From a virus, in the IMG/VR virus record IMGVR_UViG_3300005077_000017: DNA of 64,000 nt; one strand, given 5' to 3'. Every line of letters begins with the position of its first letter. Within the stretch, counting starts at the first letter, position 1. The notes under the pieces were generated by a model that made no database searches, had not been told where the DNA came from, and saw only the letters and a list, made by a program, of their open reading frames with translations. This document shows, piece after piece, positions 1 to 64,000 of this stretch. The position numbers and the translations under genes are program-made.

Positions 1-164
1 TAGTGCCCCCAAAAATTACACTGACTCCTGAACAAAGAGCGGAGAGACACCGTAAATGGATCTCTCAACAGTTGAAAGGAAATCCTATTCTAAATAAGCT
101 CAAGAAGGTGGCTCCTCAAGCTCCTCCTGAAATAATAGAAGAGCGAGAGTTGGACAACGATTAA
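1..164 (+). CDS. 3' end of a hypothetical protein (partial)
   Basis: Open frame from base 3 (VPPKITLTPEQRAERHRKW...RELDND) ending TAA 162-164; start lies outside the window. Confidence 0.6.
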   Translation, partial: VPPKITLTPEQRAERHRKWISQQLKGNPILNKLKKVAPQAPPEIIEERELDND

Positions 165-244
165 TAATTAGTATACCTTTTTGATATACACATAAATTAC
201 ATAACTCCATGTAATTGGAGTAATTAATACGTTGGAGATTTTAG

Positions 245-1312
245 ATGTATAGACCCGACAAAGCCGAAGCAAAGTTCACTGGTGAGATCCTGAATGACCC
301 GGTTATTACCTCGGACGGAAACAAGGAGACCGTTCGTGCTTGGGGAATCACCAATCAATTCTATGATCCTTCGGCACCGGAAGATATTCAACATAACGCC
401 CGTTATGTGGTTGGATTTAAAGGGTCAGGTCCAATTGGTAAAGAGATGATTAAAGTGATTAAGAAGGGAAGAAGATGTTTTGTTAAGGGGTCTGTTGCAA
501 CCCGCCGCACCTATATCTTTGATCATTCAGATGAGCAGCCCAAGCTGCTACAAGTTCAGTTTGATGGGCTTGATATTGATTATAACAGGGTGAAAACCAC
601 CCGTGGATTCAAATTCTTTGCTTCCATTGAAGAATGGAATGCGTGGTGGAATGTTTGGAAGAAGTTTCTTCCTAAGAAAGTAATTGCTAATACCGAAGCG
701 CCCGAAGCGTTTCCGGTAGCACTTCTGGAAAAAGAAGAACTCCTGATGTACGTCACAGACGTTATCGGAGTAACAGATACGGCTAACTACAAAGATCGTT
801 TTGAACTCGAAAGCGTTGGGACATTCACCAACGATCCGTCGATAAAAACAGATGGTGACAGAGAAATTGCTTATTTGCGATTCATCACGAATCCATTTAG
901 GCGCAAGTATAATGAGAATGGAGAGGAGATTGATCTTCTCATTCAGAATATGCTCCGAACCTATTTCGGAGTTGTAGTGAAGAATCGAGTAAACAAAGTC
1001 AAGACTGATATCAAGAAGAGAACTAGGGCCAAGTTGGAAGGGTTGATAGGTGCCGTGAAAGGAACCTATTCAATTATTTTGAGAGATGGATCTCGGTTTA
1101 CCATGTACGACACAGATGCCGAGAATAATATTAAGAAGGATGCCAACGGTAATCCCATTCCGTTGGAGAGAATTGAACCCAGAATTCATCTCCAAAGTTA
1201 CATGGTAATTGATGATAGAAATAACGAAGAGGTAAAAGAGGATGGCGTGTTGCAGGATGCAATGCGTCGTGGAGCTGAAACTGAGACTGAAGACAAGGAG
1301 GCTACTGCGTGA
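245..1312 (+). CDS. SSB-like protein with two tandem OB-fold domains
   Basis: Two SSB-like segments: FTGEILNDP...VIKKGRRCFVKGSVATR and SVGTFTNDP...IAYLRFITN...IKKRTRAKLEG; acidic tail; GGAG upstream. Confidence 0.55.
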   Translation: MYRPDKAEAKFTGEILNDPVITSDGNKETVRAWGITNQFYDPSAPEDIQHNARYVVGFKGSGPIGKEMIKVIKKGRRCFVKGSVATRRTYIFDHSDEQPKLLQVQFDGLDIDYNRVKTTRGFKFFASIEEWNAWWNVWKKFLPKKVIANTEAPEAFPVALLEKEELLMYVTDVIGVTDTANYKDRFELESVGTFTNDPSIKTDGDREIAYLRFITNPFRRKYNENGEEIDLLIQNMLRTYFGVVVKNRVNKVKTDIKKRTRAKLEGLIGAVKGTYSIILRDGSRFTMYDTDAENNIKKDANGNPIPLERIEPRIHLQSYMVIDDRNNEEVKEDGVLQDAMRRGAETETEDKEATA

Positions 1313-1458
1313 AATTACATCCGATAAAGAAGAGAGTGGTAAGGATTGAAGACCTGAATTCTTTCAAAGATGTGAAGGAAGTTTGCGATATGTGCCAAAA
1401 TGGAATGACTTGTCATTCCTGTCTGGTCAACGCCGTATGGAATTCTATTAAGAGCTAA
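1309..1458 (+). CDS. small Cys-rich protein (49 aa, CxxC...CxxC), missing from ORF track
   Basis: GTG overlapping the upstream TGA, AAGGAGG 7 nt upstream; MKLHPIKKR...CDMC...CHSC...SIKS*. Confidence 0.65.
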   Translation: MKLHPIKKRVVRIEDLNSFKDVKEVCDMCQNGMTCHSCLVNAVWNSIKS

Positions 1459-1470
1459 CCTAGTATCTAA

Positions 1471-1496
1471 AGCAGGGGGCGTAAAAACCCCCTGCT
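1471..1496 (+). terminator. GC-rich hairpin, possible terminator or processing site
   Basis: AGCAGGGGG-CGTAAAAA-CCCCCTGCT perfect 9-bp stem between genes; no clear U-tract. Confidence 0.5.
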
Positions 1497-1525
1497 ATCC
1501 CCATAATATAAGAAAGGGTTTCATC

Positions 1526-2131
1526 ATGAACAGTTGGACAAAGGAAGAGCAACGTGTTGCTCTATTAAACTCACTAAACCGAGCTTTAAGCTCACTAACC
1601 ACACAATATCAAGATTATCTCCCAGAGCCAGTTCTTGAGCGAGCTTTTGAGCGATCAAAGATTCATTCGGAAAGTATTCTAAGATTTATACCGAATGTAT
1701 CTGATGACGTTCAATCGCTTTCTCAAGGGCTGGTTCTGGGAGGTCTCTATAGCGGTTTTTTGTGTGGCTTCCTTAAAGCACACTTGAAAGGAGGATTTGA
1801 ATTACCACCTTTAGCAGGAGATCCAGAAGAAGCAGACACAAGACTAGATAAACTTGAAGATTTATTTGTGCATGCTTATCAATGTAAAGAAGATGCATTA
1901 CTGTACGCAACACATTCTTCTAGTATGGTATTTTCTAATTTAAAAAAACTTCCAAGTCCATTGATAGAAGGTATGTCAGAAGAAGATGTGGATTTAATTG
2001 AATTTATGTTTAAATGTTCACTTTATGCTGGATTCATGGACGGATTTGAAAATGCTATAATAGAAGGAAACGTACCATTAGATGTGTCTAAAATAGAATT
2101 CAAAGACTTTGCTTTTCTAAATGAAATGTAG
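1526..2131 (+). CDS. hypothetical protein with internal duplication
   Basis: 201-aa ORF; LYSGFLCGF and LYAGFMDGF end two similar halves. Confidence 0.75.
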   Translation: MNSWTKEEQRVALLNSLNRALSSLTTQYQDYLPEPVLERAFERSKIHSESILRFIPNVSDDVQSLSQGLVLGGLYSGFLCGFLKAHLKGGFELPPLAGDPEEADTRLDKLEDLFVHAYQCKEDALLYATHSSSMVFSNLKKLPSPLIEGMSEEDVDLIEFMFKCSLYAGFMDGFENAIIEGNVPLDVSKIEFKDFAFLNEM

Positions 2132-2363
2132 ACACAAAGGAAAGATATATGAGAAAAAACAAAAACAACAAAGATAATATCAAGATAGAAGATTTATTTT
2201 TAGCTCCTGATACTAAAGAAAATAGATTCCTAATAAAGAGAGCCCATAGGGAGATAGAGAAAGAATTTGGGAGATGTGAGAAGTATAATAGAGATTGTGC
2301 CAAAAAAAGAATAAGATAACAACATAAAAAAACTAAAGGAGAAATGAAATCAAAGCTATAGCC

Positions 2364-2858
2364 TTGGTTATTATAATAGCAATTATACCAATTATAACAA
2401 TTGCATATGCTATAGGAAGTCTCACTAATACTTCAAATGCTATTAATAAACCAAATATTACAGATATAGAAAAAGTAAAAAATTCAATTCAATATTTTGA
2501 GAAAGATGGAAGATGCTATGCTGTTACGTTTTGGGCTACTGCTCCGATGGGGTTTGGACATTCTATCACGCAAATTTCGTGTAAATAAAAAAGTAAAATT
2601 GGAGGATGTATGTCCTTAACTATTTCTCAAAAGGATACAATTGTAGGAATATCTTTTCTTGTTATAATTCTATTTATTGTATGTTGTGGTTTTTCTAATC
2701 TAAGTGGTTTTACGTCTGGAACGATTAATGGGTATAGAAGTGCTTATATTCTTCAAAAAGAAAATAAACTTGATGATTTTATGAAAGTTAATCACCCAGA
2801 TCTTTGGATAAAATATAATATAGATGCAAAAGAACAAAAAAGGGATAAAGATGAGTGA
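2364..2858 (+). CDS. two small membrane-anchored hypothetical proteins (2364-2588, 2610-2858)
   Basis: Each begins with a hydrophobic helix; GGAGG before 2610. Confidence 0.6.
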
Positions 2859-3306
2859 CTCCGCAATTGCAGTTTTTTCTGTAGTTTTGTTTGTAGTTTC
2901 TTATGCTTATTTAGTGTACTATTTCATTATGTTACGAGCATCTAAAGATATACTAAAGTATTTAGATTCTTTAATAGATCTTACATCAAATAATATAGTA
3001 CAGTGGAGAAAATGGAAATTCCAAGAATATCCTTGGGAATGGGTCGGTGAGCTTGCTTCAGCAAAACTTAGATATCATTTTCATATTTCTAATAAAAGTT
3101 TGCTATGGAGTATAGCACATAAATGTAGGTTTTTACATATTTATCAAATTCCAGATATAGATGATTATGGGTCATATGGTAGGCATATATTCAACATATC
3201 TATTACTCCTGCTCACAAGCTTAAAAGACTAGAAGATGCTATTATTAAGCAAGTTGGTTCTGATTTACCTAAAGAAGAAAGAATAATTAACATTAGTAAA
3301 CTATAA
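2851..3306 (+). CDS. membrane-anchored hypothetical protein, paralog of next gene
   Basis: Start moved to ATG 2851 (AGGGA upstream); N-terminal TM; RFLHIY and ITPA..L.DAI.K..G motifs shared with 3328-3798. Confidence 0.7.
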   Translation: MSDSAIAVFSVVLFVVSYAYLVYYFIMLRASKDILKYLDSLIDLTSNNIVQWRKWKFQEYPWEWVGELASAKLRYHFHISNKSLLWSIAHKCRFLHIYQIPDIDDYGSYGRHIFNISITPAHKLKRLEDAIIKQVGSDLPKEERIINISKL

Positions 3307-3327
3307 AAAAGGAAGGATACTTTAACA

Positions 3328-3798
3328 ATGACATTATCGTTGTATTGCTTTGTAATTTCTCCTGTATTATGGATTGTGTTGCTTTGGCTTGTAGGAGTTT
3401 TATTCATTGATATTAGAGCTTCTAAAAAAGATAAAGAATTGATGGCAAGAGTAATTGAAGATACTATTATTGGGCAGATCAAATGGAGTACTATATCAAA
3501 TCCTTTTACTTGGAAGCAACAATGGTTTGGAGAAAATGCTAATAATCAAACAAGGTACTATTTATCAAAAAGCACATCATTTCCTTTATCTCCTTTCAAA
3601 AACAGATTTTTGCACATTTATAAATATACAGAAAAAGATACTGTGTATGGAGATAAAATAGCATTTATAGGTATAACACCTGCAGATTTATTACTGATGC
3701 TAGAAAAAGCAATAGAAAAAAAGACTGGTAAAAAATTAGAAACTGATGATTTTTATAATAATTATAAAGGGTATAATAATATAATGGAGAAAAATTAA
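3328..3798 (+). CDS. membrane-anchored hypothetical protein, paralog of previous gene
   Basis: N-terminal TM; RFLHIY and ITPA...LEKAIEKKTG. Confidence 0.7.
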   Translation: MTLSLYCFVISPVLWIVLLWLVGVLFIDIRASKKDKELMARVIEDTIIGQIKWSTISNPFTWKQQWFGENANNQTRYYLSKSTSFPLSPFKNRFLHIYKYTEKDTVYGDKIAFIGITPADLLLMLEKAIEKKTGKKLETDDFYNNYKGYNNIMEKN

Positions 3799-4331
3799 TG
3801 TATTGCTATTTTAGGCCTTTAGAAAAAAAACCCCTAGATATAGGTAAAGGGTGTCTCTACTTGGAAGCATCTACTAATGGAAGAGAATGGCGTGTTAAAG
3901 ATTTATGCACGTATACTCTCTACTTTACTTCATTTACTGAAGCTAAATTGATGTATGATAAAAGTGATACCTATGCAAAATTTGTGCACTATTGGAATAA
4001 AATACACGACATAACAGATCAATGGAATAAAGAGATTATCTATGAAGGAATAAAATTCACAAATGACGCTGGAGATGTATACTTAACTGAATATATAGAA
4101 CCTGTAATACCAGACTATACAAAAGGAAAATCTTGGTCTTGGGCATTAGAAAAACTATTGGAAGGCAAAAAGGTAAGATGGATGGATTGGGGGCATGGTA
4201 GCTATTTGGTTACAAGCGATGGATATTTAGAGAGATATTCACATATACGTAGTAGGTGTCATTATATGGGTAGGTATGCTTTATCAATAGAAAAAATGAC
4301 TGTAAACAAATGGGAATTATATGAAGAGTAA
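3798..4331 (+). CDS. protein with C-terminal DUF2829/Tad2-like domain
   Basis: WALEKLLEGKKVRWMDWG...LSIEKMTVNKWELYE resembles the family pattern FxEALxxLKxGKKVxRxGW...SxxDMLAxDWE. Confidence 0.45.
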   Translation: MYCYFRPLEKKPLDIGKGCLYLEASTNGREWRVKDLCTYTLYFTSFTEAKLMYDKSDTYAKFVHYWNKIHDITDQWNKEIIYEGIKFTNDAGDVYLTEYIEPVIPDYTKGKSWSWALEKLLEGKKVRWMDWGHGSYLVTSDGYLERYSHIRSRCHYMGRYALSIEKMTVNKWELYEE

Positions 4332-4336
4332 AAGCA

Positions 4337-5306
4337 ATGTACTTGAGTGAAACAGTTAGTTTTTTAATAGTATTTTTGTTTACAATATTTATTTCTTTAA
4401 GTATTTTAGCGAATTTTCTTATAATCAAAGGTACTTCCTTTTTTAAAAGTATACTAATTTATTCATCAATAGCCACCTACCCTATAGCTGGGATAAGTAC
4501 TGTGATACATTTTGATAATCCGAACATGTTAGCCTTATTATTCCCATTCGCTTTTTTATTACCATTTGCTATTGCTAATTTACCATTTGAAGGGATGTAA
4601 AAAACAATGCGTCTAGGAAAGAACGAACTTTGCAACTCATGCGAGGAAGATTAGCATGGAACAACTAACAATACTATCTTGCGATAATTGTCTAAGTAGT
4701 TTATGGACAATAATGATGAATAAAGAGCAGGAATTAGTGTACATGTGCGCCGGATGTGGTGAACAGTTCGACGCTAAAACAATGCAATCTGACCTTGTTC
4801 AACTAGTAAAAGAAACTTATAATTAAAAAATCGTATAATGGGGTAACAAAATACATGAAAAAGCAAAAACTAGGAAAACAACCACTAACTGATGAAGAAA
4901 TAGAGTTAATAGAAAACATTTATAAGAAGATAATAAAAGTATTAAAAAAAGAATTATTACCAGGATTAAAAGAAATTATTGACAAGAAAGTTAAAATGTC
5001 CCCACGATCATATCTATATTACGATAGTTTTAATGATTTCTGTGTGGATGAAGCTAGGTCACTAGCAGACTCAATAATAGCAGATGAGTTGTACAACTCA
5101 TGAAAATAATTATTCCTTTTACAATATGTATTTTAACAGGGGTTCTTCTAAGCTTTTTTACTTACTTAATTTGGTATGAAGGTTATAATCCAGTAATACT
5201 TTTATTGTTATTTGTCTTACCTACTTTAACTTCTATTGAAATGCCTTGGATGAAGAGACTATATGAGGAAAAAGAAAACAAACCTAGCACTACAAATTAC
5301 AGATAA
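4337..5306 (+). CDS. run of small hypothetical genes (4337-4600 membrane, a CxxC..CxxC ORF near 4656-4826, 4855-5103, 5100-5306 membrane)
   Basis: Contiguous + strand ORFs with hydrophobic or Zn-ribbon character. Confidence 0.55.
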
Positions 5307-5934
5307 AAATAAAGGAATTCTAACTCAAAAAGAGATTGAAGATTTTTTATCTAAAATGACTTGGAAAGACGTAGAACTATTATCAGTAGAACAACCTAAA
5401 GAAGTAAAAGGTTACTGCGAAAAGAATAAGCACTTTGTTGGTCAAGGTACCTGCATAGCCAAAAAGTTTTTTAATTATGGTAAAACTTCTTATGACTGTT
5501 GTTCTTGTTTTTCAGACGAAATACTAGAGCAATTAAATTATATATTTCAATATAATTACGATGGTTTATACATTGCTGAGTGGAGAAAAATACAAGAACG
5601 TAAACCAAAAGCAAAAGAGAAACCAAAGGATGACACAAAACCAACCGTTCGTCGTCGTGCTAGGGTGGGAAACAAGCCCGAGAGTGATAGTCCAAGAACC
5701 AACAAACCTGAAGAATCTATGAAAAAACCACGAGGACGCCCTAAAAAGAATGTAGACGAAACCATACAAGAAACTACACATACTAATGAGCCAACTCCTA
5801 TCGTTAAAAGAGGGCGTGGAAGACCACGTAAAAATCCTTTGCCAGATCCAGTATTATTAACATTAGAAACAACAGAAGTAGGTACTCCTCTAAAAAGAGG
5901 AAGAGGGAGACCAAGGAAAAATGAAAATGTCTAG
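5263..5934 (+). CDS. AT-hook DNA-binding protein
   Basis: KPRGRPKK, KRGRGRPRK and KRGRGRPRK in a Pro/Thr/Glu-rich tail; Cys cluster in N-terminal half. Confidence 0.7.
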   Translation: MRKKKTNLALQITDKNKGILTQKEIEDFLSKMTWKDVELLSVEQPKEVKGYCEKNKHFVGQGTCIAKKFFNYGKTSYDCCSCFSDEILEQLNYIFQYNYDGLYIAEWRKIQERKPKAKEKPKDDTKPTVRRRARVGNKPESDSPRTNKPEESMKKPRGRPKKNVDETIQETTHTNEPTPIVKRGRGRPRKNPLPDPVLLTLETTEVGTPLKRGRGRPRKNENV

Positions 5935-8296
5935 AAGTCGCATTGTAGCATCCGTTGTTATATTCTTTGTGGGCATGTTCTGTTGGGGAATGGTTATATG
6001 TGATATGTTTAATTATTTTAATTTTAATTTGGGTATAGGTCTTATTGCTACATTTGTATTTGGTGTAAGTGCTGGTGCTGTTTTCACATACGACATCATA
6101 CGCTTAATTTTGGATTAAAAAATATGGATAAAAACCCTCCATCCGCATCAAAATATTTTTTATATTTAGCATTATCTATGATATGCTTGTTTACTTACAC
6201 TTATTCAATTGAACAATTAATTGATTATTCTCAAGATTGGGGTTTGTTAATTCTTGCAGTACCTTTAGCAATGTTCCTTTCCAAAGGGGATTATAAAATA
6301 TGGAAAGAGTACAAAGAGTGGTATGACCGTATCTAGAACGCTTCTTGCTATATTAATATATTCAAACGTAATTACATTTGGAATAATCTTAGGCTCTCTT
6401 TGTGATTATTTTGATAGTGTGTATCCTCTCATTATGGCTATACCTTTTAGTATATTAAATGGGTATGGTTTAACCGCAACAGCTGAACAGTTGAGGGATA
6501 AGTGGTTCCCTAAAGGAGTAGCAATGAGTCTACGTTCAATTAAGTTATCAAATATAGAGAATTCTATTATGTATTTTGAGAATCAAATAGATGTACTAGA
6601 CAGATTAAAGAAGGAAGGAGTTAACACTATTGATGAAGGTATTGAAAAATACCAACAGTTTATCAAAGAACTAAAAGAAGAACGAGAAGAAGTAAAAGCA
6701 GAATCAAATGTTTAAAACTATAGATGAACAAATTGAATATTTAGAATCCCTTACTGCAAGGCTACTTAGAGAGAAACTAGATACTCCTGACAAAAAGAGA
6801 CAATATTCAGTTGCTCGTGAAAGACTTGAAGAATTGAGAGCTATGTGGCTGGATATAGATGAACATAAATTACCGCAAGACCCATATTATGATTTAGAAG
6901 AAAAAGTTAGTTACCATCCTAAATGTATGGATTGTGATTGTTTCCCGGCCGGGAGCAAAGAATGCAAAAATAAACCCGAATGTGAAGAGGAGGATATTAG
7001 TGGCAGGTTGTAATGAGGATCTAATAAGAGGATTTAGTGTTGGAGCACTTATAACTGCTGGAATATTAATACTCTCTTTTATTATTTTTAATAAAGCATG
7101 GGATGATGGATATAAAACAGCTTATAGGGATTATAAAATAATTGGAGAACCAGTCTTTAGTGAAAGGGTTAAGAATGCATATCCTGATTTAGAAAAAGAG
7201 AAAAAAGAGGGAACTAAATGATCGAATACATAACACATACAAAATTTAAAGATTCAAAAGACGAATTTTATATTCTATATGGTTATCCATCAGACGATGG
7301 GGTTACTCGTTCTTTAGTTGATAATTTTCCAACATTTCTTCAATCTGGAAAAGATTACATGATTGGTCATATTAGGTCTGCAGCTAGAGATTTAACATTG
7401 GATTCTACCTATGTAGTGAGATATTCTTTAGATATAAAAGAAGTAGATTTCAAGAAATTAGGAGTTATATTCATGTTAATGAAAATGAAAAAGTTCTCAG
7501 AAGAGAATGAGATCTTGGACTGTACAGATAAAAGTTTACATCACATAGTTGATACCGTAATCCCAAAGCTGTACAACGAGGTAGATTACGAAGTAAATAA
7601 AGATACTGTATTTTCTATTAAACTAATAGGGAATTCTTCCTTAGTAGATATAAATAAATCTTTAGAGTTATTTGAAAACCATTTTAATAAAATTGATAAT
7701 AAGGTAAAGGTATATGCACTATGAAAAATCCTAGAGACACAAGATTAAAAAAGTGGGCAGAATTAGAAATATTACCAAAGGATTATTTATTTTTGTTAGA
7801 GGAGATGATTTCTTGGTTAAAGAATGTATGGGAAGGGAAGACTCCCTCAGCTAAACCTAAACTTTGTCAATTCATGGAGAATAATTGTGCTTCTTGTATT
7901 AACTATATTGGAATTCCAAAGCCATGTTATGAGATAGCATGGGACCCAAAGAGTAAAAGTATAGCAAAAGAAAACGGCTGGAAAATATTAGAAATTACTG
8001 GAAAATACGATAAAAAGCATTTGCCAAATACTAATAAGCATACACATAAACTAGTATATGAAGGATTAATAAAATACTATAGCACACTTGCTAAGTCTAT
8101 TAAAAGAAACCATATAGAAAATTTGATTGAAGTTAAGATAAGTAATAATGAAGTGCTTTATAAAGAAAAACCCAAAGGGGGAGATACATTAGATATGCTT
8201 TTCAAGTATAAGAAACACGCGAAACGTAATCCAGACCTAGAATATCCAGAAGATCCAGAAGATCCAGAAGACGCAGAATATATAGAAGACGAATAG
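5921..8296 (+). CDS. run of hypothetical genes (5921-6118, 6124-6336, 6323-6715, 6708-7013, ~7000-7221, 7218-7724, 7721-8296), several membrane-anchored
   Basis: Overlapping stop/start junctions, consistent AT-rich codon use; no family recognised. Confidence 0.6.
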
Positions 8297-8297
8297 C

Positions 8298-9038
8298 ATG
8301 ACAAACCAAAACACATGTAGTCGTTGTGGAGTACCCTTAACTCATTCGGAAATATTAGATTTAGAAGGAGTTTGTAGATATTGTTTCTCTAGTCAATTAG
8401 GAGTTCAAAACAATCAAATAGCTTCAGAAATAAAGGAAGAGGTAGATTTAGTTGCTAGAGATGCTAAATCATGGTTATTACAGAATGTATCCAAAGAATC
8501 TTTATTAACATTTATTAATTTATTTCCAGACTTTTTTGGGGTAACAATAGATAATTGCCCAAGTAAAATGAAAAGCCCTTATGTTACATTTTGCATAAAA
8601 AAGCATTTATATTCAACAAATGAAAAATGCCTTGTATGTAAACCAGTTAAAGACTATATAGTTAAGTTAGCTGTAACATATAATTTGCATTATAACGAAG
8701 AACCACATGATCCTGATAATGAAAAACATGTACTCAATTTTATCGAAAGGAAATGCAGTGCTTTTTGTAATTTTGAACTTAAAGGAGATTGTGATTTACA
8801 AGATATACACAAGCAAGCTAAAGAATGTATGGAATTGCATAATAAATATGGAGAAACTTTATGGAATGTTACATATTTATTAGCTGAATCTATATCAGCA
8901 ATTAATATTCATTATGTTGATACTGAATATATTGAAGAAGCTATTATCTATTACATTGCAAGAAAAAAAGTAAGGACTGAAGAAAAACAGATAGAAAAAA
9001 TAAAGCCTTCTTTATCGTTTTATAGGAGGGTTGGGTAA
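8298..9038 (+). CDS. Cys-rich hypothetical protein with C-terminal KPSLSFYRR motif
   Basis: N-terminal CxxC...CxxC; ends KPSLSFYRRVG*. Confidence 0.75.
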   Translation: MTNQNTCSRCGVPLTHSEILDLEGVCRYCFSSQLGVQNNQIASEIKEEVDLVARDAKSWLLQNVSKESLLTFINLFPDFFGVTIDNCPSKMKSPYVTFCIKKHLYSTNEKCLVCKPVKDYIVKLAVTYNLHYNEEPHDPDNEKHVLNFIERKCSAFCNFELKGDCDLQDIHKQAKECMELHNKYGETLWNVTYLLAESISAINIHYVDTEYIEEAIIYYIARKKVRTEEKQIEKIKPSLSFYRRVG

Positions 9039-9451
9039 TGGCTCCAAATGCAAAGATTAGAATTATGGGTATTCCAATAAATTATGAATTATCTAATCCT
9101 AGTCATGTTATAGTTCAACAGCTACAAAATATGCTGGATAATGTTTTAGATACAATGAAAGAAGAAAAAACTTTTTGGGATGCTTTACTACATAGAGATA
9201 AAGATAAGGTATCTATAATGTGTATGGATAAAAAATACTATTTAATTGCTAATAATAGTATTTATAATAACTTGGCAGATCAAGTAATCAATGCATTGGA
9301 GTATAAAGTAAGAACCTTACCTAGTTATATGGAAGACGATGAAGAAGCAGATTATTATGACACGTGCTATTATGGCGGTTATTATCAGAACAGGTTTATG
9401 AACACAGTAACCAAAAAACCAGAACTATCTTTTTATCGGAGAAGTGGATGA
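9038..9451 (+). CDS. hypothetical protein with C-terminal KPELSFYRR motif
   Basis: TAATG-coupled start; ends KPELSFYRRSG*. Confidence 0.75.
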   Translation: MAPNAKIRIMGIPINYELSNPSHVIVQQLQNMLDNVLDTMKEEKTFWDALLHRDKDKVSIMCMDKKYYLIANNSIYNNLADQVINALEYKVRTLPSYMEDDEEADYYDTCYYGGYYQNRFMNTVTKKPELSFYRRSG

Positions 9452-9795
9452 GGAGAATACCACCAGAAGATATTCCTTACTTTATTAGCGTGCTGGAAAA
9501 AGATAGTGAAAAAGAAAAAACTCTGTCAAGATTACTAAATAATCTAATAAAAAAACATTCTGTATACGGTAAGAATGGGAATGCTATAAGTGTACTCACA
9601 ATGGGCGGTAACATGTGCATAAGTGGATTAGTAATCCCAATGAATAGAGTTGAAGATTTAGGATTAGCTTTGCTACGTTCATTCCCAAACAGAAGAAGTA
9701 GCGAAAATCTCGGTACAATGTTATTAGATTATACGCCACCTAATGCTGTTGTAAAACCAGAATTATCTTTTTATAAAAGAGGAAATAATGACTAA
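9448..9795 (+). CDS. hypothetical protein with C-terminal KPELSFYKR motif
   Basis: Start corrected to the ATGA overlap at 9448 (MRRIPPEDIPY); ends KPELSFYKRGNND*. Confidence 0.7.
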   Translation: MRRIPPEDIPYFISVLEKDSEKEKTLSRLLNNLIKKHSVYGKNGNAISVLTMGGNMCISGLVIPMNRVEDLGLALLRSFPNRRSSENLGTMLLDYTPPNAVVKPELSFYKRGNND

Positions 9796-9991
9796 TTTTC
9801 TTACTTCTATATGGTGTATCCATACAATAATATTCATCGTATGGTGCTCATTTTTCTTCTATTATATGCCTAAAAATAAAGAAACTAGTAAACTAGCTTA
9901 CTTAGGATTATTATGGACTGCAGCTCTTTCAATAGGACTTAATATATTGACTCAATAACGTAGAAAGGTAATTGTTATACAATAAACACTC

Positions 9992-12646
9992 ATGATAAAT
10001 ATAAACGTATCAAACAACATACAACTAAATGGATTACCAAAGGAGATCTATTATAGGTTAGTACAAAGGCTAACACATCTTAATCCCAATTATGAAAATG
10101 CAATGCGTTATTCTAAGAATAAGTATAAAGCAAAAAGAATTCCTAAAACCATAAAGGCATATCAATATGATAAACAGAAAAAACAACTTATCATTCCACG
10201 TGGATTCTATTTAGAATTAAGGAGTATATTAGATGAAGAAAACTTAGAATACAGAGTTATAGAAAATTTTCCTAATTATGAACGAATAGAAACTGAATCT
10301 AATATTGAATTACGTCCTTATCAACAAGAAATGATAAATGATTTAGAATGTTACTATGGGTATAACTGTATTGCTAAAGCTCCACCGGGAAGTGGAAAAT
10401 GTGCTAGTAAAGACACTTTAGTAAAAACAGATTTAGGTTGGAAATACATACAGGATATCGAAGTAAATGATGTGGTAAAAACATTTACTGGTTATGAAAA
10501 AGTATCTAAACATTATAGTTTAGGAAGAAGTAAAACATTAAAAATCGAAGCAAATAATGTATACGGTATAGAATGCACTCCAGAACATCCTTTGTTAGGG
10601 GTTAAAGAAGGAACCTTATGTTGGGTAAAAGCAGAAGAATTAAGTATAGGAGATTATGTATTATTAGGAAGAGAAAATGATACCTATATTAGAAGAGAAA
10701 GAGATCCTCTCGCAAGATTATTTGGATATCTAATAGCAGATGGGGTAATAGGAACTAAGAAACATTTACTATTTACAAACGATAATCCATTTATAATTGA
10801 TGATTTTAGACAAGTATTAAAAGATTTGGATATTACTTGGATAGAAAGACCTAATAACGATAAAGGGTCAATAACGTTCAGTTTGCATAAACCTCAGACA
10901 TTAAAAAATAATTGGAATATTAATTACGGTCTGCGTTTAGTAAAATCTAAGGATAAAGAGATACCTTCTTATGTGATGGTGGATAAGAACAAGTCAATAG
11001 AGTTTTTATCTGCTTATTTATCCTGTGAATCTTGTTGTGGTGGTTATGGACTGTCTTTTTCATCAGTATCAAAAAAGTTAATAAATCAGATATGCACTTT
11101 ATTACTGTCTTTTGGCATTGCTTGTTTTGGAAGAAAAGATTACGAAAGATCAAATATCTATAATGGAAAACTGATAAAATTAACAGATTGTGTATATGAG
11201 GCAACAGTTGTTGCTACTTCATTAATTGTACTATTACGTTTTGATTTACCTACTATTTGGATTAATAGAATCTCTAGTATATTACCTAAAAGAACTAGTA
11301 GTAATATGGATATTGTTCCTCTGTACAAAGAAATATCTGAGTCCCACAATAGATTAAAAAACAACGGGTATGGTTACTGTAAAAAATCATATGAAAACAA
11401 TGGTGTATATGAACACGGAGTATACAGGTATAGAAAGGGAATTGTAAGTCCATCTTTTCCTATGCTAACCAAGCTAATCTCTTCTTTTGGGGAAAATTGT
11501 TCTCCATTATTAAAAGACGTTAATAAATCAAAACCATTTTTTGCAAAAATAACTAGTATAGAAGAGTCTGAGAATGAGGTTTTTGATTTAACTGTAGAAA
11601 AAGAGCATCATTACCTTGGAAGTGGTTTTTATTCTCATAACACCGTATTAGGACTTGAATTTGCAAGAAGACAGGGGTACCCTTGCCTTTGGATGGTTCA
11701 TAACGATAGGCTTTTTAAACAAGCAATAAATACTGCAGAATTAATTTTTAATCAAAGTGAAGACGAAGTAGGCATAATAAGAGGAAAAGACACTAAAATA
11801 GGAAAAAATATTACTGTAGGAATGTTCCAAACTTTAATGAGAAGAGACATAATAGGAGAAAACTTAAATACTAAATTTGGTACAATTATAGTAGATGAGA
11901 CGCATCATTCTCCTTCCAATAGTTGGTCGTATATAATAAATTGTTTTAATCCGTATTTAGTACTAGGGTTAACCGCGACTCCGCGTCGTGGTGACGGGTT
12001 AACTCAATTACTCTTTGATTATATGGGACCAATTGTAACTACTGCTTCGAAGGAAAGATTATTTGAAGCTGGTTTTGCTGTTCCAGTAGAATATCACACT
12101 TTGTATTCAGATATACATACTTATGGAGATAATTTTAAACAGATAGAAACTCATATGATTGGAATACCAGAAAGAAATGAACTATTATTTAGAATAATAC
12201 AACAAGAATATGGAGAACAAGATAATTACATAGTTCTTTTAACTTCTAGAAGAGATCACGTTGCTACCATGCACGAAATGTGCTTAGAGCGTCGTATTCC
12301 AGCCTTAAAATTACTTGGTGGAAAATTAAAAAAAGAAGAAGAAGCTCGTATTGAACAGGAATTAGATAATCAAAGGTGTAGATTATTAATAGCAACGTAT
12401 AGTTATTTATCAGAAGGGTTTGATTATCCTCCGCTTAGTACAGTGATCTTTGCAACACCTTTTAGAGACGATGTTAGATTAGAGCAATCAGTAGGAAGAG
12501 CGCAACGATACACAAAAACAAAAACACACGCTAAAATAATTGACATAACGGATGACAACAGTATGCTAAAAAGCCAATCAAGAGACAGACTAGAATATGC
12601 AGAATTATTAGAATTAGACGTAAGAAAGTATGATCTCGCCACATGA
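9992..12646 (+). CDS. superfamily II DNA helicase (UvsW/XPB-like) interrupted by an intein
   Basis: LRPYQ Q-motif, Walker A APPGSGK/T, IVDETHH, GLTATP, LIATYSYLSEGFD, QSVGRAQR. Confidence 0.9.
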   Translation: MININVSNNIQLNGLPKEIYYRLVQRLTHLNPNYENAMRYSKNKYKAKRIPKTIKAYQYDKQKKQLIIPRGFYLELRSILDEENLEYRVIENFPNYERIETESNIELRPYQQEMINDLECYYGYNCIAKAPPGSGKCASKDTLVKTDLGWKYIQDIEVNDVVKTFTGYEKVSKHYSLGRSKTLKIEANNVYGIECTPEHPLLGVKEGTLCWVKAEELSIGDYVLLGRENDTYIRRERDPLARLFGYLIADGVIGTKKHLLFTNDNPFIIDDFRQVLKDLDITWIERPNNDKGSITFSLHKPQTLKNNWNINYGLRLVKSKDKEIPSYVMVDKNKSIEFLSAYLSCESCCGGYGLSFSSVSKKLINQICTLLLSFGIACFGRKDYERSNIYNGKLIKLTDCVYEATVVATSLIVLLRFDLPTIWINRISSILPKRTSSNMDIVPLYKEISESHNRLKNNGYGYCKKSYENNGVYEHGVYRYRKGIVSPSFPMLTKLISSFGENCSPLLKDVNKSKPFFAKITSIEESENEVFDLTVEKEHHYLGSGFYSHNTVLGLEFARRQGYPCLWMVHNDRLFKQAINTAELIFNQSEDEVGIIRGKDTKIGKNITVGMFQTLMRRDIIGENLNTKFGTIIVDETHHSPSNSWSYIINCFNPYLVLGLTATPRRGDGLTQLLFDYMGPIVTTASKERLFEAGFAVPVEYHTLYSDIHTYGDNFKQIETHMIGIPERNELLFRIIQQEYGEQDNYIVLLTSRRDHVATMHEMCLERRIPALKLLGGKLKKEEEARIEQELDNQRCRLLIATYSYLSEGFDYPPLSTVIFATPFRDDVRLEQSVGRAQRYTKTKTHAKIIDITDDNSMLKSQSRDRLEYAELLELDVRKYDLAT
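10400..11641 (+). mobile_element. intein (414 aa) with LAGLIDADG endonuclease in helicase Walker A
   Basis: GSGK|CASKDTLV...CTPEHP...LFGYLIADG...VFDLTVEKEHHY...SHN|TV; Cys1, His-Asn terminus, Thr+1. Confidence 0.92.
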
Positions 12647-14256
12647 AAGATAACCTAAGTTTAATAAACCTTATCCCATATGGATCTGCTAATAAAATAC
12701 CCGCTCAAGGTTTATCTGAGAAAGATGCTACTTATTGGAAAGATATTTTATCAAGTGTAATACGTATTGCAGTAGAATTAGAAATGAATTTACCAGATAG
12801 TTATAATTGTATTGAAATGAGTGGTGGAGCTGAGTCTTGTCTATGCAAAAAAATAATTAACAATGAATGCAAACCTTCTTGCTTAAGAGAAGATTGTAAT
12901 TTGAAAAATACAAACGATTGCAATCCACAAACTTGTTTATCCATAATCTCATCCTGTACAACCTGTACAGAAGCTATAATAGATTGTAGTGTATGCAAAA
13001 AATATTTAAATCTAAAGGAAGTATCTCCTAATACATTAAGAGGTAAAATTTCAGCGGAGTTAAAACCAACTAATAATGTTACTAAAGCTAAAGGTGTTTC
13101 TCAGGTTATTACTGATGGTTCTTTATCTGGAGACGGGGGAGTCGAAATAACGACTATTGGGCAATATCCAGATTATTTTTCTCTATATGAAGATTATGAC
13201 CACATAATAAAAGTAGCAAAAGAAAATAGGGCTTGGATTAATGAGCGATGTTCTTTACATGTGCATATGCTCACTCAGCATATCCCAGATAATGGTGTTG
13301 CTGTTAAAAATCAAAATAGCAACGTATACTATAACCCATTAGAAAAACCAATTCCAAACGAAATAGGTATTAATTTTCATCAGTTGTTGAGAAGATTCGA
13401 ACATGTGTTGATTTGGATGTTTTCTTCTGGTAATTCCATTGGTAATTTAACAAGATGGGAAAAATTTAGGCAGCCTATATTAACCATCGCTTCTCCTGTT
13501 ATTTCTGATATGAATTTAGTAAGCAATATACTCATGGATTTTTGTAGAAATAAAGTGAAAAGAGAAAAATATAGCACATTTAATTATTATTATTCAAAAT
13601 TTTCAGATAGCAATGAATTTAGAGTATTCCATTTAGAAGCTAGATTTGCTGATGGAACTATGATTCCTTCTGTTGTAGCAAGCCTAGGATGTATACTGTA
13701 TGCTATGCTATTGAAAGCTGTTGATATATCAAGATATGGAGTTTTATCAATTGGGTCTGAGCCTGTAATAGCTCGTATAAATCAAATGAGAAAAGCTTTA
13801 ATGAATAATAATCGAGATTACAATTCCCCAAGGTTGAGTAATACTTCTTCTATCCATAAGTATGAAACTTTGTTTAGAGAAGAAGCTGTTGAGTTTGTAA
13901 AATTTCTAGAACCTTATTTATCAAATATGGGGTATGCTTATGATGTTTTACTATCTTTAGCTGATAACCCAGTTTCCATGAGAAGAGCCAGGGATAATAA
14001 AACTTGGGAAGAAATAGAGAAAGACATAGATCCTCATTTCAATAGAACAAATACAAAGAAACATCATGTTGAAAATAAGATTCTTGAAATAATTGATTTA
14101 GCGTTATTGTTTGAGTTAGATAATAAGGATTGGATACGTGAAGCCAGTAGTATCTCTAGTGCTGAAGAACAACAAGTAGAAGAAGCAATTGCTTACTTGA
14201 TAAAAGATGGGAAAATTAAATGGTCGGATACAACAAAAACATATATAAGGAACTAG
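12643..14256 (+). CDS. putative amidoligase (glutamine synthetase-like fold) with Cys-rich N-terminal insert
   Basis: TDGSL...GVEITT, CSLHVHM, EARFADGT motifs of the putative amidoligase family. Confidence 0.75.
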   Translation: MKDNLSLINLIPYGSANKIPAQGLSEKDATYWKDILSSVIRIAVELEMNLPDSYNCIEMSGGAESCLCKKIINNECKPSCLREDCNLKNTNDCNPQTCLSIISSCTTCTEAIIDCSVCKKYLNLKEVSPNTLRGKISAELKPTNNVTKAKGVSQVITDGSLSGDGGVEITTIGQYPDYFSLYEDYDHIIKVAKENRAWINERCSLHVHMLTQHIPDNGVAVKNQNSNVYYNPLEKPIPNEIGINFHQLLRRFEHVLIWMFSSGNSIGNLTRWEKFRQPILTIASPVISDMNLVSNILMDFCRNKVKREKYSTFNYYYSKFSDSNEFRVFHLEARFADGTMIPSVVASLGCILYAMLLKAVDISRYGVLSIGSEPVIARINQMRKALMNNNRDYNSPRLSNTSSIHKYETLFREEAVEFVKFLEPYLSNMGYAYDVLLSLADNPVSMRRARDNKTWEEIEKDIDPHFNRTNTKKHHVENKILEIIDLALLFELDNKDWIREASSISSAEEQQVEEAIAYLIKDGKIKWSDTTKTYIRN

Positions 14257-14272
14257 GAGGAAACATAGCTAT

Positions 14273-15043
14273 ATGTGTGCAATCACAGGACTTGTATTAG
14301 ATCACAGTAAACCTAGAAGCCAGCAGTTTTTAGCTAAAGTTAAAGATCTATTTACAGATAGTCTGGCATCTACAGTGTATGGTGGATATAGTGCTACAGG
14401 TGTAATGATCTTAAATAAAGGATTTAAAATTCATTGGGGTAAAAACGGAATAAGATCCCCGCTGTTTGTTGAATCCGAACAATACAAACAACTTTTAAAT
14501 CAAATAAACGAAGAAACTGTTGCTATTGTTGGTCATTGTAGAGCTGCTACCGTTGGTGGAGAAGAAAAGAATATCAATAATCATCCTCATCAATGTGGAA
14601 GTAGTATAGGAGTACACCATGGGCATGTTCGTGATCATGTAGAGGTAGCAAAGAAATTTGCTATTCCATTAAAAGGCCAATGTGATAGTGAACTACTTGT
14701 AGCTGCATTTGATGTCTTAACACACAGGTTCAAATGGCAACCCAAAAGAGTATGCAATTTCATTCAAAAGAATATTAAAGCAAATTATGCAGTTGCCTTA
14801 TTTAATAAAAATGTAGGAGATAAGCTGGTATTATTTAGAGAAAAACAGAAATTAGAAGTGCACACTGTCCGCATGGATGATTCTCTATTGACGGTAATTA
14901 ATAGTAGATTTAGTGAAACAGATAGGGTATCTAAAAAATATGATTTAGAAGATAGAAATTATATAACAGAATTTTCTGGTAGAAGTAATCGTTTAGCTTT
15001 AATATCCTCTCCTTCCGAAATGGAATTTGCAAGTATAGATTAA
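14273..15043 (+). CDS. class II (Ntn) glutamine amidotransferase
   Basis: MC start, GHCRAAT, NNHP, HHGHV, CDSE. Confidence 0.85.
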   Translation: MCAITGLVLDHSKPRSQQFLAKVKDLFTDSLASTVYGGYSATGVMILNKGFKIHWGKNGIRSPLFVESEQYKQLLNQINEETVAIVGHCRAATVGGEEKNINNHPHQCGSSIGVHHGHVRDHVEVAKKFAIPLKGQCDSELLVAAFDVLTHRFKWQPKRVCNFIQKNIKANYAVALFNKNVGDKLVLFREKQKLEVHTVRMDDSLLTVINSRFSETDRVSKKYDLEDRNYITEFSGRSNRLALISSPSEMEFASID

Positions 15044-15783
15044 TGAGTTTCAGAAAGCAATATGCATCTAATAAAGTACCTAATGTTGTTTTTGTAATTA
15101 AAAACATAGATAATATTCCTAGATTTACACCAGGTATTATCTTTATGAATAAGCCTATGCACAAGCTATACAAAGACGATATCTATTTAGTTAGTTTTCC
15201 TATACCTGTTACTGTAAACTCCAGAATTACTGAATATGACATAAGAAGTAGGAATTTACAATTAGTTAAAAACCACCCATTATCCCGTTTAGTATTTAAG
15301 GATATCCATGTAATAACAGATGATATATTAATTAAAGCAGAAGAATATCCAATTATTTATGAGATAAAGCCAGTAGAATTAGAAGTCGGGTTATCTAAGA
15401 AATTTGTTTATGAAACTCTTCTTACTTTGTCTAATATGTACGAATACTGTTGGAGCTATACAGAAAATCCGTGTCATAATTCCATTAACATTATTAAGAA
15501 GGTATCCATAACTTCAATAAAGAATGTATTCCCAATTTTTGATCGTAATCAAGCCAACGGTATATGTGTTTGTGTGCATACAGGCCACCCACTAGAGTCT
15601 GCCGATTTATCACAAGGATTAGTCTTTTTATTGTCCAATTTTAAAACTAACATCACAATGTTTGATGGAGCAGTATTAAGAAATATGGACAAAAGTTTAA
15701 CCGCAAACGGGATACGTAATAAGATATATACATTTTCAAACATATACTCAATACAGGAGGATAAGTCTGTATGTGTGGAATAG
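15043..15783 (+). CDS. hypothetical protein inside the ligase operon
   Basis: 246-aa ORF coupled to both neighbours; no family recognised. Confidence 0.7.
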   Translation: MSFRKQYASNKVPNVVFVIKNIDNIPRFTPGIIFMNKPMHKLYKDDIYLVSFPIPVTVNSRITEYDIRSRNLQLVKNHPLSRLVFKDIHVITDDILIKAEEYPIIYEIKPVELEVGLSKKFVYETLLTLSNMYEYCWSYTENPCHNSINIIKKVSITSIKNVFPIFDRNQANGICVCVHTGHPLESADLSQGLVFLLSNFKTNITMFDGAVLRNMDKSLTANGIRNKIYTFSNIYSIQEDKSVCVE

Positions 15784-17522
15784 TATGTGCTTCTATTTTT
15801 AAAAGAGAAGATAATAATGATATGGTTTCGAAAATGATTGCTTATCTGTTTTCAACCTTAATGATTGAAACTGAATCAAGAGGCAATGATGCTACAGGGT
15901 TAATATTACATTATGACGATGGTAAGTGGGAAGGTATGAAAGCAGGTATTGAAGCTTCTAAATTACTTGGTAATAATTATCAGGCATTAAAAAATAGAGT
16001 TATATTCACAAATGTATATGATGAAGATAGATTAGAAGATCTACCTGAAGATATACAGACTTACCAAAATTTTATTCGTAGTAGATGGATTGACAATACA
16101 GATTCTCCTGTGAGAACTTTAATCGGTCATTGCAGAAAATCTACAAAAGGAACCGCCACTAATAATAAAAACAACCACCCAATTATTGCTGAACCTATCA
16201 TTGGAGTACATAATGGTAAAATTGAGAATGATGATGTTATATTTGAACTTCATAAAGGAGATTTTAACAGAGACGGAGAAGTAGATTCCGAAGCAGTATT
16301 CAAGCTAATGGCAGCTTTGCATCCTGAAGATGAGGTTGGGGATGCAGACTATATCAAAACTGTAGCAATGAGTACTCAAATTGGAGCTTTTCATAAAGAC
16401 GGTACGGCTGTTGTTGCAATGCATCAGGATTATCCTGGAGTAATTTATGCCTTTAGAAAAGGAGATAGACCTTTAGAAGTTTGCTTTTCTAAGGAATTAG
16501 GCGTAGCTTTTATAATCAGTGAGCAAGTTTTCTTGAAAAAACAAATGTTGGGATTCATAGTGTCTGACATGTGCAAATTAGGATATCCTTTATTTAATTT
16601 TGAATATAAGTCAATTGGTGATTACAAAGGATTCATAATAAATACAAATAAAGAACTGACAGATGAAATGAAAATTGCTGATATTATGGAAGAATTTGAT
16701 ATACAAAGGATAATAGATACTAATTATAAAAAGCCAGAACCTAAGTATACTACCACTACCACTACCACTACTCAAACTTCTACTACAACTTCAACTGCTG
16801 CTACTTCAACTGCTACGACTACTAATGTAAATGAAACTGATGAAGAAGATGGAGATTTAAAGGAAGTATTAGGAGCGGTAGGTCGTTTGCATAATAATAA
16901 ATTTAGTCTTGATTATGCCCCAGCAAATACTTTTAACTATATATCAGTAACAGAGAACCTAAATATAGAAAATGAAAAAGAGGAAAAAGAAGAGGTAGAA
17001 CAAGACCCTTTAGCTTCATCGACCAATGCTACAGAGCCTACAAAATATGGACAGACTACTGGAATAAAAGTAGTAGACACAATCAACAATAAAGAAGAAA
17101 AAGAAACCAACAGTAGTGGTTTAACTGATAAACAAAGATTCATTTTGAAATCTACAGATTTGAAAAGATTTTTTAGGTTTAGACAAATATGGGAAAAAGA
17201 AGGAATAGATAAAAAGTATTATTCTTTATTGAAGCAACAATACGGTGAAATTATGGAAGCAGCTTTTGATCTTAGAACAGATCAGATAGAGGCTTTAAAA
17301 GTTACTTGTATTGCATCATTAAAGAAAACAGCAAAAGAAGCTGGTTTACTGTCTAAGTATGAATGTGAAACATCAATTAATCAAATGCTAATGGAACAAG
17401 ATATTGATAATAATCAGCTATCTCTATATCTAGGTTTTGATTCATTTGCAGAACTAATAGATGAGGTATATAACTCTACTAAGGATGAAAAAGTAAAAGG
17501 AACGGAATACTACCAAGGATAG
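15771..17522 (+). CDS. class II glutamine amidotransferase with Thr-rich linker and C-terminal extension
   Basis: MCGIV, RGNDATG, GHCRKSTKG, NNHP, HNGKIEN, VDSE; poly-Thr tract near 16746-16822. Confidence 0.85.
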   Translation: MCGIVCASIFKREDNNDMVSKMIAYLFSTLMIETESRGNDATGLILHYDDGKWEGMKAGIEASKLLGNNYQALKNRVIFTNVYDEDRLEDLPEDIQTYQNFIRSRWIDNTDSPVRTLIGHCRKSTKGTATNNKNNHPIIAEPIIGVHNGKIENDDVIFELHKGDFNRDGEVDSEAVFKLMAALHPEDEVGDADYIKTVAMSTQIGAFHKDGTAVVAMHQDYPGVIYAFRKGDRPLEVCFSKELGVAFIISEQVFLKKQMLGFIVSDMCKLGYPLFNFEYKSIGDYKGFIINTNKELTDEMKIADIMEEFDIQRIIDTNYKKPEPKYTTTTTTTTQTSTTTSTAATSTATTTNVNETDEEDGDLKEVLGAVGRLHNNKFSLDYAPANTFNYISVTENLNIENEKEEKEEVEQDPLASSTNATEPTKYGQTTGIKVVDTINNKEEKETNSSGLTDKQRFILKSTDLKRFFRFRQIWEKEGIDKKYYSLLKQQYGEIMEAAFDLRTDQIEALKVTCIASLKKTAKEAGLLSKYECETSINQMLMEQDIDNNQLSLYLGFDSFAELIDEVYNSTKDEKVKGTEYYQG

Positions 17523-17525
17523 AAG

Positions 17526-18740
17526 ATGTCTCAACATGAAGTCAGGGTACTAGCCTCTGATCAAATGACACAAATGGCTAATGCAAATAGAGAAGATAAT
17601 ATGATTAGATTAACTAAAAATATGAGAAACAAGATTGGGGTTAATATAGGGGATAAGGTATCAATAGGAAAAAAGAATAAAGAGATTAAAGTTTTGGAAG
17701 TAAATAGAGCATACATTCACGATACAAATTTAGTAAAGCAATATGAAGATGATATTGCATTCGTGTCTGGGCGGGTAAATCAATTTTATAATCTATTTGA
17801 TAGTATATGTTGGATTAAGAAGTATGATCTGACTCCTCTAATAACCATAGGATCAGATCCTGAGTTTATTCTATTAGAAAACAACGTCATTACTCCTGCA
17901 TATTTCATAGAAGAACAAGTGCAAAAACGAGAATTATTTAGTAAATACTCAAAATTAGGATCTGACGGTACATGTGCAGAAATACGCCCAGACCCAAGTA
18001 ATGATGCTTGCAATGTCCATACTAGCATTAAAACCATAATAAATGACTATTCCAAATATGATTTTTTAGATAAATACAAATGGCAAACTGGAACCTTAAT
18101 TGATGATGGGTATCGTAAATTTCCTTTAGGTGGACATATCCATTTAGGACTTCCTAAATACATCTTAAAAAGAAAAGAATATAACGCAACTAATATTTCT
18201 CAATTTTATCAAAAATTATTTATTTCTTTGATAAAGCTATTAGACTACTACATAGCTTTTCCTCTATTAGCGGTAGAACTAGATAAGAAGAACGAACGAA
18301 GACTTACTAGATGGTTTAATACTTCATATGGCCAAGCCGGAGAATATAGAGTACAACCTCATGGATTAGAATGGCGAACTATTTCAGGAATATGGCTTAG
18401 TAATCCAGAATATGCTTTGGCTATATTAAATGTATGCTATGAATTAACAACTTACTTATTTCAGAAGTTAGTTCCTCCCGATATGAAAGACATTAATGAA
18501 ATCAAAGTAATAGAAAATTTAAATAATATAGTAGATAATAACCACCTAGAAAAAGCAATCACAGTAATTAATACAGGTTTTACTTCTACAAATAAAAAAG
18601 CATGTAATGAAAGATTAAAAGAACTTTCTAGTATTTGTAATAATAAATACTTATACTTTCTAGAATCCTTATTCACCATGACTACCACGGAGATTGAACA
18701 TATGACATCAAAAGACTTGAGAGACACATGGCTTTCCTAA
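17526..18740 (+). CDS. phiEco32-like COOH-NH2 ligase type 2
   Basis: IGSDPEF, SDG...EIRPDP, GGHIHLG, YGQAGEYRVQPHGLEWRT. Confidence 0.85.
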   Translation: MSQHEVRVLASDQMTQMANANREDNMIRLTKNMRNKIGVNIGDKVSIGKKNKEIKVLEVNRAYIHDTNLVKQYEDDIAFVSGRVNQFYNLFDSICWIKKYDLTPLITIGSDPEFILLENNVITPAYFIEEQVQKRELFSKYSKLGSDGTCAEIRPDPSNDACNVHTSIKTIINDYSKYDFLDKYKWQTGTLIDDGYRKFPLGGHIHLGLPKYILKRKEYNATNISQFYQKLFISLIKLLDYYIAFPLLAVELDKKNERRLTRWFNTSYGQAGEYRVQPHGLEWRTISGIWLSNPEYALAILNVCYELTTYLFQKLVPPDMKDINEIKVIENLNNIVDNNHLEKAITVINTGFTSTNKKACNERLKELSSICNNKYLYFLESLFTMTTTEIEHMTSKDLRDTWLS

Positions 18741-19741
18741 TATTCTCAGGACCTACGTCAATTACAGCACCAGAAATTGCTACAGCTCTAAGAATCAATT
18801 GCGGAAGAACTTTACCTAATACAGCTCCTGATGTGATTATTAATTATGGGGCAGGAACATTCACCGTTCCTCGTGGAACAAGAAGAGTTATAAATCATCC
18901 ACAATATTTAAGAAATAAATATTCGATGCTAGAACATTTAAATAATTGCAGAAATGTCACAATTCCTCCGTTTTGTAAAGTAGAACAAATAGGAAGAGAA
19001 ATAGGGAGATCTCTTAATTTTCCTATTATTGGAAGAACTAATATGCATCAAGCTGGAGGAGGATATTGGTTATGCTTATCACAAAGAACCGTTGACTGGG
19101 CACGAAATCACGGAGCAAATTATTTTCAACAATGGAAAGATATAAAAACAGAATACAGAGTACATGTGTTTGGAAATAGAGCAATTGGTGTATACAAAAA
19201 AGTACTGAGAGAAAATCCAAAAGATGACTTTTGTAGATTAATTGCTAAAGAAATATGCGAAGAAGGTAACTATAATGGTGTTAATGAGCAAACAGTAAAG
19301 GATATATTAAAGAAGGGGGTAAAGCATTGTACAAATCCAGATTTTAATATTAGAAGTCTACATAGAGGATGGCGATTTCAAAGAGATACCAATGCTCCAA
19401 ATGTAGTTACTAATATGGCAATTGCCGCTGTAAACCATTCAGGTCTAGATTTTGCTGCTGTTGATATGATGCTTTTGGATAACAATACAGCCGCCGTTAT
19501 AGAATTGAATACTGGGCCAGGCATGGATGTTGGTGGAGAAGCTTTTAATGCTTATATAGCTTGTTTTCGAACTGCATTAACTACTCCTGCTCCAGCTGCT
19601 AGACCTGCCGCTGCCAGACCTACAGTTAATAGACCTGCACCTGCTATCCCTAGGCAAGTACCTACTGAAACACTAAGAATTGCAAGAACAACAGGAACTA
19701 ATAGAAGAAGAATAAGAAGAACAATAGTAAGAACTACATAA
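18728..19741 (+). CDS. ATP-grasp peptide ligase (RimK/YheCD-like)
   Basis: IIGRTNMHQAG, EYRVHV, GLDFAAVDM, IELNTGPG; Pro/Ala/Arg-rich tail. Confidence 0.85.
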   Translation: MAFLIFSGPTSITAPEIATALRINCGRTLPNTAPDVIINYGAGTFTVPRGTRRVINHPQYLRNKYSMLEHLNNCRNVTIPPFCKVEQIGREIGRSLNFPIIGRTNMHQAGGGYWLCLSQRTVDWARNHGANYFQQWKDIKTEYRVHVFGNRAIGVYKKVLRENPKDDFCRLIAKEICEEGNYNGVNEQTVKDILKKGVKHCTNPDFNIRSLHRGWRFQRDTNAPNVVTNMAIAAVNHSGLDFAAVDMMLLDNNTAAVIELNTGPGMDVGGEAFNAYIACFRTALTTPAPAARPAAARPTVNRPAPAIPRQVPTETLRIARTTGTNRRRIRRTIVRTT

Positions 19742-19752
19742 GAGAGGTTTAA

Positions 19753-20250
19753 TTGTCAAGAAAACTATACGAATACATTTGTATGAATTGTAAGACTACT
19801 TGGTATTATAATGCATATGCCGGAAATATTGATATATGTACTGAGTGTGGGGAACAGGGAGCCTACATTGGAGTAACAATCAAACCAGATAAAAAAGATA
19901 ATGTCAATGATGATGAAATAAATATTCGATTAAACTTTATGTTGTATAAAAAGAAAGGCAATCTAGCAGGATTTTTTAGAGGTTTTGATGAAGATAGTGA
20001 AACTGTATATCTAGAAATGCTAGGAAAATATAAAGGATGCAAAATAGAGGTATCCCTGGATAATATTAATTTGAGTTCTTATCAAATTGGTAATAAAGTA
20101 AAAACTATAAGTCAAAAGGAGAATAAGCAACTATTTGCATGGAAGAAATTACAGAAACTAACATTTCATCAGACAACGAACAAGAGCAGTTATCAGAAGA
20201 TGTGGGATTTGGGGAAACCCAGTCTATCCTTTTATCGAAGAAGTACTTAA
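19753..20250 (+). CDS. Zn-ribbon protein with possible KOW/NusG-CTD-like domain and C-terminal KPSLSFYRR motif
   Basis: TTG start; CMNC...CTEC; GFFRGFDEDSETVYLEMLG...IEVSLDNI; ends KPSLSFYRRST*. Confidence 0.6.
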   Translation: MSRKLYEYICMNCKTTWYYNAYAGNIDICTECGEQGAYIGVTIKPDKKDNVNDDEINIRLNFMLYKKKGNLAGFFRGFDEDSETVYLEMLGKYKGCKIEVSLDNINLSSYQIGNKVKTISQKENKQLFAWKKLQKLTFHQTTNKSSYQKMWDLGKPSLSFYRRST

Positions 20251-21269
20251 AAGAACTAGCTGCATTGCCTAATGATGAGTGGAATTTACCTAGTCTTGAT
20301 ATAATTAATGCATTAAAAGATTGTATAGAACAACTTGAGCTGATGGTACAACAAAGTAATCTATTCTATACATACCCCTATTTAATTGAAGATATTGTAC
20401 AACATGTAGTTACTAATATGTGGGAAATGGCATGCGAAGTATTAAAAGAGTATGCTGACTCAATTAATTGGGATAAGGGAAGATGGTTCGCATATATGCA
20501 TAAAGTGATATATGTGTCAATTCACGAATTTCTAAATGAATTAAAATACCCTTTTACAATACCTCGCCAAGTTAGATTTGGTATTATAAGATTAGAAAAA
20601 GTTATGTTGACTCTATTACCTTACTTCAACAATAATATTGGATTGATAAAAAGCTACCCCCAGTTGAAATGTATTTTATATAACAAGGGAGTAGTCACCC
20701 AAGCTTGTTCTGAATGTAATATCCCTTGCGTTCTAGTAGATGTATCACAAAGAGATCAAGTAAAACTACTTGAATTAATTAGTGAAGGAAAAGGAAGTAT
20801 TGAAAAAAGTGCCAAAAGTTACAAAGTAGAATTCGATAATTTTATAAGGATACTAATACGAGTAATGAAGTATGCTTATGAATACGATGACATAAATGTG
20901 AATTTTGGTTTTGTTTACCATCCCGAAAATGTAATAGACATTAAACAGATCAAAGATAAGATGGATGAAGCTTACTCAAAAATATTAATAGATGAAGATA
21001 ATAATATAATTGAGATAGGATTATCCGATATTTACTTATCTGATTTGGAATATCAATCCCCTAGTAGTATGGATTGTAATGTACTTTACATGCCACATAG
21101 AAGAGTAACAAGCGAATTATTAAAGATTTTTAAAATAGAAAGCTCTGATAGACTAAAAGAATTATTAGCAAAGGGAGACGAAATAGTTAATGAAGAAAGA
21201 CAAAAAACAGGAATTATTCCTTTTCAAAGAAAAGTTCGTGGATATACTAAGGAGAAGAAAACCGTCTAG
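20139..21269 (+). CDS. divergent sigma70-family-like factor
   Basis: YLKEL (region 1.2-like), EDIVQ, DKGRWFAYM..VIYVSIHEFL...FTIPRQV matching region 2.2-3 pattern DLIQ/KFSTYA..WIRQAI/IRIP; start uncertain. Confidence 0.5.
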   Translation: MEEITETNISSDNEQEQLSEDVGFGETQSILLSKKYLKELAALPNDEWNLPSLDIINALKDCIEQLELMVQQSNLFYTYPYLIEDIVQHVVTNMWEMACEVLKEYADSINWDKGRWFAYMHKVIYVSIHEFLNELKYPFTIPRQVRFGIIRLEKVMLTLLPYFNNNIGLIKSYPQLKCILYNKGVVTQACSECNIPCVLVDVSQRDQVKLLELISEGKGSIEKSAKSYKVEFDNFIRILIRVMKYAYEYDDINVNFGFVYHPENVIDIKQIKDKMDEAYSKILIDEDNNIIEIGLSDIYLSDLEYQSPSSMDCNVLYMPHRRVTSELLKIFKIESSDRLKELLAKGDEIVNEERQKTGIIPFQRKVRGYTKEKKTV

Positions 21270-21930
21270 TCAAATAATAGACCTACACCATTCAGGAGAA
21301 TTACATACTTATATTCCAGAATTAGATATATGCTATGAAGTTGAACAAGACTCTAGGTATCATAAAGATGATGTCTTTAAGCACTGTATTAAAACATGTG
21401 ATAATACTCCTAATAATATGTTGTTTTTAAGACTAGCCGGTCTTTTGCACGATATAGGAAAAATACCAACGAGGCAAGTTTCTCAAGAATGTATGTCTTG
21501 TGGTGAAATATATAATCATGATGATAATTTAATGAACCTTGATGACGAAAATCTGTATCCTTACTGTATAATGTGCAATTCACATGATCTGGAAATAAGA
21601 ATTTCTTTTCATAAGCATGAGTTGCAGTCTACTAAATTAGCAAATAAAGTAATAACCAGATTGGGGTTTGGAAATGGATTAAAAAAAGATGCTTTAAAAG
21701 TAATAGCAAATCACATGTATAATTATACTACAGATTGGACTAGTAAAGCCATACATAAATTCATACATAAAACAGGAATAACACTAGATGATTTAAGAGA
21801 AACACCTTCTAATTTTCCATTATTTATATTAAGACGAGCAGAGAGATTGAGTAGAGGATTATCTCCTGTAACTAAAAGACAAATTGATTTAGAAACACGT
21901 ATACGACAATTTTTATTACATAACAGATAA
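21190..21930 (+). CDS. stand-alone HD-domain protein resembling the C-terminal half of CCA enzymes, with Zn-ribbon insert
   Basis: IPEL...YHKDDVFKH...LLHDIGK...FHKHE...NHM; CMSC...CIMC insert; no nucleotidyltransferase head. Confidence 0.8.
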   Translation: MKKDKKQELFLFKEKFVDILRRRKPSSQIIDLHHSGELHTYIPELDICYEVEQDSRYHKDDVFKHCIKTCDNTPNNMLFLRLAGLLHDIGKIPTRQVSQECMSCGEIYNHDDNLMNLDDENLYPYCIMCNSHDLEIRISFHKHELQSTKLANKVITRLGFGNGLKKDALKVIANHMYNYTTDWTSKAIHKFIHKTGITLDDLRETPSNFPLFILRRAERLSRGLSPVTKRQIDLETRIRQFLLHNR

Positions 21931-21959
21931 TTGCTGAATAAAAGCAAAAAAAGGATATA

Positions 21960-22796
21960 ATGCAATACATAACAACTAAAAGCAATACGCTTGAAATTGG
22001 AAGAGTATGCACTACTCTTAGTACTTTTCAGGTACAACCTCTTATAGAAAGACCATCATCTCTACTGAAAAATTCCGTTGTAGCAATATTACCAACACCA
22101 AATTTTATATATGGAGAAGATTTATCTAAATACGGAGAAGAGCATGTTTATGTTCTTATCATTGATGACCAAGGATTAGATATTCTAGCAAACGAACTAG
22201 TATGGGCACCTATAAGTTTTTTACAAGCAACTAATAAACTTTTAGCCAATTATTCTACAATAGATGAAAAAGTAATTAAAATGGTAGCCCGCAGTTTTGG
22301 ACTAGTAGATAATGCTCTTGGATATATTATTAATACCAGAGGAAAACAAGAAGCATTAAAATTAATTCTTGGGATGCATAATACAAAGAGAAATTTAGAG
22401 AACTTTGAATGCCCTAAATGTGGTTCAATAGGTAAATTATTAAATAAGAATAAACCTAAACCAGCTCATTTTGTGTGTCCGTGTGGTTTTAATAGTGCAA
22501 CAAAAGAAACAGTTACTAATATGGGGCGGATATTATTCATACATGATCCTAATAAAAGGAAGAAAGGTAGGCTTCCTAAACCAGCAAATATAGTTTATGA
22601 GGACTTGATGGATATCCGTACAGAAGCAAGAGATACACCACAACCACCACAACAACCACCTATTGCTATACGAAATAACACTCATGTTTATCAAATGTAT
22701 AATAATAATAACGCAGGGGTCGCATATAACCAACATCATAATGTAGCTACTATAAATACGACTTGGGGTACAGAACCTGATAGAGAACAAAGATAA
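21960..22796 (+). CDS. hypothetical protein with Zn ribbon
   Basis: CPKC...CPC; low-complexity C-terminus. Confidence 0.7.
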   Translation: MQYITTKSNTLEIGRVCTTLSTFQVQPLIERPSSLLKNSVVAILPTPNFIYGEDLSKYGEEHVYVLIIDDQGLDILANELVWAPISFLQATNKLLANYSTIDEKVIKMVARSFGLVDNALGYIINTRGKQEALKLILGMHNTKRNLENFECPKCGSIGKLLNKNKPKPAHFVCPCGFNSATKETVTNMGRILFIHDPNKRKKGRLPKPANIVYEDLMDIRTEARDTPQPPQQPPIAIRNNTHVYQMYNNNNAGVAYNQHHNVATINTTWGTEPDREQR

Positions 22797-24285
22797 ATGT
22801 TGTTTATAAAAAAAGCAGAGCTAAACAAAATAGCTGATGAACTGTTTAAAATTAGAGCATCTATTAAAAAAGACACAAAAAGAGAAGAGAAATTAAAAAA
22901 AGAACTACTACAAATGTTAGACGATAATGAAATAGATGAGTTTTACACTGAAGATTATAATATCCAGAAAAGAGTCGAAGATAAGGAAACTATAATACCT
23001 AAATTGTTTTTTGGTATAGTACCAAAAGAAAATTTCTTTAAATGTTGTAGCATTAACAAGCAAAAAGCATCTGGTTTTATTGGTACTAATGAAATATCAG
23101 ATATTAGTACAACTAAGCCTGTAATAAAACTAATCGTATCTCCTGTAGAAGCACATGAAAATATAGAGGTAAAGCAATTGGAGGAATAATGGAACAAACT
23201 AATCAGATCTGTGAGACATGCATTAATTTTATTGATAATTCTAAAGATAAAGAAAAATCATATTGTGAGTTATGGGATATAGAAGTATCTCAAAATTCTT
23301 CTTGTTCTGAACATACATTCAAATTAGTATTTGATGAATTACCTAATGAATGATCATTTTTATGAATTTGAAGAGTATAACGTACTCGCTTTAGAAGACA
23401 ACTTGGAAATAGATCAGCTCATAAAAGTTGAAGATGCTTATACGGAAGAAGTATATGTTGGATACTATAAAGGGATAGGGGATAGATCCGCATGTTTAAA
23501 GTATCCAGATAGTAGGTATTGCAACAGAGACCTGAGAAAAGATGAGTGTCCAGGACCACTTAGATTATTATTAACGTCAGGAATGGTTCTTAATTTATGC
23601 GGTTGTATAGACATAGAGTATTACAGTAATACTTATTCAATAGCAATATGCAAATATAGGACAATACAAGGGATACGTTTCATAAAAGGTAGAATAATTT
23701 AATCAACTTAATTAAATAAGTAATTATGGAGTAATAGGTAATTCACAATGAAAAAAAATCGAGAATTGTTATTACTTGTTATGCTAGAGGATGTAATAAA
23801 AGTACTAAATCTTATAGGATATGGAAAAGTATCAGAAAAAATAGAACAAAATTTGAAAAGGATTTATGTGAATGGCAGACCAGATACCTCAGGAATACGA
23901 CAAGGAGAAAAATGATTTAGATGTTATTCCGCCTCTTGATGAGCAAGAATGGACAAAAATTACACAACCAATTGAAATTCCTGTTTGGGTTGTATTAAAG
24001 ATACGAAAGACCCAAGGTGGACACTTTTACCATATAGATGGGTGTGAGAAAGGAGATCATCAAGATTTAGTATTTGAACTTTGGGATACGTATAAACAAT
24101 TCAGAGATAGAGTCCAACCGCATATGCCCACCTCAAAAAGATTTGAAGAATTAGAAAAAATAGCAAATGAAATGGCACATAAAGACTATTACCATTTTTA
24201 TCTTCCAGACTACACAGACGATTTATATGTAGCATTTGTAAGTACCACGAGAAGTTACGTTATGGCAAATGGGATGATTGTATAA
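22797..24285 (+). CDS. run of hypothetical genes (22797-23189 coiled-coil, small Cys ORF from 23189, 23331-23702, short ORF from 23748, 23872-24285)
   Basis: Contiguous coupled ORFs; no family confidently recognised. Confidence 0.6.
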
Positions 24286-24503
24286 TGCCCATATATGAAT
24301 TCCAGTGTTCAGCATGTAAAGCAATAAGAGAGAAGTGGTTTAGTGTAAAGGATGCTCCAGACCACATTCCTTGTAAAGAATGTAAAGGAATGATGAAAAG
24401 AATCATATCTAATACTACTTTCATTCTTAAAGGAACTGGGTGGTATCAAACTGATTATAAAAATAAAAATACACATTCAAAAAAAGAACCTAAAAAGAGG
24501 TAA
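24285..24503 (+). CDS. FmdB-family zinc-ribbon protein
   Basis: MPIYEFQCxxC...CxxC...KRIIS...F.LKGTGWYQTDY. Confidence 0.85.
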   Translation: MPIYEFQCSACKAIREKWFSVKDAPDHIPCKECKGMMKRIISNTTFILKGTGWYQTDYKNKNTHSKKEPKKR

Positions 24504-24507
24504 CACA

Positions 24508-25488
24508 ATGGAACTTCGTGGCGTACACGTAACAGCATGCATCTCCCCTGTCATGACTACTAATGCAGAACATACCATTATCCGAATCCCTGAGGATACA
24601 CGAAATCTAATGGGAGTTTCTCCAGGACAACGCATACGAATCAAGAATCGATTCTTTACTGTAAAGCAAGTAACAAGAGAAGAATTGAATTTGATTGCTA
24701 TGGAACCAGTCGTTGGACAGAATGAATGTGTAATGTTTTCAACACAGCATTGGAGAGATGAAGATTTTACAGACCTACATGTAAGAGCAGGTAGAGTAAA
24801 TCCTGGAGTTGCTGATACCCCGATTAACGTAGAAGTTGCTGAGACTGATCAGGAGCCCATTCCTGCTGTACCCACATTAAGAGAACGATTTCCTAATTCA
24901 ACTGTAACGATTCAGGGACAAAATGTAGTAGTATGTGAAGTAACAGGCCCAGAACTTACCAAAGGTTCAATCGGTATTCCGAAAGTACTGAGAGACAGAT
25001 TCGGAGTAGTAAAAGGAAATAGCATCACCATTGACACTATCAACAAGAACTTCACTGTAGATCCTTCATTTAAAGCAGATCTGGAAGCATACAAACCAGA
25101 ACTTAAAGAAAGTGAACTGATCTTTGTCAATCCTGATTGGGTTGCAGAAGGAGTTGAAGTGTTCTCCAAAAGAATTGCTACTACCCCAGCTGCTCCAGTA
25201 GTTCCTCAAGTTGATATAAAAGATATTATCAAAAAGATTGAAGATGTTGTTGGACCAAAGTCTATTGTAATCAATGTGGATGAGATTGAAGATAAGAATA
25301 AGGAAAAGATTTTCACGTTTGATCTTACGTGGAGTGGGGATTATGTGAATGGTAGAGCAACAGGTTATAGTTCAATTGAAGCAGCAAAAAGTGCACTTGC
25401 AGATTTACAAAAGAATCTGATTACAATGGTTGAAGATGCAAATACAATTGTAGAGAGTCTTAATGAATTGAATGAAAACATACAGTAA
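24508..25488 (+). CDS. hypothetical protein with two copies of a small beta-barrel-like module also found on both COOH-NH2 ligases
   Basis: IRIPEDTRNLMGVSPGQRIRI and IGIPKVLRDRFGVVKGNSITI. Confidence 0.75.
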   Translation: MELRGVHVTACISPVMTTNAEHTIIRIPEDTRNLMGVSPGQRIRIKNRFFTVKQVTREELNLIAMEPVVGQNECVMFSTQHWRDEDFTDLHVRAGRVNPGVADTPINVEVAETDQEPIPAVPTLRERFPNSTVTIQGQNVVVCEVTGPELTKGSIGIPKVLRDRFGVVKGNSITIDTINKNFTVDPSFKADLEAYKPELKESELIFVNPDWVAEGVEVFSKRIATTPAAPVVPQVDIKDIIKKIEDVVGPKSIVINVDEIEDKNKEKIFTFDLTWSGDYVNGRATGYSSIEAAKSALADLQKNLITMVEDANTIVESLNELNENIQ

Positions 25489-25512
25489 TTAAATCAAATA
25501 GCAGGAGGATCA

Positions 25513-26544
25513 ATGATAGAAGATTTAAAAGAAAAATTTATAGCAGCTATAGATCCTTTTACTAAAATAAATATTCTATTGCATATTTTTCCAGATCCTG
25601 ATTGTTTAGGAGCAGCTTTAGGGTTAAAAAAGTTAATTAGAACTCTATACCCTAATATGGAAGTACGTATTTATGGGCAAACCCCTACACGATTACAGAA
25701 TAAAGCAGTAGTTAAAGTCCTCGATATACCTCTACTAAATCCTAAAGATATAGTATTACAAGATAAGATAGGTAACATATTTGTAGATTTTAACCCTCTA
25801 TCTACAAACCATGAGTGGGGTAATGTATCTCATACTTGGTGTATAGATCATCATTCAGAAAAAGGTATTAATGATATAATTAATTGCGATTATAGACCAG
25901 TAGGGTCTGCGTGTACCATTGTTTTTGATTATCTAACGTCTTTTGGCGTTTCTTTTGATAAAGAATCTACTGATGACTGTAATACCGCAACAGCAATGTT
26001 TTACGGAATCAAAACAGATACAAAAGATTTAATACGAGATGCAACGTCTCTAGATGATGAAGCTTATATTAAATTACGAGAATATTATGATGTAGATAAG
26101 CTAAACACTATTTTAAAAACTAAATTACCTCCTTCCTATTTTGATAAAGTACATACTTCTTATGAAAAGAAAGAATTAATTGGCCCAATAATGATCGTTA
26201 ATGCAGGATTTTTAAATGAAAGTCAATCAGGTATTGTTTCTCAAATCGCTGACTTTTATATAGAAAGACAAGGCATTGATGTGCTTATATCGTTTGGGGT
26301 TATCACTGATTTAAGTGAAATTATTGCGTCAATTAGAGTAGATAGTCATAATTATGATGCAGTAGATTTAGTAAAAGGCTTATTTGGATCTGGAGGAGGT
26401 CACCCTAGTTCAGCTGCTACCCAAAGAAAATTAGATCTATTTGATCCAAAAAATATTCCCGAATTAGAACAACCTAAGTTTCTTGAATTGCTCATGTCTG
26501 TATTGAAAAGAAAAATATGCTTTTTAATGGATATAAAAGAGTAA
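25513..26544 (+). CDS. DHH/DHHA1 phosphoesterase (NrnA-like)
   Basis: HIFPDPDCLG, VDF, IDHH, GIKTDT, GGGH; GGAGG upstream. Confidence 0.88.
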   Translation: MIEDLKEKFIAAIDPFTKINILLHIFPDPDCLGAALGLKKLIRTLYPNMEVRIYGQTPTRLQNKAVVKVLDIPLLNPKDIVLQDKIGNIFVDFNPLSTNHEWGNVSHTWCIDHHSEKGINDIINCDYRPVGSACTIVFDYLTSFGVSFDKESTDDCNTATAMFYGIKTDTKDLIRDATSLDDEAYIKLREYYDVDKLNTILKTKLPPSYFDKVHTSYEKKELIGPIMIVNAGFLNESQSGIVSQIADFYIERQGIDVLISFGVITDLSEIIASIRVDSHNYDAVDLVKGLFGSGGGHPSSAATQRKLDLFDPKNIPELEQPKFLELLMSVLKRKICFLMDIKE

Positions 26545-26549
26545 TAAAA

Positions 26550-27848
26550 ATGAACGCAATAAACAAAAAAGTGTTTGATAATATTTTACAGGGTTATGGT
26601 GGTCATTTTTTCTACAGAAACAAGCATTACCGAATTACAAGAATGTTTATACCTTGTGGGTATGATGGGTCTACTTGTGGATGTGACAATTGTTTATATA
26701 GACTAGAAGATGGTGATGAAGTATGTATATATGATATAGATTGTAAAATTCATGGTTGCCCATTGATCCACGTAGAAAACATACGATTGTATGTCGTAGT
26801 AGGATCTAAGCTTAATATAGAAGTGAAAAGTGAGAATAGGAGTATTTCTAGGCTACAGGAAATAATATTATGAAGGAACAAGGGAGCAAACGTAAACTAG
26901 AATATCTAATAGATAAATATGGTTTAAACAAAAGGATTATTAACGGAGTAAATTACGTATTTGAAGAACTAACTACCTGTACTTTAGGAAAATATAGCAA
27001 CGTTCAATGTAATGCATTTTGGCATTTCAAAGATCCAAATTCAGAAAAATGTTTTTATGATTTAGATAATAAAATACTTGGATGTCCTTTATCTGATAGT
27101 AAAAGGAAGTTCAGTATTACTTATGAAATAGATGACGATGGTATATTAGTAATTGAAGTTAAAGTGGAAAATCAACAAATTACTTTGATAAAGGAATCAC
27201 TAATATGATAGAAGTAACTAAACATGATTTTAGTAGATATTTAAATAAAGGTACTGTATTTTTCTTTGGAGGTAAAAAATATTGTATAGTAAGAAAAGTT
27301 GAGTGTAGGAATAGTAATAAAAACTGTGATGGAATAAGATATGCGTTTAATAAGTCTCTTATATCGAGATGTATCTATGATGTAGATCTAACAATAGTAG
27401 GTTGTCCTTTAGATAAAAAACTATTTTCTATTTTATTGGAAAGAGACGACTCAGGGCTCCATTTAGAGATAAAAGATTTAAATAATAATCATATAAAAAT
27501 ATTAAAGGAGAACGTAATGTAATGCCTATACTTTCAAAAAAAGAGTTGGACAAAACAGTTCAAACATATCCAAAATTTAAAATAAACGGTGGAGATATCT
27601 ATCATTGGGAAAAATTAGTAAAATGTGATTATGCGGGAGAGAAATGCTCTTATTTATGGGACGGAATAACTGAAAGAGGAACACCATTTCTAAGATGTGT
27701 ATATGATTGGCATTCCGTAACTTGTCCTTTACTTTCTAAAGATTATGTGATACATGTTACATTAACTACAGACAACGTTCTTGATATACTAGTGTATGAT
27801 AAGAAACCAACTTCTCCTATTAATAAAATATGTGATAAAATAATTTAA
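26550..27848 (+). CDS. tandem array of four divergent Cys-rich paralogs (26550-26873, 26870-27208, 27205-27522, 27522-27848)
   Basis: Shared C...C...C(I/F/V)YD...(G)CPL; each about 105-112 aa; coupled starts. Confidence 0.75.
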
Positions 27849-27888
27849 TTAATCTTATTATAGAAATAGATGGTATAGGAGGTATATA

Positions 27889-28152
27889 ATGAAAGAAAAA
27901 TCAATAATAAGAAAAGTAGGTAATCAATGGTGTGTTTACTATGGTGATAAGAAAGACTGCTTCGATACTCCTCAGGGGGCTAAACGTAGGTTAATAGAAG
28001 TGGAAATGTTTAAACATATGAAAAGCTCTACCTATGAATGTATTTGTAGAGATTGCGATGAGCAATTCACAAGCCATGTAAGGTGTGACCAATCAAAATG
28101 TCCCTCATGCGGAAGCTATGATGCGGAGGAAATAAGAGGAGAAATAAATTAA
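27889..28152 (+). CDS. small protein with C-terminal Zn ribbon
   Basis: GGAGG start; IRKVGNQWCVY...; CRDC...C...CPSC. Confidence 0.7.
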   Translation: MKEKSIIRKVGNQWCVYYGDKKDCFDTPQGAKRRLIEVEMFKHMKSSTYECICRDCDEQFTSHVRCDQSKCPSCGSYDAEEIRGEIN

Positions 28153-28165
28153 TTCATATATTTAA

Positions 28166-28226
28166 CTATCCTTATTGCAGTTAAGAGTTTATAACTCAAT
28201 CTATATGCTGCTAATAGAAAGGATAG
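28166..28226 (+). promoter_or_regulatory. RBS-sequestering hairpin upstream of LAGLIDADG gene
   Basis: CTATCCTT (28166-73) is the exact complement of AAGGATAG (28219-26) which holds the SD; GCAG/CTGC and inner GAGTT/AACTC stems. Confidence 0.6.
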
Positions 28227-28229
28227 AAA

Positions 28230-29483
28230 ATGAGGTATATTGTTAACGAAGATTATTTTAAAACTTGGACACCAAATATGGCTTACGTATTTGGTCTTTG
28301 GTGTGCCGATGGGTGTATATATAAAAATAATTTTAATATAACCCTTAAAAAACAAGACAGCTATTTATTATCATTGATAAAAAAAGATATGAAATCAGAA
28401 AGACCTATAGAACATAGAATTTATTGTATTACTAATGGGGATGTGCATACAACATGCTCATTAACTGTTTCAAACCAAACAATTATTGAAGATTTAATGA
28501 ATCTAGGAGGAACGCCTAGAAAATCTTTAACACTGAAATTGCCTAATGTCCCAAAAGAATATTTTCCACATTTTATTAGAGGGGTTTTTGATGGTGATGG
28601 GACAATTAGTAAAAATAATAAAAACAGTTGGAATGTTGGCATTTATAGTGGCTCTAAGGTATTCTTAGAAGAAATACAAAAAACATTACAAGAAGAAATC
28701 ATAAATTTCAAATCCAAGATTCATCCATCTAGAAAAATATTCTTTTTAAGGTTTTCCTCTAATAGTGCTAAGTTATTCGGCAATTATATTTATGACAATG
28801 ACTGCTTATTGTTCTTACATAGAAAATACGAGAAATTTCTAGAAATGGGAAATGAAATCAATTTAAGTTTGCTTGATTTATGTAAAAATGATTCCACTTC
28901 AGAACAAACCAAGGCAGAGTTAATACGAAGACTTTCTGAGGGGCAAACTGTTACACATATTGCTAAAGACTTTAACACCAGAAGCCAAAATGTAACAAAT
29001 GCTTTAAGATATTTTAATATTGATTGGAAAAAGTACAAAGGAATAAGAAAATACAAGAATTACTCTTGGAAAACAACTAATAAAAAATTAGAAAATTTAA
29101 CAAAAGAGGGGTTAATTAAACGATTGTCTGAAGGGCAATCTTTAAGATTTATTGCGTCAGAACACGAAGTGGATCATATGACAATTGCTTTACGGTGTGA
29201 AAAATGGGGAATAAATCGTAAAGACTATGAAGAAGTTCATAAAATGAAAAGATATTCTTGGGATAGTAATAGATTAGAAAAAATAACTAAAGAAAAACTA
29301 GTAGCTATGCTATCAGAAGGACAATCTTTAATTTATATAGGAGAACATTTTGGAGTTTCCGATGGAACAATACGCTCTTGTTGTGAGAAGTTTGATATCA
29401 ACTATAAAGAATTAGGAAAAGATAAAAAAGAGAAATTTCGACAATGTAGGTTTAAAAATAAAGGAAAAAGCTTACTAACCTAA
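28230..29483 (+). mobile_element. free-standing LAGLIDADG homing endonuclease with three C-terminal HTH-like repeats
   Basis: YVFGLWCADG and FIRGVFDGDG; repeat TKxxLxxxLSEGQ(S/T) three times. Confidence 0.88.
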
Positions 29484-29524
29484 AACACACATACACTACT
29501 AAAAACTGCAAAACAAAGGTTCGT

Positions 29525-30994
29525 ATGCTCATTAACATCAACGACACAACAGCTAAGATTATTTATGTGGAGGATGATAATCAAACAGTTATACGAATGT
29601 CAGAAAAATTAAGAAATTATCTAGATGTAAAAATAGGAAACCCTATAACTATTGATAAAAAGAAGTACATTGTAGGTAAATTGCTACAACGACATCTTAC
29701 TGAATATAAGATTAACGAAACTGATTTATATATGGTCACTGATAAGAAGAACAACCTTCCTCCTATCATCAATACACAACTTCACAACGTTATAGTGAAA
29801 AAAGATGTAATTACATTACCAGCTATGTATAATATACAATGTTTTGGACTTGGTTCCGACCCAGAATTAATGCTTTCTGATAATACAGGTAAAGCACTAA
29901 CAGCAGATAAATTTCTACCAGAAGTAGGATCTTTTAAAGATGGAAAAAACAAACCTGAAGTATATGCAGATGGGTTTGTTGCAGAATTATCACCTCTACC
30001 AAGTAATTGTCGTGCTATTCATATGAACGGAGTTGCGGGCTGTTTAGTAACTTTAGATAAAGCTTTAGAAAAAGAAGAAGTTAGCTTTACCGCCAAATCT
30101 TGTTTTGAAGTAGATAAAGAAGAACTGGCTAAAGCTACTGAAAGAGCAAGAATGTTTGGGTGTGATCCTTCAATTACCGGACAAGATGATATAAAATGTA
30201 GTGTCACCGTAGATCCTAGAACTGTAGATGGTGCTAAGCATATGAAACGCTATGCTGGAGGACACTTACATATTGGTAAGCATGCAGGAGATTACGGAAC
30301 AGCAGGTGATATCTCAAATCTAAAAAAATATTGTAAAGAAATGTCAAAACTATCCGATCTGTTTGTTGGAATTCCATCAGTAATGTTAGATAGAGAAAAA
30401 TCATCAAAAGAACGAAGAAAAATGTATGGAAGAGCAGGCGAATATAGGTTACCACCCCATGGATTTGAATACCGGGTACCAAGTAACTTTTGGCTAAGAC
30501 ATTCCGCATTAGGTTCTTTTATGCTTGGAAATTTGCGCTTTGTGGGGCATTTAGTCAATCGACAAATAGGAAACGCTAAAAAGATAATCAACGGGGTGGA
30601 TTGGGAACTAGTTGTAGAAGCAATTAATCAAAATTCATTTTCTAAAGCAAAGAAAGCATGGATAGAGTTTGCAAGACCAATACTAATTAAGAATCAATGT
30701 ATAGACGCATACCATTTTGATTTGGCTCCTTCGGTAGTACCTGTTTTCGAATTCGTTGCACAAAAAGGTATTCATCATTTTTGGTCTGATCATGTATTTG
30801 AAAATTGGAAATTAAAAGGAACTAATTATGTAAGACGGAACGGTGGCCACGATTTTCCTGGTTGGCAAGTCTTTTTTAGTGGCGTATTAAAAGAAGCAGA
30901 AATGTCAAAAGAATATTTTGCGTTTAGAAAAGAGTTAAGAAAAAAAGGATTAGAAGTTCCAGGTAATGATGATAATACCTGTCTTCCTTATTAA
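29525..30994 (+). CDS. second phiEco32-like COOH-NH2 ligase type 2
   Basis: GLGSDPEL, ADG..AEL.P, GGHLHIG, YGRAGEYRLPPHGFEYRVPSNFW. Confidence 0.88.
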   Translation: MLININDTTAKIIYVEDDNQTVIRMSEKLRNYLDVKIGNPITIDKKKYIVGKLLQRHLTEYKINETDLYMVTDKKNNLPPIINTQLHNVIVKKDVITLPAMYNIQCFGLGSDPELMLSDNTGKALTADKFLPEVGSFKDGKNKPEVYADGFVAELSPLPSNCRAIHMNGVAGCLVTLDKALEKEEVSFTAKSCFEVDKEELAKATERARMFGCDPSITGQDDIKCSVTVDPRTVDGAKHMKRYAGGHLHIGKHAGDYGTAGDISNLKKYCKEMSKLSDLFVGIPSVMLDREKSSKERRKMYGRAGEYRLPPHGFEYRVPSNFWLRHSALGSFMLGNLRFVGHLVNRQIGNAKKIINGVDWELVVEAINQNSFSKAKKAWIEFARPILIKNQCIDAYHFDLAPSVVPVFEFVAQKGIHHFWSDHVFENWKLKGTNYVRRNGGHDFPGWQVFFSGVLKEAEMSKEYFAFRKELRKKGLEVPGNDDNTCLPY

Positions 30995-30999
30995 ATTTA

Positions 31000-31837
31000 A
31001 TGAGAATATGGTGCTTAAAAAACAATTATTTAATAACTACTAGGCATAACCAAGGAATTATAACTAATCATTCTCCAGAAGATTGTGTAAATTGCGATAA
31101 AGAAGAATGCTCACTTTTTAAATATACCAGAGGATTATCCTCTCATTCAATAGGCTTATACTTAAGATGGCTAGGTGATTCTCCTTCTGACATCATTGCT
31201 TATAACGAAGGGTATGATATATTAAACAACACTTCTTTACAAGAAAAAGAACATTCTGGTTTAAAATTACTATACTCTTTACCACCAGAACTTTATGATG
31301 AATTTTGGATTCAAATTTATGAAAATAAAAACCTTAATTATAGAAATCCTTTAGATTCTGTATTAGAACGAGTTTTAATCGAATATGATAATTGGGACCC
31401 ACTAAAACCATATTGGCAAAATACCTCTATGAGGAGAAAAAATGGCTAATTGCTCATCATGTTCTGCTTGTTCTATGACCACAATAAATTTGCATAGAAA
31501 AGTATCTGATTTAGATTGGGATCAATTAAACAGAAAAATACATTATGCAATAGATAACCACGAAGCTTTATCCCTAGAAGAAATAAAATGGTTAATTTCT
31601 AGACTAGAAGATATTAATTCAATGTATGACTTAGCTATTGAAGAACAAATTAAAGGTAAAGCAGGTATTGATTTAGATGCCTTATTCGAGGAATACAAGA
31701 TATTAAAAGAAAAAGAAGATGAAGCTTCTTTGCTTAGAAAAGATGAAATACTCATGATATTTGAAAAAAGTGGAGTCGAAATAGTTAATGAAGGTTATAA
31801 GAGTTGGATAGTCCAGTATGATACCCTCCAAGGTTAG
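31000..31837 (+). CDS. two hypothetical proteins (31000-31449, 31442-31837)
   Basis: Coupled ORFs, no family recognised. Confidence 0.65.
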
Positions 31838-32144
31838 AAATAAATATACATTTGAAATATTTGATGTGATAGATTACTTATTATGTGAAAAAATAGAAAC
31901 TTGTCCGATGATGATAAAAGACAGAATTTTTAATGAAGTTTGCGGAGGGTACAAACTCTCTCTTAGGGGATTATTCTTTCTTATAAAACAAGATTGCGAA
32001 TACAAATATACGCCAGTTGAATCAAGGATATGTAAACCAGAACTATCATTTTATAGCAGAGATACACACACAACAAACAATGACACACCAACCACCAAAA
32101 CAATATGTCAGGATGACACTACAGAATATACTACTGCAGACTAA
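31818..32144 (+). CDS. hypothetical protein carrying KPELSFYSR near its C-terminus
   Basis: Motif at 32034-32060; remaining tail overlaps the next gene. Confidence 0.65.
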   Translation: MIPSKVRNKYTFEIFDVIDYLLCEKIETCPMMIKDRIFNEVCGGYKLSLRGLFFLIKQDCEYKYTPVESRICKPELSFYSRDTHTTNNDTPTTKTICQDDTTEYTTAD

Positions 32145-32580
32145 GGAACCATATTCCTACTACATTGAATGCATTCCTAAAGGTCAAAATATAATATTTA
32201 CTATAGATGACAGTTGGAATGTTTATACGTATGGGCTTGGGTTAGATGCTACACCCATAAAAGATAATTTTGATGTCATAAATGATTATTTGATGCTAAA
32301 AGGGTTATTAATAGAAGAATATATTCTGTATGGAACTATAGTTGAAAAAACATTTTATTTATCAGACATGTATGATATAAGAAAACAATCCTTTGTTACC
32401 CCATTTAATAGAAATATAATATGCAACGATTATAATATTAACACTATACCTTTTATGGCAGAAGGAGAACTACTGAATCAAGGAGTTATTAATGAAATTG
32501 AAAATTGTTATGATGGAGAATTAATGATAACTTTTTTTAATGATGAAAGAATAATAAATAAATACATTCTATTAAACTGA
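32080..32580 (+). CDS. degenerate RNA-ligase-like (nucleotidyltransferase domain) protein
   Basis: IECIPKGQNI, ILYGTI, FYLSDMYD, NINTIPFMAEG echo ligase motifs I, III, IIIa and the VPxLyxG strand, but KxDG is lost; start uncertain. Confidence 0.35.
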   Translation: MTHQPPKQYVRMTLQNILLQTKEPYSYYIECIPKGQNIIFTIDDSWNVYTYGLGLDATPIKDNFDVINDYLMLKGLLIEEYILYGTIVEKTFYLSDMYDIRKQSFVTPFNRNIICNDYNINTIPFMAEGELLNQGVINEIENCYDGELMITFFNDERIINKYILLN

Positions 32581-32931
32581 AAAAGGATTACAACATGCAT
32601 GACATCTATGAAATAAAAATACGTAAAAATCCAGAGAAAGAAATAGGAAGACTATTGGTAGCTTTAGAGAGTAATAAAGAAATCGTAGTTGATGAAGTGC
32701 CTAATATAAGAGGAGAAAGTGATTGTGATGTATTTGCTAAAAAGGAACGCGAAAATTATTTTATTCGGAATGGGTATGAATCTGATGGTGCAAAATGGAT
32801 AAAAACAGACCACAATGAAATATTAAAATTGATATACAGAAAAGCTTGGTCTATGCCAATACATAAATTCAAAAGCGGCTATGCCATACTTGATGGGGAT
32901 TGACAAAAAACTTAAAAAAAAAGGAAAACGA

Positions 32932-33297
32932 ATGCCAGAAAAACTGTTTGTATATGGAACACTGAGAAGAAAGGACCCAAAGCCTTCTAATTTCATTGCC
33001 ATGGCAAAGATGTCTGGGAAGCTTTACCACCTAGGAGGATTTCCTGGTGCTAAAGAGTCTGATAATCCTGAAGATTTAATTGTAGGGGAAATCTATAATA
33101 TAAGTCCTTCTCAACTTGCAAATTTCGATAGGTATGAAGGGTATGACGAAGAAAACCCAGAAAATTCTTTTTATGTTAGAGAAAAAGTGACAGTTAAGAT
33201 GGATGATGGTAGTGAAGATGAAGTATGGGTATATATGTTCAATGAATCTGTAAATGGTAAAAAGCAAATCACTTCAGGCGACTGGTTCAATCAGTAA
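32932..33297 (+). CDS. gamma-glutamylcyclotransferase-like (AIG2/YtfP) protein
   Basis: LFVYGTLR, GEIY, FDRYEG, WVY, ITSGDW; start moved to ATG 32932. Confidence 0.88.
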   Translation: MPEKLFVYGTLRRKDPKPSNFIAMAKMSGKLYHLGGFPGAKESDNPEDLIVGEIYNISPSQLANFDRYEGYDEENPENSFYVREKVTVKMDDGSEDEVWVYMFNESVNGKKQITSGDWFNQ

Positions 33298-33322
33298 TAA
33301 GCGTAATTAAAAGGAGATACAT

Positions 33323-33484
33323 ATGGGTATCGGACCTATTGGATTATTAACTATCCTTTTTATTGCTTTAAAGTTAACTGGATATATAGACTGGTCATGG
33401 TTTTGGGTTCTTTCGCCTACTATGGTGCTGGTTGCATTCTATGTAGTAGTCTTAGGTTTATTAGCCTTAACTTCTAAAAAGTAA
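33323..33484 (+). CDS. small membrane protein (53 aa), missing from ORF track; similar to 33886-34107
   Basis: AAGGAG start; LKLTGYIDWSWFWVLSP versus MKLFDIIDWNWFKVTAALW. Confidence 0.7.
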   Translation: MGIGPIGLLTILFIALKLTGYIDWSWFWVLSPTMVLVAFYVVVLGLLALTSKK

Positions 33485-33522
33485 ATTTAAAATAAATAAA
33501 ATAAAGAAAACGGGAGGGGCAG

Positions 33523-33867
33523 ATGAACTACACAGGAAGACATATATTAGCAGAATTTTATGGTTGCTCTCCTACCTTATTAGATGATTTATGTTGTTTT
33601 AAAATGGCTTTGTATAAGGCCGCAGTTGAAGCAAAATGTCATCCAGTGGGAGATAAATTTCATCAATTTAAACCACAAGGTATTACAGGAGTTATTCTAT
33701 TAGAAGAATCACATATATCAGGGCATTCATACCCTGAGCATGGCTTTATAAGTTTAGATATCTACTGTTGCGGCCAAAAAGCTGAGCCAAGAAAAGCTTT
33801 GGATAAATTAATTGAATTGTTTAAACCGGAAAAATATGACTTTACCGAAATAACACGAGGTCATTGA
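33523..33867 (+). CDS. speD: S-adenosylmethionine decarboxylase proenzyme
   Basis: GRHILAEFYGC, FKPQGITG, EESH self-cleavage site, YPEHG, DIYCCG. Confidence 0.9.
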   Translation: MNYTGRHILAEFYGCSPTLLDDLCCFKMALYKAAVEAKCHPVGDKFHQFKPQGITGVILLEESHISGHSYPEHGFISLDIYCCGQKAEPRKALDKLIELFKPEKYDFTEITRGH

Positions 33868-34378
33868 CTGACATGAAAGTAGAAAATGCCGATAGAGGAA
33901 TTTGAAAGAGGAAGAACTCCTTATCAAAAAAGAAGGTTAATACTAATTATGGGAATTATATTATCGGTGAGTTTTACTATTATGAAACTATTCGACATAA
34001 TAGATTGGAATTGGTTTAAAGTGACTGCAGCATTGTGGATACCTTTTACCATACTAACAATCATGGAAGTGATGGGCATTAAACTATTAGATGAAAGCCA
34101 ACCCTGATGCCAATCGTATTAACAATACCAAAAGATGAATATATAAAAAGAAAACAGAAAAACTCTCATCTAATTGAATATTTATTTACATTGGAGGATG
34201 TTATTTGTTCAGCTTATGGAGGTTCATTATTCCTTGAACATAGAGATCCCTATGAATATTTTTCACGATTCATTACTGTAACCGAAATAAGTATAAATAA
34301 AGATGGCGATTTAGTAATTAAATTAGCAAAAGGGTATGATATAAAAGAAGCACTTAAATATAGGTTTTAGGAGTAAAA

Positions 34379-35044
34379 TTGACAGTCTCCAGAATTAAAT
34401 ATCCTAGAACTCCTCATTTACCATGGTCTGAAGGACGTGGTAAAAAAGACGTAGGATTAATATCTGATGATTGCTTTAAAAATAAACAAATTGTTGTAAC
34501 AACTAAGATGGATGGTGAAGCAACGACAATTTATTCAGATGGGTATATGCACGCACGCTCCGTAACTTATCAAAAGCATGAAAGTAGAAATTGGGTAAAG
34601 AACTTAGGCTCTGTCATTTCTCGTAATATGCTTCAAGGTTGGAGAATTTGTGGTGAGAATTTGTATGCTCAACACACTATGACGTATAATGATTTAGATA
34701 GTTATTTTCTGGTGTATGCTATGTTCAATGATATTAATCAATGCGTACCTTGGAATCAAGTAGAAGAAGAATGTGAACGATTGGGTTTGGTTACAGTCCC
34801 AGTATTATATGAAGGTATTTATAGTGAAAATGAATTGCTCTATATTCAAGAATTTGTATTAGACAGTGAACGAGATGAAGGATATGTTGTACGAAATTCA
34901 GGAAGATTCCATTATAATGAATTTGGATTAAACGTAGCAAAATTCAGATTTAAAGAATTCACTGATAAATTAGATGAAGAAACTACTCATTGGCTAAATA
35001 AACCAGTCATTAAAAATTCACTAATAGGGGGCTTTAGTGCCTAA
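34379..35044 (+). CDS. ATP-dependent RNA ligase family protein
   Basis: YPRTPHLPWS, KMDGE, CGEN, VPVLYEG, EGYVVR, AKF; TTG start after GGAG. Confidence 0.85.
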   Translation: MTVSRIKYPRTPHLPWSEGRGKKDVGLISDDCFKNKQIVVTTKMDGEATTIYSDGYMHARSVTYQKHESRNWVKNLGSVISRNMLQGWRICGENLYAQHTMTYNDLDSYFLVYAMFNDINQCVPWNQVEEECERLGLVTVPVLYEGIYSENELLYIQEFVLDSERDEGYVVRNSGRFHYNEFGLNVAKFRFKEFTDKLDEETTHWLNKPVIKNSLIGGFSA

Positions 35045-35342
35045 AAGTAACAACAAAGTCATTACAAAGAAATCTTCTGTACCTATCATAATAAAGCTTG
35101 ATTTAGATACAATAACAGAGAAGCTACAAGCTAGTTTCACTAATTCGATTGAAGACGCTATAGATAATTTAGATGTTTATGACGTGGTTTATGATGCTGT
35201 GGATAATGCAATAGAAGATTATTTAAAAACGCCAGAAATGAAAAAAGAAATATTAAATATAATTATGAAAAAGAAAACACAGTTACTGAAAGAACTAGAT
35301 AAACTAGAACTTGATAATTTAGCTCGCCTTATAAGAAAGTAA

Positions 35343-35933
35343 ATGCCTAAATTAGTTATGATAATGGGAATTCCTGGTTCAGGAAAAACTACTGTACGAA
35401 ACATGTTTCCTACAGAAAATTACTATATTGGTTCTTCAGATGATTTAATACCAGTAGATGAAAATGGAGAAAGAATATATAACGGACAAACTTTAGGAAA
35501 AACTTGGAAACAAGTTTGGATTGGATTAGGGCTCGCCCTAAAAGAAGAAAAAGATGTTATATTAGATAATACTTTTTTGATGAAAAATGAACGTTCCGCT
35601 GTATGCAATATAGCAAAAGGAATGGGATACTATACTGTTTGTATTTGGTTAAATACTTGTTTAGAAAAATGTCTAGAAAATGATAAGAAGCGTAAACATA
35701 TGGTAGGAACAAACGTAATAGCAGATAAGTATGTACGATTACAAAAACCTACAGATAAGGAAGGTTGGAATTTATTAGTTAAGTTAGTTGACCAAGATTG
35801 TGGATATATTCGTTTTGTTGATTATACTATTTCAATAACAGATTTTATTGATGTTTGTTATGATAATAATTATCAGTTACCAACACAAAAACTTATTTCA
35901 GAAATTATTCAAAAACACGGAGGAAGGAGGTAA
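35343..35933 (+). CDS. polynucleotide kinase-type P-loop kinase
   Basis: GIPGSGKTT, VILDNT, R in lid, next to RNA ligase. Confidence 0.8.
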   Translation: MPKLVMIMGIPGSGKTTVRNMFPTENYYIGSSDDLIPVDENGERIYNGQTLGKTWKQVWIGLGLALKEEKDVILDNTFLMKNERSAVCNIAKGMGYYTVCIWLNTCLEKCLENDKKRKHMVGTNVIADKYVRLQKPTDKEGWNLLVKLVDQDCGYIRFVDYTISITDFIDVCYDNNYQLPTQKLISEIIQKHGGRR

Positions 35934-35972
35934 ACTACCTCCTAGTAAACTAAGTTACTTCTAGCATTGCTA
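35925..35972 (+). other. three consecutive short hairpins between kinase and CCA genes
   Basis: AGGAGGTA/TACCTCCT, AGTAA/TTACT, TAGC/GCTA. Confidence 0.4.
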
Positions 35973-36087
35973 CTAGTTAATGACAGTTCCTGCCCCGAAT
36001 TGATTAATATTACGACCAAAGAACAATTTCTTATACGAGATGTTGAATTTAAACAAAACTACGAGAAAATAGAATAGGAGTAATGGT

Positions 36088-37470
36088 TTGTTTTACAAAG
36101 AAGTTGCACAAAAACTTATTGATGCAGGTTATGAAACTTATTTAGTAGGTGGAGCACTTAGAGATGAACTTTTAGGAAGAGAACCAAATGATTATGATTT
36201 AATGATTAAAGGTAAGATGCAAGACTTAATTCATCTCGCTACAAAGACAGATTTACGTATACTTCCTACTGGCATTGATTACGGAATTGTAAGAGCCGTA
36301 CACGAAGATACAAAAGAGTATGTGGATATATCTATCCCTAGATTAGAATACGACTACGATGGTCGTAGACCCACTCTCGTTGAAGCTGCTCCAACAATTA
36401 AAGAGGATTTGGCTCGTCGTGATTTTACTATGAATGCCATGGCAAGAGATCTGAAAACAAACCACTTAATTGATTTATTTGGTGGTATACAAGATTTAAA
36501 TGAGGGTTACATCAGATGCGTAGGAAACCCTGCTCATAGGTTTAAAGAAGATGGGCTACGGATTGTGAGAGCGATAAGGTTTGCAGCTTTACTTGGTTTT
36601 AAAATAGATAATGCTACATCTAAAGCAATGTTACATCCCGATGCTCAACATTCACTAAAGACACGAGTATCAAATGAACGATTTAGAGATGAATTTTGTA
36701 AGATTCTTGAAGGAGCTGAGGACGTAGGCTTATTGCTTGCAATGAATAAATTTGTAGATACTTTTGTTTTTAAACTGTTCATACCTGAATTACTAGATTT
36801 ACATGGAGTAAAACAGAATATCCATCATTCGTATGATGTATGGGAACATACAATTGCAGCTTTAGTAAAGACTCCAAAAGATTTAATAATTCGTCTAGCT
36901 GTTTTATTCCATGATATAGGTAAGCCAGCTACTCAAGCATTCAAAAATGAGGAATATGGGTATACTTTCTACCAACATCATATAATAGGTGCTAAGATGA
37001 CAGAAGAGATACTGAACAGATTAAGCTTTGCTGGATATGAAAATCTCACTCCTTTGGATGTTAAAAGGATAAAAAGGTTAATCAGAAATCATCTATCTTT
37101 CCAAAATATGAAAGTACATAAGTTGCTTCATAACTTAGATATAGAAAGATTTGGAATTGAAATCATAGAGCAACTACGACAAGTAATGCTGGCTGATTTA
37201 CAGGGCAGAGCAGATGTGCCTAAAGAAAGATTACAGATGGTAGAAGAAAAAATAAAACCCTTATATGATGCTTTAAATAATACTAATACACCAAATCGTT
37301 TACATTTAAAGATAAATGGAAATGATTTAAAAAATATGGGTTTGAAGCCCGGCCCAGAATTTAAAGTTATTATACATAAACTATGGGAGATGGTGGTTGA
37401 TGGTAAAATAAAAAATGATAGAAAATCACTATTAACACAGGTGTATCTATGGCAAATAGAGAATTCATAA
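36088..37470 (+). CDS. cca: class II CCA tRNA nucleotidyltransferase with HD domain
   Basis: VGGALRD...NDYD, RRDFTMNAM, EDGLRIVRAIRF, ERFRDEF, FHDIGKP; TTG start 7 nt after GGAG. Confidence 0.9.
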   Translation: MFYKEVAQKLIDAGYETYLVGGALRDELLGREPNDYDLMIKGKMQDLIHLATKTDLRILPTGIDYGIVRAVHEDTKEYVDISIPRLEYDYDGRRPTLVEAAPTIKEDLARRDFTMNAMARDLKTNHLIDLFGGIQDLNEGYIRCVGNPAHRFKEDGLRIVRAIRFAALLGFKIDNATSKAMLHPDAQHSLKTRVSNERFRDEFCKILEGAEDVGLLLAMNKFVDTFVFKLFIPELLDLHGVKQNIHHSYDVWEHTIAALVKTPKDLIIRLAVLFHDIGKPATQAFKNEEYGYTFYQHHIIGAKMTEEILNRLSFAGYENLTPLDVKRIKRLIRNHLSFQNMKVHKLLHNLDIERFGIEIIEQLRQVMLADLQGRADVPKERLQMVEEKIKPLYDALNNTNTPNRLHLKINGNDLKNMGLKPGPEFKVIIHKLWEMVVDGKIKNDRKSLLTQVYLWQIENS

Positions 37471-40290
37471 AAGTATCAGCAGATTCTTTCAGAGAATTAA
37501 TTACAACTGGTGACATAATAGAAATACGTCATGAAGGAATAGTAGTAAGAGTAATTGTTACAAAAGTAGAAGATTTAGGGTGTAATTATACCAATAGACT
37601 AATTGAAATGTCTAGTATCCCAAATATAAACCCATCTTTATTAGAGACCAGTAGGTGTAAACTAGAAGGGAGATGTATTGGAGATGTGCAAATATTAGGG
37701 TTTATAAATAATAGATGGCAAAATATTAATAAATGCTTAGTAGATAGGTTTACTAATACTGTAGAACTCATCCCTATTGATTGTTCTAATCAAAAGCAAT
37801 TTGAAGATTTTTATGAATTAACTTATGGATGCAGCTAATACCCTGCATATGAAAGGAAAAAGAAGGAATGAGTGAAAATTTCTTAGATCATTTTGTATGC
37901 CCTTTTTGCGGAAGCAAAGAATTAGTTGAAATTCAGAGCATGGCAAATATAGAGTGTGGAGTGTCTAGTTTAACATATGATTCTGAAGGAGGCGTTGTAA
38001 TAGAATACGATTATATTGAAACAGAAGATGGTTGTGTAGAATATTTTTGTTGTCCTAATTGCAACGAAGAAATAAAAGATGAAACTGGAGAATACATTAC
38101 AGATTATGATGAATTAGTAGATTGGATTAAAGCAGGCTGCAAAGCAAAAGGTACAGGAGATGTTGAAATAGGTCACGGTTACCAAGAAGATGAAGTTGAT
38201 GAAACATTTATAGTGCAGGATAGATTGAGTCCAGAAAAAATTGCTGGAGATATATTGCATTACTTAAAACACACATAAAGGAAACACACACATGGAAACA
38301 ATTGCTAATCTCACCTCTTTTACTACAATTAAAGCTTGCCCAAATTGCGATTGTATAATAGAAATAAAAGCAAGTCCAGAGGAATTAAACACGCAAGTTG
38401 TTTGTTCAGCGTGCCAAGAAACATTCTGGATTGATAGACAAGGAAACACTATGAGAATATTCACATCTGCATTATGGGAAGAAACTTTGTTGCTATTCAA
38501 AATGGAAGAAAAAATGGAAGAATTTTCTGAAAAGAATAAATACTACAAATAAGGAGTAGAATGAAATCTTATTTACATTGGGACTCTCTTCTAAATATTA
38601 CAGATACATTAAATAAAGGTATACCATTAAAAATTGTAGGAATAAAAGATATCTTAACTTACCATGGGATAATAACCTGTCCTATACCTATATCTAATTC
38701 TTGTAAGATGAGATGGTGGTGTGATAGGAAAAGAATGATTGTTGGGGATATGTATGGCGGCAAAAGAACAGAATGTAAAAAATATTTTTTGGCTGATAAA
38801 ACTCAAGCTATATTAATTGATGAAACAAAAAGTATGTTGCCAAATAATATGCCAATGGTGATAACTTCTTATGAATTTGAGCACCAATTTGATTGTGTTG
38901 GGATTAAGAGTAGTCAAACAAGAACTACATATACACTACCACCGCTCAATGGTGTAATCCATAGACCTGTTACCCCTACGATGAAGAAATTTATACTCGT
39001 AAATGGAGTAGGTTTTAGGGACTGTACAAACACTGTATGTGAATTAAGTAATATATGTCATAGAACTTTAATATTTAGAGGAGAATTTACCTTATGTCCT
39101 ACTACTGGCATAATTGATGGATCACCAGCCTGTACTTTTCTACCAAACCACTATTACACACCTTGGAGTATTTCAATGCTTAAAAGTGCAATTATGTAAT
39201 CAATAAAATAAAAGGAAAGGTAATTTAATGATTGAATCCAGTATACAATACAATAATTATCTTGCCAACCATAAATCAGTAACAACTGGGTTATATTATT
39301 GTAAGCAATTCATAATTGAGAGAGTTCCATCATTACCAACCGTACCTCATATCATTTCACTTAAAGATGACCCTGTTACTAAAAGCCAAATGGCATCGAA
39401 AGCATACAATGATGAGTTGTTCGTAGACAGAATTGAAATTGAAGAAATACCTTTAGGGATTACTATTGGAATAAGCTACCACAAAGCTACAGATAAAATT
39501 CGTCTAATCCACTCATTAAGAGATATGTTTAAAGGCAATGAATCAGAATTTCAAAACGTTCTATCTCTTTTAGCAATGAAACATAAAGATATAGCAGAAC
39601 ATGTCGGGTCTAATAAAATATTATATCTAAAATGGGCTACGTCTAAACACAAAGAATTGTATGATAAATTACCAATGCTCACAGGAATTGCTCTATTCGA
39701 TACGAATAGAACCAAATATTTGTCTGTATTAAGAAGGGATAGTGTATTGCGCTCTATACGTTTAACATCTGGAGGATTGGTTGCTGGAGGTACTTTACTA
39801 TCTATGGACACTGTTATCCATTCTTTAATACAAAGAAAATCGTGCTTTTCTACTAATCCCATGCCTATTGCAGAAATTTATGTATCAAAATCTAATAATG
39901 GAGAAATAAAGTTACATGGCCGAGCACAGAATTACGAATATGACATTCTAAAAGGAGGAGAAGGGCATGCCAAAAATTACTTCTAACGAAGTAGCATTAA
40001 AATCTCTCGATGGGTTAGGCACTTTATACAAAGATGTGTATGATGTTGAACGTGATTATGTAAGAACAGCTACTACATTATCATTAGATTATGTAATCAG
40101 TTTATTCAAAGATATGGAATTACATCCGAAAGAAGCAGGAACGGAACAACCTTTGATTGGAGTAGGAGAAACATACGATGCTGGTGTTGCTGATGGGAAG
40201 AAGGAGAGACTAAAGCAAGTAATACGGGAATTGGAAGCTAGCAAGTCTTTTATTCTCACCATCTTTGATAGCTTTGATGAAAAAGAATAA
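37449..40290 (+). CDS. run of hypothetical genes (37449-37838, 37868-38278 and 38292-38552 Zn ribbons, 38561-39199 Cys-rich, 39228-39986, 39967-40290)
   Basis: Contiguous ORFs with SD-like motifs; no family recognised. Confidence 0.65.
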
Positions 40291-40703
40291 TGTCTTTACA
40301 ATTAAAAATTAAGAAAGACCTTACAGAAGCTTTATTAAACAAAGATGAATCTACAAAAAGTATTTTACGTGTATTAGTTGGGGAATTTGATCGACAACCA
40401 AAAAAAGAGTTATCTGACTCTGAAGTAATTAAGATAATAAAGAAGCTAGTAATGAACGCAGAGGAATGCTATAAGTACAAGCATGATGTACCAGGAGTAG
40501 AAGATAATACCTATATACAAGCCTTAAACCATTACTTACCACAAAAAGCCACAGAAGAAGAAATAATTGGATGGATTAAAAATAATATAGATTTTTCTAA
40601 ATTTAAAAACAAAATGGCAGCAATGAAACCTATAATGGATAACTTCCAAGGAAGGGTTGATGGCTCGAAAGTCAAAGAAATCCTGCAAAGTACCTTCTCT
40701 TAA
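40290..40703 (+). CDS. GatB/YqeY domain protein
   Basis: IKKDLTEALLNKD..TKSILR...LSDSEVIKII...YLPQ..TEEEI...MKPIM...GRVDG..V. Confidence 0.85.
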   Translation: MSLQLKIKKDLTEALLNKDESTKSILRVLVGEFDRQPKKELSDSEVIKIIKKLVMNAEECYKYKHDVPGVEDNTYIQALNHYLPQKATEEEIIGWIKNNIDFSKFKNKMAAMKPIMDNFQGRVDGSKVKEILQSTFS

Positions 40704-41003
40704 CAGATTAGCACATAAACTAATAAAAGCAAATTGGTTTTTATTCAGGCATTACGATTTACCAGGGGATGTAGAGATTGGAATATGGAGGAAAACACAA
40801 CCAAAAAAACATCCAAAATACTATATAAGATTCTATGATGATTTGATTGTATGGTCAGTTGGTTTAGAATTATTTAGAGTGAATAAAATATATTTTAATC
40901 ATCTCCCTTATCTGAATATAATTTGTGATTCGTTATATCCAAATAATAATATAAAAAGGTACTTGGATGAGAAGGATAAGTTTATTGAAGAGGTATTACT
41001 AGC

Positions 41004-41444
41004 ATGAGAGGTTATTTCGGTATTGGAATTTATAATCCAAAAAAAGAAGTAAACATTGGTACTCTATGGCGAAGTGCCTACTCGCTGGGCGCTTCCCATA
41101 TTTTTTCTATAGGAAATAGGTTGAAGCATCAATCCTCAGATACAGTAAAGGCTTGGAAACATATTCCTTATTTTAGATATAAAAATAGTGACGAATTTTT
41201 AAAATATGGAATTCCAAAAGACTGCCAATTAATAGGCATTGAGATACACAAAAAAGCTAAGCCTATTCATAATTTCGTGCATCCAGAAAGAGCTATTTAT
41301 ATTCTAGGTGCCGAAGACCACGGATTATCTAATGAGATAATTGACCATTGCCAATATCTAGTACAGCTACAAGGAATGTTGTGTTTAAATGTTGCAGTAT
41401 CTGGGTCTATTGTAATTCATGATAGAGTAGAAAAAGGAGGGTAA
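41004..41444 (+). CDS. TrmH/SpoU-family RNA 2'-O-methyltransferase
   Basis: NIGTLWRSAY, ILGAEDHGL, CLNVAVSG. Confidence 0.88.
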   Translation: MRGYFGIGIYNPKKEVNIGTLWRSAYSLGASHIFSIGNRLKHQSSDTVKAWKHIPYFRYKNSDEFLKYGIPKDCQLIGIEIHKKAKPIHNFVHPERAIYILGAEDHGLSNEIIDHCQYLVQLQGMLCLNVAVSGSIVIHDRVEKGG

Positions 41445-41608
41445 AAAGCTGGAATGAAACGAGAGGCACGAGAAGAAAAGCACAAAGCAAAAACACCTGA
41501 ACGAATTGGACCACTTGAACGTGCCTACAGAGAAATTAATCGACTTAAAAAAGAAAATGAAGAATTAAAAGAAAGGATTGCAGATCTTGAAATAGAGTAT
41601 GTTTACAG

Positions 41609-42894
41609 GTGGTAATGGCAAATTTCACTAACCAACAACCATGGATTGCTACTGAAAAAGATTGTGATGCGCCATGGAGTGGATATAAACATGGAAAACA
41701 TTTCAGATGTGGGTTATGCGGGTATAAATTCAAAGTTGGAGATACTGTAAGGTGGGTTTACGCAGGAAAGGTAAGGCATACTAATTTTCTTGTGTGTACA
41801 GAATGCGATGGAGAAGATGTATTAGAAAAGCGTCAAAAACAGTATGAAGAGTTCCAAGAATTAAAAGAAGGAAGATTCTGGGATTTCTTTGATGATGATA
41901 CAGACTTCATAGAAAAAGATCCTCATCCTACGTTTGAAGAATTCCTATCAGGTTTAGGAATGAAGCTATAGGAGGATTCAAATGCCTATTTCACTTATAG
42001 AAGAATGGGAAGACGAGCCATGCTGCCCAGTCTGTGGAGAAATTATTGAAGATCTTTATTTTATAGATGGTAAAAATGAATATGAATGTGATTGTGGCAC
42101 AGTTTTATTAATACTTAAACTAACAAGATTTTCATATAAGGTGATATCTTGCGCTTAACAAAGGAAGAAAAAATAAAATCATTTGAAGAACTATGCAAAC
42201 ATATAGATTGGGAATTATTAAAAAAACAAAAGAATACTTTGCTTAATACAATAAACAAATTAGAGCATCATAATAGTAAAGTAGATGATCTTGAAGGTAT
42301 TCTGAATTTAATAGATTCCATACAAGATTTAGCAGTAGATTATTATGAAATTCCAGAAGAGAAAGTATTTGGAAAAAATCTAAAAAGATAATACATAATA
42401 AAATGAACTCTTGAACTTACAAACATAACAAAAAAGACAATTATTTGAAAAGTTTTTATCTTTGTAGAGAGGGGACTATGAATATACAAAACAAAAAAGA
42501 CAATATACTTAAATATGCAAATAAAATTATTGCTGAAGTAAATCATATATTTGAAAATGGAAAACCAAATATTAAAGGTAATGACGAGTTACGGGAATTC
42601 CTTCATGAACTAAAGAATGTATGGAATGATGCACAAAGTGTAAAGTCAGTTATACTAAATAATGATACTTCAATTATACCGGAAGGAGTTTATTGCTATA
42701 ATCGTGTAGAAATATCTCAAGGAAAAACTAAATTATACTTATGTCCTTACTATTCTAAGCATTTATTATATGATGAACAAGAAAATGGATTCTGTTTGTA
42801 TTTAGACCAGGGCGATTGGGAAAATCCAGGAGCATTTGCTCTATTATGGGATCAATGTAAAGAATGCGGGATTAACGGCAAGGAGGAGAAATAA
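41609..42894 (+). CDS. run of hypothetical genes (41609-41971, Zn ribbon near 41982-42158, 42149-42391, 42445-42894)
   Basis: Cys-containing small ORFs; 42445-42894 resembles 48074-48538. Confidence 0.6.
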
Positions 42895-43181
42895 TGCTTA
42901 TATATAGCTTATTCATGAAAATTAAAAATTATTTTGATCTTAATAATAGAAAAATGGCACCATTACACCCAGGAGAAATACTAGCAGAGTTCTTTATGGC
43001 AAAAGAACTAAAAAGATTCTGTAACGAATATAGTATCGATTATAATGATATGGAATGCATTGTATTAGGAAGAAAACCTATTACAGAAGAGATTGCTGAT
43101 AGTATTTCTAAGCATTTTGGTACAAGCAAGGAAGTCTGGTTGGGACTTCAAGAAGATTACGATGAAGAAATAGGAGTATAG
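42894..43181 (+). CDS. higA: HigA-family (XRE HTH) antitoxin-like protein
   Basis: PLHPGEIL.EF...GRKPITEEIA..ISKHFGTS.EVWLGLQEDYD; start may be further downstream. Confidence 0.8.
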   Translation: MLIYSLFMKIKNYFDLNNRKMAPLHPGEILAEFFMAKELKRFCNEYSIDYNDMECIVLGRKPITEEIADSISKHFGTSKEVWLGLQEDYDEEIGV

Positions 43182-43188
43182 GATAAAA

Positions 43189-44376
43189 ATGAGAATGAAA
43201 TCAAGATACCCAAAATACAAAAAAGAAATAGAGCAGGATGTTGATAAAATAAAATTGTATAAGTATTTAATACGAGGTGGTTTGATTGAAGTAACAGCAG
43301 TTGCTGCTAAATACGGAACAGTTCTAGAATCAGAATATGATATGTACTCAAAAGCAACATTTTATTGTAGTTTAAGTAAATTCATAAAGTATAATGAGTA
43401 CGGGTTTCGTAAAACACCAGAAGAAGCTATTGAGTTTGTTATTTCAAAATATAAGACAATAATTGATAAGAGTACCAAATGCTTAGAGAAAGCACAAACC
43501 GCTCTAAAAGATATAACAAAATCCATCTAAGCTCAACATAAAACACAAAAGGTATAAAATGCAAGCATACAACGTAAAATTCAAATGCCCGGATTGTGGC
43601 TGTGATATGTTAGTAATGGAGGAATTGGGAAATTTAAATGCTTATTACAATTTACATACCGTTGTAAAAGATGATTGGGGATTTTCACCAGACGATTATA
43701 CCTTAATAGATGAAAGTTCAGAAGTAACAGATGTAATTTATGAATGTGATGAGTGTAGAAGAGAATTTAGTTTGACAGAGTTATTTCTTTCTAATATGTT
43801 AGAAGAGATTTCAAATGACTAAAGTATTTTGTAATGACTGTGGGCATGAACTAGATACAGCTCTATTCAAGTCTGATGAAGAATCCATTACTGTATACCC
43901 ATGTGAATATTGTGTAGACTCCGCATATGATAAGGGTTATGATGAAGGGCGTGATGAAGGCTATCAAGAAGGTAAAGATGAAGGATATGAAGACGGGTAT
44001 GATCTAGGGTATGACGAAGCTAAAAACAGTAATGATAAGAACAACGAAGATGAATATAATAGTGGGTATGAAGATGGAAAAAAGGATGCACTAGCTGAAA
44101 TAGCAACAGACTACTATAATAAAGGATTTGAAGATGGAATGTTAAGGGATTAATGGAGGTAGTCATATGCTGTATAGATGTTTTAAATGTGAATGGATAG
44201 GAGAAGAAAGTGATTTGATTCCATTAGAAGGATATGAAAATTGTTTAGATTGTAGTTTATGCCCAAAATGTAATTTTTCAGTGCAATCTAAAAAAGAGCT
44301 AGAAGAATCAATTGAGTACAGTATATCAGAGCTTAACCGCATTAAGGAGTACGAAGACAGGAATTACAAAAAATGA
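43189..44376 (+). CDS. four small hypothetical genes (43189-43530, 43559-43822, 43815-44153 with GYxEG repeats, 44167-44376)
   Basis: Coupled ORFs; CxxC motifs; GYDEGRDEGYQEGKDEGYEDG repeat. Confidence 0.65.
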
Positions 44377-46589
44377 ATGAACTAAATGTGCAAGAGTGGT
44401 TAGAAAATAGAACAGTTTACTTATGTATAGCTGGGTCACACGCCTATGGGATGAATACTGAAGAAAGTGACCACGATATTCGCGGTGCTTGTATCGCACC
44501 TCAAAGATATTACTATGGGTTAGAGCAGTTTGAACAATCAGATAAAAAAGGTAATTTAAACTATTACAACACTATTCTAAAGCAAGAAAATTACGTGAAG
44601 CCTGAACTTGTAGTTTGGGATTTACGTAAGTTTGTTCATTTAGCATCTAAAGGTAATCCTAATATGATTGAATTATTATTTTTAGATCCAAAATTTTATA
44701 TTTATGTGCATCCAATATTTCAAAAGATTTTGGATAATAGAGAATGGTTTTTAAGTAAAAAATTGAGATATCGTTTTGGGGGTTATGCTAATAATCAACT
44801 AAAACGTATGCGTAATCATTATCGTTGGCTACACAGTCCTCCCACACATCAGCCCACCAGAAATGAGTTCGGAATTCAATTAGGTAAATACAAACTTCCC
44901 GAAGATCAACTACAAGCTGCCAGAACTATAATCCAACGTCTTGTAGATTCTTGGCTTGTAGATGAAACAGAGTTAGACCCTGATTTAAGAATACAATTAG
45001 GTTATGATATGAAACAGTTAATTGAGATAGTTTGTACTGAACTTAAAATTAAACATGAAGAAATACATATAAAAGATGAATTGTATTTTGCTGCTGTTAA
45101 ACAATTAGGATTTCAGAGTAACTTTATGGAATATCTACATAGAGAAAAAGCATATCACATTGCTTTAGATAACTGGAATCATTATCAAAAGTGGTTAAAA
45201 GACCGTAATCCAAAAAGAGCAGCCCTAGAAGCAAAATTTGGATTTGATTGCTATTTAGATGACACAGAGTTTTTAACAGAAAAAGGATGGAAATTTTATG
45301 ATGAGGTATCTCAAGCAGATAAATTAGCTACATTTAATCAAGATACAGAACAGATAGAGTTTCAACAATGTAACAACCGTTTTGAAACAACCTATTCAGG
45401 TGAATTATTAGATGTTAAGTCAATGCATAGTAACTTTACCATTACATTGAATCATAAAATGTTAGTATCTGATTGCCATCGTTCTTTAAAAAACAATCTT
45501 TCCACAGAGTATACAAAAGAGAAAGCAAATTGGAGACTTGAAGAAGCACTATCTCTTATACATAACCATAGAACGTTCTATCACATAAGGGTTTCCGGCC
45601 AAAATAAAGCAGATTATCCGATAAGTGACACTCTCCTCTTATTCATAGGACTATATTTGTCTGAAGGTTCTTTTCATTTCCGTAATAATAATAAGTCAAC
45701 ATCCCTACGCATTTCTCAACACCCATACAGTAATGTAATACCTATCTTAGATGATTTACAAAAGTTAATTCCAAATATGAGAAAATACTATTATGAATAT
45801 AGAAGAAAAAATGGAACTTTGAGAAAAGAAGTCATTTATACTGTAGTAGATCCTTTATTCACAAATTATATAGTAAAGGAGTGTGGGTATAAAGAAAAAA
45901 AAAGATTACCTTCTTTTGTAGTTAATTTATCGACGAGACAAGCTAGATTACTATTGATTGCTATGCTGCTGGGAGATGGAACCAAAATAAAGAGTGGGGG
46001 TATTTATTATACTAAATCAAAACAACTAGCTGACGATATACAAAAAATGGGAGTATGCTGTGGGATAAAGACCACAATTCGAGGTCCTTATTATTATAAA
46101 AGACCTGCTAATTACGAATTTGGAAGTTGTCCAATGTATCAAGTTCATATATTAGATGGAAATGAAATTAGTTATATAAATAAAATCAAGCATTTTCATA
46201 TAAAGAATTACAATAATGTTAGAGTGGTTTGTTTTGATGTGCCAAATTCTATTTTAGTTACAAGAAGAAAAGGAAAAATAGCTATTCAAGGAAATTCAAA
46301 GCATGGTTCACACCTATATCGGCTTCTAGACACATGTATTGACTTTTTTGAAACTGGACAAATGAATGTAACTAGACCTAACGCTGACTATTTGAAAGCC
46401 ATCAGAGAAGAAGGTGTTCTTACGTATGAGGAGATAATTGAGTGGGCAGAACAAGCTCAAAAGAAACTAGATGAATTAGTAGCGGCATCCACACTTCGTA
46501 AAGACCCAAAGAAAGCAGAAATTAGTGAACTATTGACTGCATGTATTGATGAATATATGTATTTTTTCCCAAATGGAAATATCTTGTAA
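44373..46589 (+). CDS. DNA polymerase beta superfamily nucleotidyltransferase (RlaP/YcgL-like) interrupted by an intein
   Basis: GSHAYG..TEESDHDIRG, WDLRKF, GNPNMIELLF, GFD|..|SKHGSHLYRLL. Confidence 0.85.
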   Translation: MNELNVQEWLENRTVYLCIAGSHAYGMNTEESDHDIRGACIAPQRYYYGLEQFEQSDKKGNLNYYNTILKQENYVKPELVVWDLRKFVHLASKGNPNMIELLFLDPKFYIYVHPIFQKILDNREWFLSKKLRYRFGGYANNQLKRMRNHYRWLHSPPTHQPTRNEFGIQLGKYKLPEDQLQAARTIIQRLVDSWLVDETELDPDLRIQLGYDMKQLIEIVCTELKIKHEEIHIKDELYFAAVKQLGFQSNFMEYLHREKAYHIALDNWNHYQKWLKDRNPKRAALEAKFGFDCYLDDTEFLTEKGWKFYDEVSQADKLATFNQDTEQIEFQQCNNRFETTYSGELLDVKSMHSNFTITLNHKMLVSDCHRSLKNNLSTEYTKEKANWRLEEALSLIHNHRTFYHIRVSGQNKADYPISDTLLLFIGLYLSEGSFHFRNNNKSTSLRISQHPYSNVIPILDDLQKLIPNMRKYYYEYRRKNGTLRKEVIYTVVDPLFTNYIVKECGYKEKKRLPSFVVNLSTRQARLLLIAMLLGDGTKIKSGGIYYTKSKQLADDIQKMGVCCGIKTTIRGPYYYKRPANYEFGSCPMYQVHILDGNEISYINKIKHFHIKNYNNVRVVCFDVPNSILVTRRKGKIAIQGNSKHGSHLYRLLDTCIDFFETGQMNVTRPNADYLKAIREEGVLTYEEIIEWAEQAQKKLDELVAASTLRKDPKKAEISELLTACIDEYMYFFPNGNIL
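45249..46295 (+). mobile_element. intein (349 aa) with LAGLIDADG endonuclease
   Basis: GFD|CYLDDTEFLT...ITLNHKM...FIGLYLSEG...MLLGDG...VVCFDVPN...IQGN|S; penultimate Gly. Confidence 0.9.
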
Positions 46590-46600
46590 AAGGAGAAACT

Positions 46601-48538
46601 ATGAAATTATACTCATATTCACCCCACACTACACCAAAAATAAAAGAAATCGAACTTGTACGAGTTGATTTTTTACCTGAGGGTATGTACGAAGTAAATA
46701 TCTATAGAGGTTTCAAATCATATGCAACTCTAGAAACATTGCTAAAAGATCCACAATATGCTAAATCACCTAAAGAAGCAATAGAAAAACATATAGAAAT
46801 ACAAAAAAGTATTATCCAACGAGAACAAAAATGTCTTGAGTTAGCTTTAAAAGACTTAGAGGAGATGAAAGAATAATGGAAATCATACTAGTAATAGCAA
46901 TTCTTATATGTTTGTTTTGTATTGTTTATGCTCTAGAGGAAATATATGGTTATGAATTGATAGTGGTTGTACTATTATGTTTGATAGTTATGTTAGTGTC
47001 TGGGTGGGGAATCTATAAGTTATTGAGTCAAGACTATGAAATCAAAACTTATAATCCTATAATTAGTAATACAGCCAGTAACTATGTTTTCTATAAGCCT
47101 TTAGTAATAAAACACGTAGAAAAGTATAAACCTTGGTCTATAATGAGAGAGCATATATTTTATGTGGAGGAACCACAGTAAGTGGAGATAATAGGAGGGT
47201 TTTTACTATGCACGATTACTCTGCTTGGTTTCTGTTGGATAATGGATTACTATGATTTTCCTTATCGTATACCTTGGACTAGAATAGGTATAGTTATAGT
47301 AAGCATAATAGCAGTAAGCATGATATGGTATGTTTATAAAATTGAGAATTAATAATATCTTAATGCTTTTTTGTTAATTTGGAAAAAAATTCTAAAACTC
47401 AAAAATTTAAAATAATATAAGAATATCCAAACGTTGGAATCCTATCGTTAACTTTTTTATACATCAGAAAAAAAATGAAGGAAAGGGCTTATGACTAAAT
47501 TCCCCGACATTAGGATAGCGCATGTACCAGAAACTTTGGAACAATTAAATAGTAATTTATTTTCAATATGGGATGCTTATGAATACTTAGTAGATAATGA
47601 GGTTTTGCCCATATTCAAAAAAGTATTTAAGTCTGAGGATCTTCGTTCATCCATAACAAGAATTTCACCCTATATTGGTTTACGATTAAAAATAGAGTAT
47701 ACACTACATAGATCTTGGAACTTTGGAGATATTAAGATAAGTTATATTTTGAAGGATAATCAATCTACTGTAATTATACCAGATAATGAAGTGTATGTAG
47801 ATTGGACTTCACATTATCAAAAAGAAATGGGGAGTCGCTTAGGACACGATTTCAATCACGTAAGAGCAAATTACCCAACTTGGGAAGAATTTATTAAAGA
47901 TTTACCAAAATTAGCAAAGAGAATTATGAGGAGACACTTGTATTTTAAAAAGGTATATGAAGCAACAGATAAGAAAATAATGAATTTTTTATATAAGGGT
48001 AAACTCTAATGTGGATGCTATGGTGGCTTGTAATGATTATTTTATTGATAATTGTAATAGTAGAATATAAAAGATGAATAATTCCAAATATTGTCCCAAA
48101 TGTAAAAAGAAAGTTACTCCTAGTCTTAGATTAGAATGTTATAATAGTGATTACGATATTGAAATATATTGTCCTTTTTGTTATTATCATTTTTATGATT
48201 ATGTAGGAGTTATTAATAATAGAGCCTTAGACCCAAAAAGATTTGGGCATCTTGCCAACATTCACATACCAAAAGGAGATTCATGTGGTAATCCTGTAGA
48301 TCTGGTTCTGCGTATAGATACGGATGAAAATAAAGGAGAGGAGTTATGTACACTGAGGGTATACAAGAAATGTCCTTACTGGGAATTCAGAATTAAGGAC
48401 AAAAAAAGATTTAAGAAAAAATACATTGGTGAAGTATTCAATCATGAAATAGCAACTGCTTATTGTAATTTCCTTGGTAAAGAAGACACATGTGGGATCT
48501 TGTGGGACGGAATAAAAATATGTGGAGTCAATACATGA
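46601..48538 (+). CDS. run of hypothetical genes (46601-46876, 46876-47181, membrane ORF 47182-47352, 47491-48009, 48074-48538)
   Basis: Contiguous ORFs; AT-rich gap at 47353-47490 may hold a promoter. Confidence 0.6.
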
Positions 48539-48927
48539 TTTTATTCATATATGGCTCCCTAATGACCAATGGAAAATATAGTAAATTGTTTCCTTTTAAA
48601 AATAGAGAGAAAGCCTACATTAAAAATGCCAAGTTGTACATTAGAAAAGATAGATTTCCTATCCCCACTATTTTGTCAACCACTGATAAAAAAGATATTG
48701 TTGTTGGCGAAGTAGTGCGGGTAAACAATTATATAGGATGGCTAGTCCTATTACTACTAGACTTATTTGAATTTAAATATACTAGATTACGTACAACTAT
48801 ATGGGATTACTATGGAGAAAAGATTACTGCTGGATGGGTTTATGTGTTAAAGAAGACTTATATAAAAGATAATTTATTTCCTGCCAGATTTTCATCGTAT
48901 AATACGTATTTAACGTATTTAAAATGA
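48535..48927 (+). CDS. second gamma-glutamylcyclotransferase-like protein
   Basis: ATGA-coupled start; LFIYGSLM, VVGEV, LLDLFE, GWVY. Confidence 0.7.
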   Translation: MILFIYGSLMTNGKYSKLFPFKNREKAYIKNAKLYIRKDRFPIPTILSTTDKKDIVVGEVVRVNNYIGWLVLLLLDLFEFKYTRLRTTIWDYYGEKITAGWVYVLKKTYIKDNLFPARFSSYNTYLTYLK

Positions 48928-49153
48928 GTACAGAATAGGATTGAAGAGGAATAAATGCTTATTTTAGAAGAGTTAGACCACGAAATAGAAAAGCTTAATA
49001 AGCATTACTTAAATAGAACACAAGAAGAATATATGAAGGAAAAAGATCGGAGAGGAGTAATGATGTTCGAATGTATACTAAAGTCATTAAAAAGTATACA
49101 TGAAAAGTTTACTAATTTAGAAGATAGAATCGAAAATTTGGAGGATAAATTGT

Positions 49154-49555
49154 ATGGAGACGATTGGAGAGATTGACCCACCGCTGACGAAATATGATTT
49201 GAAAGCAATCAATATTGCTATAAAATGTGCAGAAGAAAGCACCATGAGACATAAGCATGGAGCATGTAGTTTCAATCATAATAGGGTATATGGAACAGGA
49301 TTTAATAAAAATAAAACTCATCCTAAAGCAGATGGATACTATAAGATACCGCATGTACATGCTGAGCTAGACTGTGTACTTAAAAGTGGAACTATTCCAA
49401 AAGGAAGCAGTATAGCAGTTGCTCGCGTCAATAAAAGAACCAAAGCATTGCTTCTATCTAAGCCTTGTGAAGGATGCATGCAATTGCTACGAGATAAAAA
49501 AATAAAATATGTAATATACACTACGAACGGAGGCATATGTAAAGTAAAAATATGA
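49154..49555 (+). CDS. Zn-dependent cytidine/dCMP deaminase-like protein
   Basis: KHGA, GFN, HAELD, KPCEGC. Confidence 0.85.
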   Translation: METIGEIDPPLTKYDLKAINIAIKCAEESTMRHKHGACSFNHNRVYGTGFNKNKTHPKADGYYKIPHVHAELDCVLKSGTIPKGSSIAVARVNKRTKALLLSKPCEGCMQLLRDKKIKYVIYTTNGGICKVKI

Positions 49556-52500
49556 AACCAACAAGAGACCAAGTAGTATCACGCTATCATCAATTCCTTA
49601 CTATATATAAAGAAGTTACTGGAGAGAGTAAACCTACTCTTCCACAAAGAGAATTTATTGATCAAATGGCAGAATTATATGAATCCCAGAAATTAATCAT
49701 AGATTTTTATAGAAAAGAATTGGTAGAAGTATTTGAGGATTTGAGGAAATTAAATGAAAAGTGTGACGCACACAATAAGGGCTTACCTAACCCATAGTAA
49801 AAATTTTGTATACTTGAAACAATGTACTGAAGAAGATATCCGCTTCGCTAAAACAGAAAGAGACAAAGAATTCTATCGAGAATTACTAAAAGAATTAATA
49901 AAATTAGAAATAGAATATTTACAACGAGGTCATAAAGCATTAGCAGACTACACCAAAAGAACTCTGAAAATTGATTATCCTAACTGGGATAAAGAATAAG
50001 GAGGCCGTGTGAACGAAATTAATAAAGTAATTAATTGGATTAAAAGTATCCCACTTGATGATTGGGTTAAAGATGAAAGAGTATACAGTAAGCGTTACAT
50101 ATACGAATGGGAAGATAAATGGGTAGTTTTAGCACTAAGAAAATGGAATCAACTTAATGATACTTACTATCGTTACGAGGTGCACAATAACGATGGTGAG
50201 ATATTATACTCTTTCGAAAGTCCAAGACCTCCTGAAATTAAAGAATTATTTAATGATATAGATAATCATATGAAAAAAAAAGAAACAAATAGATTATCTG
50301 AATTAAGAACTCGATTTATAAATGAGGTGATAGATGAACAGCATGCCTGACCTTGAATTCAAAAACTCAATGGCTTGGAAGAAGTTTGGAACAGTGTTCA
50401 TTATGATTAATTATGAGAAAGAAGGAGTTGTTCTTCGTACTATAGATAAAAAGAATAATGGAAAAGAGTATGCATATCTTGGACAATCAAAAAAGGATGA
50501 GTTGTTTAATGCTTTTAGAGAAAGACAATTACCTGAATGGCCGACCAATTGGAAAGAAAAAGAGCTATTTGAGGTGATGGAAGCATGAAAAAAAAGAGGT
50601 GATGGAAGCATGAAAAAAAAAGAAGTTAATTACAAAAAGAAATTAAAAACTCTAATAGAACTTTTATATGATTATGATTTTCTTTCTCCTATTATGGCAA
50701 CACTACGACTACAGATTTTTAAAAATACCGAAGAAGAACAACGTTGGTTGGAATTAGATGGAGATTCGGCATTTAAATATTGTATATTTAGGCATAAAGA
50801 AGGTGGAGAGAATGAAACACACCATCTATTTGGGTTTGATAATTTAGAATTAAAATCCCCCTTCACGTATAAAGAAGTGTATGAATCAGTATTGAAAAGA
50901 TTAGATGAAGAAATAGAATACGACAATAACGAAAGGAAGATTTTTAATAAAAGTATTAAAGAGTTATCAAAAAAGAAAAGAAATAAACATGCCTATAATT
51001 GAATTCAGTTCAGAACAAAAAAATAGGTTACACAATTTCTTAATCAAACGTTTAGATCCTAGGTATTGGCATGCGATGACAGGAAAAGCATTCAAATATG
51101 AAATAACACTATTTGACTACATCTCTATCAAAATCCATGGAACTAAAGACGGCCAATACGGAAATTTAAAGCTAACATCAATGATGAACGGGCACGAGTA
51201 CACTATTATTTCTTTTACTACCCCAGAGACAAGGGTATTATATAATCAAGTAAGAAACCATTATCAGAACAAAAGAGAAAGGGATCTTAATAGAATAAAA
51301 ACAAAAATATTAGAAAAAGTAAATAAAGGCATATATGAGCGTGACTAGTTAGGAGATTAAAATAAGCAAAATGTTAGATAGAATTTTAACACCAATAATG
51401 AGTCCTTTAAGTGAAGCAATCAGGTATATATACCTGACTATATTCTGTGGGAGAGATGAAAGAAAGTATATAATCCATAGGCTATCAGAAGTATTCTGGA
51501 ATGTTGGAGAAGTTGTGGGATTAATATTATACTTCTTCTTTGTAGGGAAACTTATATGTTATGTAGCTTCTTACATTATAGCCTTTAATGGGTGTGATTC
51601 CTATGTATCAGCAGTAATAGCAGTGTATCTATTCTATAGGTATTTTAAACATGTTGAAGAGTCAGAAAAATAATAAATATAAAAAAGAAAATGCAGATAA
51701 AATTAAAACCGCTTTGGAGTTTCTAGATGCTTCAACAAATCCATTTTAGGGCTCTTGCTCTTAGGAGGAAGGATGCTATGTTACAAAAAGTGTTGAATGA
51801 CATTGATTCTCTGGAACACACACCAGATTCTATTTTTGATTTTCTTATGTTAATCGTAGATGAAATGGAACAAGAAAAAATTACTTTGGAAAAAGAACTT
51901 GCAGTTGCTGGTAATCTGTATACAACACACCCTATGCCTGTGGCAATACAATGAACGAACCTCACACAATCCCCACTAAAAAAGTTTATGCATTAGATTA
52001 CGTTATAAATAGACCTCACATGGTATTAAGCACTTATGATATGCTACAAATATTAGCAAAGGCACAAGGGAAGACAGATATTCATTATTTATCTGATTTA
52101 TTAAACATAGAAATTGACACTGCATACAGATACAAAAGAGAAATGAAGGCATATGGAAAATACACCAAAACATGTGCATGGCGTATTGATGAGACATGGA
52201 AGGCCTTTTGTTCAGGAGCCTATCGTAACATATTTAAAGATAAAATTAAGCAATACTGTAAAGAAAAATTAAATATGGAAATAGTAGACACGATTACGGA
52301 GGAAAAAATGAAAGTGAATTCAAAATTAGAAAATCAAATGAAAGTGCTAAGCAGCATGGGTAAACTTGAAATATGTTTTAGTAATATTAATAATACCTTT
52401 GTGCTATACTATAAACATCATAATGGTGCTATTATCACAGCAAGAGAGGATTCGACTTTAAGTATTATTTTAGATGAATTAGCTATTAAAGTAAAAGACA

Positions 52501-53448
52501 GTCTTATAAATCTCAGAAATAAGACCAAGAATGATTTAGATAAGATGAATCAAGATGTAGATGCTATTTTAGAGGTATGTGATGAATAAACAATTGATAG
52601 GAGATATGTTAGTAGCATTATTATCATTAGGAAATCTAGAAATAACTAGTCGTGAAGTGAAGTTTACATTTCTTATGCCTAATTATATGGATAAGATATT
52701 TACAGAACAATCTGCTTATTTAGATAAAAACCTATTAAATATATTTACCAAAGTGAAAGAGGTAATGAATATCAGAGCCAATTGTGCTAGGGGAACTTTT
52801 GAACAGATTGAAAAAGATTTAAAATTACTAGAAAAAGTAAAGATAGAGGAAAGTATTCATGACTGAGCAAGAACTGAAACAAAAAGTATTTGAAGCTTTG
52901 GATAATCCCAAATATAAATGGAGAACCATAGGAGGTATTTCTAGAGAAACTGGTATTGCTTTTGAAACTGTTTATTATACTGTGTATAAATATAGAGATG
53001 AGGTTGTTGGGAGTGCAGTATCGTCTGATACCAATGAACCTTTGTTTACAACTAGAGAAAATTGGTTTCGTCATGCTACTTGGCTTGATAAAATACGAGC
53101 TGGATTTAGGAATTCTTTAGGATGAGTAAACAAGATAATCAATTTGAAGATGTTTTTAATAGGTTTTTAAAGAAATATATGGATATAGGTGTATTAGATT
53201 ATGTGAACATAATTTATGATATAAATGGTATTGCAAAATTGAAAATATATTTTAATAGGTATGTTATAGATAAAGAACCAAGAGTATACGATTTAACTTA
53301 TACAGACAATAAAGAACTCATAACCGATATTAACGCTGATATAGAAGCAGATTTAGAACAAACATCGTATAGTATTAATAATAGAAAAGATAGAATAGAA
53401 TTTTGTAAACAAAAAGCAGAAGAAATAAGAAGGACTTTGGAGATTTAA
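49552..53448 (+). CDS. long run of small hypothetical genes (49552 to 53448, about 13 ORFs)
   Basis: Coupled + strand ORFs in the ORF track; no family recognised. Confidence 0.6.
50571..50620 (+). repeat. 25-bp tandem duplication of a translation start region
   Basis: GAGGTGATGGAAGCATGAAAAAAAA twice; first ATG gives MKKKR*, second starts 50610-51002. Confidence 0.85.
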
Positions 53449-54282
53449 ATGAAAATACTGTATGTTACTGATTTACACGGGCATGTTATGAAATATGAGA
53501 AAGCTTTAGAAGTTGCTAAAGAGCACAATGTGCATATGATTATTAATGGAGGAGACTTTAATTCTTCAACAGGTAATTTATTTGAGACACAAGATTGTTT
53601 CATTAATGATTTTTTAGATGAGTATTTTCAAAGACTAGGAAAAATATATTACATACTTTGTCCTGGTAACGATGACTTGGGCTGCTATGATGAATTAGCC
53701 GAAGATATTTGTAATAAATATGATAATGTTTCCTATTTAAAAAGAGGAGCTTTATATGAGTCAGGTTACTTTTTTATAAATTTTGATTTAGTACCAGATT
53801 ATATGTTTGGATTGAAAGATAGAGTTAGAAGAGAAGAAAAGGATAATGCTCTTATGTATACTTCTCAGGGGCTTATTAGTACTCCTGATAAAAAATATAA
53901 AAAGATATGGAATTGGCATGCAGAATGTCAAAAAATACCTTCTATAGATGAGGAATTACAAAAGTTAGCTAAGGTTATTAATTATAAGAAAGCTATTTTT
54001 ATTTCACATTGCCCGCCCGCCGGAGTAGGATTAGATTTGGTGCCTAATGGTTATGGGGGATCGAAAGCCATCGCAGAATATATATTGAATAAGCAGCCTT
54101 TACTATCCCTGCACGGACATTTCCACGAAAGTCCTAACATTAGTAACAAAATACATAATTACATAAACAAAACACTATGTATACAACCAGGACAAATTAA
54201 ATACAGATTAATAGGTGTAATTATTAATATTGAAGAGTCTGGTAAAATAGAGCATACAAAATATAATTGGAACATATTTTAA
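53449..54282 (+). CDS. calcineurin-like (Icc-related) metallophosphoesterase
   Basis: VTDLHG, GGD, PGNDD, SHCPP, GHFHE. Confidence 0.88.
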   Translation: MKILYVTDLHGHVMKYEKALEVAKEHNVHMIINGGDFNSSTGNLFETQDCFINDFLDEYFQRLGKIYYILCPGNDDLGCYDELAEDICNKYDNVSYLKRGALYESGYFFINFDLVPDYMFGLKDRVRREEKDNALMYTSQGLISTPDKKYKKIWNWHAECQKIPSIDEELQKLAKVINYKKAIFISHCPPAGVGLDLVPNGYGGSKAIAEYILNKQPLLSLHGHFHESPNISNKIHNYINKTLCIQPGQIKYRLIGVIINIEESGKIEHTKYNWNIF

Positions 54283-54496
54283 ATGTACACCTTATTAGGG
54301 ATATGGGCTTTAACAGCTATCGCTTCGTGTATTATGATGTACTATCATAACAAATTAATATATGAAGTTTTTAAAATAAATAAAACAAAAGAAAATAGTA
54401 TACTAGATTATGCGGGTGCTATTTATGCAGCTCCAGTTATAATGTGGATGCTAATATACATTACATTATATGATTTGAAATTGAGGAGGAATCGTA

Positions 54497-54571
54497 GTGA
54501 CACTTCAAGAAACATATAAAGAAAGAGGTGCAGAGTTACTTGGTGTTCCAACTAAAGAGTTAAGTTACTAA
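54497..54571 (+). pseudogene. 24-codon relic of the original RNA ligase N-terminus
   Basis: GTG 7 nt after GAGGAGG; MTLQETYKERGAELLGVPTKELSY* aligns with MEEYLKRGSQLLDIQEKELSY at 55562 (11 of 21 identical). Confidence 0.75.
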
Positions 54572-54599
54572 AGGTGCTATATACAACAATAATTAAGTA

Positions 54600-54646
54600 A
54601 CCTTCTAAGTGTACCTATAAATAGACGGAACATACACTCAGGAGGT
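54600..54646 (+). promoter_or_regulatory. RBS-sequestering hairpin with TATAAATA in the loop
   Basis: ACCTTCT-A-AGTGTA pairs with TACACT-C-AGGAGGT (one G-U, one mismatch); TATAAATA at 54616-54623. Confidence 0.7.
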
Positions 54647-54648
54647 GA

Positions 54649-55560
54649 ATGATGGATAATAATAAATTACTACTATTCTATATTGCTGGATTTATAGACG
54701 CAGAAGGATGTTTCACAACCCATATGGTTGGTGGAGGAAACCCTAGAAGTAATAAAAAATATTTAAGAGCAGAATTAGCAATTACCCATGGAGAATATGA
54801 AATATTGTTTATGATAAAGAATATTTTTGGTGGTAATATTTATAAAAAGAAAAAAATGAATACAAATCATAAAGATTTGTGGCATTATTCTTTAACAGGG
54901 TATGGGCTAATAGGTTTTATTAATAAAATGTTAAGTTTATTGAAAGGAAAAAAAGGGCAAGCAGCATTATCTTTATCTATATTAAAAACTAAAAGAACCT
55001 TAACAACCCATGATGGGTCTACGCTAGATAAAAAAATTATAATTAGAAGAGAAAAATTGGCTAAAAAAATGAAAGAATTAAAGATAAAAAATTATTCAAT
55101 GAGAAATGATGTAGATTATAACACAATAAAATCAGGGGATATTAGTTTGGAAGACTTTGCATATTTAGCAGGATTTATAGACGGAGATGGCTTCTTAGGG
55201 CAAATTAGAAGTAAAAAAAATTCGATCTTATGTAATTTAAGATTGTACAACACTAATTTAAAACTATTAATACAATTACAAAAACTTATTGGCGGTAAAA
55301 TCAAAAAATCAAGAAATAAAGGAGAAGGTAATAGCATAACAACACCATATACTCTATATTTAAATGCTAAAGATTCCAAATACATCCTAACTAAATTATT
55401 TCCTTTCCTAATTATAAAAAGAAAAGAAGCATTATTGTTTTTAGAATATATAAATTATGATTTTTCTCAACAAAAAAATAGAGAACTATTAATAAATGAA
55501 TTGAAAATAGAAAGACACAAAGAAAATAGAGTAAGAAAAATAGAAAGGTATCCACATTAA
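54649..55560 (+). mobile_element. free-standing two-motif LAGLIDADG homing endonuclease
   Basis: YIAGFIDAEG and YLAGFIDGDG; two similar halves. Confidence 0.9.
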
Positions 55561-55561
55561 A

Positions 55562-56755
55562 ATGGAAGAATATCTCAAACGAGGAAGTCAATTATTAGAT
55601 ATACAAGAAAAAGAATTAAGTTATTTTGAGAGAATTGATTATTTCAATGAAAGAGAACATCCAGAATTTGGAAAATATAAAGGTGATAATTCTCCAGATT
55701 ATTATAAATATAATGTAATAAGAGGAGTTATAAGCAGAAGGGCCGATCATAGGTATGGAGCATTAGTCATATTTGAAATAAATGAGGATTTTTGTGAAAA
55801 CATCATATGGTGTACCCCAAAACTAAAATATCCTTGGAATAAAGCTGGAGAATTTAATTGGCCTGTAATAAATCAATTGGAAGTTTGGTCTAAGATTGAT
55901 GGCACTAACATTCTTTCATTTCATTACTGGTACAAAGGTAAGAAATACACCACTTACAAAACCAGATTAAGCCCAATATTAGCAAATTCACAGTTTGGTT
56001 TATTTAAAAGTATGTGGGAAGAATACCTATCTGAAAACTCTTGGGTTAAAGAAGTAATTGAAGCAAATCCAAACTATAATTTATCTTTTGAAATGTATGG
56101 TTCACGTAATCCAATTACGGTGCAGTACGATGTTCCCCTTGAAGCTGCATTGTTGTTTGGAGTTCGAAAAGAAGATGGAGCTATTAGACCACCTTCACAA
56201 CTGAATATTGATGGAGCCAAGGTTGCATATAATTTTGTTGTAGACCCCAATAATCCTACTGAAGCTTACAATGGACAAAGAGCAGAAATGTCGGAAAGAA
56301 ATAATGGTGAGTTAAAAGAAGAAGGTATGGTGTTTTATGTTCATACTGGGCAACCTTCATGGGAAATGTTCAAATGTAAGCCTGAAGAGATTGAGAGTAT
56401 ACATTGGGCGGCTAGTGGATTTATCCCAAAGAATGCATTGTGGACCACGTTACTTAATGCTTTTGAAGAACAAGAAGAACCTACCAAAGAATATGTACGC
56501 GAACTTCTTCTAGAGGAATTCACAGACCAACAAATTCAAAAATCTATTCCAAGAATTAAGAAGTTATACTACCAAGCAAAGAATCATATTGAAATAACTA
56601 AATCTATTAATGAAGTATGGCTCAAAGCAAAAGCAGAAGGATTTGATGTGACTGTAGATAAAGCAGCAACATTCAGATTTATGTCTCAGTTTTTCAAAAA
56701 GGACCAAATGAAAAAGGTAGCTTCAATTATATTAAAACAGGCAGGGCTGCTATGA
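55562..56755 (+). CDS. RNA ligase-like nucleotidyltransferase
   Basis: TPKLKYP, SKIDGTNI, SFEMYG, EGMV, MFKCK correspond to ligase motifs I, III, IV, V. Confidence 0.75.
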   Translation: MEEYLKRGSQLLDIQEKELSYFERIDYFNEREHPEFGKYKGDNSPDYYKYNVIRGVISRRADHRYGALVIFEINEDFCENIIWCTPKLKYPWNKAGEFNWPVINQLEVWSKIDGTNILSFHYWYKGKKYTTYKTRLSPILANSQFGLFKSMWEEYLSENSWVKEVIEANPNYNLSFEMYGSRNPITVQYDVPLEAALLFGVRKEDGAIRPPSQLNIDGAKVAYNFVVDPNNPTEAYNGQRAEMSERNNGELKEEGMVFYVHTGQPSWEMFKCKPEEIESIHWAASGFIPKNALWTTLLNAFEEQEEPTKEYVRELLLEEFTDQQIQKSIPRIKKLYYQAKNHIEITKSINEVWLKAKAEGFDVTVDKAATFRFMSQFFKKDQMKKVASIILKQAGLL

Positions 56756-57371
56756 ATTGCAAGGATTGGACTGCAAAATCAAAAGGAAAGATTAGTATTG
56801 AAGCTATACTTTTTATAGGGTTTTTGGTATCTTTTGTATTTTCGGTGATTATTGCTATAGATGAAAAAAGTAAAGAAGTCCAGGCTATACGTGAAGAATC
56901 ACGCACAAGTCCTAAATTATACATTGATGCCTTTGAAGGACAACATAAACTACAGAAGATGAGAGCAGATAAAGAAACACAAGCTCATATACAAGGATCT
57001 TTCGGATTCGTTTTGTTTGGAGGAGGAGGAGGAATTCGTGGTGAAATGAGTAATGAAATTTATGTGTACTTCTCTTGGGAATATAAGGACCCTTCAGTTG
57101 GCAGCATCTTTATATTAGATAAAATGAAATATAGAGACATTTTAGTAAAATTTGAGGATATAGACACCCCTACAATTGAATTCAACCATAAACCATTTGT
57201 CTATATATATATAAGAATCCCCCAATACTGTACTATGATAAAGTGTATGTACAAAGATATAAAGACGATCCTTTAAAATTTATTGAAGAACATAGAACTA
57301 CAGCAATAATTAGATGCAAACCAGAACATTGGCCTCGAAGTGTACAGCTTCCTCTACAAGGAAACCAATGA
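56752..57371 (+). CDS. membrane-anchored protein apparently frameshifted at a (TA)6 tract (as sequenced it stops at 57276)
   Basis: N-terminal TM, FGGGGG; removing one TA joins a frame open from 57192 to TGA 57369-71, which overlaps the next ATG. Confidence 0.6.
57202..57213 (+). repeat. (TA)6 microsatellite inside a CDS
   Basis: GTC-TATATATATATA-AGAATC. Confidence 0.85.
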
Positions 57372-57544
57372 ACGATGACGTACGTTTACCATACTCTTTT
57401 GATTTATTGCTTGATATTAAAACTATGGAAGAACTTGAACGTGAGTATAATTATTTAAAAGATAGACTGGACACAATGAAACGATTAATGAAACAAAATA
57501 GTATAAGGTTAAGTAAACGAAGGTATCAAAGGAAACCAGAATGA
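57368..57544 (+). CDS. small coiled-coil hypothetical protein
   Basis: Start moved to the ATGA overlap at 57368 (MNDDVRLPYS). Confidence 0.55.
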   Translation: MNDDVRLPYSFDLLLDIKTMEELEREYNYLKDRLDTMKRLMKQNSIRLSKRRYQRKPE

Positions 57545-58965
57545 ATATACAGAACGTAAGAATGGGCTTCAATACTAGTAGTTCGTCTGATCATTCATTT
57601 GTACTAAATCCCACTGTAACCATAGACCCACCAGATAATGACTATTTTGGATGGGAAGATTTTACTTTAAAAAGTAAACAAAGTAAAGAATACTATTTTG
57701 CTACTTTATTGCTACTAAACTTAACTAATAAAATGAGTCACGAATATGCAACTTACATTGTTAATGGTTTGTTTAATAAAAAAATTATAGATGTGAATGA
57801 TTTACCAGGAATTGACCATGGCAGTGTGTACACTTTTCCTACCATTAAACCTTTTTGGGAAGATATTGATGAAGTAAATATAGATTTTTTCAATGAGTTT
57901 AAAGATTACATAGTAAATAATGAAAATTTAGTAATTTGTGGAGGAAGTGATAATGGGGATTCAGTAAACTACGGTGGAGAAAAAGATCCAAGACTCTCAC
58001 CATTAGAATATTTTTTAAAAGACCGCTCCGGACCTTTCGTAGCAAGAAAGGATGGAGAGTTTTGGGTGTTATTTAATAAAAGAAATGGAACTAAAATAAG
58101 AATGTCTTTTTCTTCGGATGAGAATTATACCCAATCTAGTTATCCAGAGAGTGCAGACATTAAGATCACAGATTTTTGTCCATTTGCTTGTGATTTTTGT
58201 TATCAAGATTCTTCCTTAGAGGGTGCATTTGCTCACCCTAAAAATATACAATCAATATCACAAACATTGCACAAGTTAGGAGTTTTTGAAGTAGCATTGG
58301 GCGGAGGAGAACCTACAACTCATCCGTTCTTAGATAAAATAATAAATATGTTTTATGAAAAAGACATATGTACAAATCTAACCACTCGCAGCATCAAATG
58401 GATTACAGATACTAGCATATCTACAATAATTCTAGAGAAAACATCTGGTTTAGCGTTTTCTGTAGGTAGTAATTATATGGATACTTTTAATCTAAAAGAA
58501 CTAAGTAACTGGTTAACTATTAACAAATATAAAGGAGAATTATCAGCACACTACATACTAGGATTAGTAAATACTGGTAGACTAATTGGTGATATAAAAA
58601 GTATGTCCAAGCACGTCAATAGGATTACACTACTTGGTGGAAAAAATACTGGGCGGGCTAAAGAAATAAAGTATCAAAAAGTTAATATAGAGAAGGTAAT
58701 AAAACATTGTCAAGAAGAAGGTATTAGTTTAGGTATGGATACAAAAGCAATACAAGATTATAAAGAAGACTTAGATAGACTAGAAATTCCTGAAATTCTA
58801 AGAACATCAGAAGAAGGAAAGTTTAGTTTGTATATAGACGCAGTAGAAAGTTTTATTGCTAGAGATTCATATAGTAAAGAAGCTACTGCTGTTAACTTTA
58901 ATTATGAGCGGGGAGAAAATGAGCATAATTTAGAAAATGTAATCAAATCTAATTTTCCATTTTAG
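57541..58965 (+). CDS. radical SAM protein with an extra N-terminal domain
   Basis: CPFACDFC, EVALGGGEP, NLTT; N-terminal RMGFNTSSSSDHS. Confidence 0.88.
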   Translation: MNIQNVRMGFNTSSSSDHSFVLNPTVTIDPPDNDYFGWEDFTLKSKQSKEYYFATLLLLNLTNKMSHEYATYIVNGLFNKKIIDVNDLPGIDHGSVYTFPTIKPFWEDIDEVNIDFFNEFKDYIVNNENLVICGGSDNGDSVNYGGEKDPRLSPLEYFLKDRSGPFVARKDGEFWVLFNKRNGTKIRMSFSSDENYTQSSYPESADIKITDFCPFACDFCYQDSSLEGAFAHPKNIQSISQTLHKLGVFEVALGGGEPTTHPFLDKIINMFYEKDICTNLTTRSIKWITDTSISTIILEKTSGLAFSVGSNYMDTFNLKELSNWLTINKYKGELSAHYILGLVNTGRLIGDIKSMSKHVNRITLLGGKNTGRAKEIKYQKVNIEKVIKHCQEEGISLGMDTKAIQDYKEDLDRLEIPEILRTSEEGKFSLYIDAVESFIARDSYSKEATAVNFNYERGENEHNLENVIKSNFPF

Positions 58966-59160
58966 GAGGAGAACTATGAGGGTAGAATGGTACTCAATAA
59001 TAATTGAAGATTGCACACCAGAAGATTATGAAAAATTACAATCTTTATTTGAGCATACAGAAGAAATTGAAATAACCCATGCTTATTATCCTATGCAAGT
59101 ATTAATAAGAACAAGAGATTATTTACTACTTCCAAGTATTGTACAAAAGATAGAAGAAGA

Positions 59161-59886
59161 ATGCTAAAAAAAATAACGTTTGAAAATCTTCCTGGATTTG
59201 TTTCTCCTGTTACAGTAGAGTTTGGAAAATTAACTTTAATCACTGGTTCTTCTACAAGCGGTAAGAGTTTTTTGTTACGGTTAATGGCAAGTTTATTAAA
59301 TAATCATGGAAATATACCGGATTATTATTACAAGTTATTTAATAAAGAAAGAATATTGTTTAAAGCCACAATAGATGATACTGAATATGCATTGGAATGT
59401 AAACATACTACAATGAAAACCACTGGAAAAAACTACATTGATATAATAAGCACAATTAATAAAAATTGTTTTATAAACGTAGGACTGTACGAAGAAGGTT
59501 TTACTGATTTTTATGAAGGATATCCTTTCGTTATGTTACAGCACCCATACGCAACTAAAGACGTAAATTATATTGCTGATAAAGGAAGAAATCTATATAA
59601 GCACTTAGATAAGACTCAATTAGTAATTGAAACTAATCATCCTAGATTGTTGGATGGGATAAGACTTAGTATAATTGATAATAATATTAATCCAGAAGAT
59701 TTTATAATAAATCACATCTCAACAGATACTCTTAATAAAAGAGATGTGGAACAAGTAGTAGCTAATGAATACGGTAAATTAAAATATTGGCCCAGAGATT
59801 TATTTAATGAATTAGATATATTTTCAAGTTTGTGTTTTGATGCATTGGATAAAAGAAAGAAAAAAAACAATGCCAAACAATCTTGA
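59161..59886 (+). CDS. short degenerate ABC/AAA ATPase with DUF3696-like C-terminus
   Basis: LTLITGSSTSGKS Walker A; LVIETNH...LDGIRL; G.L.YWP.D.F; Walker B acidic residues absent. Confidence 0.6.
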   Translation: MLKKITFENLPGFVSPVTVEFGKLTLITGSSTSGKSFLLRLMASLLNNHGNIPDYYYKLFNKERILFKATIDDTEYALECKHTTMKTTGKNYIDIISTINKNCFINVGLYEEGFTDFYEGYPFVMLQHPYATKDVNYIADKGRNLYKHLDKTQLVIETNHPRLLDGIRLSIIDNNINPEDFIINHISTDTLNKRDVEQVVANEYGKLKYWPRDLFNELDIFSSLCFDALDKRKKKNNAKQS

Positions 59887-61834
59887 CCAAAAATACAATT
59901 TATATCTTGGTATAGATGGGCTAGACTTAATAAAATTAAAATTTAAAGAATTATCTGTATTTATAGAAGAAAAGCACGCCTCCCGAGAAAATGATTGCAG
60001 GAGGCAACTAATAGGTAATCCAGATTGTCAGTACCAGCAAGCTTTAGAAGATGTAGAGTCTAAATTAATAGAGTTATTTGGAGATTTATACGATGTCTAA
60101 CTATACTTTTGATTATGAAAAACCAGATTGGTGGGATTTTGTTGATGTAATGAATGAATTAGTATTAGATGACGACATACCAGACAAAGAAGACCAAGAA
60201 GCTGAGGAGAATTAGAATGGAGCTTATTACTAGGGAAGCATGGGAAGAAGGAAGAATACCCGAATCAATTAAACTTAGTGAAAATATACGAGATCTAGTA
60301 GATAGATTGAATGATGGACTTCAAAGAGATCCCAAGGGGGATTGCTTCCTTGTTAGAGGAATAGAGGTTGATCTTGATGGGGTATTTGATGATTTACCCA
60401 CTGAAGATGAGCAAGCAAAATTAGCAAACATTATTAGAAAAGCAGGGTGGGATTCAATTTCATTCGTACTGTATTCTGATGGTGCTGTTTCAGCTATATT
60501 GGGTATAGATAGTCAGGAACTGTACACCACCACTGATGATAAAAGTCTAACAAAAATTGTTAAAGACTTTCTAAAGAAATAATGAGGGATATGAATGCGC
60601 CCGTGTAAACCGCCCACAGACGAAGAAGTTAAGTGCAGTAAACAATTATCTAGAATTTTAAAGTTTTTAGAAACTATTCATTATGTAAACAAAGAAGATA
60701 GGAAAATAGTAGAAAAAATATATAAATTAATCTTTAATACCGAAGAAATAAGTTCAGAATGAAGAAAAAAATAAGATATTCATAGGGGAATCATTACAAA
60801 TACGAATAGGTGAAATTATACCTGAAGATTCCATATTTTTTAATGGTTCTATTGAACAATTTATTGACTTTATGAAAAGAATGAAGAAAAAATACGGGCA
60901 TTTATATAAATAAATGTAAGGAGGATATGCTATGTGTGAGGAAAATAAGAATCTTATAAAGCGACATAGATTTATTTTAAACGACAAAGAATGTGGTATA
61001 GAACAAGTTCCAATTATGATTAATACCAAGTTCTATAGAGATGAAATAGATGAGCACCATGTATATTTTTTTCAAGAATTAGAAATAGGCGATTCTACTT
61101 TTCCAGTTACAATGTTTTTACAAAGTTATTTACGCCCAGAAATACTTAGAAAACTAGCAGATGAGATAGAAAAAGAAATAGAGGAAATTAATGGAAATAT
61201 TAGTTAATGTTTTTCCTACTCGTGGGTATCCTTTAGAAGATGAAAATGGAATGAAGTGGGTACATTTTGAAAATGGTTTATGCACAACTACTTACTTAGG
61301 GCATGTAATACAAGGGTACATAAGAGTAGACAATAAAATTAGTATTACTGAACCTGATAGTATTTATGATTACTGCACAGCAATAAGATAGGAGGTAGGG
61401 TGAGCCAATTAACATCCCAACACATAGAAGATGTAATACTCACAGGAGATACTATAGTTAAATTAAATCTTATAGGAGATCGTGTATGGCAAGTATTGGA
61501 GACTTCTTTTAGGGAACTTGAAGGAGAATGGTTTTTTGATAACGAAAAAGAAGCTATAGAAAAATATAGTGAAAGGGTATATGAAATAATAAAATTGGAT
61601 GAAGAACCGTTTTGGAGGAAAGAATAAATGGAACTAACTATGGAATCAATTAAAATTAAAAATTATTTTGATAATCAATTCATAATATTTGCTAAATTAG
61701 GCCGGTACTACGTGGTACTTACTGACGAAGAAAGCTGGTATTACACTACTAAACGAGAATCAGAATTTAAATACAACGAAATAGAAAGAGAATACGATGA
61801 TTATTGGAAAGAAGAATTAGAAGAGTTAGAATGA
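59870..61834 (+). CDS. run of small hypothetical genes (59870 to 61834)
   Basis: Coupled + strand ORFs; several ORF-track starts are too far upstream. Confidence 0.55.
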
Positions 61835-62379
61835 GACTTTGGTCCATACACCCTAAATATTTAGATCGTATGGGGTTATTAGGCTTGTGGCGCGAAGCGG
61901 TACTTGCCAAAAGATTATTGTTTGATGAACCTGTAGGTCCTAAAGCTAAACATTATTTAAAACATCCACAAATGATTAGATTCCAACGAGAACCTAAAGA
62001 AAAAATATTATCTTATTTGTATCAAATTTATTTAGAAGGGTATTCTCGTGGTTATAAATTTCAGAAACAATTATTATTCCCTGCTTTTTTTGAATCCTTT
62101 AATGAAGCAATCGAATATGAATATTCAGATGCAGATAGGATACCAGTAACAGTAGGACAAATATTTTTTGAATATAATTTATTACGAGAGAGGGTTTGGG
62201 ATAGAAATTTAGGGTGGTACTTAACTAACCTATGTAAATATGAAGACAGAAAAGTTAATCCTATCTTTAAAGTTATTGAAGGCCCAAAAGAAAATTGGGA
62301 AAAGAGCCAAGTGTCAATTGAATGGCAACAAAACCAGAACATTGAAAGAAAGATCAGGATAGGAGGTGGAATAACGTAG
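61831..62379 (+). CDS. pyrimidine dimer DNA glycosylase / endonuclease V family protein
   Basis: MRLWSIHPKYLD..GL.GLWRE..LA...Y.KHPQ..RF; start at ATGA overlap 61831. Confidence 0.85.
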   Translation: MRLWSIHPKYLDRMGLLGLWREAVLAKRLLFDEPVGPKAKHYLKHPQMIRFQREPKEKILSYLYQIYLEGYSRGYKFQKQLLFPAFFESFNEAIEYEYSDADRIPVTVGQIFFEYNLLRERVWDRNLGWYLTNLCKYEDRKVNPIFKVIEGPKENWEKSQVSIEWQQNQNIERKIRIGGGIT

Positions 62380-63018
62380 ATGGAACTAACTAAGGAAATA
62401 ATTTTAAGTATTGAAGAAATAGAATATATGGAAAATCTGTGGAAAACACATAAGGACCCACATCACAATAATTATAGATACGAAGGGTATAAAATAGTAA
62501 CAGATAAACAAGTGATATACTTATTAATTGATAGCGATCAACAATGTAGTGAACATTGGGGGTATATCTCATCAGAAGATACGTTTTCAAAATTTATTGG
62601 GGCAGAATTGAAAGATATTTCCATTATAGATGAAGAATTAATGACAAAGAAGTTAGACAAACAAATGAAAAAAGATCTTGGGGCAGATAGTATGTATGAC
62701 GGAGACGCTATTTTTATTAATTTAGATACGAACAATGGCAAGCTACAGTTTGCATTATATAATGAACATAATGGGTATTATGGGCACAATGTTAAAGTAA
62801 TAAGCAATCAGATAAAACGATATAATAATGAACATAGAATGAGCAAGAAAAAAGAATTAGAGACAAAAAGATTCCATCTTAATTATATGAAAAAACATTT
62901 AGAAGATATGAATAAAATTAATGATTTTGATTTCGCTCATGAGCTTACATTAGAAAGTATTAAAGGTTATATACAAACATTAGAAGAAGAAATAAAAGAA
63001 CTTGAAAAAGAGGAATAG
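62380..63018 (+). CDS. conserved-looking phage hypothetical protein
   Basis: QQCSEHWGY and YNEHNGYYGH motifs; GGAGG upstream. Confidence 0.7.
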   Translation: MELTKEIILSIEEIEYMENLWKTHKDPHHNNYRYEGYKIVTDKQVIYLLIDSDQQCSEHWGYISSEDTFSKFIGAELKDISIIDEELMTKKLDKQMKKDLGADSMYDGDAIFINLDTNNGKLQFALYNEHNGYYGHNVKVISNQIKRYNNEHRMSKKKELETKRFHLNYMKKHLEDMNKINDFDFAHELTLESIKGYIQTLEEEIKELEKEE

Positions 63019-63020
63019 AT

Positions 63021-64000
63021 ATGAAATTAAATCTAAACAAATGGAAAGAAAATGAGAAAAAAGTTCTTAATAAATTAAAAGAAATATTGGAAGAACTGCC
63101 AGAAACATATGATAGAATTAGTTTTTGGGCATCTAGTGATATTGAAATCACCTATTATGCAGATAATTGTGTCACAGCTAAATGTAATGTAGTTGAAACT
63201 CAGGAGATAATTGATAATATACAAAATTTTGTTGTAGTCAATATATCATTAACTCTTGGCAAATATGAAAATGCATTTTTTGATACATTTACAATTTCAT
63301 TTGATATAGCAAGTCATAATGGAGCATTATTAATAGAAAAACAAATAATTAGTAATTGTAAATTTGGACAGTGGAAAGACTTCCCTAATATTGATGAAGA
63401 AGTAAAAGAATACAAAAGGAAACTTATCAAATTACATAACTACTTGAAAACATACGAATAAGCATTCGACTACAAATAGGAGAACACCATACAATGCGAA
63501 TAACATACACTGAGTGGACTAAACAATTCATTTTACAACAAGAAAACTTACGAGAAGAAAAAAAGCTAGATGAATTATCAAAAACTAAAGATATAGGCTT
63601 TTCTTATATGTATGGAAACTATGGAACCAAAGATCCAACAATTATTATAAAACTTCTAAAGTATTGTGATTATACTGCGTTAAATATTTTAAAAGAAATA
63701 CCTGAATTTAAGAAAAAAGTAGAAAAATTTATTACTAAAAACTTTGATAAGATAAGAGCTACCAAATGGTATATGTTGGGTGCTCCTTAACATGATGAAT
63801 AAACATCCCTCCATAACAATCTTCAATACTCAATTAGAAATAGAACGTGATGAAATTATAGATATGGCTAAACAAACAGATGGAGATTTAATAAAAGCTT
63901 CTCTTATAGCATTCGGTAAGATGATGTGGAACTTGGGAAGAGTATTCAAGAAACTAAATTATAATATTAAAGATTTTTCAATTAAAAAGGTGCACCATAT
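63021..64000 (+). CDS. hypothetical genes 63021-63461, 63494-63790 and a partial ORF from 63792 running off the end
   Basis: Open frames with phage-like codon use. Confidence 0.6.

Follow-up and report, generated by a model that had tools for sequence, protein, structure and literature searches.

Why should five small proteins of one phage, with little else in common, carry the same short peptide at or near their C-termini, and what might read it? The locus lies in the DNA of an uncultured AT-rich phage, of which a single stretch of 64 kb, hereafter the window, was analysed. Since the same nine-residue peptide ends five unrelated proteins, and distant relatives of one of these retain it, the peptide very probably serves as an address label for a single partner, and the DNA sliding clamp is, most plausibly, its reader. 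By analogy with known clamp-binding peptides, we tentatively read the tag as a C-terminal docking motif, with the clamp as its partner and the tagged proteins as clamp clients, and give this reading a probability of somewhat under 40 %.

Five copies of one peptide

The sequence-only reading had listed five copies of KP[ES]LSFY, and a six-frame regular-expression search of the whole window found these same five, against 0.009 expected from residue frequencies. They start at positions 9003, 9416, 9754, 20215 and 32034, all on the + strand and all within open reading frames, with KP.LSFY absent from the other frames and from the - strand, and with no relaxed variants elsewhere in the window. Once low-complexity patterns are excluded, KP.LSFY is the top-recurring 7-mer pattern of the window; in mononucleotide shuffles, no pattern reached more than 3 copies. 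Position is biased as well, with four of the five copies lying 2–4 residues before a stop codon and the fifth 28 residues before one. The carriers are as follows:

8298..9038, + strand: g1, a 246-aa Cys-rich ORFan ending KPSLSFYRRVG; tag KPSLSFYRR at 9003-9029, with the stop 2 codons further on
9038..9451, + strand: g2, a 137-aa ORFan ending KPELSFYRRSG; tag KPELSFYRR at 9416-9442
9448..9795, + strand: g3, a 115-aa ORFan ending KPELSFYKRGNND; tag KPELSFYKR at 9754-9780
19753..20250, + strand: g4, a protein of 165 aa ending KPSLSFYRRST; tag KPSLSFYRR at 20215-20241
31818..32144, + strand: g5, a 108-aa ORFan; tag KPELSFYSR at 32034-32060, then a 28-residue Thr/Asp-rich tail overlapping the start region of the next, RNA-ligase-like gene

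The bodies of these proteins are as dissimilar as had been supposed, in that local alignments gave z ≤ 1.05 relative to shuffles in 10/10 pairs, and BLASTP aligned the tags only. The one exception is the pair g3 and g5, which also have YTP in common a few residues upstream of the tag (26 aa, 54 % identity, E 0.008). The tag is therefore real, and common to five otherwise unrelated small proteins.

Searches for relatives returned little. For g1, no homologue was found in Pfam, PHROG, PDB or phages, and a word-based homologue search returned g1 alone; similarly, the tail of g2 matched only g2 itself in a word-based search of 5.8 billion protein clusters. PDB sequence searches with g1–g5 gave no matches, and no ESM Atlas match exceeded 0.77. 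In INPHARED, neither DNA nor protein comparison revealed near-identical or related phages, the only matches being distant ones to phiEco32-type ligases at 22–33 % identity, and ligase 1 had no matches in IMG/VR. Back-translated tag patterns produced 2, 0 and 1 matches in IMG/VR, all in non-coding frames. A scan of metagenome contigs for tag DNA yielded 99 single matches, approximately the chance number, and no contig with two copies; nearly all fell either in frames riddled with stops or in a conserved AT-rich element that is unrelated, and only 1, in an ORF with 50 or more codons upstream, lay ≤ 6 residues from the stop. The window itself holds no tRNA genes. In large uncultured phages, where ORFans that offer no functional handle make up most of the genes, a conserved address peptide would group five such proteins, and in related phages a small family, as clients of a single machine, and would provide a direct experimental hook as a bait peptide.

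Conservation of the tag and the ribosome-site question

Amongst the tagged proteins, g4 alone has detectable orthologues, with an exhaustive profile search identifying four remote examples (P0018–P0021; 28–35 % identity). A fifth HMMER match, P0022, is a GH25 lysin with repeats, and was rejected as probably spurious. The tag is kept in 4/4 orthologues, which end in KPTMTFY, KPIITFY, KPTFSFY and KPTLTFY, giving the pattern KPx[LMIF][ST]FY; this conservation in remote g4 orthologues is new here. K, P, F and Y are invariant across g4 and its orthologues, and the linker that precedes them is variable, gapped and unalignable. At the DNA level, differences within the conserved codons of the window are all synonymous, including TCT/AGT and AGG/CGG/CGA swaps. 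When the K, P, F and Y codons of eight DNA copies are compared, all third positions vary and the first and second positions never do; the third positions of the Ser codons in the tag also vary. The proposal that selection acts on the peptide is thus borne out, both by the synonymous-only variation in the window and by orthologues at ~30 % identity, and at the level of these coding sequences we regard it as shown.

In g4, a Zn ribbon (residues 3-44) is followed by an SH3/KOW/Tudor-like barrel (58-118), a helix (123-136), and then a low-confidence tail with the tag. The fold matches NusG/Spt5/Tudor weakly. The AF2 model has a pLDDT of 79, with tail residues 140-165 at 45–65 after a confident fold, and the tag accordingly sits at the end of a C-terminal tail that is predicted to be disordered.

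A peptide that recurs before stop codons could nevertheless be a by-product of nucleic-acid function, such as a translational-coupling cassette or a regulatory nascent peptide acting at termination, rather than a protein-protein tag. As the sequence-only reading had remarked, the R/K-R codons after the tags of g1, g2 and g3 do double as Shine-Dalgarno (SD) sites of the following genes, giving AGGAGG, GGAGAAG and AGAGGAAA 5–9 nt before the next ATG. Reading frames overlap here, with the ATG of the next gene overlapping the g1 stop (TAATG) and the g3 start, at 9448, overlapping the g2 stop as ATGA. There is also a precedent in an unrelated phage locus, L164, where 14 small ORFs end in LENK directly before the stop owing to a near-invariant cassette, TTGGAGAAYAAATRA. 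The overlap leaves KPxLSFY unexplained, however, as had been argued from the outset, because this part lies 15–35 nt upstream of the starts, beyond the SD zone. Start regions in the window lack conservation beyond the SD at -14 to -6, which means that KPxLSF is no part of a ribosome site. Furthermore, g5 and the orthologue in contig L109 have no start codon adjoining the tag, variation in tag DNA is confined to synonymous sites, and the orthologues alter the DNA yet retain K, P, F and Y. Conserved wobble DNA and a coupled start directly downstream, which would mark an RBS cassette of the L164 kind, are not what the tag displays. A by-product is consequently very improbable; the invariant K/P/F/Y, the wobble variation, the unalignable linker and the low-confidence tail instead point to a short linear motif at the peptide level.

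The ligase neighbourhood and the capsid

The five tagged genes were said to border ligase clusters, which is correct as geography, and the gene directly upstream of g4 is itself of this kind:

18728..19741, + strand: R2K-type ATP-grasp ligase

One may consider the tag to be a recognition or modification site for the phage's peptide-ligase machinery, comprising the R2K ATP-grasp enzyme, two COOH-NH2 ligases and GATase proteins. Just as a RiPP maturase recognises a sequence common to its substrates, these enzymes would bind the tag, and would then attach an amino-acid or gamma-glutamyl mark to its invariant Lys (or to Ser/Thr/Tyr). All five tagged genes (5/5) lie within or beside the ligase region, at 10–31 kb of the window (p ~0.05 for three independent placements), and K, S/T and Y, all of them invariant, could serve as acceptors; the window also contains two genes for gamma-glutamyl cyclotransferases. 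Moreover, the ATP-grasp gene is immediately followed by g4 not only in the window but also in every related contig whose upstream gene is visible (4/4; 57–74 % identity in L106, L109 and L111), so that tag and ATP-grasp gene co-occur in a narrow clade (4/4 contigs). Phage R2K.2 enzymes have been predicted to ligate peptides onto unidentified proteins (Burroughs et al. 2015; PMC4431377), and if the ATP-grasp/amidoligase system were the reader, protein targets that comparative genomics predicted, and that were never found, would be identified.

The wider distribution of these genes points the other way. The operon of helicase, 537-aa protein, GATases, ligases and ATP-grasp gene is kept in two relatives (L102 and L103) that have neither a tag nor a g4 homologue, which weakens the substrate-tag reading, and 80 IMG/VR loci with ATP-grasp homologues (1.38 Mb) are likewise devoid of the tag and of g4 family members. 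Across genomes, then, tag and enzymes do not travel together, with 82 enzyme loci being tag-less. The adjacency of g4 to the ATP-grasp gene in close relatives belongs to a five-gene synteny, and so does not count as independent evidence, whilst the extreme C-termini vary, which argues against a C-terminal extension of the RimK/TTL type. An AbrB/SpoVT-like N-terminal module of the ligases was considered as a tag-specific receptor and rejected, since it is present in tag-less L102 and L103, and the co-variation argument fails. Like the tag, the substrates of RiPP and protein maturases (ATP-grasp graspetide leaders, radical-SAM tags) have a short conserved peptide on variable proteins near modifying enzymes; unlike them, the carriers here are folded proteins of 108–246 aa, and tag-enzyme co-occurrence is limited to one narrow clade. 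On balance, a recognition site for the ligases appears rather unlikely. The more elaborate scheme, a virus-encoded, tag-directed modification code in which the tag would mark the protein substrates of the R2K ATP-grasp and COOH-NH2 ligases, with these enzymes recognising KPx(L)(S/T)FY and placing a peptide or gamma-glutamyl mark on it, and with two GGACT enzymes as erasers, is quite unlikely.

Address peptides shared by unrelated cargo are also familiar from capsids. T4 internal proteins bear one short peptide on unrelated small proteins, and encapsulin cargo peptides are C-terminal and hydrophobic with Ser, with a basic ending. The tag could, by this analogy, be a capsid-loading or ejection signal that binds the procapsid interior, such that the five proteins would be packaged and injected with the DNA. 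The T4 capsid-targeting signal, unlike the tag, is N-terminal and is cleaved off by the prohead protease. Within the 64-kb window there are no structural genes, and the T4-type late promoter TATAAATA is not enriched, with 17 sites against 19 expected. Capsid loading is decidedly improbable.

The sliding clamp as a candidate reader, the sigma-like neighbour and other possible hubs

The core of the tag had been likened to clamp-binding peptides, and the resemblance holds, both to the bacterial consensus QL[SD]LF (PMC12867686) and to the tails of T4 gp43, gp55 and gp33, which were verified as SLDFLFG, PSLDFLYEAND and TLDFLL, respectively. The spacing x-L-[S/D]-[L/F]-[F/Y] of the bacterial motif fits the tag position by position, and both occur in a terminal, flexible region. 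Positions 2-5 of the tag (L/M/I/F, S/T, F, Y) agree with it, in contrast to position 1, where E, S, T or I occurs but never Q. The tag also conserves K-P and the R that follows, which have no counterpart in the clamp consensus. The exposed, flexible terminus that clamp motifs need is found for the g4 tag, in the AF2 tail and the gapped linker of the orthologues. Phage use of such motifs is documented, with the Mor/MuC transcription factors ending in QPDLF, and with the clamp motif of these Mu proteins coupling late transcription to the clamp (PMC12867686).

Like the tag, the gp45-binding epitopes of T4 are short, hydrophobic peptides at the C-termini of phage proteins that are otherwise unrelated, with a variable linker between peptide and body. 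Their core, [ST]-L-D-F-L-[FYL], compares with [SET]-[LMIF]-[ST]-F-Y in the tag, and P-S-L-x-F is common to gp55 (P-S-L-D-F) and to g1 and g4 (P-S-L-S-F). The T4 epitopes combine hydrophobic with acidic character (PMC2988020), whereas the tag is basic, with K and RR flanks; it is also one hydrophobic position short, and has an invariant K-P. Thus, despite a similar hydrophobic core, the tag does not conform to C-terminal [ST]LDFL[FYL]. At the sequence level the window shows no detectable relationship to T4, and it contains no clamp, clamp loader or polymerase gene, gp45 homologues included. A complex prediction of B. subtilis DnaN with g4 residues 128-165 and an orthologue alignment scored 0.00, and gives no verdict, speaking neither for nor against the clamp. 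The degeneracy of L-x-F-aromatic, which would suit many hubs, counts against clamp specificity. As such, the original proposal of a motif that recruits proteins to one hub stands with regard to peptide-level selection, the disordered tail and the likeness to clamp peptides, but not with regard to the identity of that hub, for which the clamp, the ligases and others compete.

If the clamp is indeed the partner, KPx[LMIF][ST]FY(x)R on a flexible tail would tether no fewer than five small, mutually unrelated phage proteins to a single shared molecule that evolves slowly. This would be the beta clamp of the host, or a gp45-like clamp whose phage gene would lie beyond the window. Its L/F/Y residues would fill the clamp's hydrophobic cleft, as QL[SD]LF and T4 SLDFL[FY] peptides do, and the tagged proteins would ride the DNA as clamp clients; the basic residues following FY may partly reflect the embedded SD site of the next gene. 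Clamp-coupled transcription and the use of the clamp as a 'toolbelt', as in T4 and Mu, would then extend to a new suite of proteins, through a motif that would be divergent and basic. The neighbour of g4 is relevant in this respect:

20139..21269, + strand: probable divergent sigma factor, translationally coupled to or overlapping g4

Structural comparison of its product with Foldseek placed sigma factors at nearly all of the top 50 positions (E ≥ 0.07). Residues 26-137 resemble sigma domain 2 (Z 7.3) and 255-361 resemble sigma region 4 (Z 6.8), and on these models the gene is a probable divergent sigma factor. In T4, gp33 and gp55 act together, and here g4 adjoins the sigma-like gene; unlike gp55, the sigma-like protein bears no tag. 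Under clamp docking, g4 would tie transcription to loaded clamps in the manner of T4 gp33 or Mu MuC.

The same arrangement may be read differently, with the tag recognised by another conserved hub. Host RNA polymerase, the phage sigma factor encoded next to g4, a chaperone or a protease adaptor would be candidates, the last of these if the tag is a degron common to early proteins that sets the time of their removal. The Zn ribbon and KOW/SH3-like barrel of g4, and its coupling to a probable sigma factor, accord with this, as does the strong conservation of the tag whilst the bodies are ~30 % identical, which suggests a slowly evolving reader. A hydrophobic core with basic flanks near the C-terminus is, moreover, typical of chaperone and protease recognition. 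To our knowledge, though, KPxLSFY corresponds to no motif of RNAP, sigma, ClpX, Lon or DnaK, and seven constrained positions are unusually specific for a degron, leaving a hub of this kind unlikely. The true start of the sigma-like gene is likely downstream of 20139, there being an in-frame GTG at 20202, so that the DNA of the g4 tag is also read in a second frame.

A recurrent C-terminal tag on five small proteins

A six-frame regex of the window returns five copies of KP.LSFY, at 9003, 9416, 9754, 20215 and 32034, all of which lie on the plus strand and within ORFs, as the sequence-only reading had reported. The remaining frames contain none, nor do relaxed variants occur elsewhere in the window. 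Residue frequencies predict 0.009 copies against the 5 observed, and a shuffled null yields a maximum of three copies of any pattern; KP.LSFY is the most recurrent 7-mer pattern of the window that is not of low complexity.

Tag carriers in the window
g1: 8298-9038, plus strand, tag carrier
g2: 9038-9451, plus strand, tag carrier
g3: 9448-9795, plus strand, tag carrier whose ATG overlaps the g2 stop
g4: 19753-20250, plus strand, tag carrier (165-aa Zn-ribbon protein)
g5: 31818-32144, plus strand, tag carrier

The tag lies 2-4 codons from the stop in g1-g4, and is followed in g5 by a 28-residue Thr/Asp-rich tail. The bodies of these proteins had been described as dissimilar, which holds for every pair in local alignments against shuffles (z ≤ 1.05) and in BLASTP, where only the tags match, except that g3 and g5 (window 9730-9780 and 32010-32060) also share Y-T-P just upstream of the tag, with 9 identical nucleotides, TATACGCCA. 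This extra similarity hints that the tail may have been copied between genes. No homologue of any of the five (0/5) is present in Pfam, PHROG, PDB or cultured phages.

The window itself is 31.6 % GC, with genes all on one strand and no near relatives in INPHARED or IMG/VR. It harbours RNA repair genes (RNA ligases, CCA-adding enzyme, RlaP, kinase), a dCMP deaminase, a pyrimidine-dimer glycosylase, an AdoMet decarboxylase, two GGACT enzymes and a radical SAM protein, as well as inteins and LAGLIDADG endonucleases; structural or replication proteins are not encoded in this portion of the 72,755 bp parent contig, and the complete phage is probably much larger than that contig.

Peptide versus nucleic acid conservation

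Selection had been proposed to act on the peptide, and the conserved tag codons of the window indeed vary at synonymous sites only (AAA/AAG; CCT/CCA/CCC; TTA/CTA; TCG/TCT/TCC/TCA; AGG/CGG/CGA), with Ser encoded as either TCT or AGT. Across eight DNA copies of the tag, all available codons are used for Pro (4/4), Lys (2/2), Phe (2/2) and Tyr (2/2). In g1-g3 the R/K-R codons do, as previously noted, double as the Shine-Dalgarno site for the gene that follows. The start regions of 127 window ORFs carry information at -14 to -6 only; KPxLSF lies upstream of this and thus does not qualify as a general ribosome-site element.

A negative comparator is provided by the IMG/VR locus L164 (3002-17778), retrieved by ATP-grasp homology, in which 14 small ORFs (59-87 aa) end in LENK-stop, with four small ORFs of a second such locus, L178 (1353-7510), having similar ends; the forms are [SD]LENK-stop or [WLM]ENK-stop. 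In L164 the underlying DNA is a near-invariant cassette, TTGGAGAAYAAATRA, in which a Shine-Dalgarno site is combined with a start and a stop that overlap; many of these ORFs have an N-terminal M.FKVGD motif in common and are thus paralogues. At the sequence level, the window tag behaves unlike this cassette. Two LENK copies, encoded as TTAGAAAATAAATAA, have no start coupled to them downstream.

Remote g4 orthologues and their sigma-like neighbour

The key new result is the existence of remote g4 orthologues that keep the tag. A g4 profile query (exhaustive HMMER search, 1.84 billion representative proteins) returned four, with 28-35 % identity.

C-termini of the g4 orthologues
P0018: ...LGKPTMTFYQRKRTQ
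P0019: ...LGKPIITFYHRQTGQ
P0020: ...ISKPTFSFYEVL
P0021: ...LGKPTLTFYQRKMQVAI

The family alignment shows no substitution at K, P, F or Y, whilst the preceding 20-30 residues are gapped and variable; the tag is thus conserved in orthologues, with the consensus K-P-x-[LMIF]-[ST]-F-Y-x-R. The contigs concerned (L106-L111; 31-35 % GC, each < 3.6 kb), which derive from ENA ERZ27284293, ERZ23486236 and ERZ23486257 and JGI 3300035633 and 3300042731, share the gene order of the window: ATP-grasp (57-74 % identity), g4-like gene, homologue of the adjoining 376-aa ORF, and homologues of the two genes that come next. Modelled with AF2 on the orthologue alignment (pLDDT 79), g4 has a Zn ribbon followed by an SH3/KOW/Tudor-like barrel and a helix, after which comes a low-confidence tail with the tag, an arrangement characteristic, in this predicted structure, of a short linear motif carried by a flexible tail. 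The tag is real, is under peptide-level selection and has been retained in a small group of related AT-rich phages that are uncultured; we consider it highly probable (roughly 85 %) that it acts as a docking label, recognised by a single conserved partner.

The 376-aa ORF adjoining g4 (20139-21269) is probably a divergent sigma factor, as judged from structural models. Its top 50 Foldseek matches are nearly all sigma factors, but with E ≥ 0.07. By VIA-align, residues 26-137 match sigma domain 2 (3ugo_A, Z 7.3; T4 gp55 in 7d7d_F, Z 6.6) and residues 255-361 sigma region 4 (6dv9_F, Z 6.8; 2h27_D, Z 6.6), values that are below the safe level for helical matches and come from a model that is poor overall (pLDDT 59). 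In L102, a relative that is distant but syntenic, the corresponding neighbourhood encodes a Sigma70_r2 protein. The pairing of g4 with a sigma-like gene therefore recalls T4 gp33 and gp55. The start annotated for the 376-aa ORF (ATG, 20139) may be incorrect, as its orthologues begin at about residue 33 and pLDDT is ~31 over residues 1-26; an in-frame GTG lies at 20202. Whichever start holds, two reading frames run through the DNA of the g4 tag.

Candidate partners of the tag

Resemblance to the bacterial beta-clamp motif and to T4 gp45-binding tails had led to the sliding clamp being suggested as one possible hub, and the T4 C-terminal epitopes are confirmed in NC_000866 (gp43, ...ASLDFLFG; gp55, ...SPSLDFLYEAND; gp33, ...NTLDFLL). 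Their core, [ST]-L-D-F-L, resembles [SET]-L-[ST]-F-Y, and P-S-L-x-F is common to gp55 and g1/g4; the likeness does not extend to charge, the epitopes of T4 having been characterised as hydrophobic and acidic (PMC2988020) and the tag being basic. Similarly, the spacing of bacterial QL[SD]LF matches, but the K-P of the tag is in no clamp consensus. In phage Mu, the Mor/MuC transcription factors tie late transcription to the beta clamp by way of a C-terminal QPDLF (PMC12867686). Both differences count against the clamp, as do a 376-aa sigma-like protein without the tag and the lack of any visible clamp gene in the window, leaving it the most plausible candidate, though a tentative one, at somewhat under even odds.

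Reading of the tag by the ligase machinery is unlikely. All five tagged genes do lie in or beside the ligase region, as originally stated, the ATP-grasp gene always directly precedes g4 within the tagged clade, and phage R2K.2 enzymes are predicted to modify proteins, the targets being unnamed (Burroughs et al., PMC4431377). Against this, the operon (window 9992-19741; L102:880-12497; L103) is kept without tag or g4 homologue in L102 and L103 (GC 49 % and 40 %; L102 identity 34 % for ATP-grasp and 31 % for the 537-aa protein), and amongst 80 IMG/VR loci with ATP-grasp homologues (1.38 Mb) neither the tag (0/80) nor a g4 homologue (0/80) occurs. Conserved genes are the intein-bearing helicase, the 537-aa unknown, a GATase, an unknown protein, a GATase-fusion, a COOH-NH2 ligase and the R2K ATP-grasp, with a second ligase further on in the window; 3′ of the ATP-grasp, relatives have a GNAT and the window g4.

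AbrB/SpoVT-like modules (IRIPK.LRN..GV.IG..ITI) form the N-terminus of both COOH-NH2 ligases and occur twice in a 326-aa non-enzymatic protein (window 17526-17800, 29525-29800, 24508-25488). As a tag-specific receptor the module was rejected, because the ligases of tag-less L102 and L103 conserve it.

Other conceivable roles for the tag are a capsid-loading signal, a degron or some other hub in the host, or a target of radical SAM chemistry. The radical SAM gene (57541-58965) lies 25 kb from the nearest tag; its 474-aa product has a ~200-aa N-terminal region without assignment, and its weak best matches include MoaA as well as peptide maturases (WgkB, KxxxW, PqqE).

The R2K ATP-grasp proteins of the tagged clade possess long Arg-rich C-terminal tails (e.g. 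...NRRRIRRTIVRTT).

Arg-tailed R2K ATP-grasp genes
Window: 18728-19741
L106: 3-644
L109: 2-277
L111: 178-963

The L102 homologue, which is more distant, lacks the tail; nucleic-acid or ribosome binding is suggested.

Follow-up and report, generated by a model that had tools for sequence, protein, structure and literature searches.

We identified, in an uncultured phage, an RNA ligase gene that is intact beside a selfish homing endonuclease gene. What keeps the ligase whole is a second and divergent version of its first 21 codons, located after the endonuclease gene. The locus lies in IMG/VR record IMGVR_UViG_3300005077_000017, of which the stretch of 64,000 nucleotides analysed here is called the window, and its order is a ligase 5' remnant (copy 1), a LAGLIDADG gene and a complete Rnl1-like RNA ligase gene. 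Copy 1 is the remnant of one ligase allele and the ligase starts with the N-terminus of a different allele (copy 2). An earlier note had proposed this core reading, a free-standing LAGLIDADG gene between a ligase 5' remnant and a complete ligase with a replacement N-terminus, and the analysis bore it out. This arrangement was seen once, on one metagenomic contig. The coordinates claimed for the Shine-Dalgarno (SD) sequence, the GTG, the LAGLIDADG gene and the ligase ATG all held, and the features of the locus are as follows.

54283 to 54519, + strand: small membrane-like resident ORF of 78 aa, overlapping the copy 1 ORF by its last 23 nt
54483 to 54489, + strand: strong SD GAGGAGG, 7 nt 5' of the GTG at 54497, as read from the sequence
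54497 to 54571, + strand: copy 1, ligase N-terminus remnant of 24 codons, starting with GTG and ending in KELSY, then TAA
54554 to 54567, + strand: the 14 nt AAAGAGTTAAGTTA at the end of copy 1, 13/14 identical to 55610-55623
54572 to 54648, + strand: leader of the endonuclease gene, 77 nt, with a hairpin at 54600-54646
54649 to 55560, + strand: free-standing gene of a predicted two-domain LAGLIDADG homing endonuclease, TAA at 55558-55560
55562 to 56755, + strand: intact gene of a predicted ATP-dependent, T4 Rnl1-like RNA ligase, 397 aa, motif I SKIDGTN (K111)
55562 to 55624, + strand: copy 2, encoding ligase residues 1-21, its working N-terminus; homologue of copy 1
55562 to 55730, + strand: low-GC3 5' tract of the ligase gene, about codons 1-46 to 57, of a composition like that of the endonuclease gene; putative co-transferred donor DNA
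55652 to 55711, + strand: 20-aa insertion (ligase residues 31-50) present in no other family member, of low model confidence

To compare the two N-termini, we aligned them and found 11 identical residues among 20 aligned positions, with a BLOSUM62 score of 57. None of 2000 shuffles scored above 35, and in a window-wide control of about 50 gene triples the runner-up reached 36. A profile was then built from 101 ligase-family N-termini and scanned over the six-frame window. Copy 1 was the sole extra match (9.7 bits; next 5.4), and the two copies fitted the profile equally well, with 10.1 bits for copy 1 and 11.0 bits for copy 2. The 11 identities with the downstream ligase start claimed in the earlier note were thus upheld by alignment, shuffles and family profile, and the short ORF opened by GAGGAGG and the GTG at 54497 is indeed a genuine ligase-family N-terminus. 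Copy 1 shares its frame with the ligase, homologous positions being 1056 nt apart (a multiple of 3), and its ligase homology stops at 54568/54569. The endonuclease ORF is therefore flanked by two diverged copies of a 5' gene end, only one of which is joined to the ligase body. Upstream, the SD of copy 1 sits within the coding sequence of the 78-aa ORF, for which no family match was obtained; the 23-nt overlap between the two ORFs anchors copy 1 in a resident gene context. At the DNA level, the likeness of the copies is limited to the 14-mer (54554-54567 and 55610-55623), and its 13/14 identity is expected anyway because it encodes five identical residues in AT-rich codon usage. Recoding of the presumed target site in copy 2, as had been suggested, is not evident, since the left half-site is nearly unchanged. 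An 11-nt repeat, TAAAGGTG[C/A]TA (54569 and 55678), was considered as an insertion scar and rejected, as 1.4 kb of sequence contain 17 repeat families, this one included; its copies lie 1109 nt apart, not a multiple of 3, and in different frames.

The ligase matched phrog_562 (1e-11) and had 417 homologues. No Pfam family covers the protein, which places it on a distant branch of Rnl1-like ligases. Its motif I (KxDGxN) reads SKIDGTN, with K111, D113, G114, T115 and N116 invariant in 16 sequences. The AF2 model has a pLDDT of 87.7, with values above 90 for residues 1-30. Its top Foldseek matches were T4 Rnl1 (2c5u, E 1.4e-10), 5tt6 and 9do4, with E from 1e-10 to 1e-9 and TM of 0.46-0.49; RNA ligases of archaea and fungi came next. 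Motif I and the predicted fold thus point to an ATP-dependent, T4 Rnl1-like RNA ligase. Copy 2 begins at the usual start of the family, and the ligase that it opens is intact and conserved. The 20-aa insertion of residues 31-50 is absent from the closest relative, L001, where the sequence is DVFNNNLIRG. In the model, a strand of residues 19-30 spans the junction. Because residues 1-21 would form a helix and half of a beta-strand, a replacement N-terminus would be needed to keep the enzyme. The endonuclease stop (55558-55560) and the ligase ATG (55562) are separated by 1 nt, as had been noted. The ATG had also been said to have no evident SD, and here a correction is needed, as a weak GAAAGG lies 13 nt upstream. 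SD-less stop-start junctions are common across the window and are the norm in this phage genome.

The endonuclease is 303 aa long from 54649, or 302 aa from a second ATG at 54652, which is the database gene call. It matched PF00961 (4.7e-13, residues 12-74) and PF14528 (residues 169-268) in Pfam, phrog_5046 (2.2e-36) among the PHROGs and, in the PDB, I-SmaMI over residues 3-195 and I-MsoI/I-CreI over residues 168-294. Both LAGLIDADG motifs of the translation, IAGFIDAEG and LAGFIDGDG, carry the catalytic acid. These motifs and domain matches argue for a monomeric two-domain LAGLIDADG homing endonuclease. The gene has its own start, AGGAGG SD and stop, and its frame differs from that of copy 1 and the ligase. 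The leader hairpin (54600-54646) pairs with this SD (54640-54645) and folds at -15.1 kcal/mol (z -2.5; 4/200 shuffles fold equally well). This is reminiscent of genes of the T4 I-TevI type, in which translation of the endonuclease is controlled by a hairpin that sequesters the SD. The analogy finds no support as regards a promoter, because the late-promoter motif TATAAATA, which lies at 54616 in the hairpin loop, is not enriched in the window; it was rejected as a late promoter, with 17 occurrences found and 19 expected. Distant relatives of the endonuclease are free-standing genes on phage-like contigs, with stop-start junctions to unrelated next genes. The earlier idea that a translational tie between ligase and endonuclease makes the element hard to lose gains no support from the tight junction, given that such junctions are so widespread. 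No gene-end duplication was found beside the distant homologues in L053, L056 and L057, nor beside the other endonuclease gene of the window, at 28230.

Base composition differs along the locus. The GC content of the endonuclease gene is 25.5%, against 31.6% for the window, and that of copy 1 is 36%, similar to the ligase body. Within the ligase gene, GC3 is 0.09 for codons 1-46 and 0.26 for the remaining codons, with a change-point at codon 57 (permutation p 0.0024). The GC3 of the first 46 codons is the lowest among 53 genes, although the difference between first and remaining codons ranks only third of the 53. Since the first 46 to 57 or so codons share the low GC3 of the endonuclease gene, composition mildly supports the idea that the new 5' end of the ligase may have arrived together with that gene.

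Altogether, these results lead us to favour, as the probable course of events, an insertion of the endonuclease gene, its leader and a donor 5' ligase end into the resident ligase gene after codon 24. The inserted unit would consist of the free-standing LAGLIDADG gene, its own leader and, downstream, the first 21 to 57 or so codons of the ligase of a donor phage, and its point of entry into the resident Rnl1-like gene would directly follow codon 24. Of the resident gene start, the SD, the GTG and 24 codons would persist as a dead-end mini-ORF whose stop is the first codon of the inserted DNA. Ligase synthesis would now begin at the donor-type ATG (55562), one base past the endonuclease stop. 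On read-through transcripts, ribosomes would probably either reinitiate there after terminating on the endonuclease gene or use the weak GAAAGG; neither RNA nor protein splicing would be required. The order of events, the endonuclease as the cause of the insertion, the position of the cut, putatively at the KELSY|FER junction, and the way in which the ligase is translated are all points that we infer. The best reading of the endonuclease with its donor 5' gene end is a cassette, either one-off or mobile. It is possible, but rather doubtful, that the unit (54569 to about 55624) is mobile and, needing neither intron nor intein, homes into the Rnl1-like ligase genes of related phages. Copy 1 and the ligase body would then be its left and right homology arms, and the cassette would be a 5'-end equivalent, in phages, of the mitochondrial mobile ORFs discussed below. 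Through the 13/14-nt repeat, exactly 1056 nt could on rare occasions be lost precisely, and an in-frame, SD-driven target gene would be restored.

We then weighed other explanations against this insertion. Whole-gene replacement, or decay of a tandem paralogue, would place the endonuclease gene and a complete ligase next to another ligase deleted from codon 25; the working ligase would then be foreign or paralogous over its whole length and nothing would have been rescued. Such events have parallels, as an archaeal MAG carries tandem ligase paralogues (L134, L137) and the L075 locus a degraded tandem copy, unlinked to any endonuclease. Moreover, a lone truncated 5' remnant of the ligase lies beside a tRNA-like sequence, without an endonuclease, in L138/L139, meaning that such scars can come from ordinary illegitimate recombination. 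The synteny around the ligase is not conserved either, the flanking genes of the window not recurring beside the ligase in relatives. However, only 2 of about 130 loci have tandem paralogues, and the GC3 change-point some 46-57 codons into the ligase suggests a chimeric rather than a uniform gene; we regard replacement or paralogue decay as unlikely, yet as deserving some weight. Apart from L075, the loci of the roughly 130 relatives each have one uninterrupted ligase gene with a single N-terminus. The other short ORFs matching the ligase N-terminus were set aside as contig-edge fragments, the L138/L139 remnant or an in-frame-stop case (L140, without an endonuclease), and none was associated with an endonuclease. 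The nearest ligases were P0002 (68% identical, at a contig edge) and P0003 (63%), the contig of which was not recovered by a metagenome scan. The searched collections contained no ligase relative above 68% identity, no second carrier and no endonuclease-free allele, and near-identity and protein searches with the region and the ligase against 50,697 phage records returned nothing. Chance similarity or an assembly artefact could be feared, given that the peptide is short and comes from a single metagenomic contig, and has a very low probability in our view. No shuffle reached the observed score, copy 1 is the only extra profile match in the window, and it lies just upstream of the ligase, shares its strand and frame, and has a start codon and an SD; a k-mer chimera would not put an endonuclease gene between two copies.

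A self-splicing intron, of group I or another kind, would span 54569 to about 55624; after its removal from the RNA, translation of the ligase would start at the GTG of copy 1 (54497). The common frame of copy 1 and the ligase, with its spacing of 1056 nt, would fit this, LAGLIDADG genes are often intron-borne, and the ligase of a relative on a 181-kb IMG/VR contig (L016) carries a LAGLIDADG intein, so that the Rnl1-like ligase family is a target of such elements. Against it, no Rfam covariance match, including to a group I catalytic core (P3-P9), was obtained at E<=10 in 54000-57000, and none at the gathering score in the whole window. Outside the endonuclease ORF there are only 77 nt upstream and 1 nt downstream, and no U/G pair occurs at the homologous in-frame joins (54542-54568 versus 55598-55624), in agreement with the earlier note, which had seen no room for a group I core and junctions at odds with the U/G rule. 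Nor would an intron carry its own start codon and a diverged copy of exon 1, and we consider splicing of this kind very improbable. The same family is thus invaded by a LAGLIDADG endonuclease in L016 too, but there the element has an intein splicing domain, inserted in frame near residue 290, and the host gene is therefore rescued by protein splicing; here there is no splicing module, and the insertion is at the 5' end. Fractured genes with split inteins have reportedly been found flanking free-standing endonuclease genes (PMC2677866), and the 24-residue peptide and the downstream product might likewise be joined or assembled at the protein level. In our locus, no intein half follows codon 24 or precedes the ligase start and no intein domain was matched; a stop comes directly after codon 24 and the ligase starts at the normal N-terminus of the family. 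Judged from its sequence, the element is neither an intron nor an intein. Assembly of pieces has precedents in T4-type phages, in which free-standing endonuclease genes split nrdA (mobE in Aeh1), gene 39/60 (mobA in T4) and gene 43 (seg in phage 25) and the two complementary polypeptides reassemble, without duplication (PMC2988022). As in those phages (PMC2988022), the gene of a conserved enzyme contains a free-standing endonuclease gene, which would be expressed within the host operon, and the host function is presumably retained. The pieces here overlap rather than complement each other, since the ligase already has residues 1-21, giving a redundant 24-codon stub and a single-chain enzyme with a replaced start. 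Genes in pieces, with or without a split intein, are accordingly the least credible explanation and close to negligible.

The closest parallel is with the mobile ORFs of fungal mitochondria that carry a foreign gene end, described in atp6 of Allomyces macrogynus, in atp6, atp9, cox2 and nad3 of Glomus, in atp9 of Rhizopus and in cox2 of Mortierella; mobility of the Allomyces element was demonstrated biochemically (PMC3630166). The earlier note had drawn this analogy to duplicated gene ends, and it proved apt, with the phage case as the mirror image. In both, an endonuclease ORF (in mitochondria mostly LAGLIDADG) sits in a conserved gene with a diverged duplicate of the displaced end, so that the gene stays functional, presumably in the phage too, and the native end persists as an unused remnant (PMC3630166). 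In mitochondria it is the 3' end that is replaced, in the order core, foreign C-terminus, endonuclease and native remnant, and some of the endonucleases are in phase with the gene (PMC3630166). In the phage, the 5' end is replaced, in the order putative native remnant, endonuclease, putatively foreign N-terminus and core, and the endonuclease is in a different frame. Because the 5' end is replaced, the phage case needs a new start codon and translation start.

Homing endonuclease genes usually spare the host gene by an intergenic position, by self-splicing introns or inteins or, rarely and in phages, by a split into two subunits. A spare gene end is a fourth way. In the literature that we searched, this strategy is described only for mitochondrial 3' ends; we found there no phage example of a duplicated gene end beside an endonuclease gene, which does not prove that none exists. 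The endonuclease itself is a candidate for a new LAGLIDADG specificity with a guessable target. If our reading is true, a 5'-end version in a phage would mean that the strategy is general and works even if it has to provide a new start of translation. A concrete mechanism would also be at hand for mosaic 5' ends and for orphan mini-ORFs with strong ribosome-binding sites in phages.

The window is a phage-like contig, AT-rich (31.6% GC) and coding on one strand, which carries genes for a helicase, a tRNA nucleotidyltransferase, amidoligases and a second endonuclease. Its proteins are also recorded from a single 72,755-nt contig. At the RNA ligase locus (54483-56755), the order of Shine-Dalgarno (SD), GTG ORF, endonuclease and ligase described by the earlier note matched the sequence, from which the following features were read.

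54283-54519, plus strand: resident 78-aa ORF, whose end contains the SD and first codons of the mini-ORF
54483-54489, plus strand: SD, GAGGAGG
54497 (GTG start), plus strand: copy 1, a mini-ORF of 24 codons ending in KELSY
54569-54571, plus strand: TAA stop of copy 1
77 nt, plus strand: leader between the copy 1 stop and the endonuclease ORF
54649-55560, plus strand: LAGLIDADG endonuclease ORF (the database gene call starts at ATG 54652)
55562 (ATG) to 56755, plus strand: ligase ORF of 397 codons, 1 base after the endonuclease ORF

Since its SD and first codons lie within the resident 78-aa ORF, copy 1 is part of the local gene context. Two genes upstream of the ligase (53449-54282) is a gene for a calcineurin-like metallophosphoesterase, a possible end-healing partner for RNA repair.

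Copy 1 was compared with copy 2, the first 21 codons of the ligase itself (55562-55624). The two are identical at 11 of 20 residues (BLOSUM62 score 57), while none of 2000 shuffles exceeded 35 and the runner-up among all adjacent gene triples of the window reached 36. A profile was then built from 101 family N-termini (M, a few residues, A, then LL, V, a K/E-rich stretch, EL, F and D-x-F-N in the ligase homologues) and searched against the six-frame translation of the window, where copy 1 was the sole extra match (9.7 bits versus 5.4 for the next). The duplicated ligase N-terminus noticed earlier from its 11 identical residues is thus real by shuffles, gene-triple control and family profile. 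Over the same positions copy 1 scored 10.1 bits and copy 2 11.0 bits, and a notional protein joining copy 1 to the ligase body scored like the real ligase. Because copy 1 fits the profile as well as copy 2, it reads, as judged from sequence, as the undecayed N-terminus of another allele rather than a drifted version of copy 2. At the DNA level, likeness was confined to AAAGA(G/A)TTAAGTTA (54554-54567 and 55610-55623). This 14-mer had been taken to mark the insertion point, but five identical residues in the codon usage of the window suffice to explain it; the putative insertion point is marked instead by the loss of homology after 54568.

A search with the ligase gave 417 homologues at E<=0.001. 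The protein itself has no Pfam hit, and no Pfam model covers its family, which counts more than 400 members among phages and bacterial MAGs. The ligase matches the T4 RnlA PHROG (1e-11), and its motif I, SKIDGTN, is invariant across the family. The AlphaFold model (pLDDT 87.7) is closest to T4 Rnl1 (2c5u, E 1.4e-10, TM 0.46-0.48), with archaeal and fungal RNA ligases as the next matches. Residues 1-30 are confidently modelled, with a helix (2-12) and a strand (19-30) spanning the junction at residues 21/22, so that removing residues 1-21 would probably disrupt the fold. At residues 31-50 (55652-55711), 20 residues modelled with low confidence form an insertion that occurs in no other family member; it contains TAAAGGTGATA, identical at 10 of 11 positions to the bases following copy 1 (54569-54579), a repeat probably due to chance. 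The C-terminal helices (residues 321-378; 56520-56700) weakly resemble GapR/UPF0335 DNA-binding proteins (Pfam 0.004, PDB 0.07), and one JGI homologue carries the name 'UPF0335 family'.

The endonuclease has two LAGLIDADG domains (PF00961, 4.7e-13; PF14528), an acidic residue retained in both motifs, and PDB matches to I-SmaMI, I-MsoI and I-CreI. Its closest database relatives are at most 37% identical. The three examined are all free-standing genes on phage-like contigs: two adjoin conserved genes (ribonucleotide reductase; an Fe-S biosynthesis gene) through overlapping stop-start junctions, and the third is encoded on the other strand from the genes around it, with a thymidylate synthase gene two genes away. 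Folding places the SD of the window endonuclease in a hairpin stem (54600-54646; -15.1 kcal/mol, z -2.5), suggesting low expression. The hairpin loop contains TATAAATA, a T4-type late promoter motif whose 17 occurrences in the window show no enrichment over the 19 expected.

To trace the origin of the new 5' end, base composition was examined. The GC of the endonuclease gene is 25.5%, while copy 1 (36%) is close to the ligase body (34.5%). Ligase codons 1-46 have a GC3 of 0.09, the lowest among the 53 genes of the window, against 0.26 for the remainder. A change-point scan placed the break at codon 57 (permutation p 0.0024), although the first-versus-rest difference ranks just 3rd among the 53 genes. 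With the tie of copy 1 to the resident upstream ORF, these values argue moderately for joint arrival of the endonuclease gene and some 50 codons of the ligase 5' end, which were then fused to a resident body; those codons take in the 20-residue insertion. The whole case rests on one contig, from which we infer the target site, that the element is mobile, in which direction DNA was transferred and how the ligase is translated. The same anatomy could have arisen by accident through illegitimate recombination, without any adaptive meaning, and this stays a live reading because ligase 5' stubs occur without endonucleases: a 71-aa remnant lacking the ligase body is present on four contigs (L138:3501-4716, L139:1740-2073), and no gene is called over the next 1 kb or so, a stretch with tRNA- or tmRNA-like 3' arms (GGTTCGAATCCC, GTTCGATTCTCGCC).

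Intron, intein and split-gene arrangements were weighed as well. No Rfam family was found at E<=10 in 54000-57000, nor at gathering score across the window; outside the endonuclease ORF there are 77 nt upstream and 1 nt downstream, and homologous in-frame joins offer no U/G splice pair. This bears out the earlier view that a group I core has no room and that the junctions do not fit, and rules against an intron, for which a start codon and a diverged exon 1 copy would also be needless cargo. An intein is rejected by an endonuclease frame differing from both flanks and by the lack of an intein domain. Genes-in-pieces (Aeh1 nrdA, T4 39/60, phage 25 gene 43; PMC2988022) and a fractured gene with split inteins are excluded because stub and ligase overlap instead of complementing each other.

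As for expression, the insertion would have closed the old ligase frame immediately by TAA, and ribosomes entering at the strong old SD would make a 24-residue peptide and halt 77 nt ahead of the endonuclease start. The ligase ATG had been described as lacking an evident SD; a strong one is indeed absent, but a weak GAAAGG lies 13 nt upstream. With the endonuclease stop one base before the ATG, this makes translation of the ligase by reinitiation plausible. Such stop-start junctions are the norm in this genome and occur in distant relatives of the endonuclease, so this junction is not evidence for the proposed retention device. Recombination between the 14-mers would remove exactly 1056 nt and leave an in-frame, SD-driven ligase gene, and precise loss would therefore be possible in principle.

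Ligase loci of relatives were scanned (31 viral, 20 metagenome, 80 genome loci). Wherever the 5' end was present, there was one continuous ligase gene starting with the family N-terminus, usually with its own SD, and none of these loci had a second ligase N-terminus adjoining an endonuclease. At 30-54% identity, they show the uninterrupted gene form and are not endonuclease-free alleles of the window lineage. Two ligases that are closer still (68% and 63% identical) have 5' ends outside this comparison; the second, P0003 (JGI 3300075153), is called only from about residue 69, with a 157-aa gene ending 118 nt upstream, which could be another disrupted 5' end. Duplicated or split ligases were also seen. 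In a Planctomycetaceae MAG (L075, 80-2900 versus 2898-6540), a degraded tandem locus has blocks 82-100% identical with deletions and an N-terminal stub 97% identical, unlinked to an endonuclease. In an uncultured archaeal MAG, the ligase is present as tandem paralogues (L134, L137). At L140:62-1204, gene calling splits the ligase in two (88 and 262 aa), while tblastn is continuous in one frame (83% identical to the ligase P0100), the split reflecting either an in-frame stop due to sequencing error or a reassigned stop codon. Finally, the 732-aa ligase of a 181 kb IMG/VR contig (L016:3986-6184) carries an intein: near residue 290, about 310-340 aa inserted in frame match LAGLIDADG_2 (3e-26) and an intein splicing domain. 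Thus the same ligase family has been invaded elsewhere by a conventional route, in frame, whereas the window endonuclease is out of frame and without an intein domain.

A T4 review that covers endonuclease insertions within coding regions of phages describes split genes only, with duplication unmentioned (PMC2988022), and we found no phage precedent for an endonuclease with a duplicated gene end in the literature searched. The nearest parallel is found in mitochondrial mobile ORFs, which import a foreign C-terminus so that the native end is displaced, as in Allomyces atp6, Glomus atp6/atp9/cox2/nad3, Rhizopus atp9 and Mortierella cox2 (PMC3630166). The arrangement seen here mirrors it at a 5' end, in a phage.
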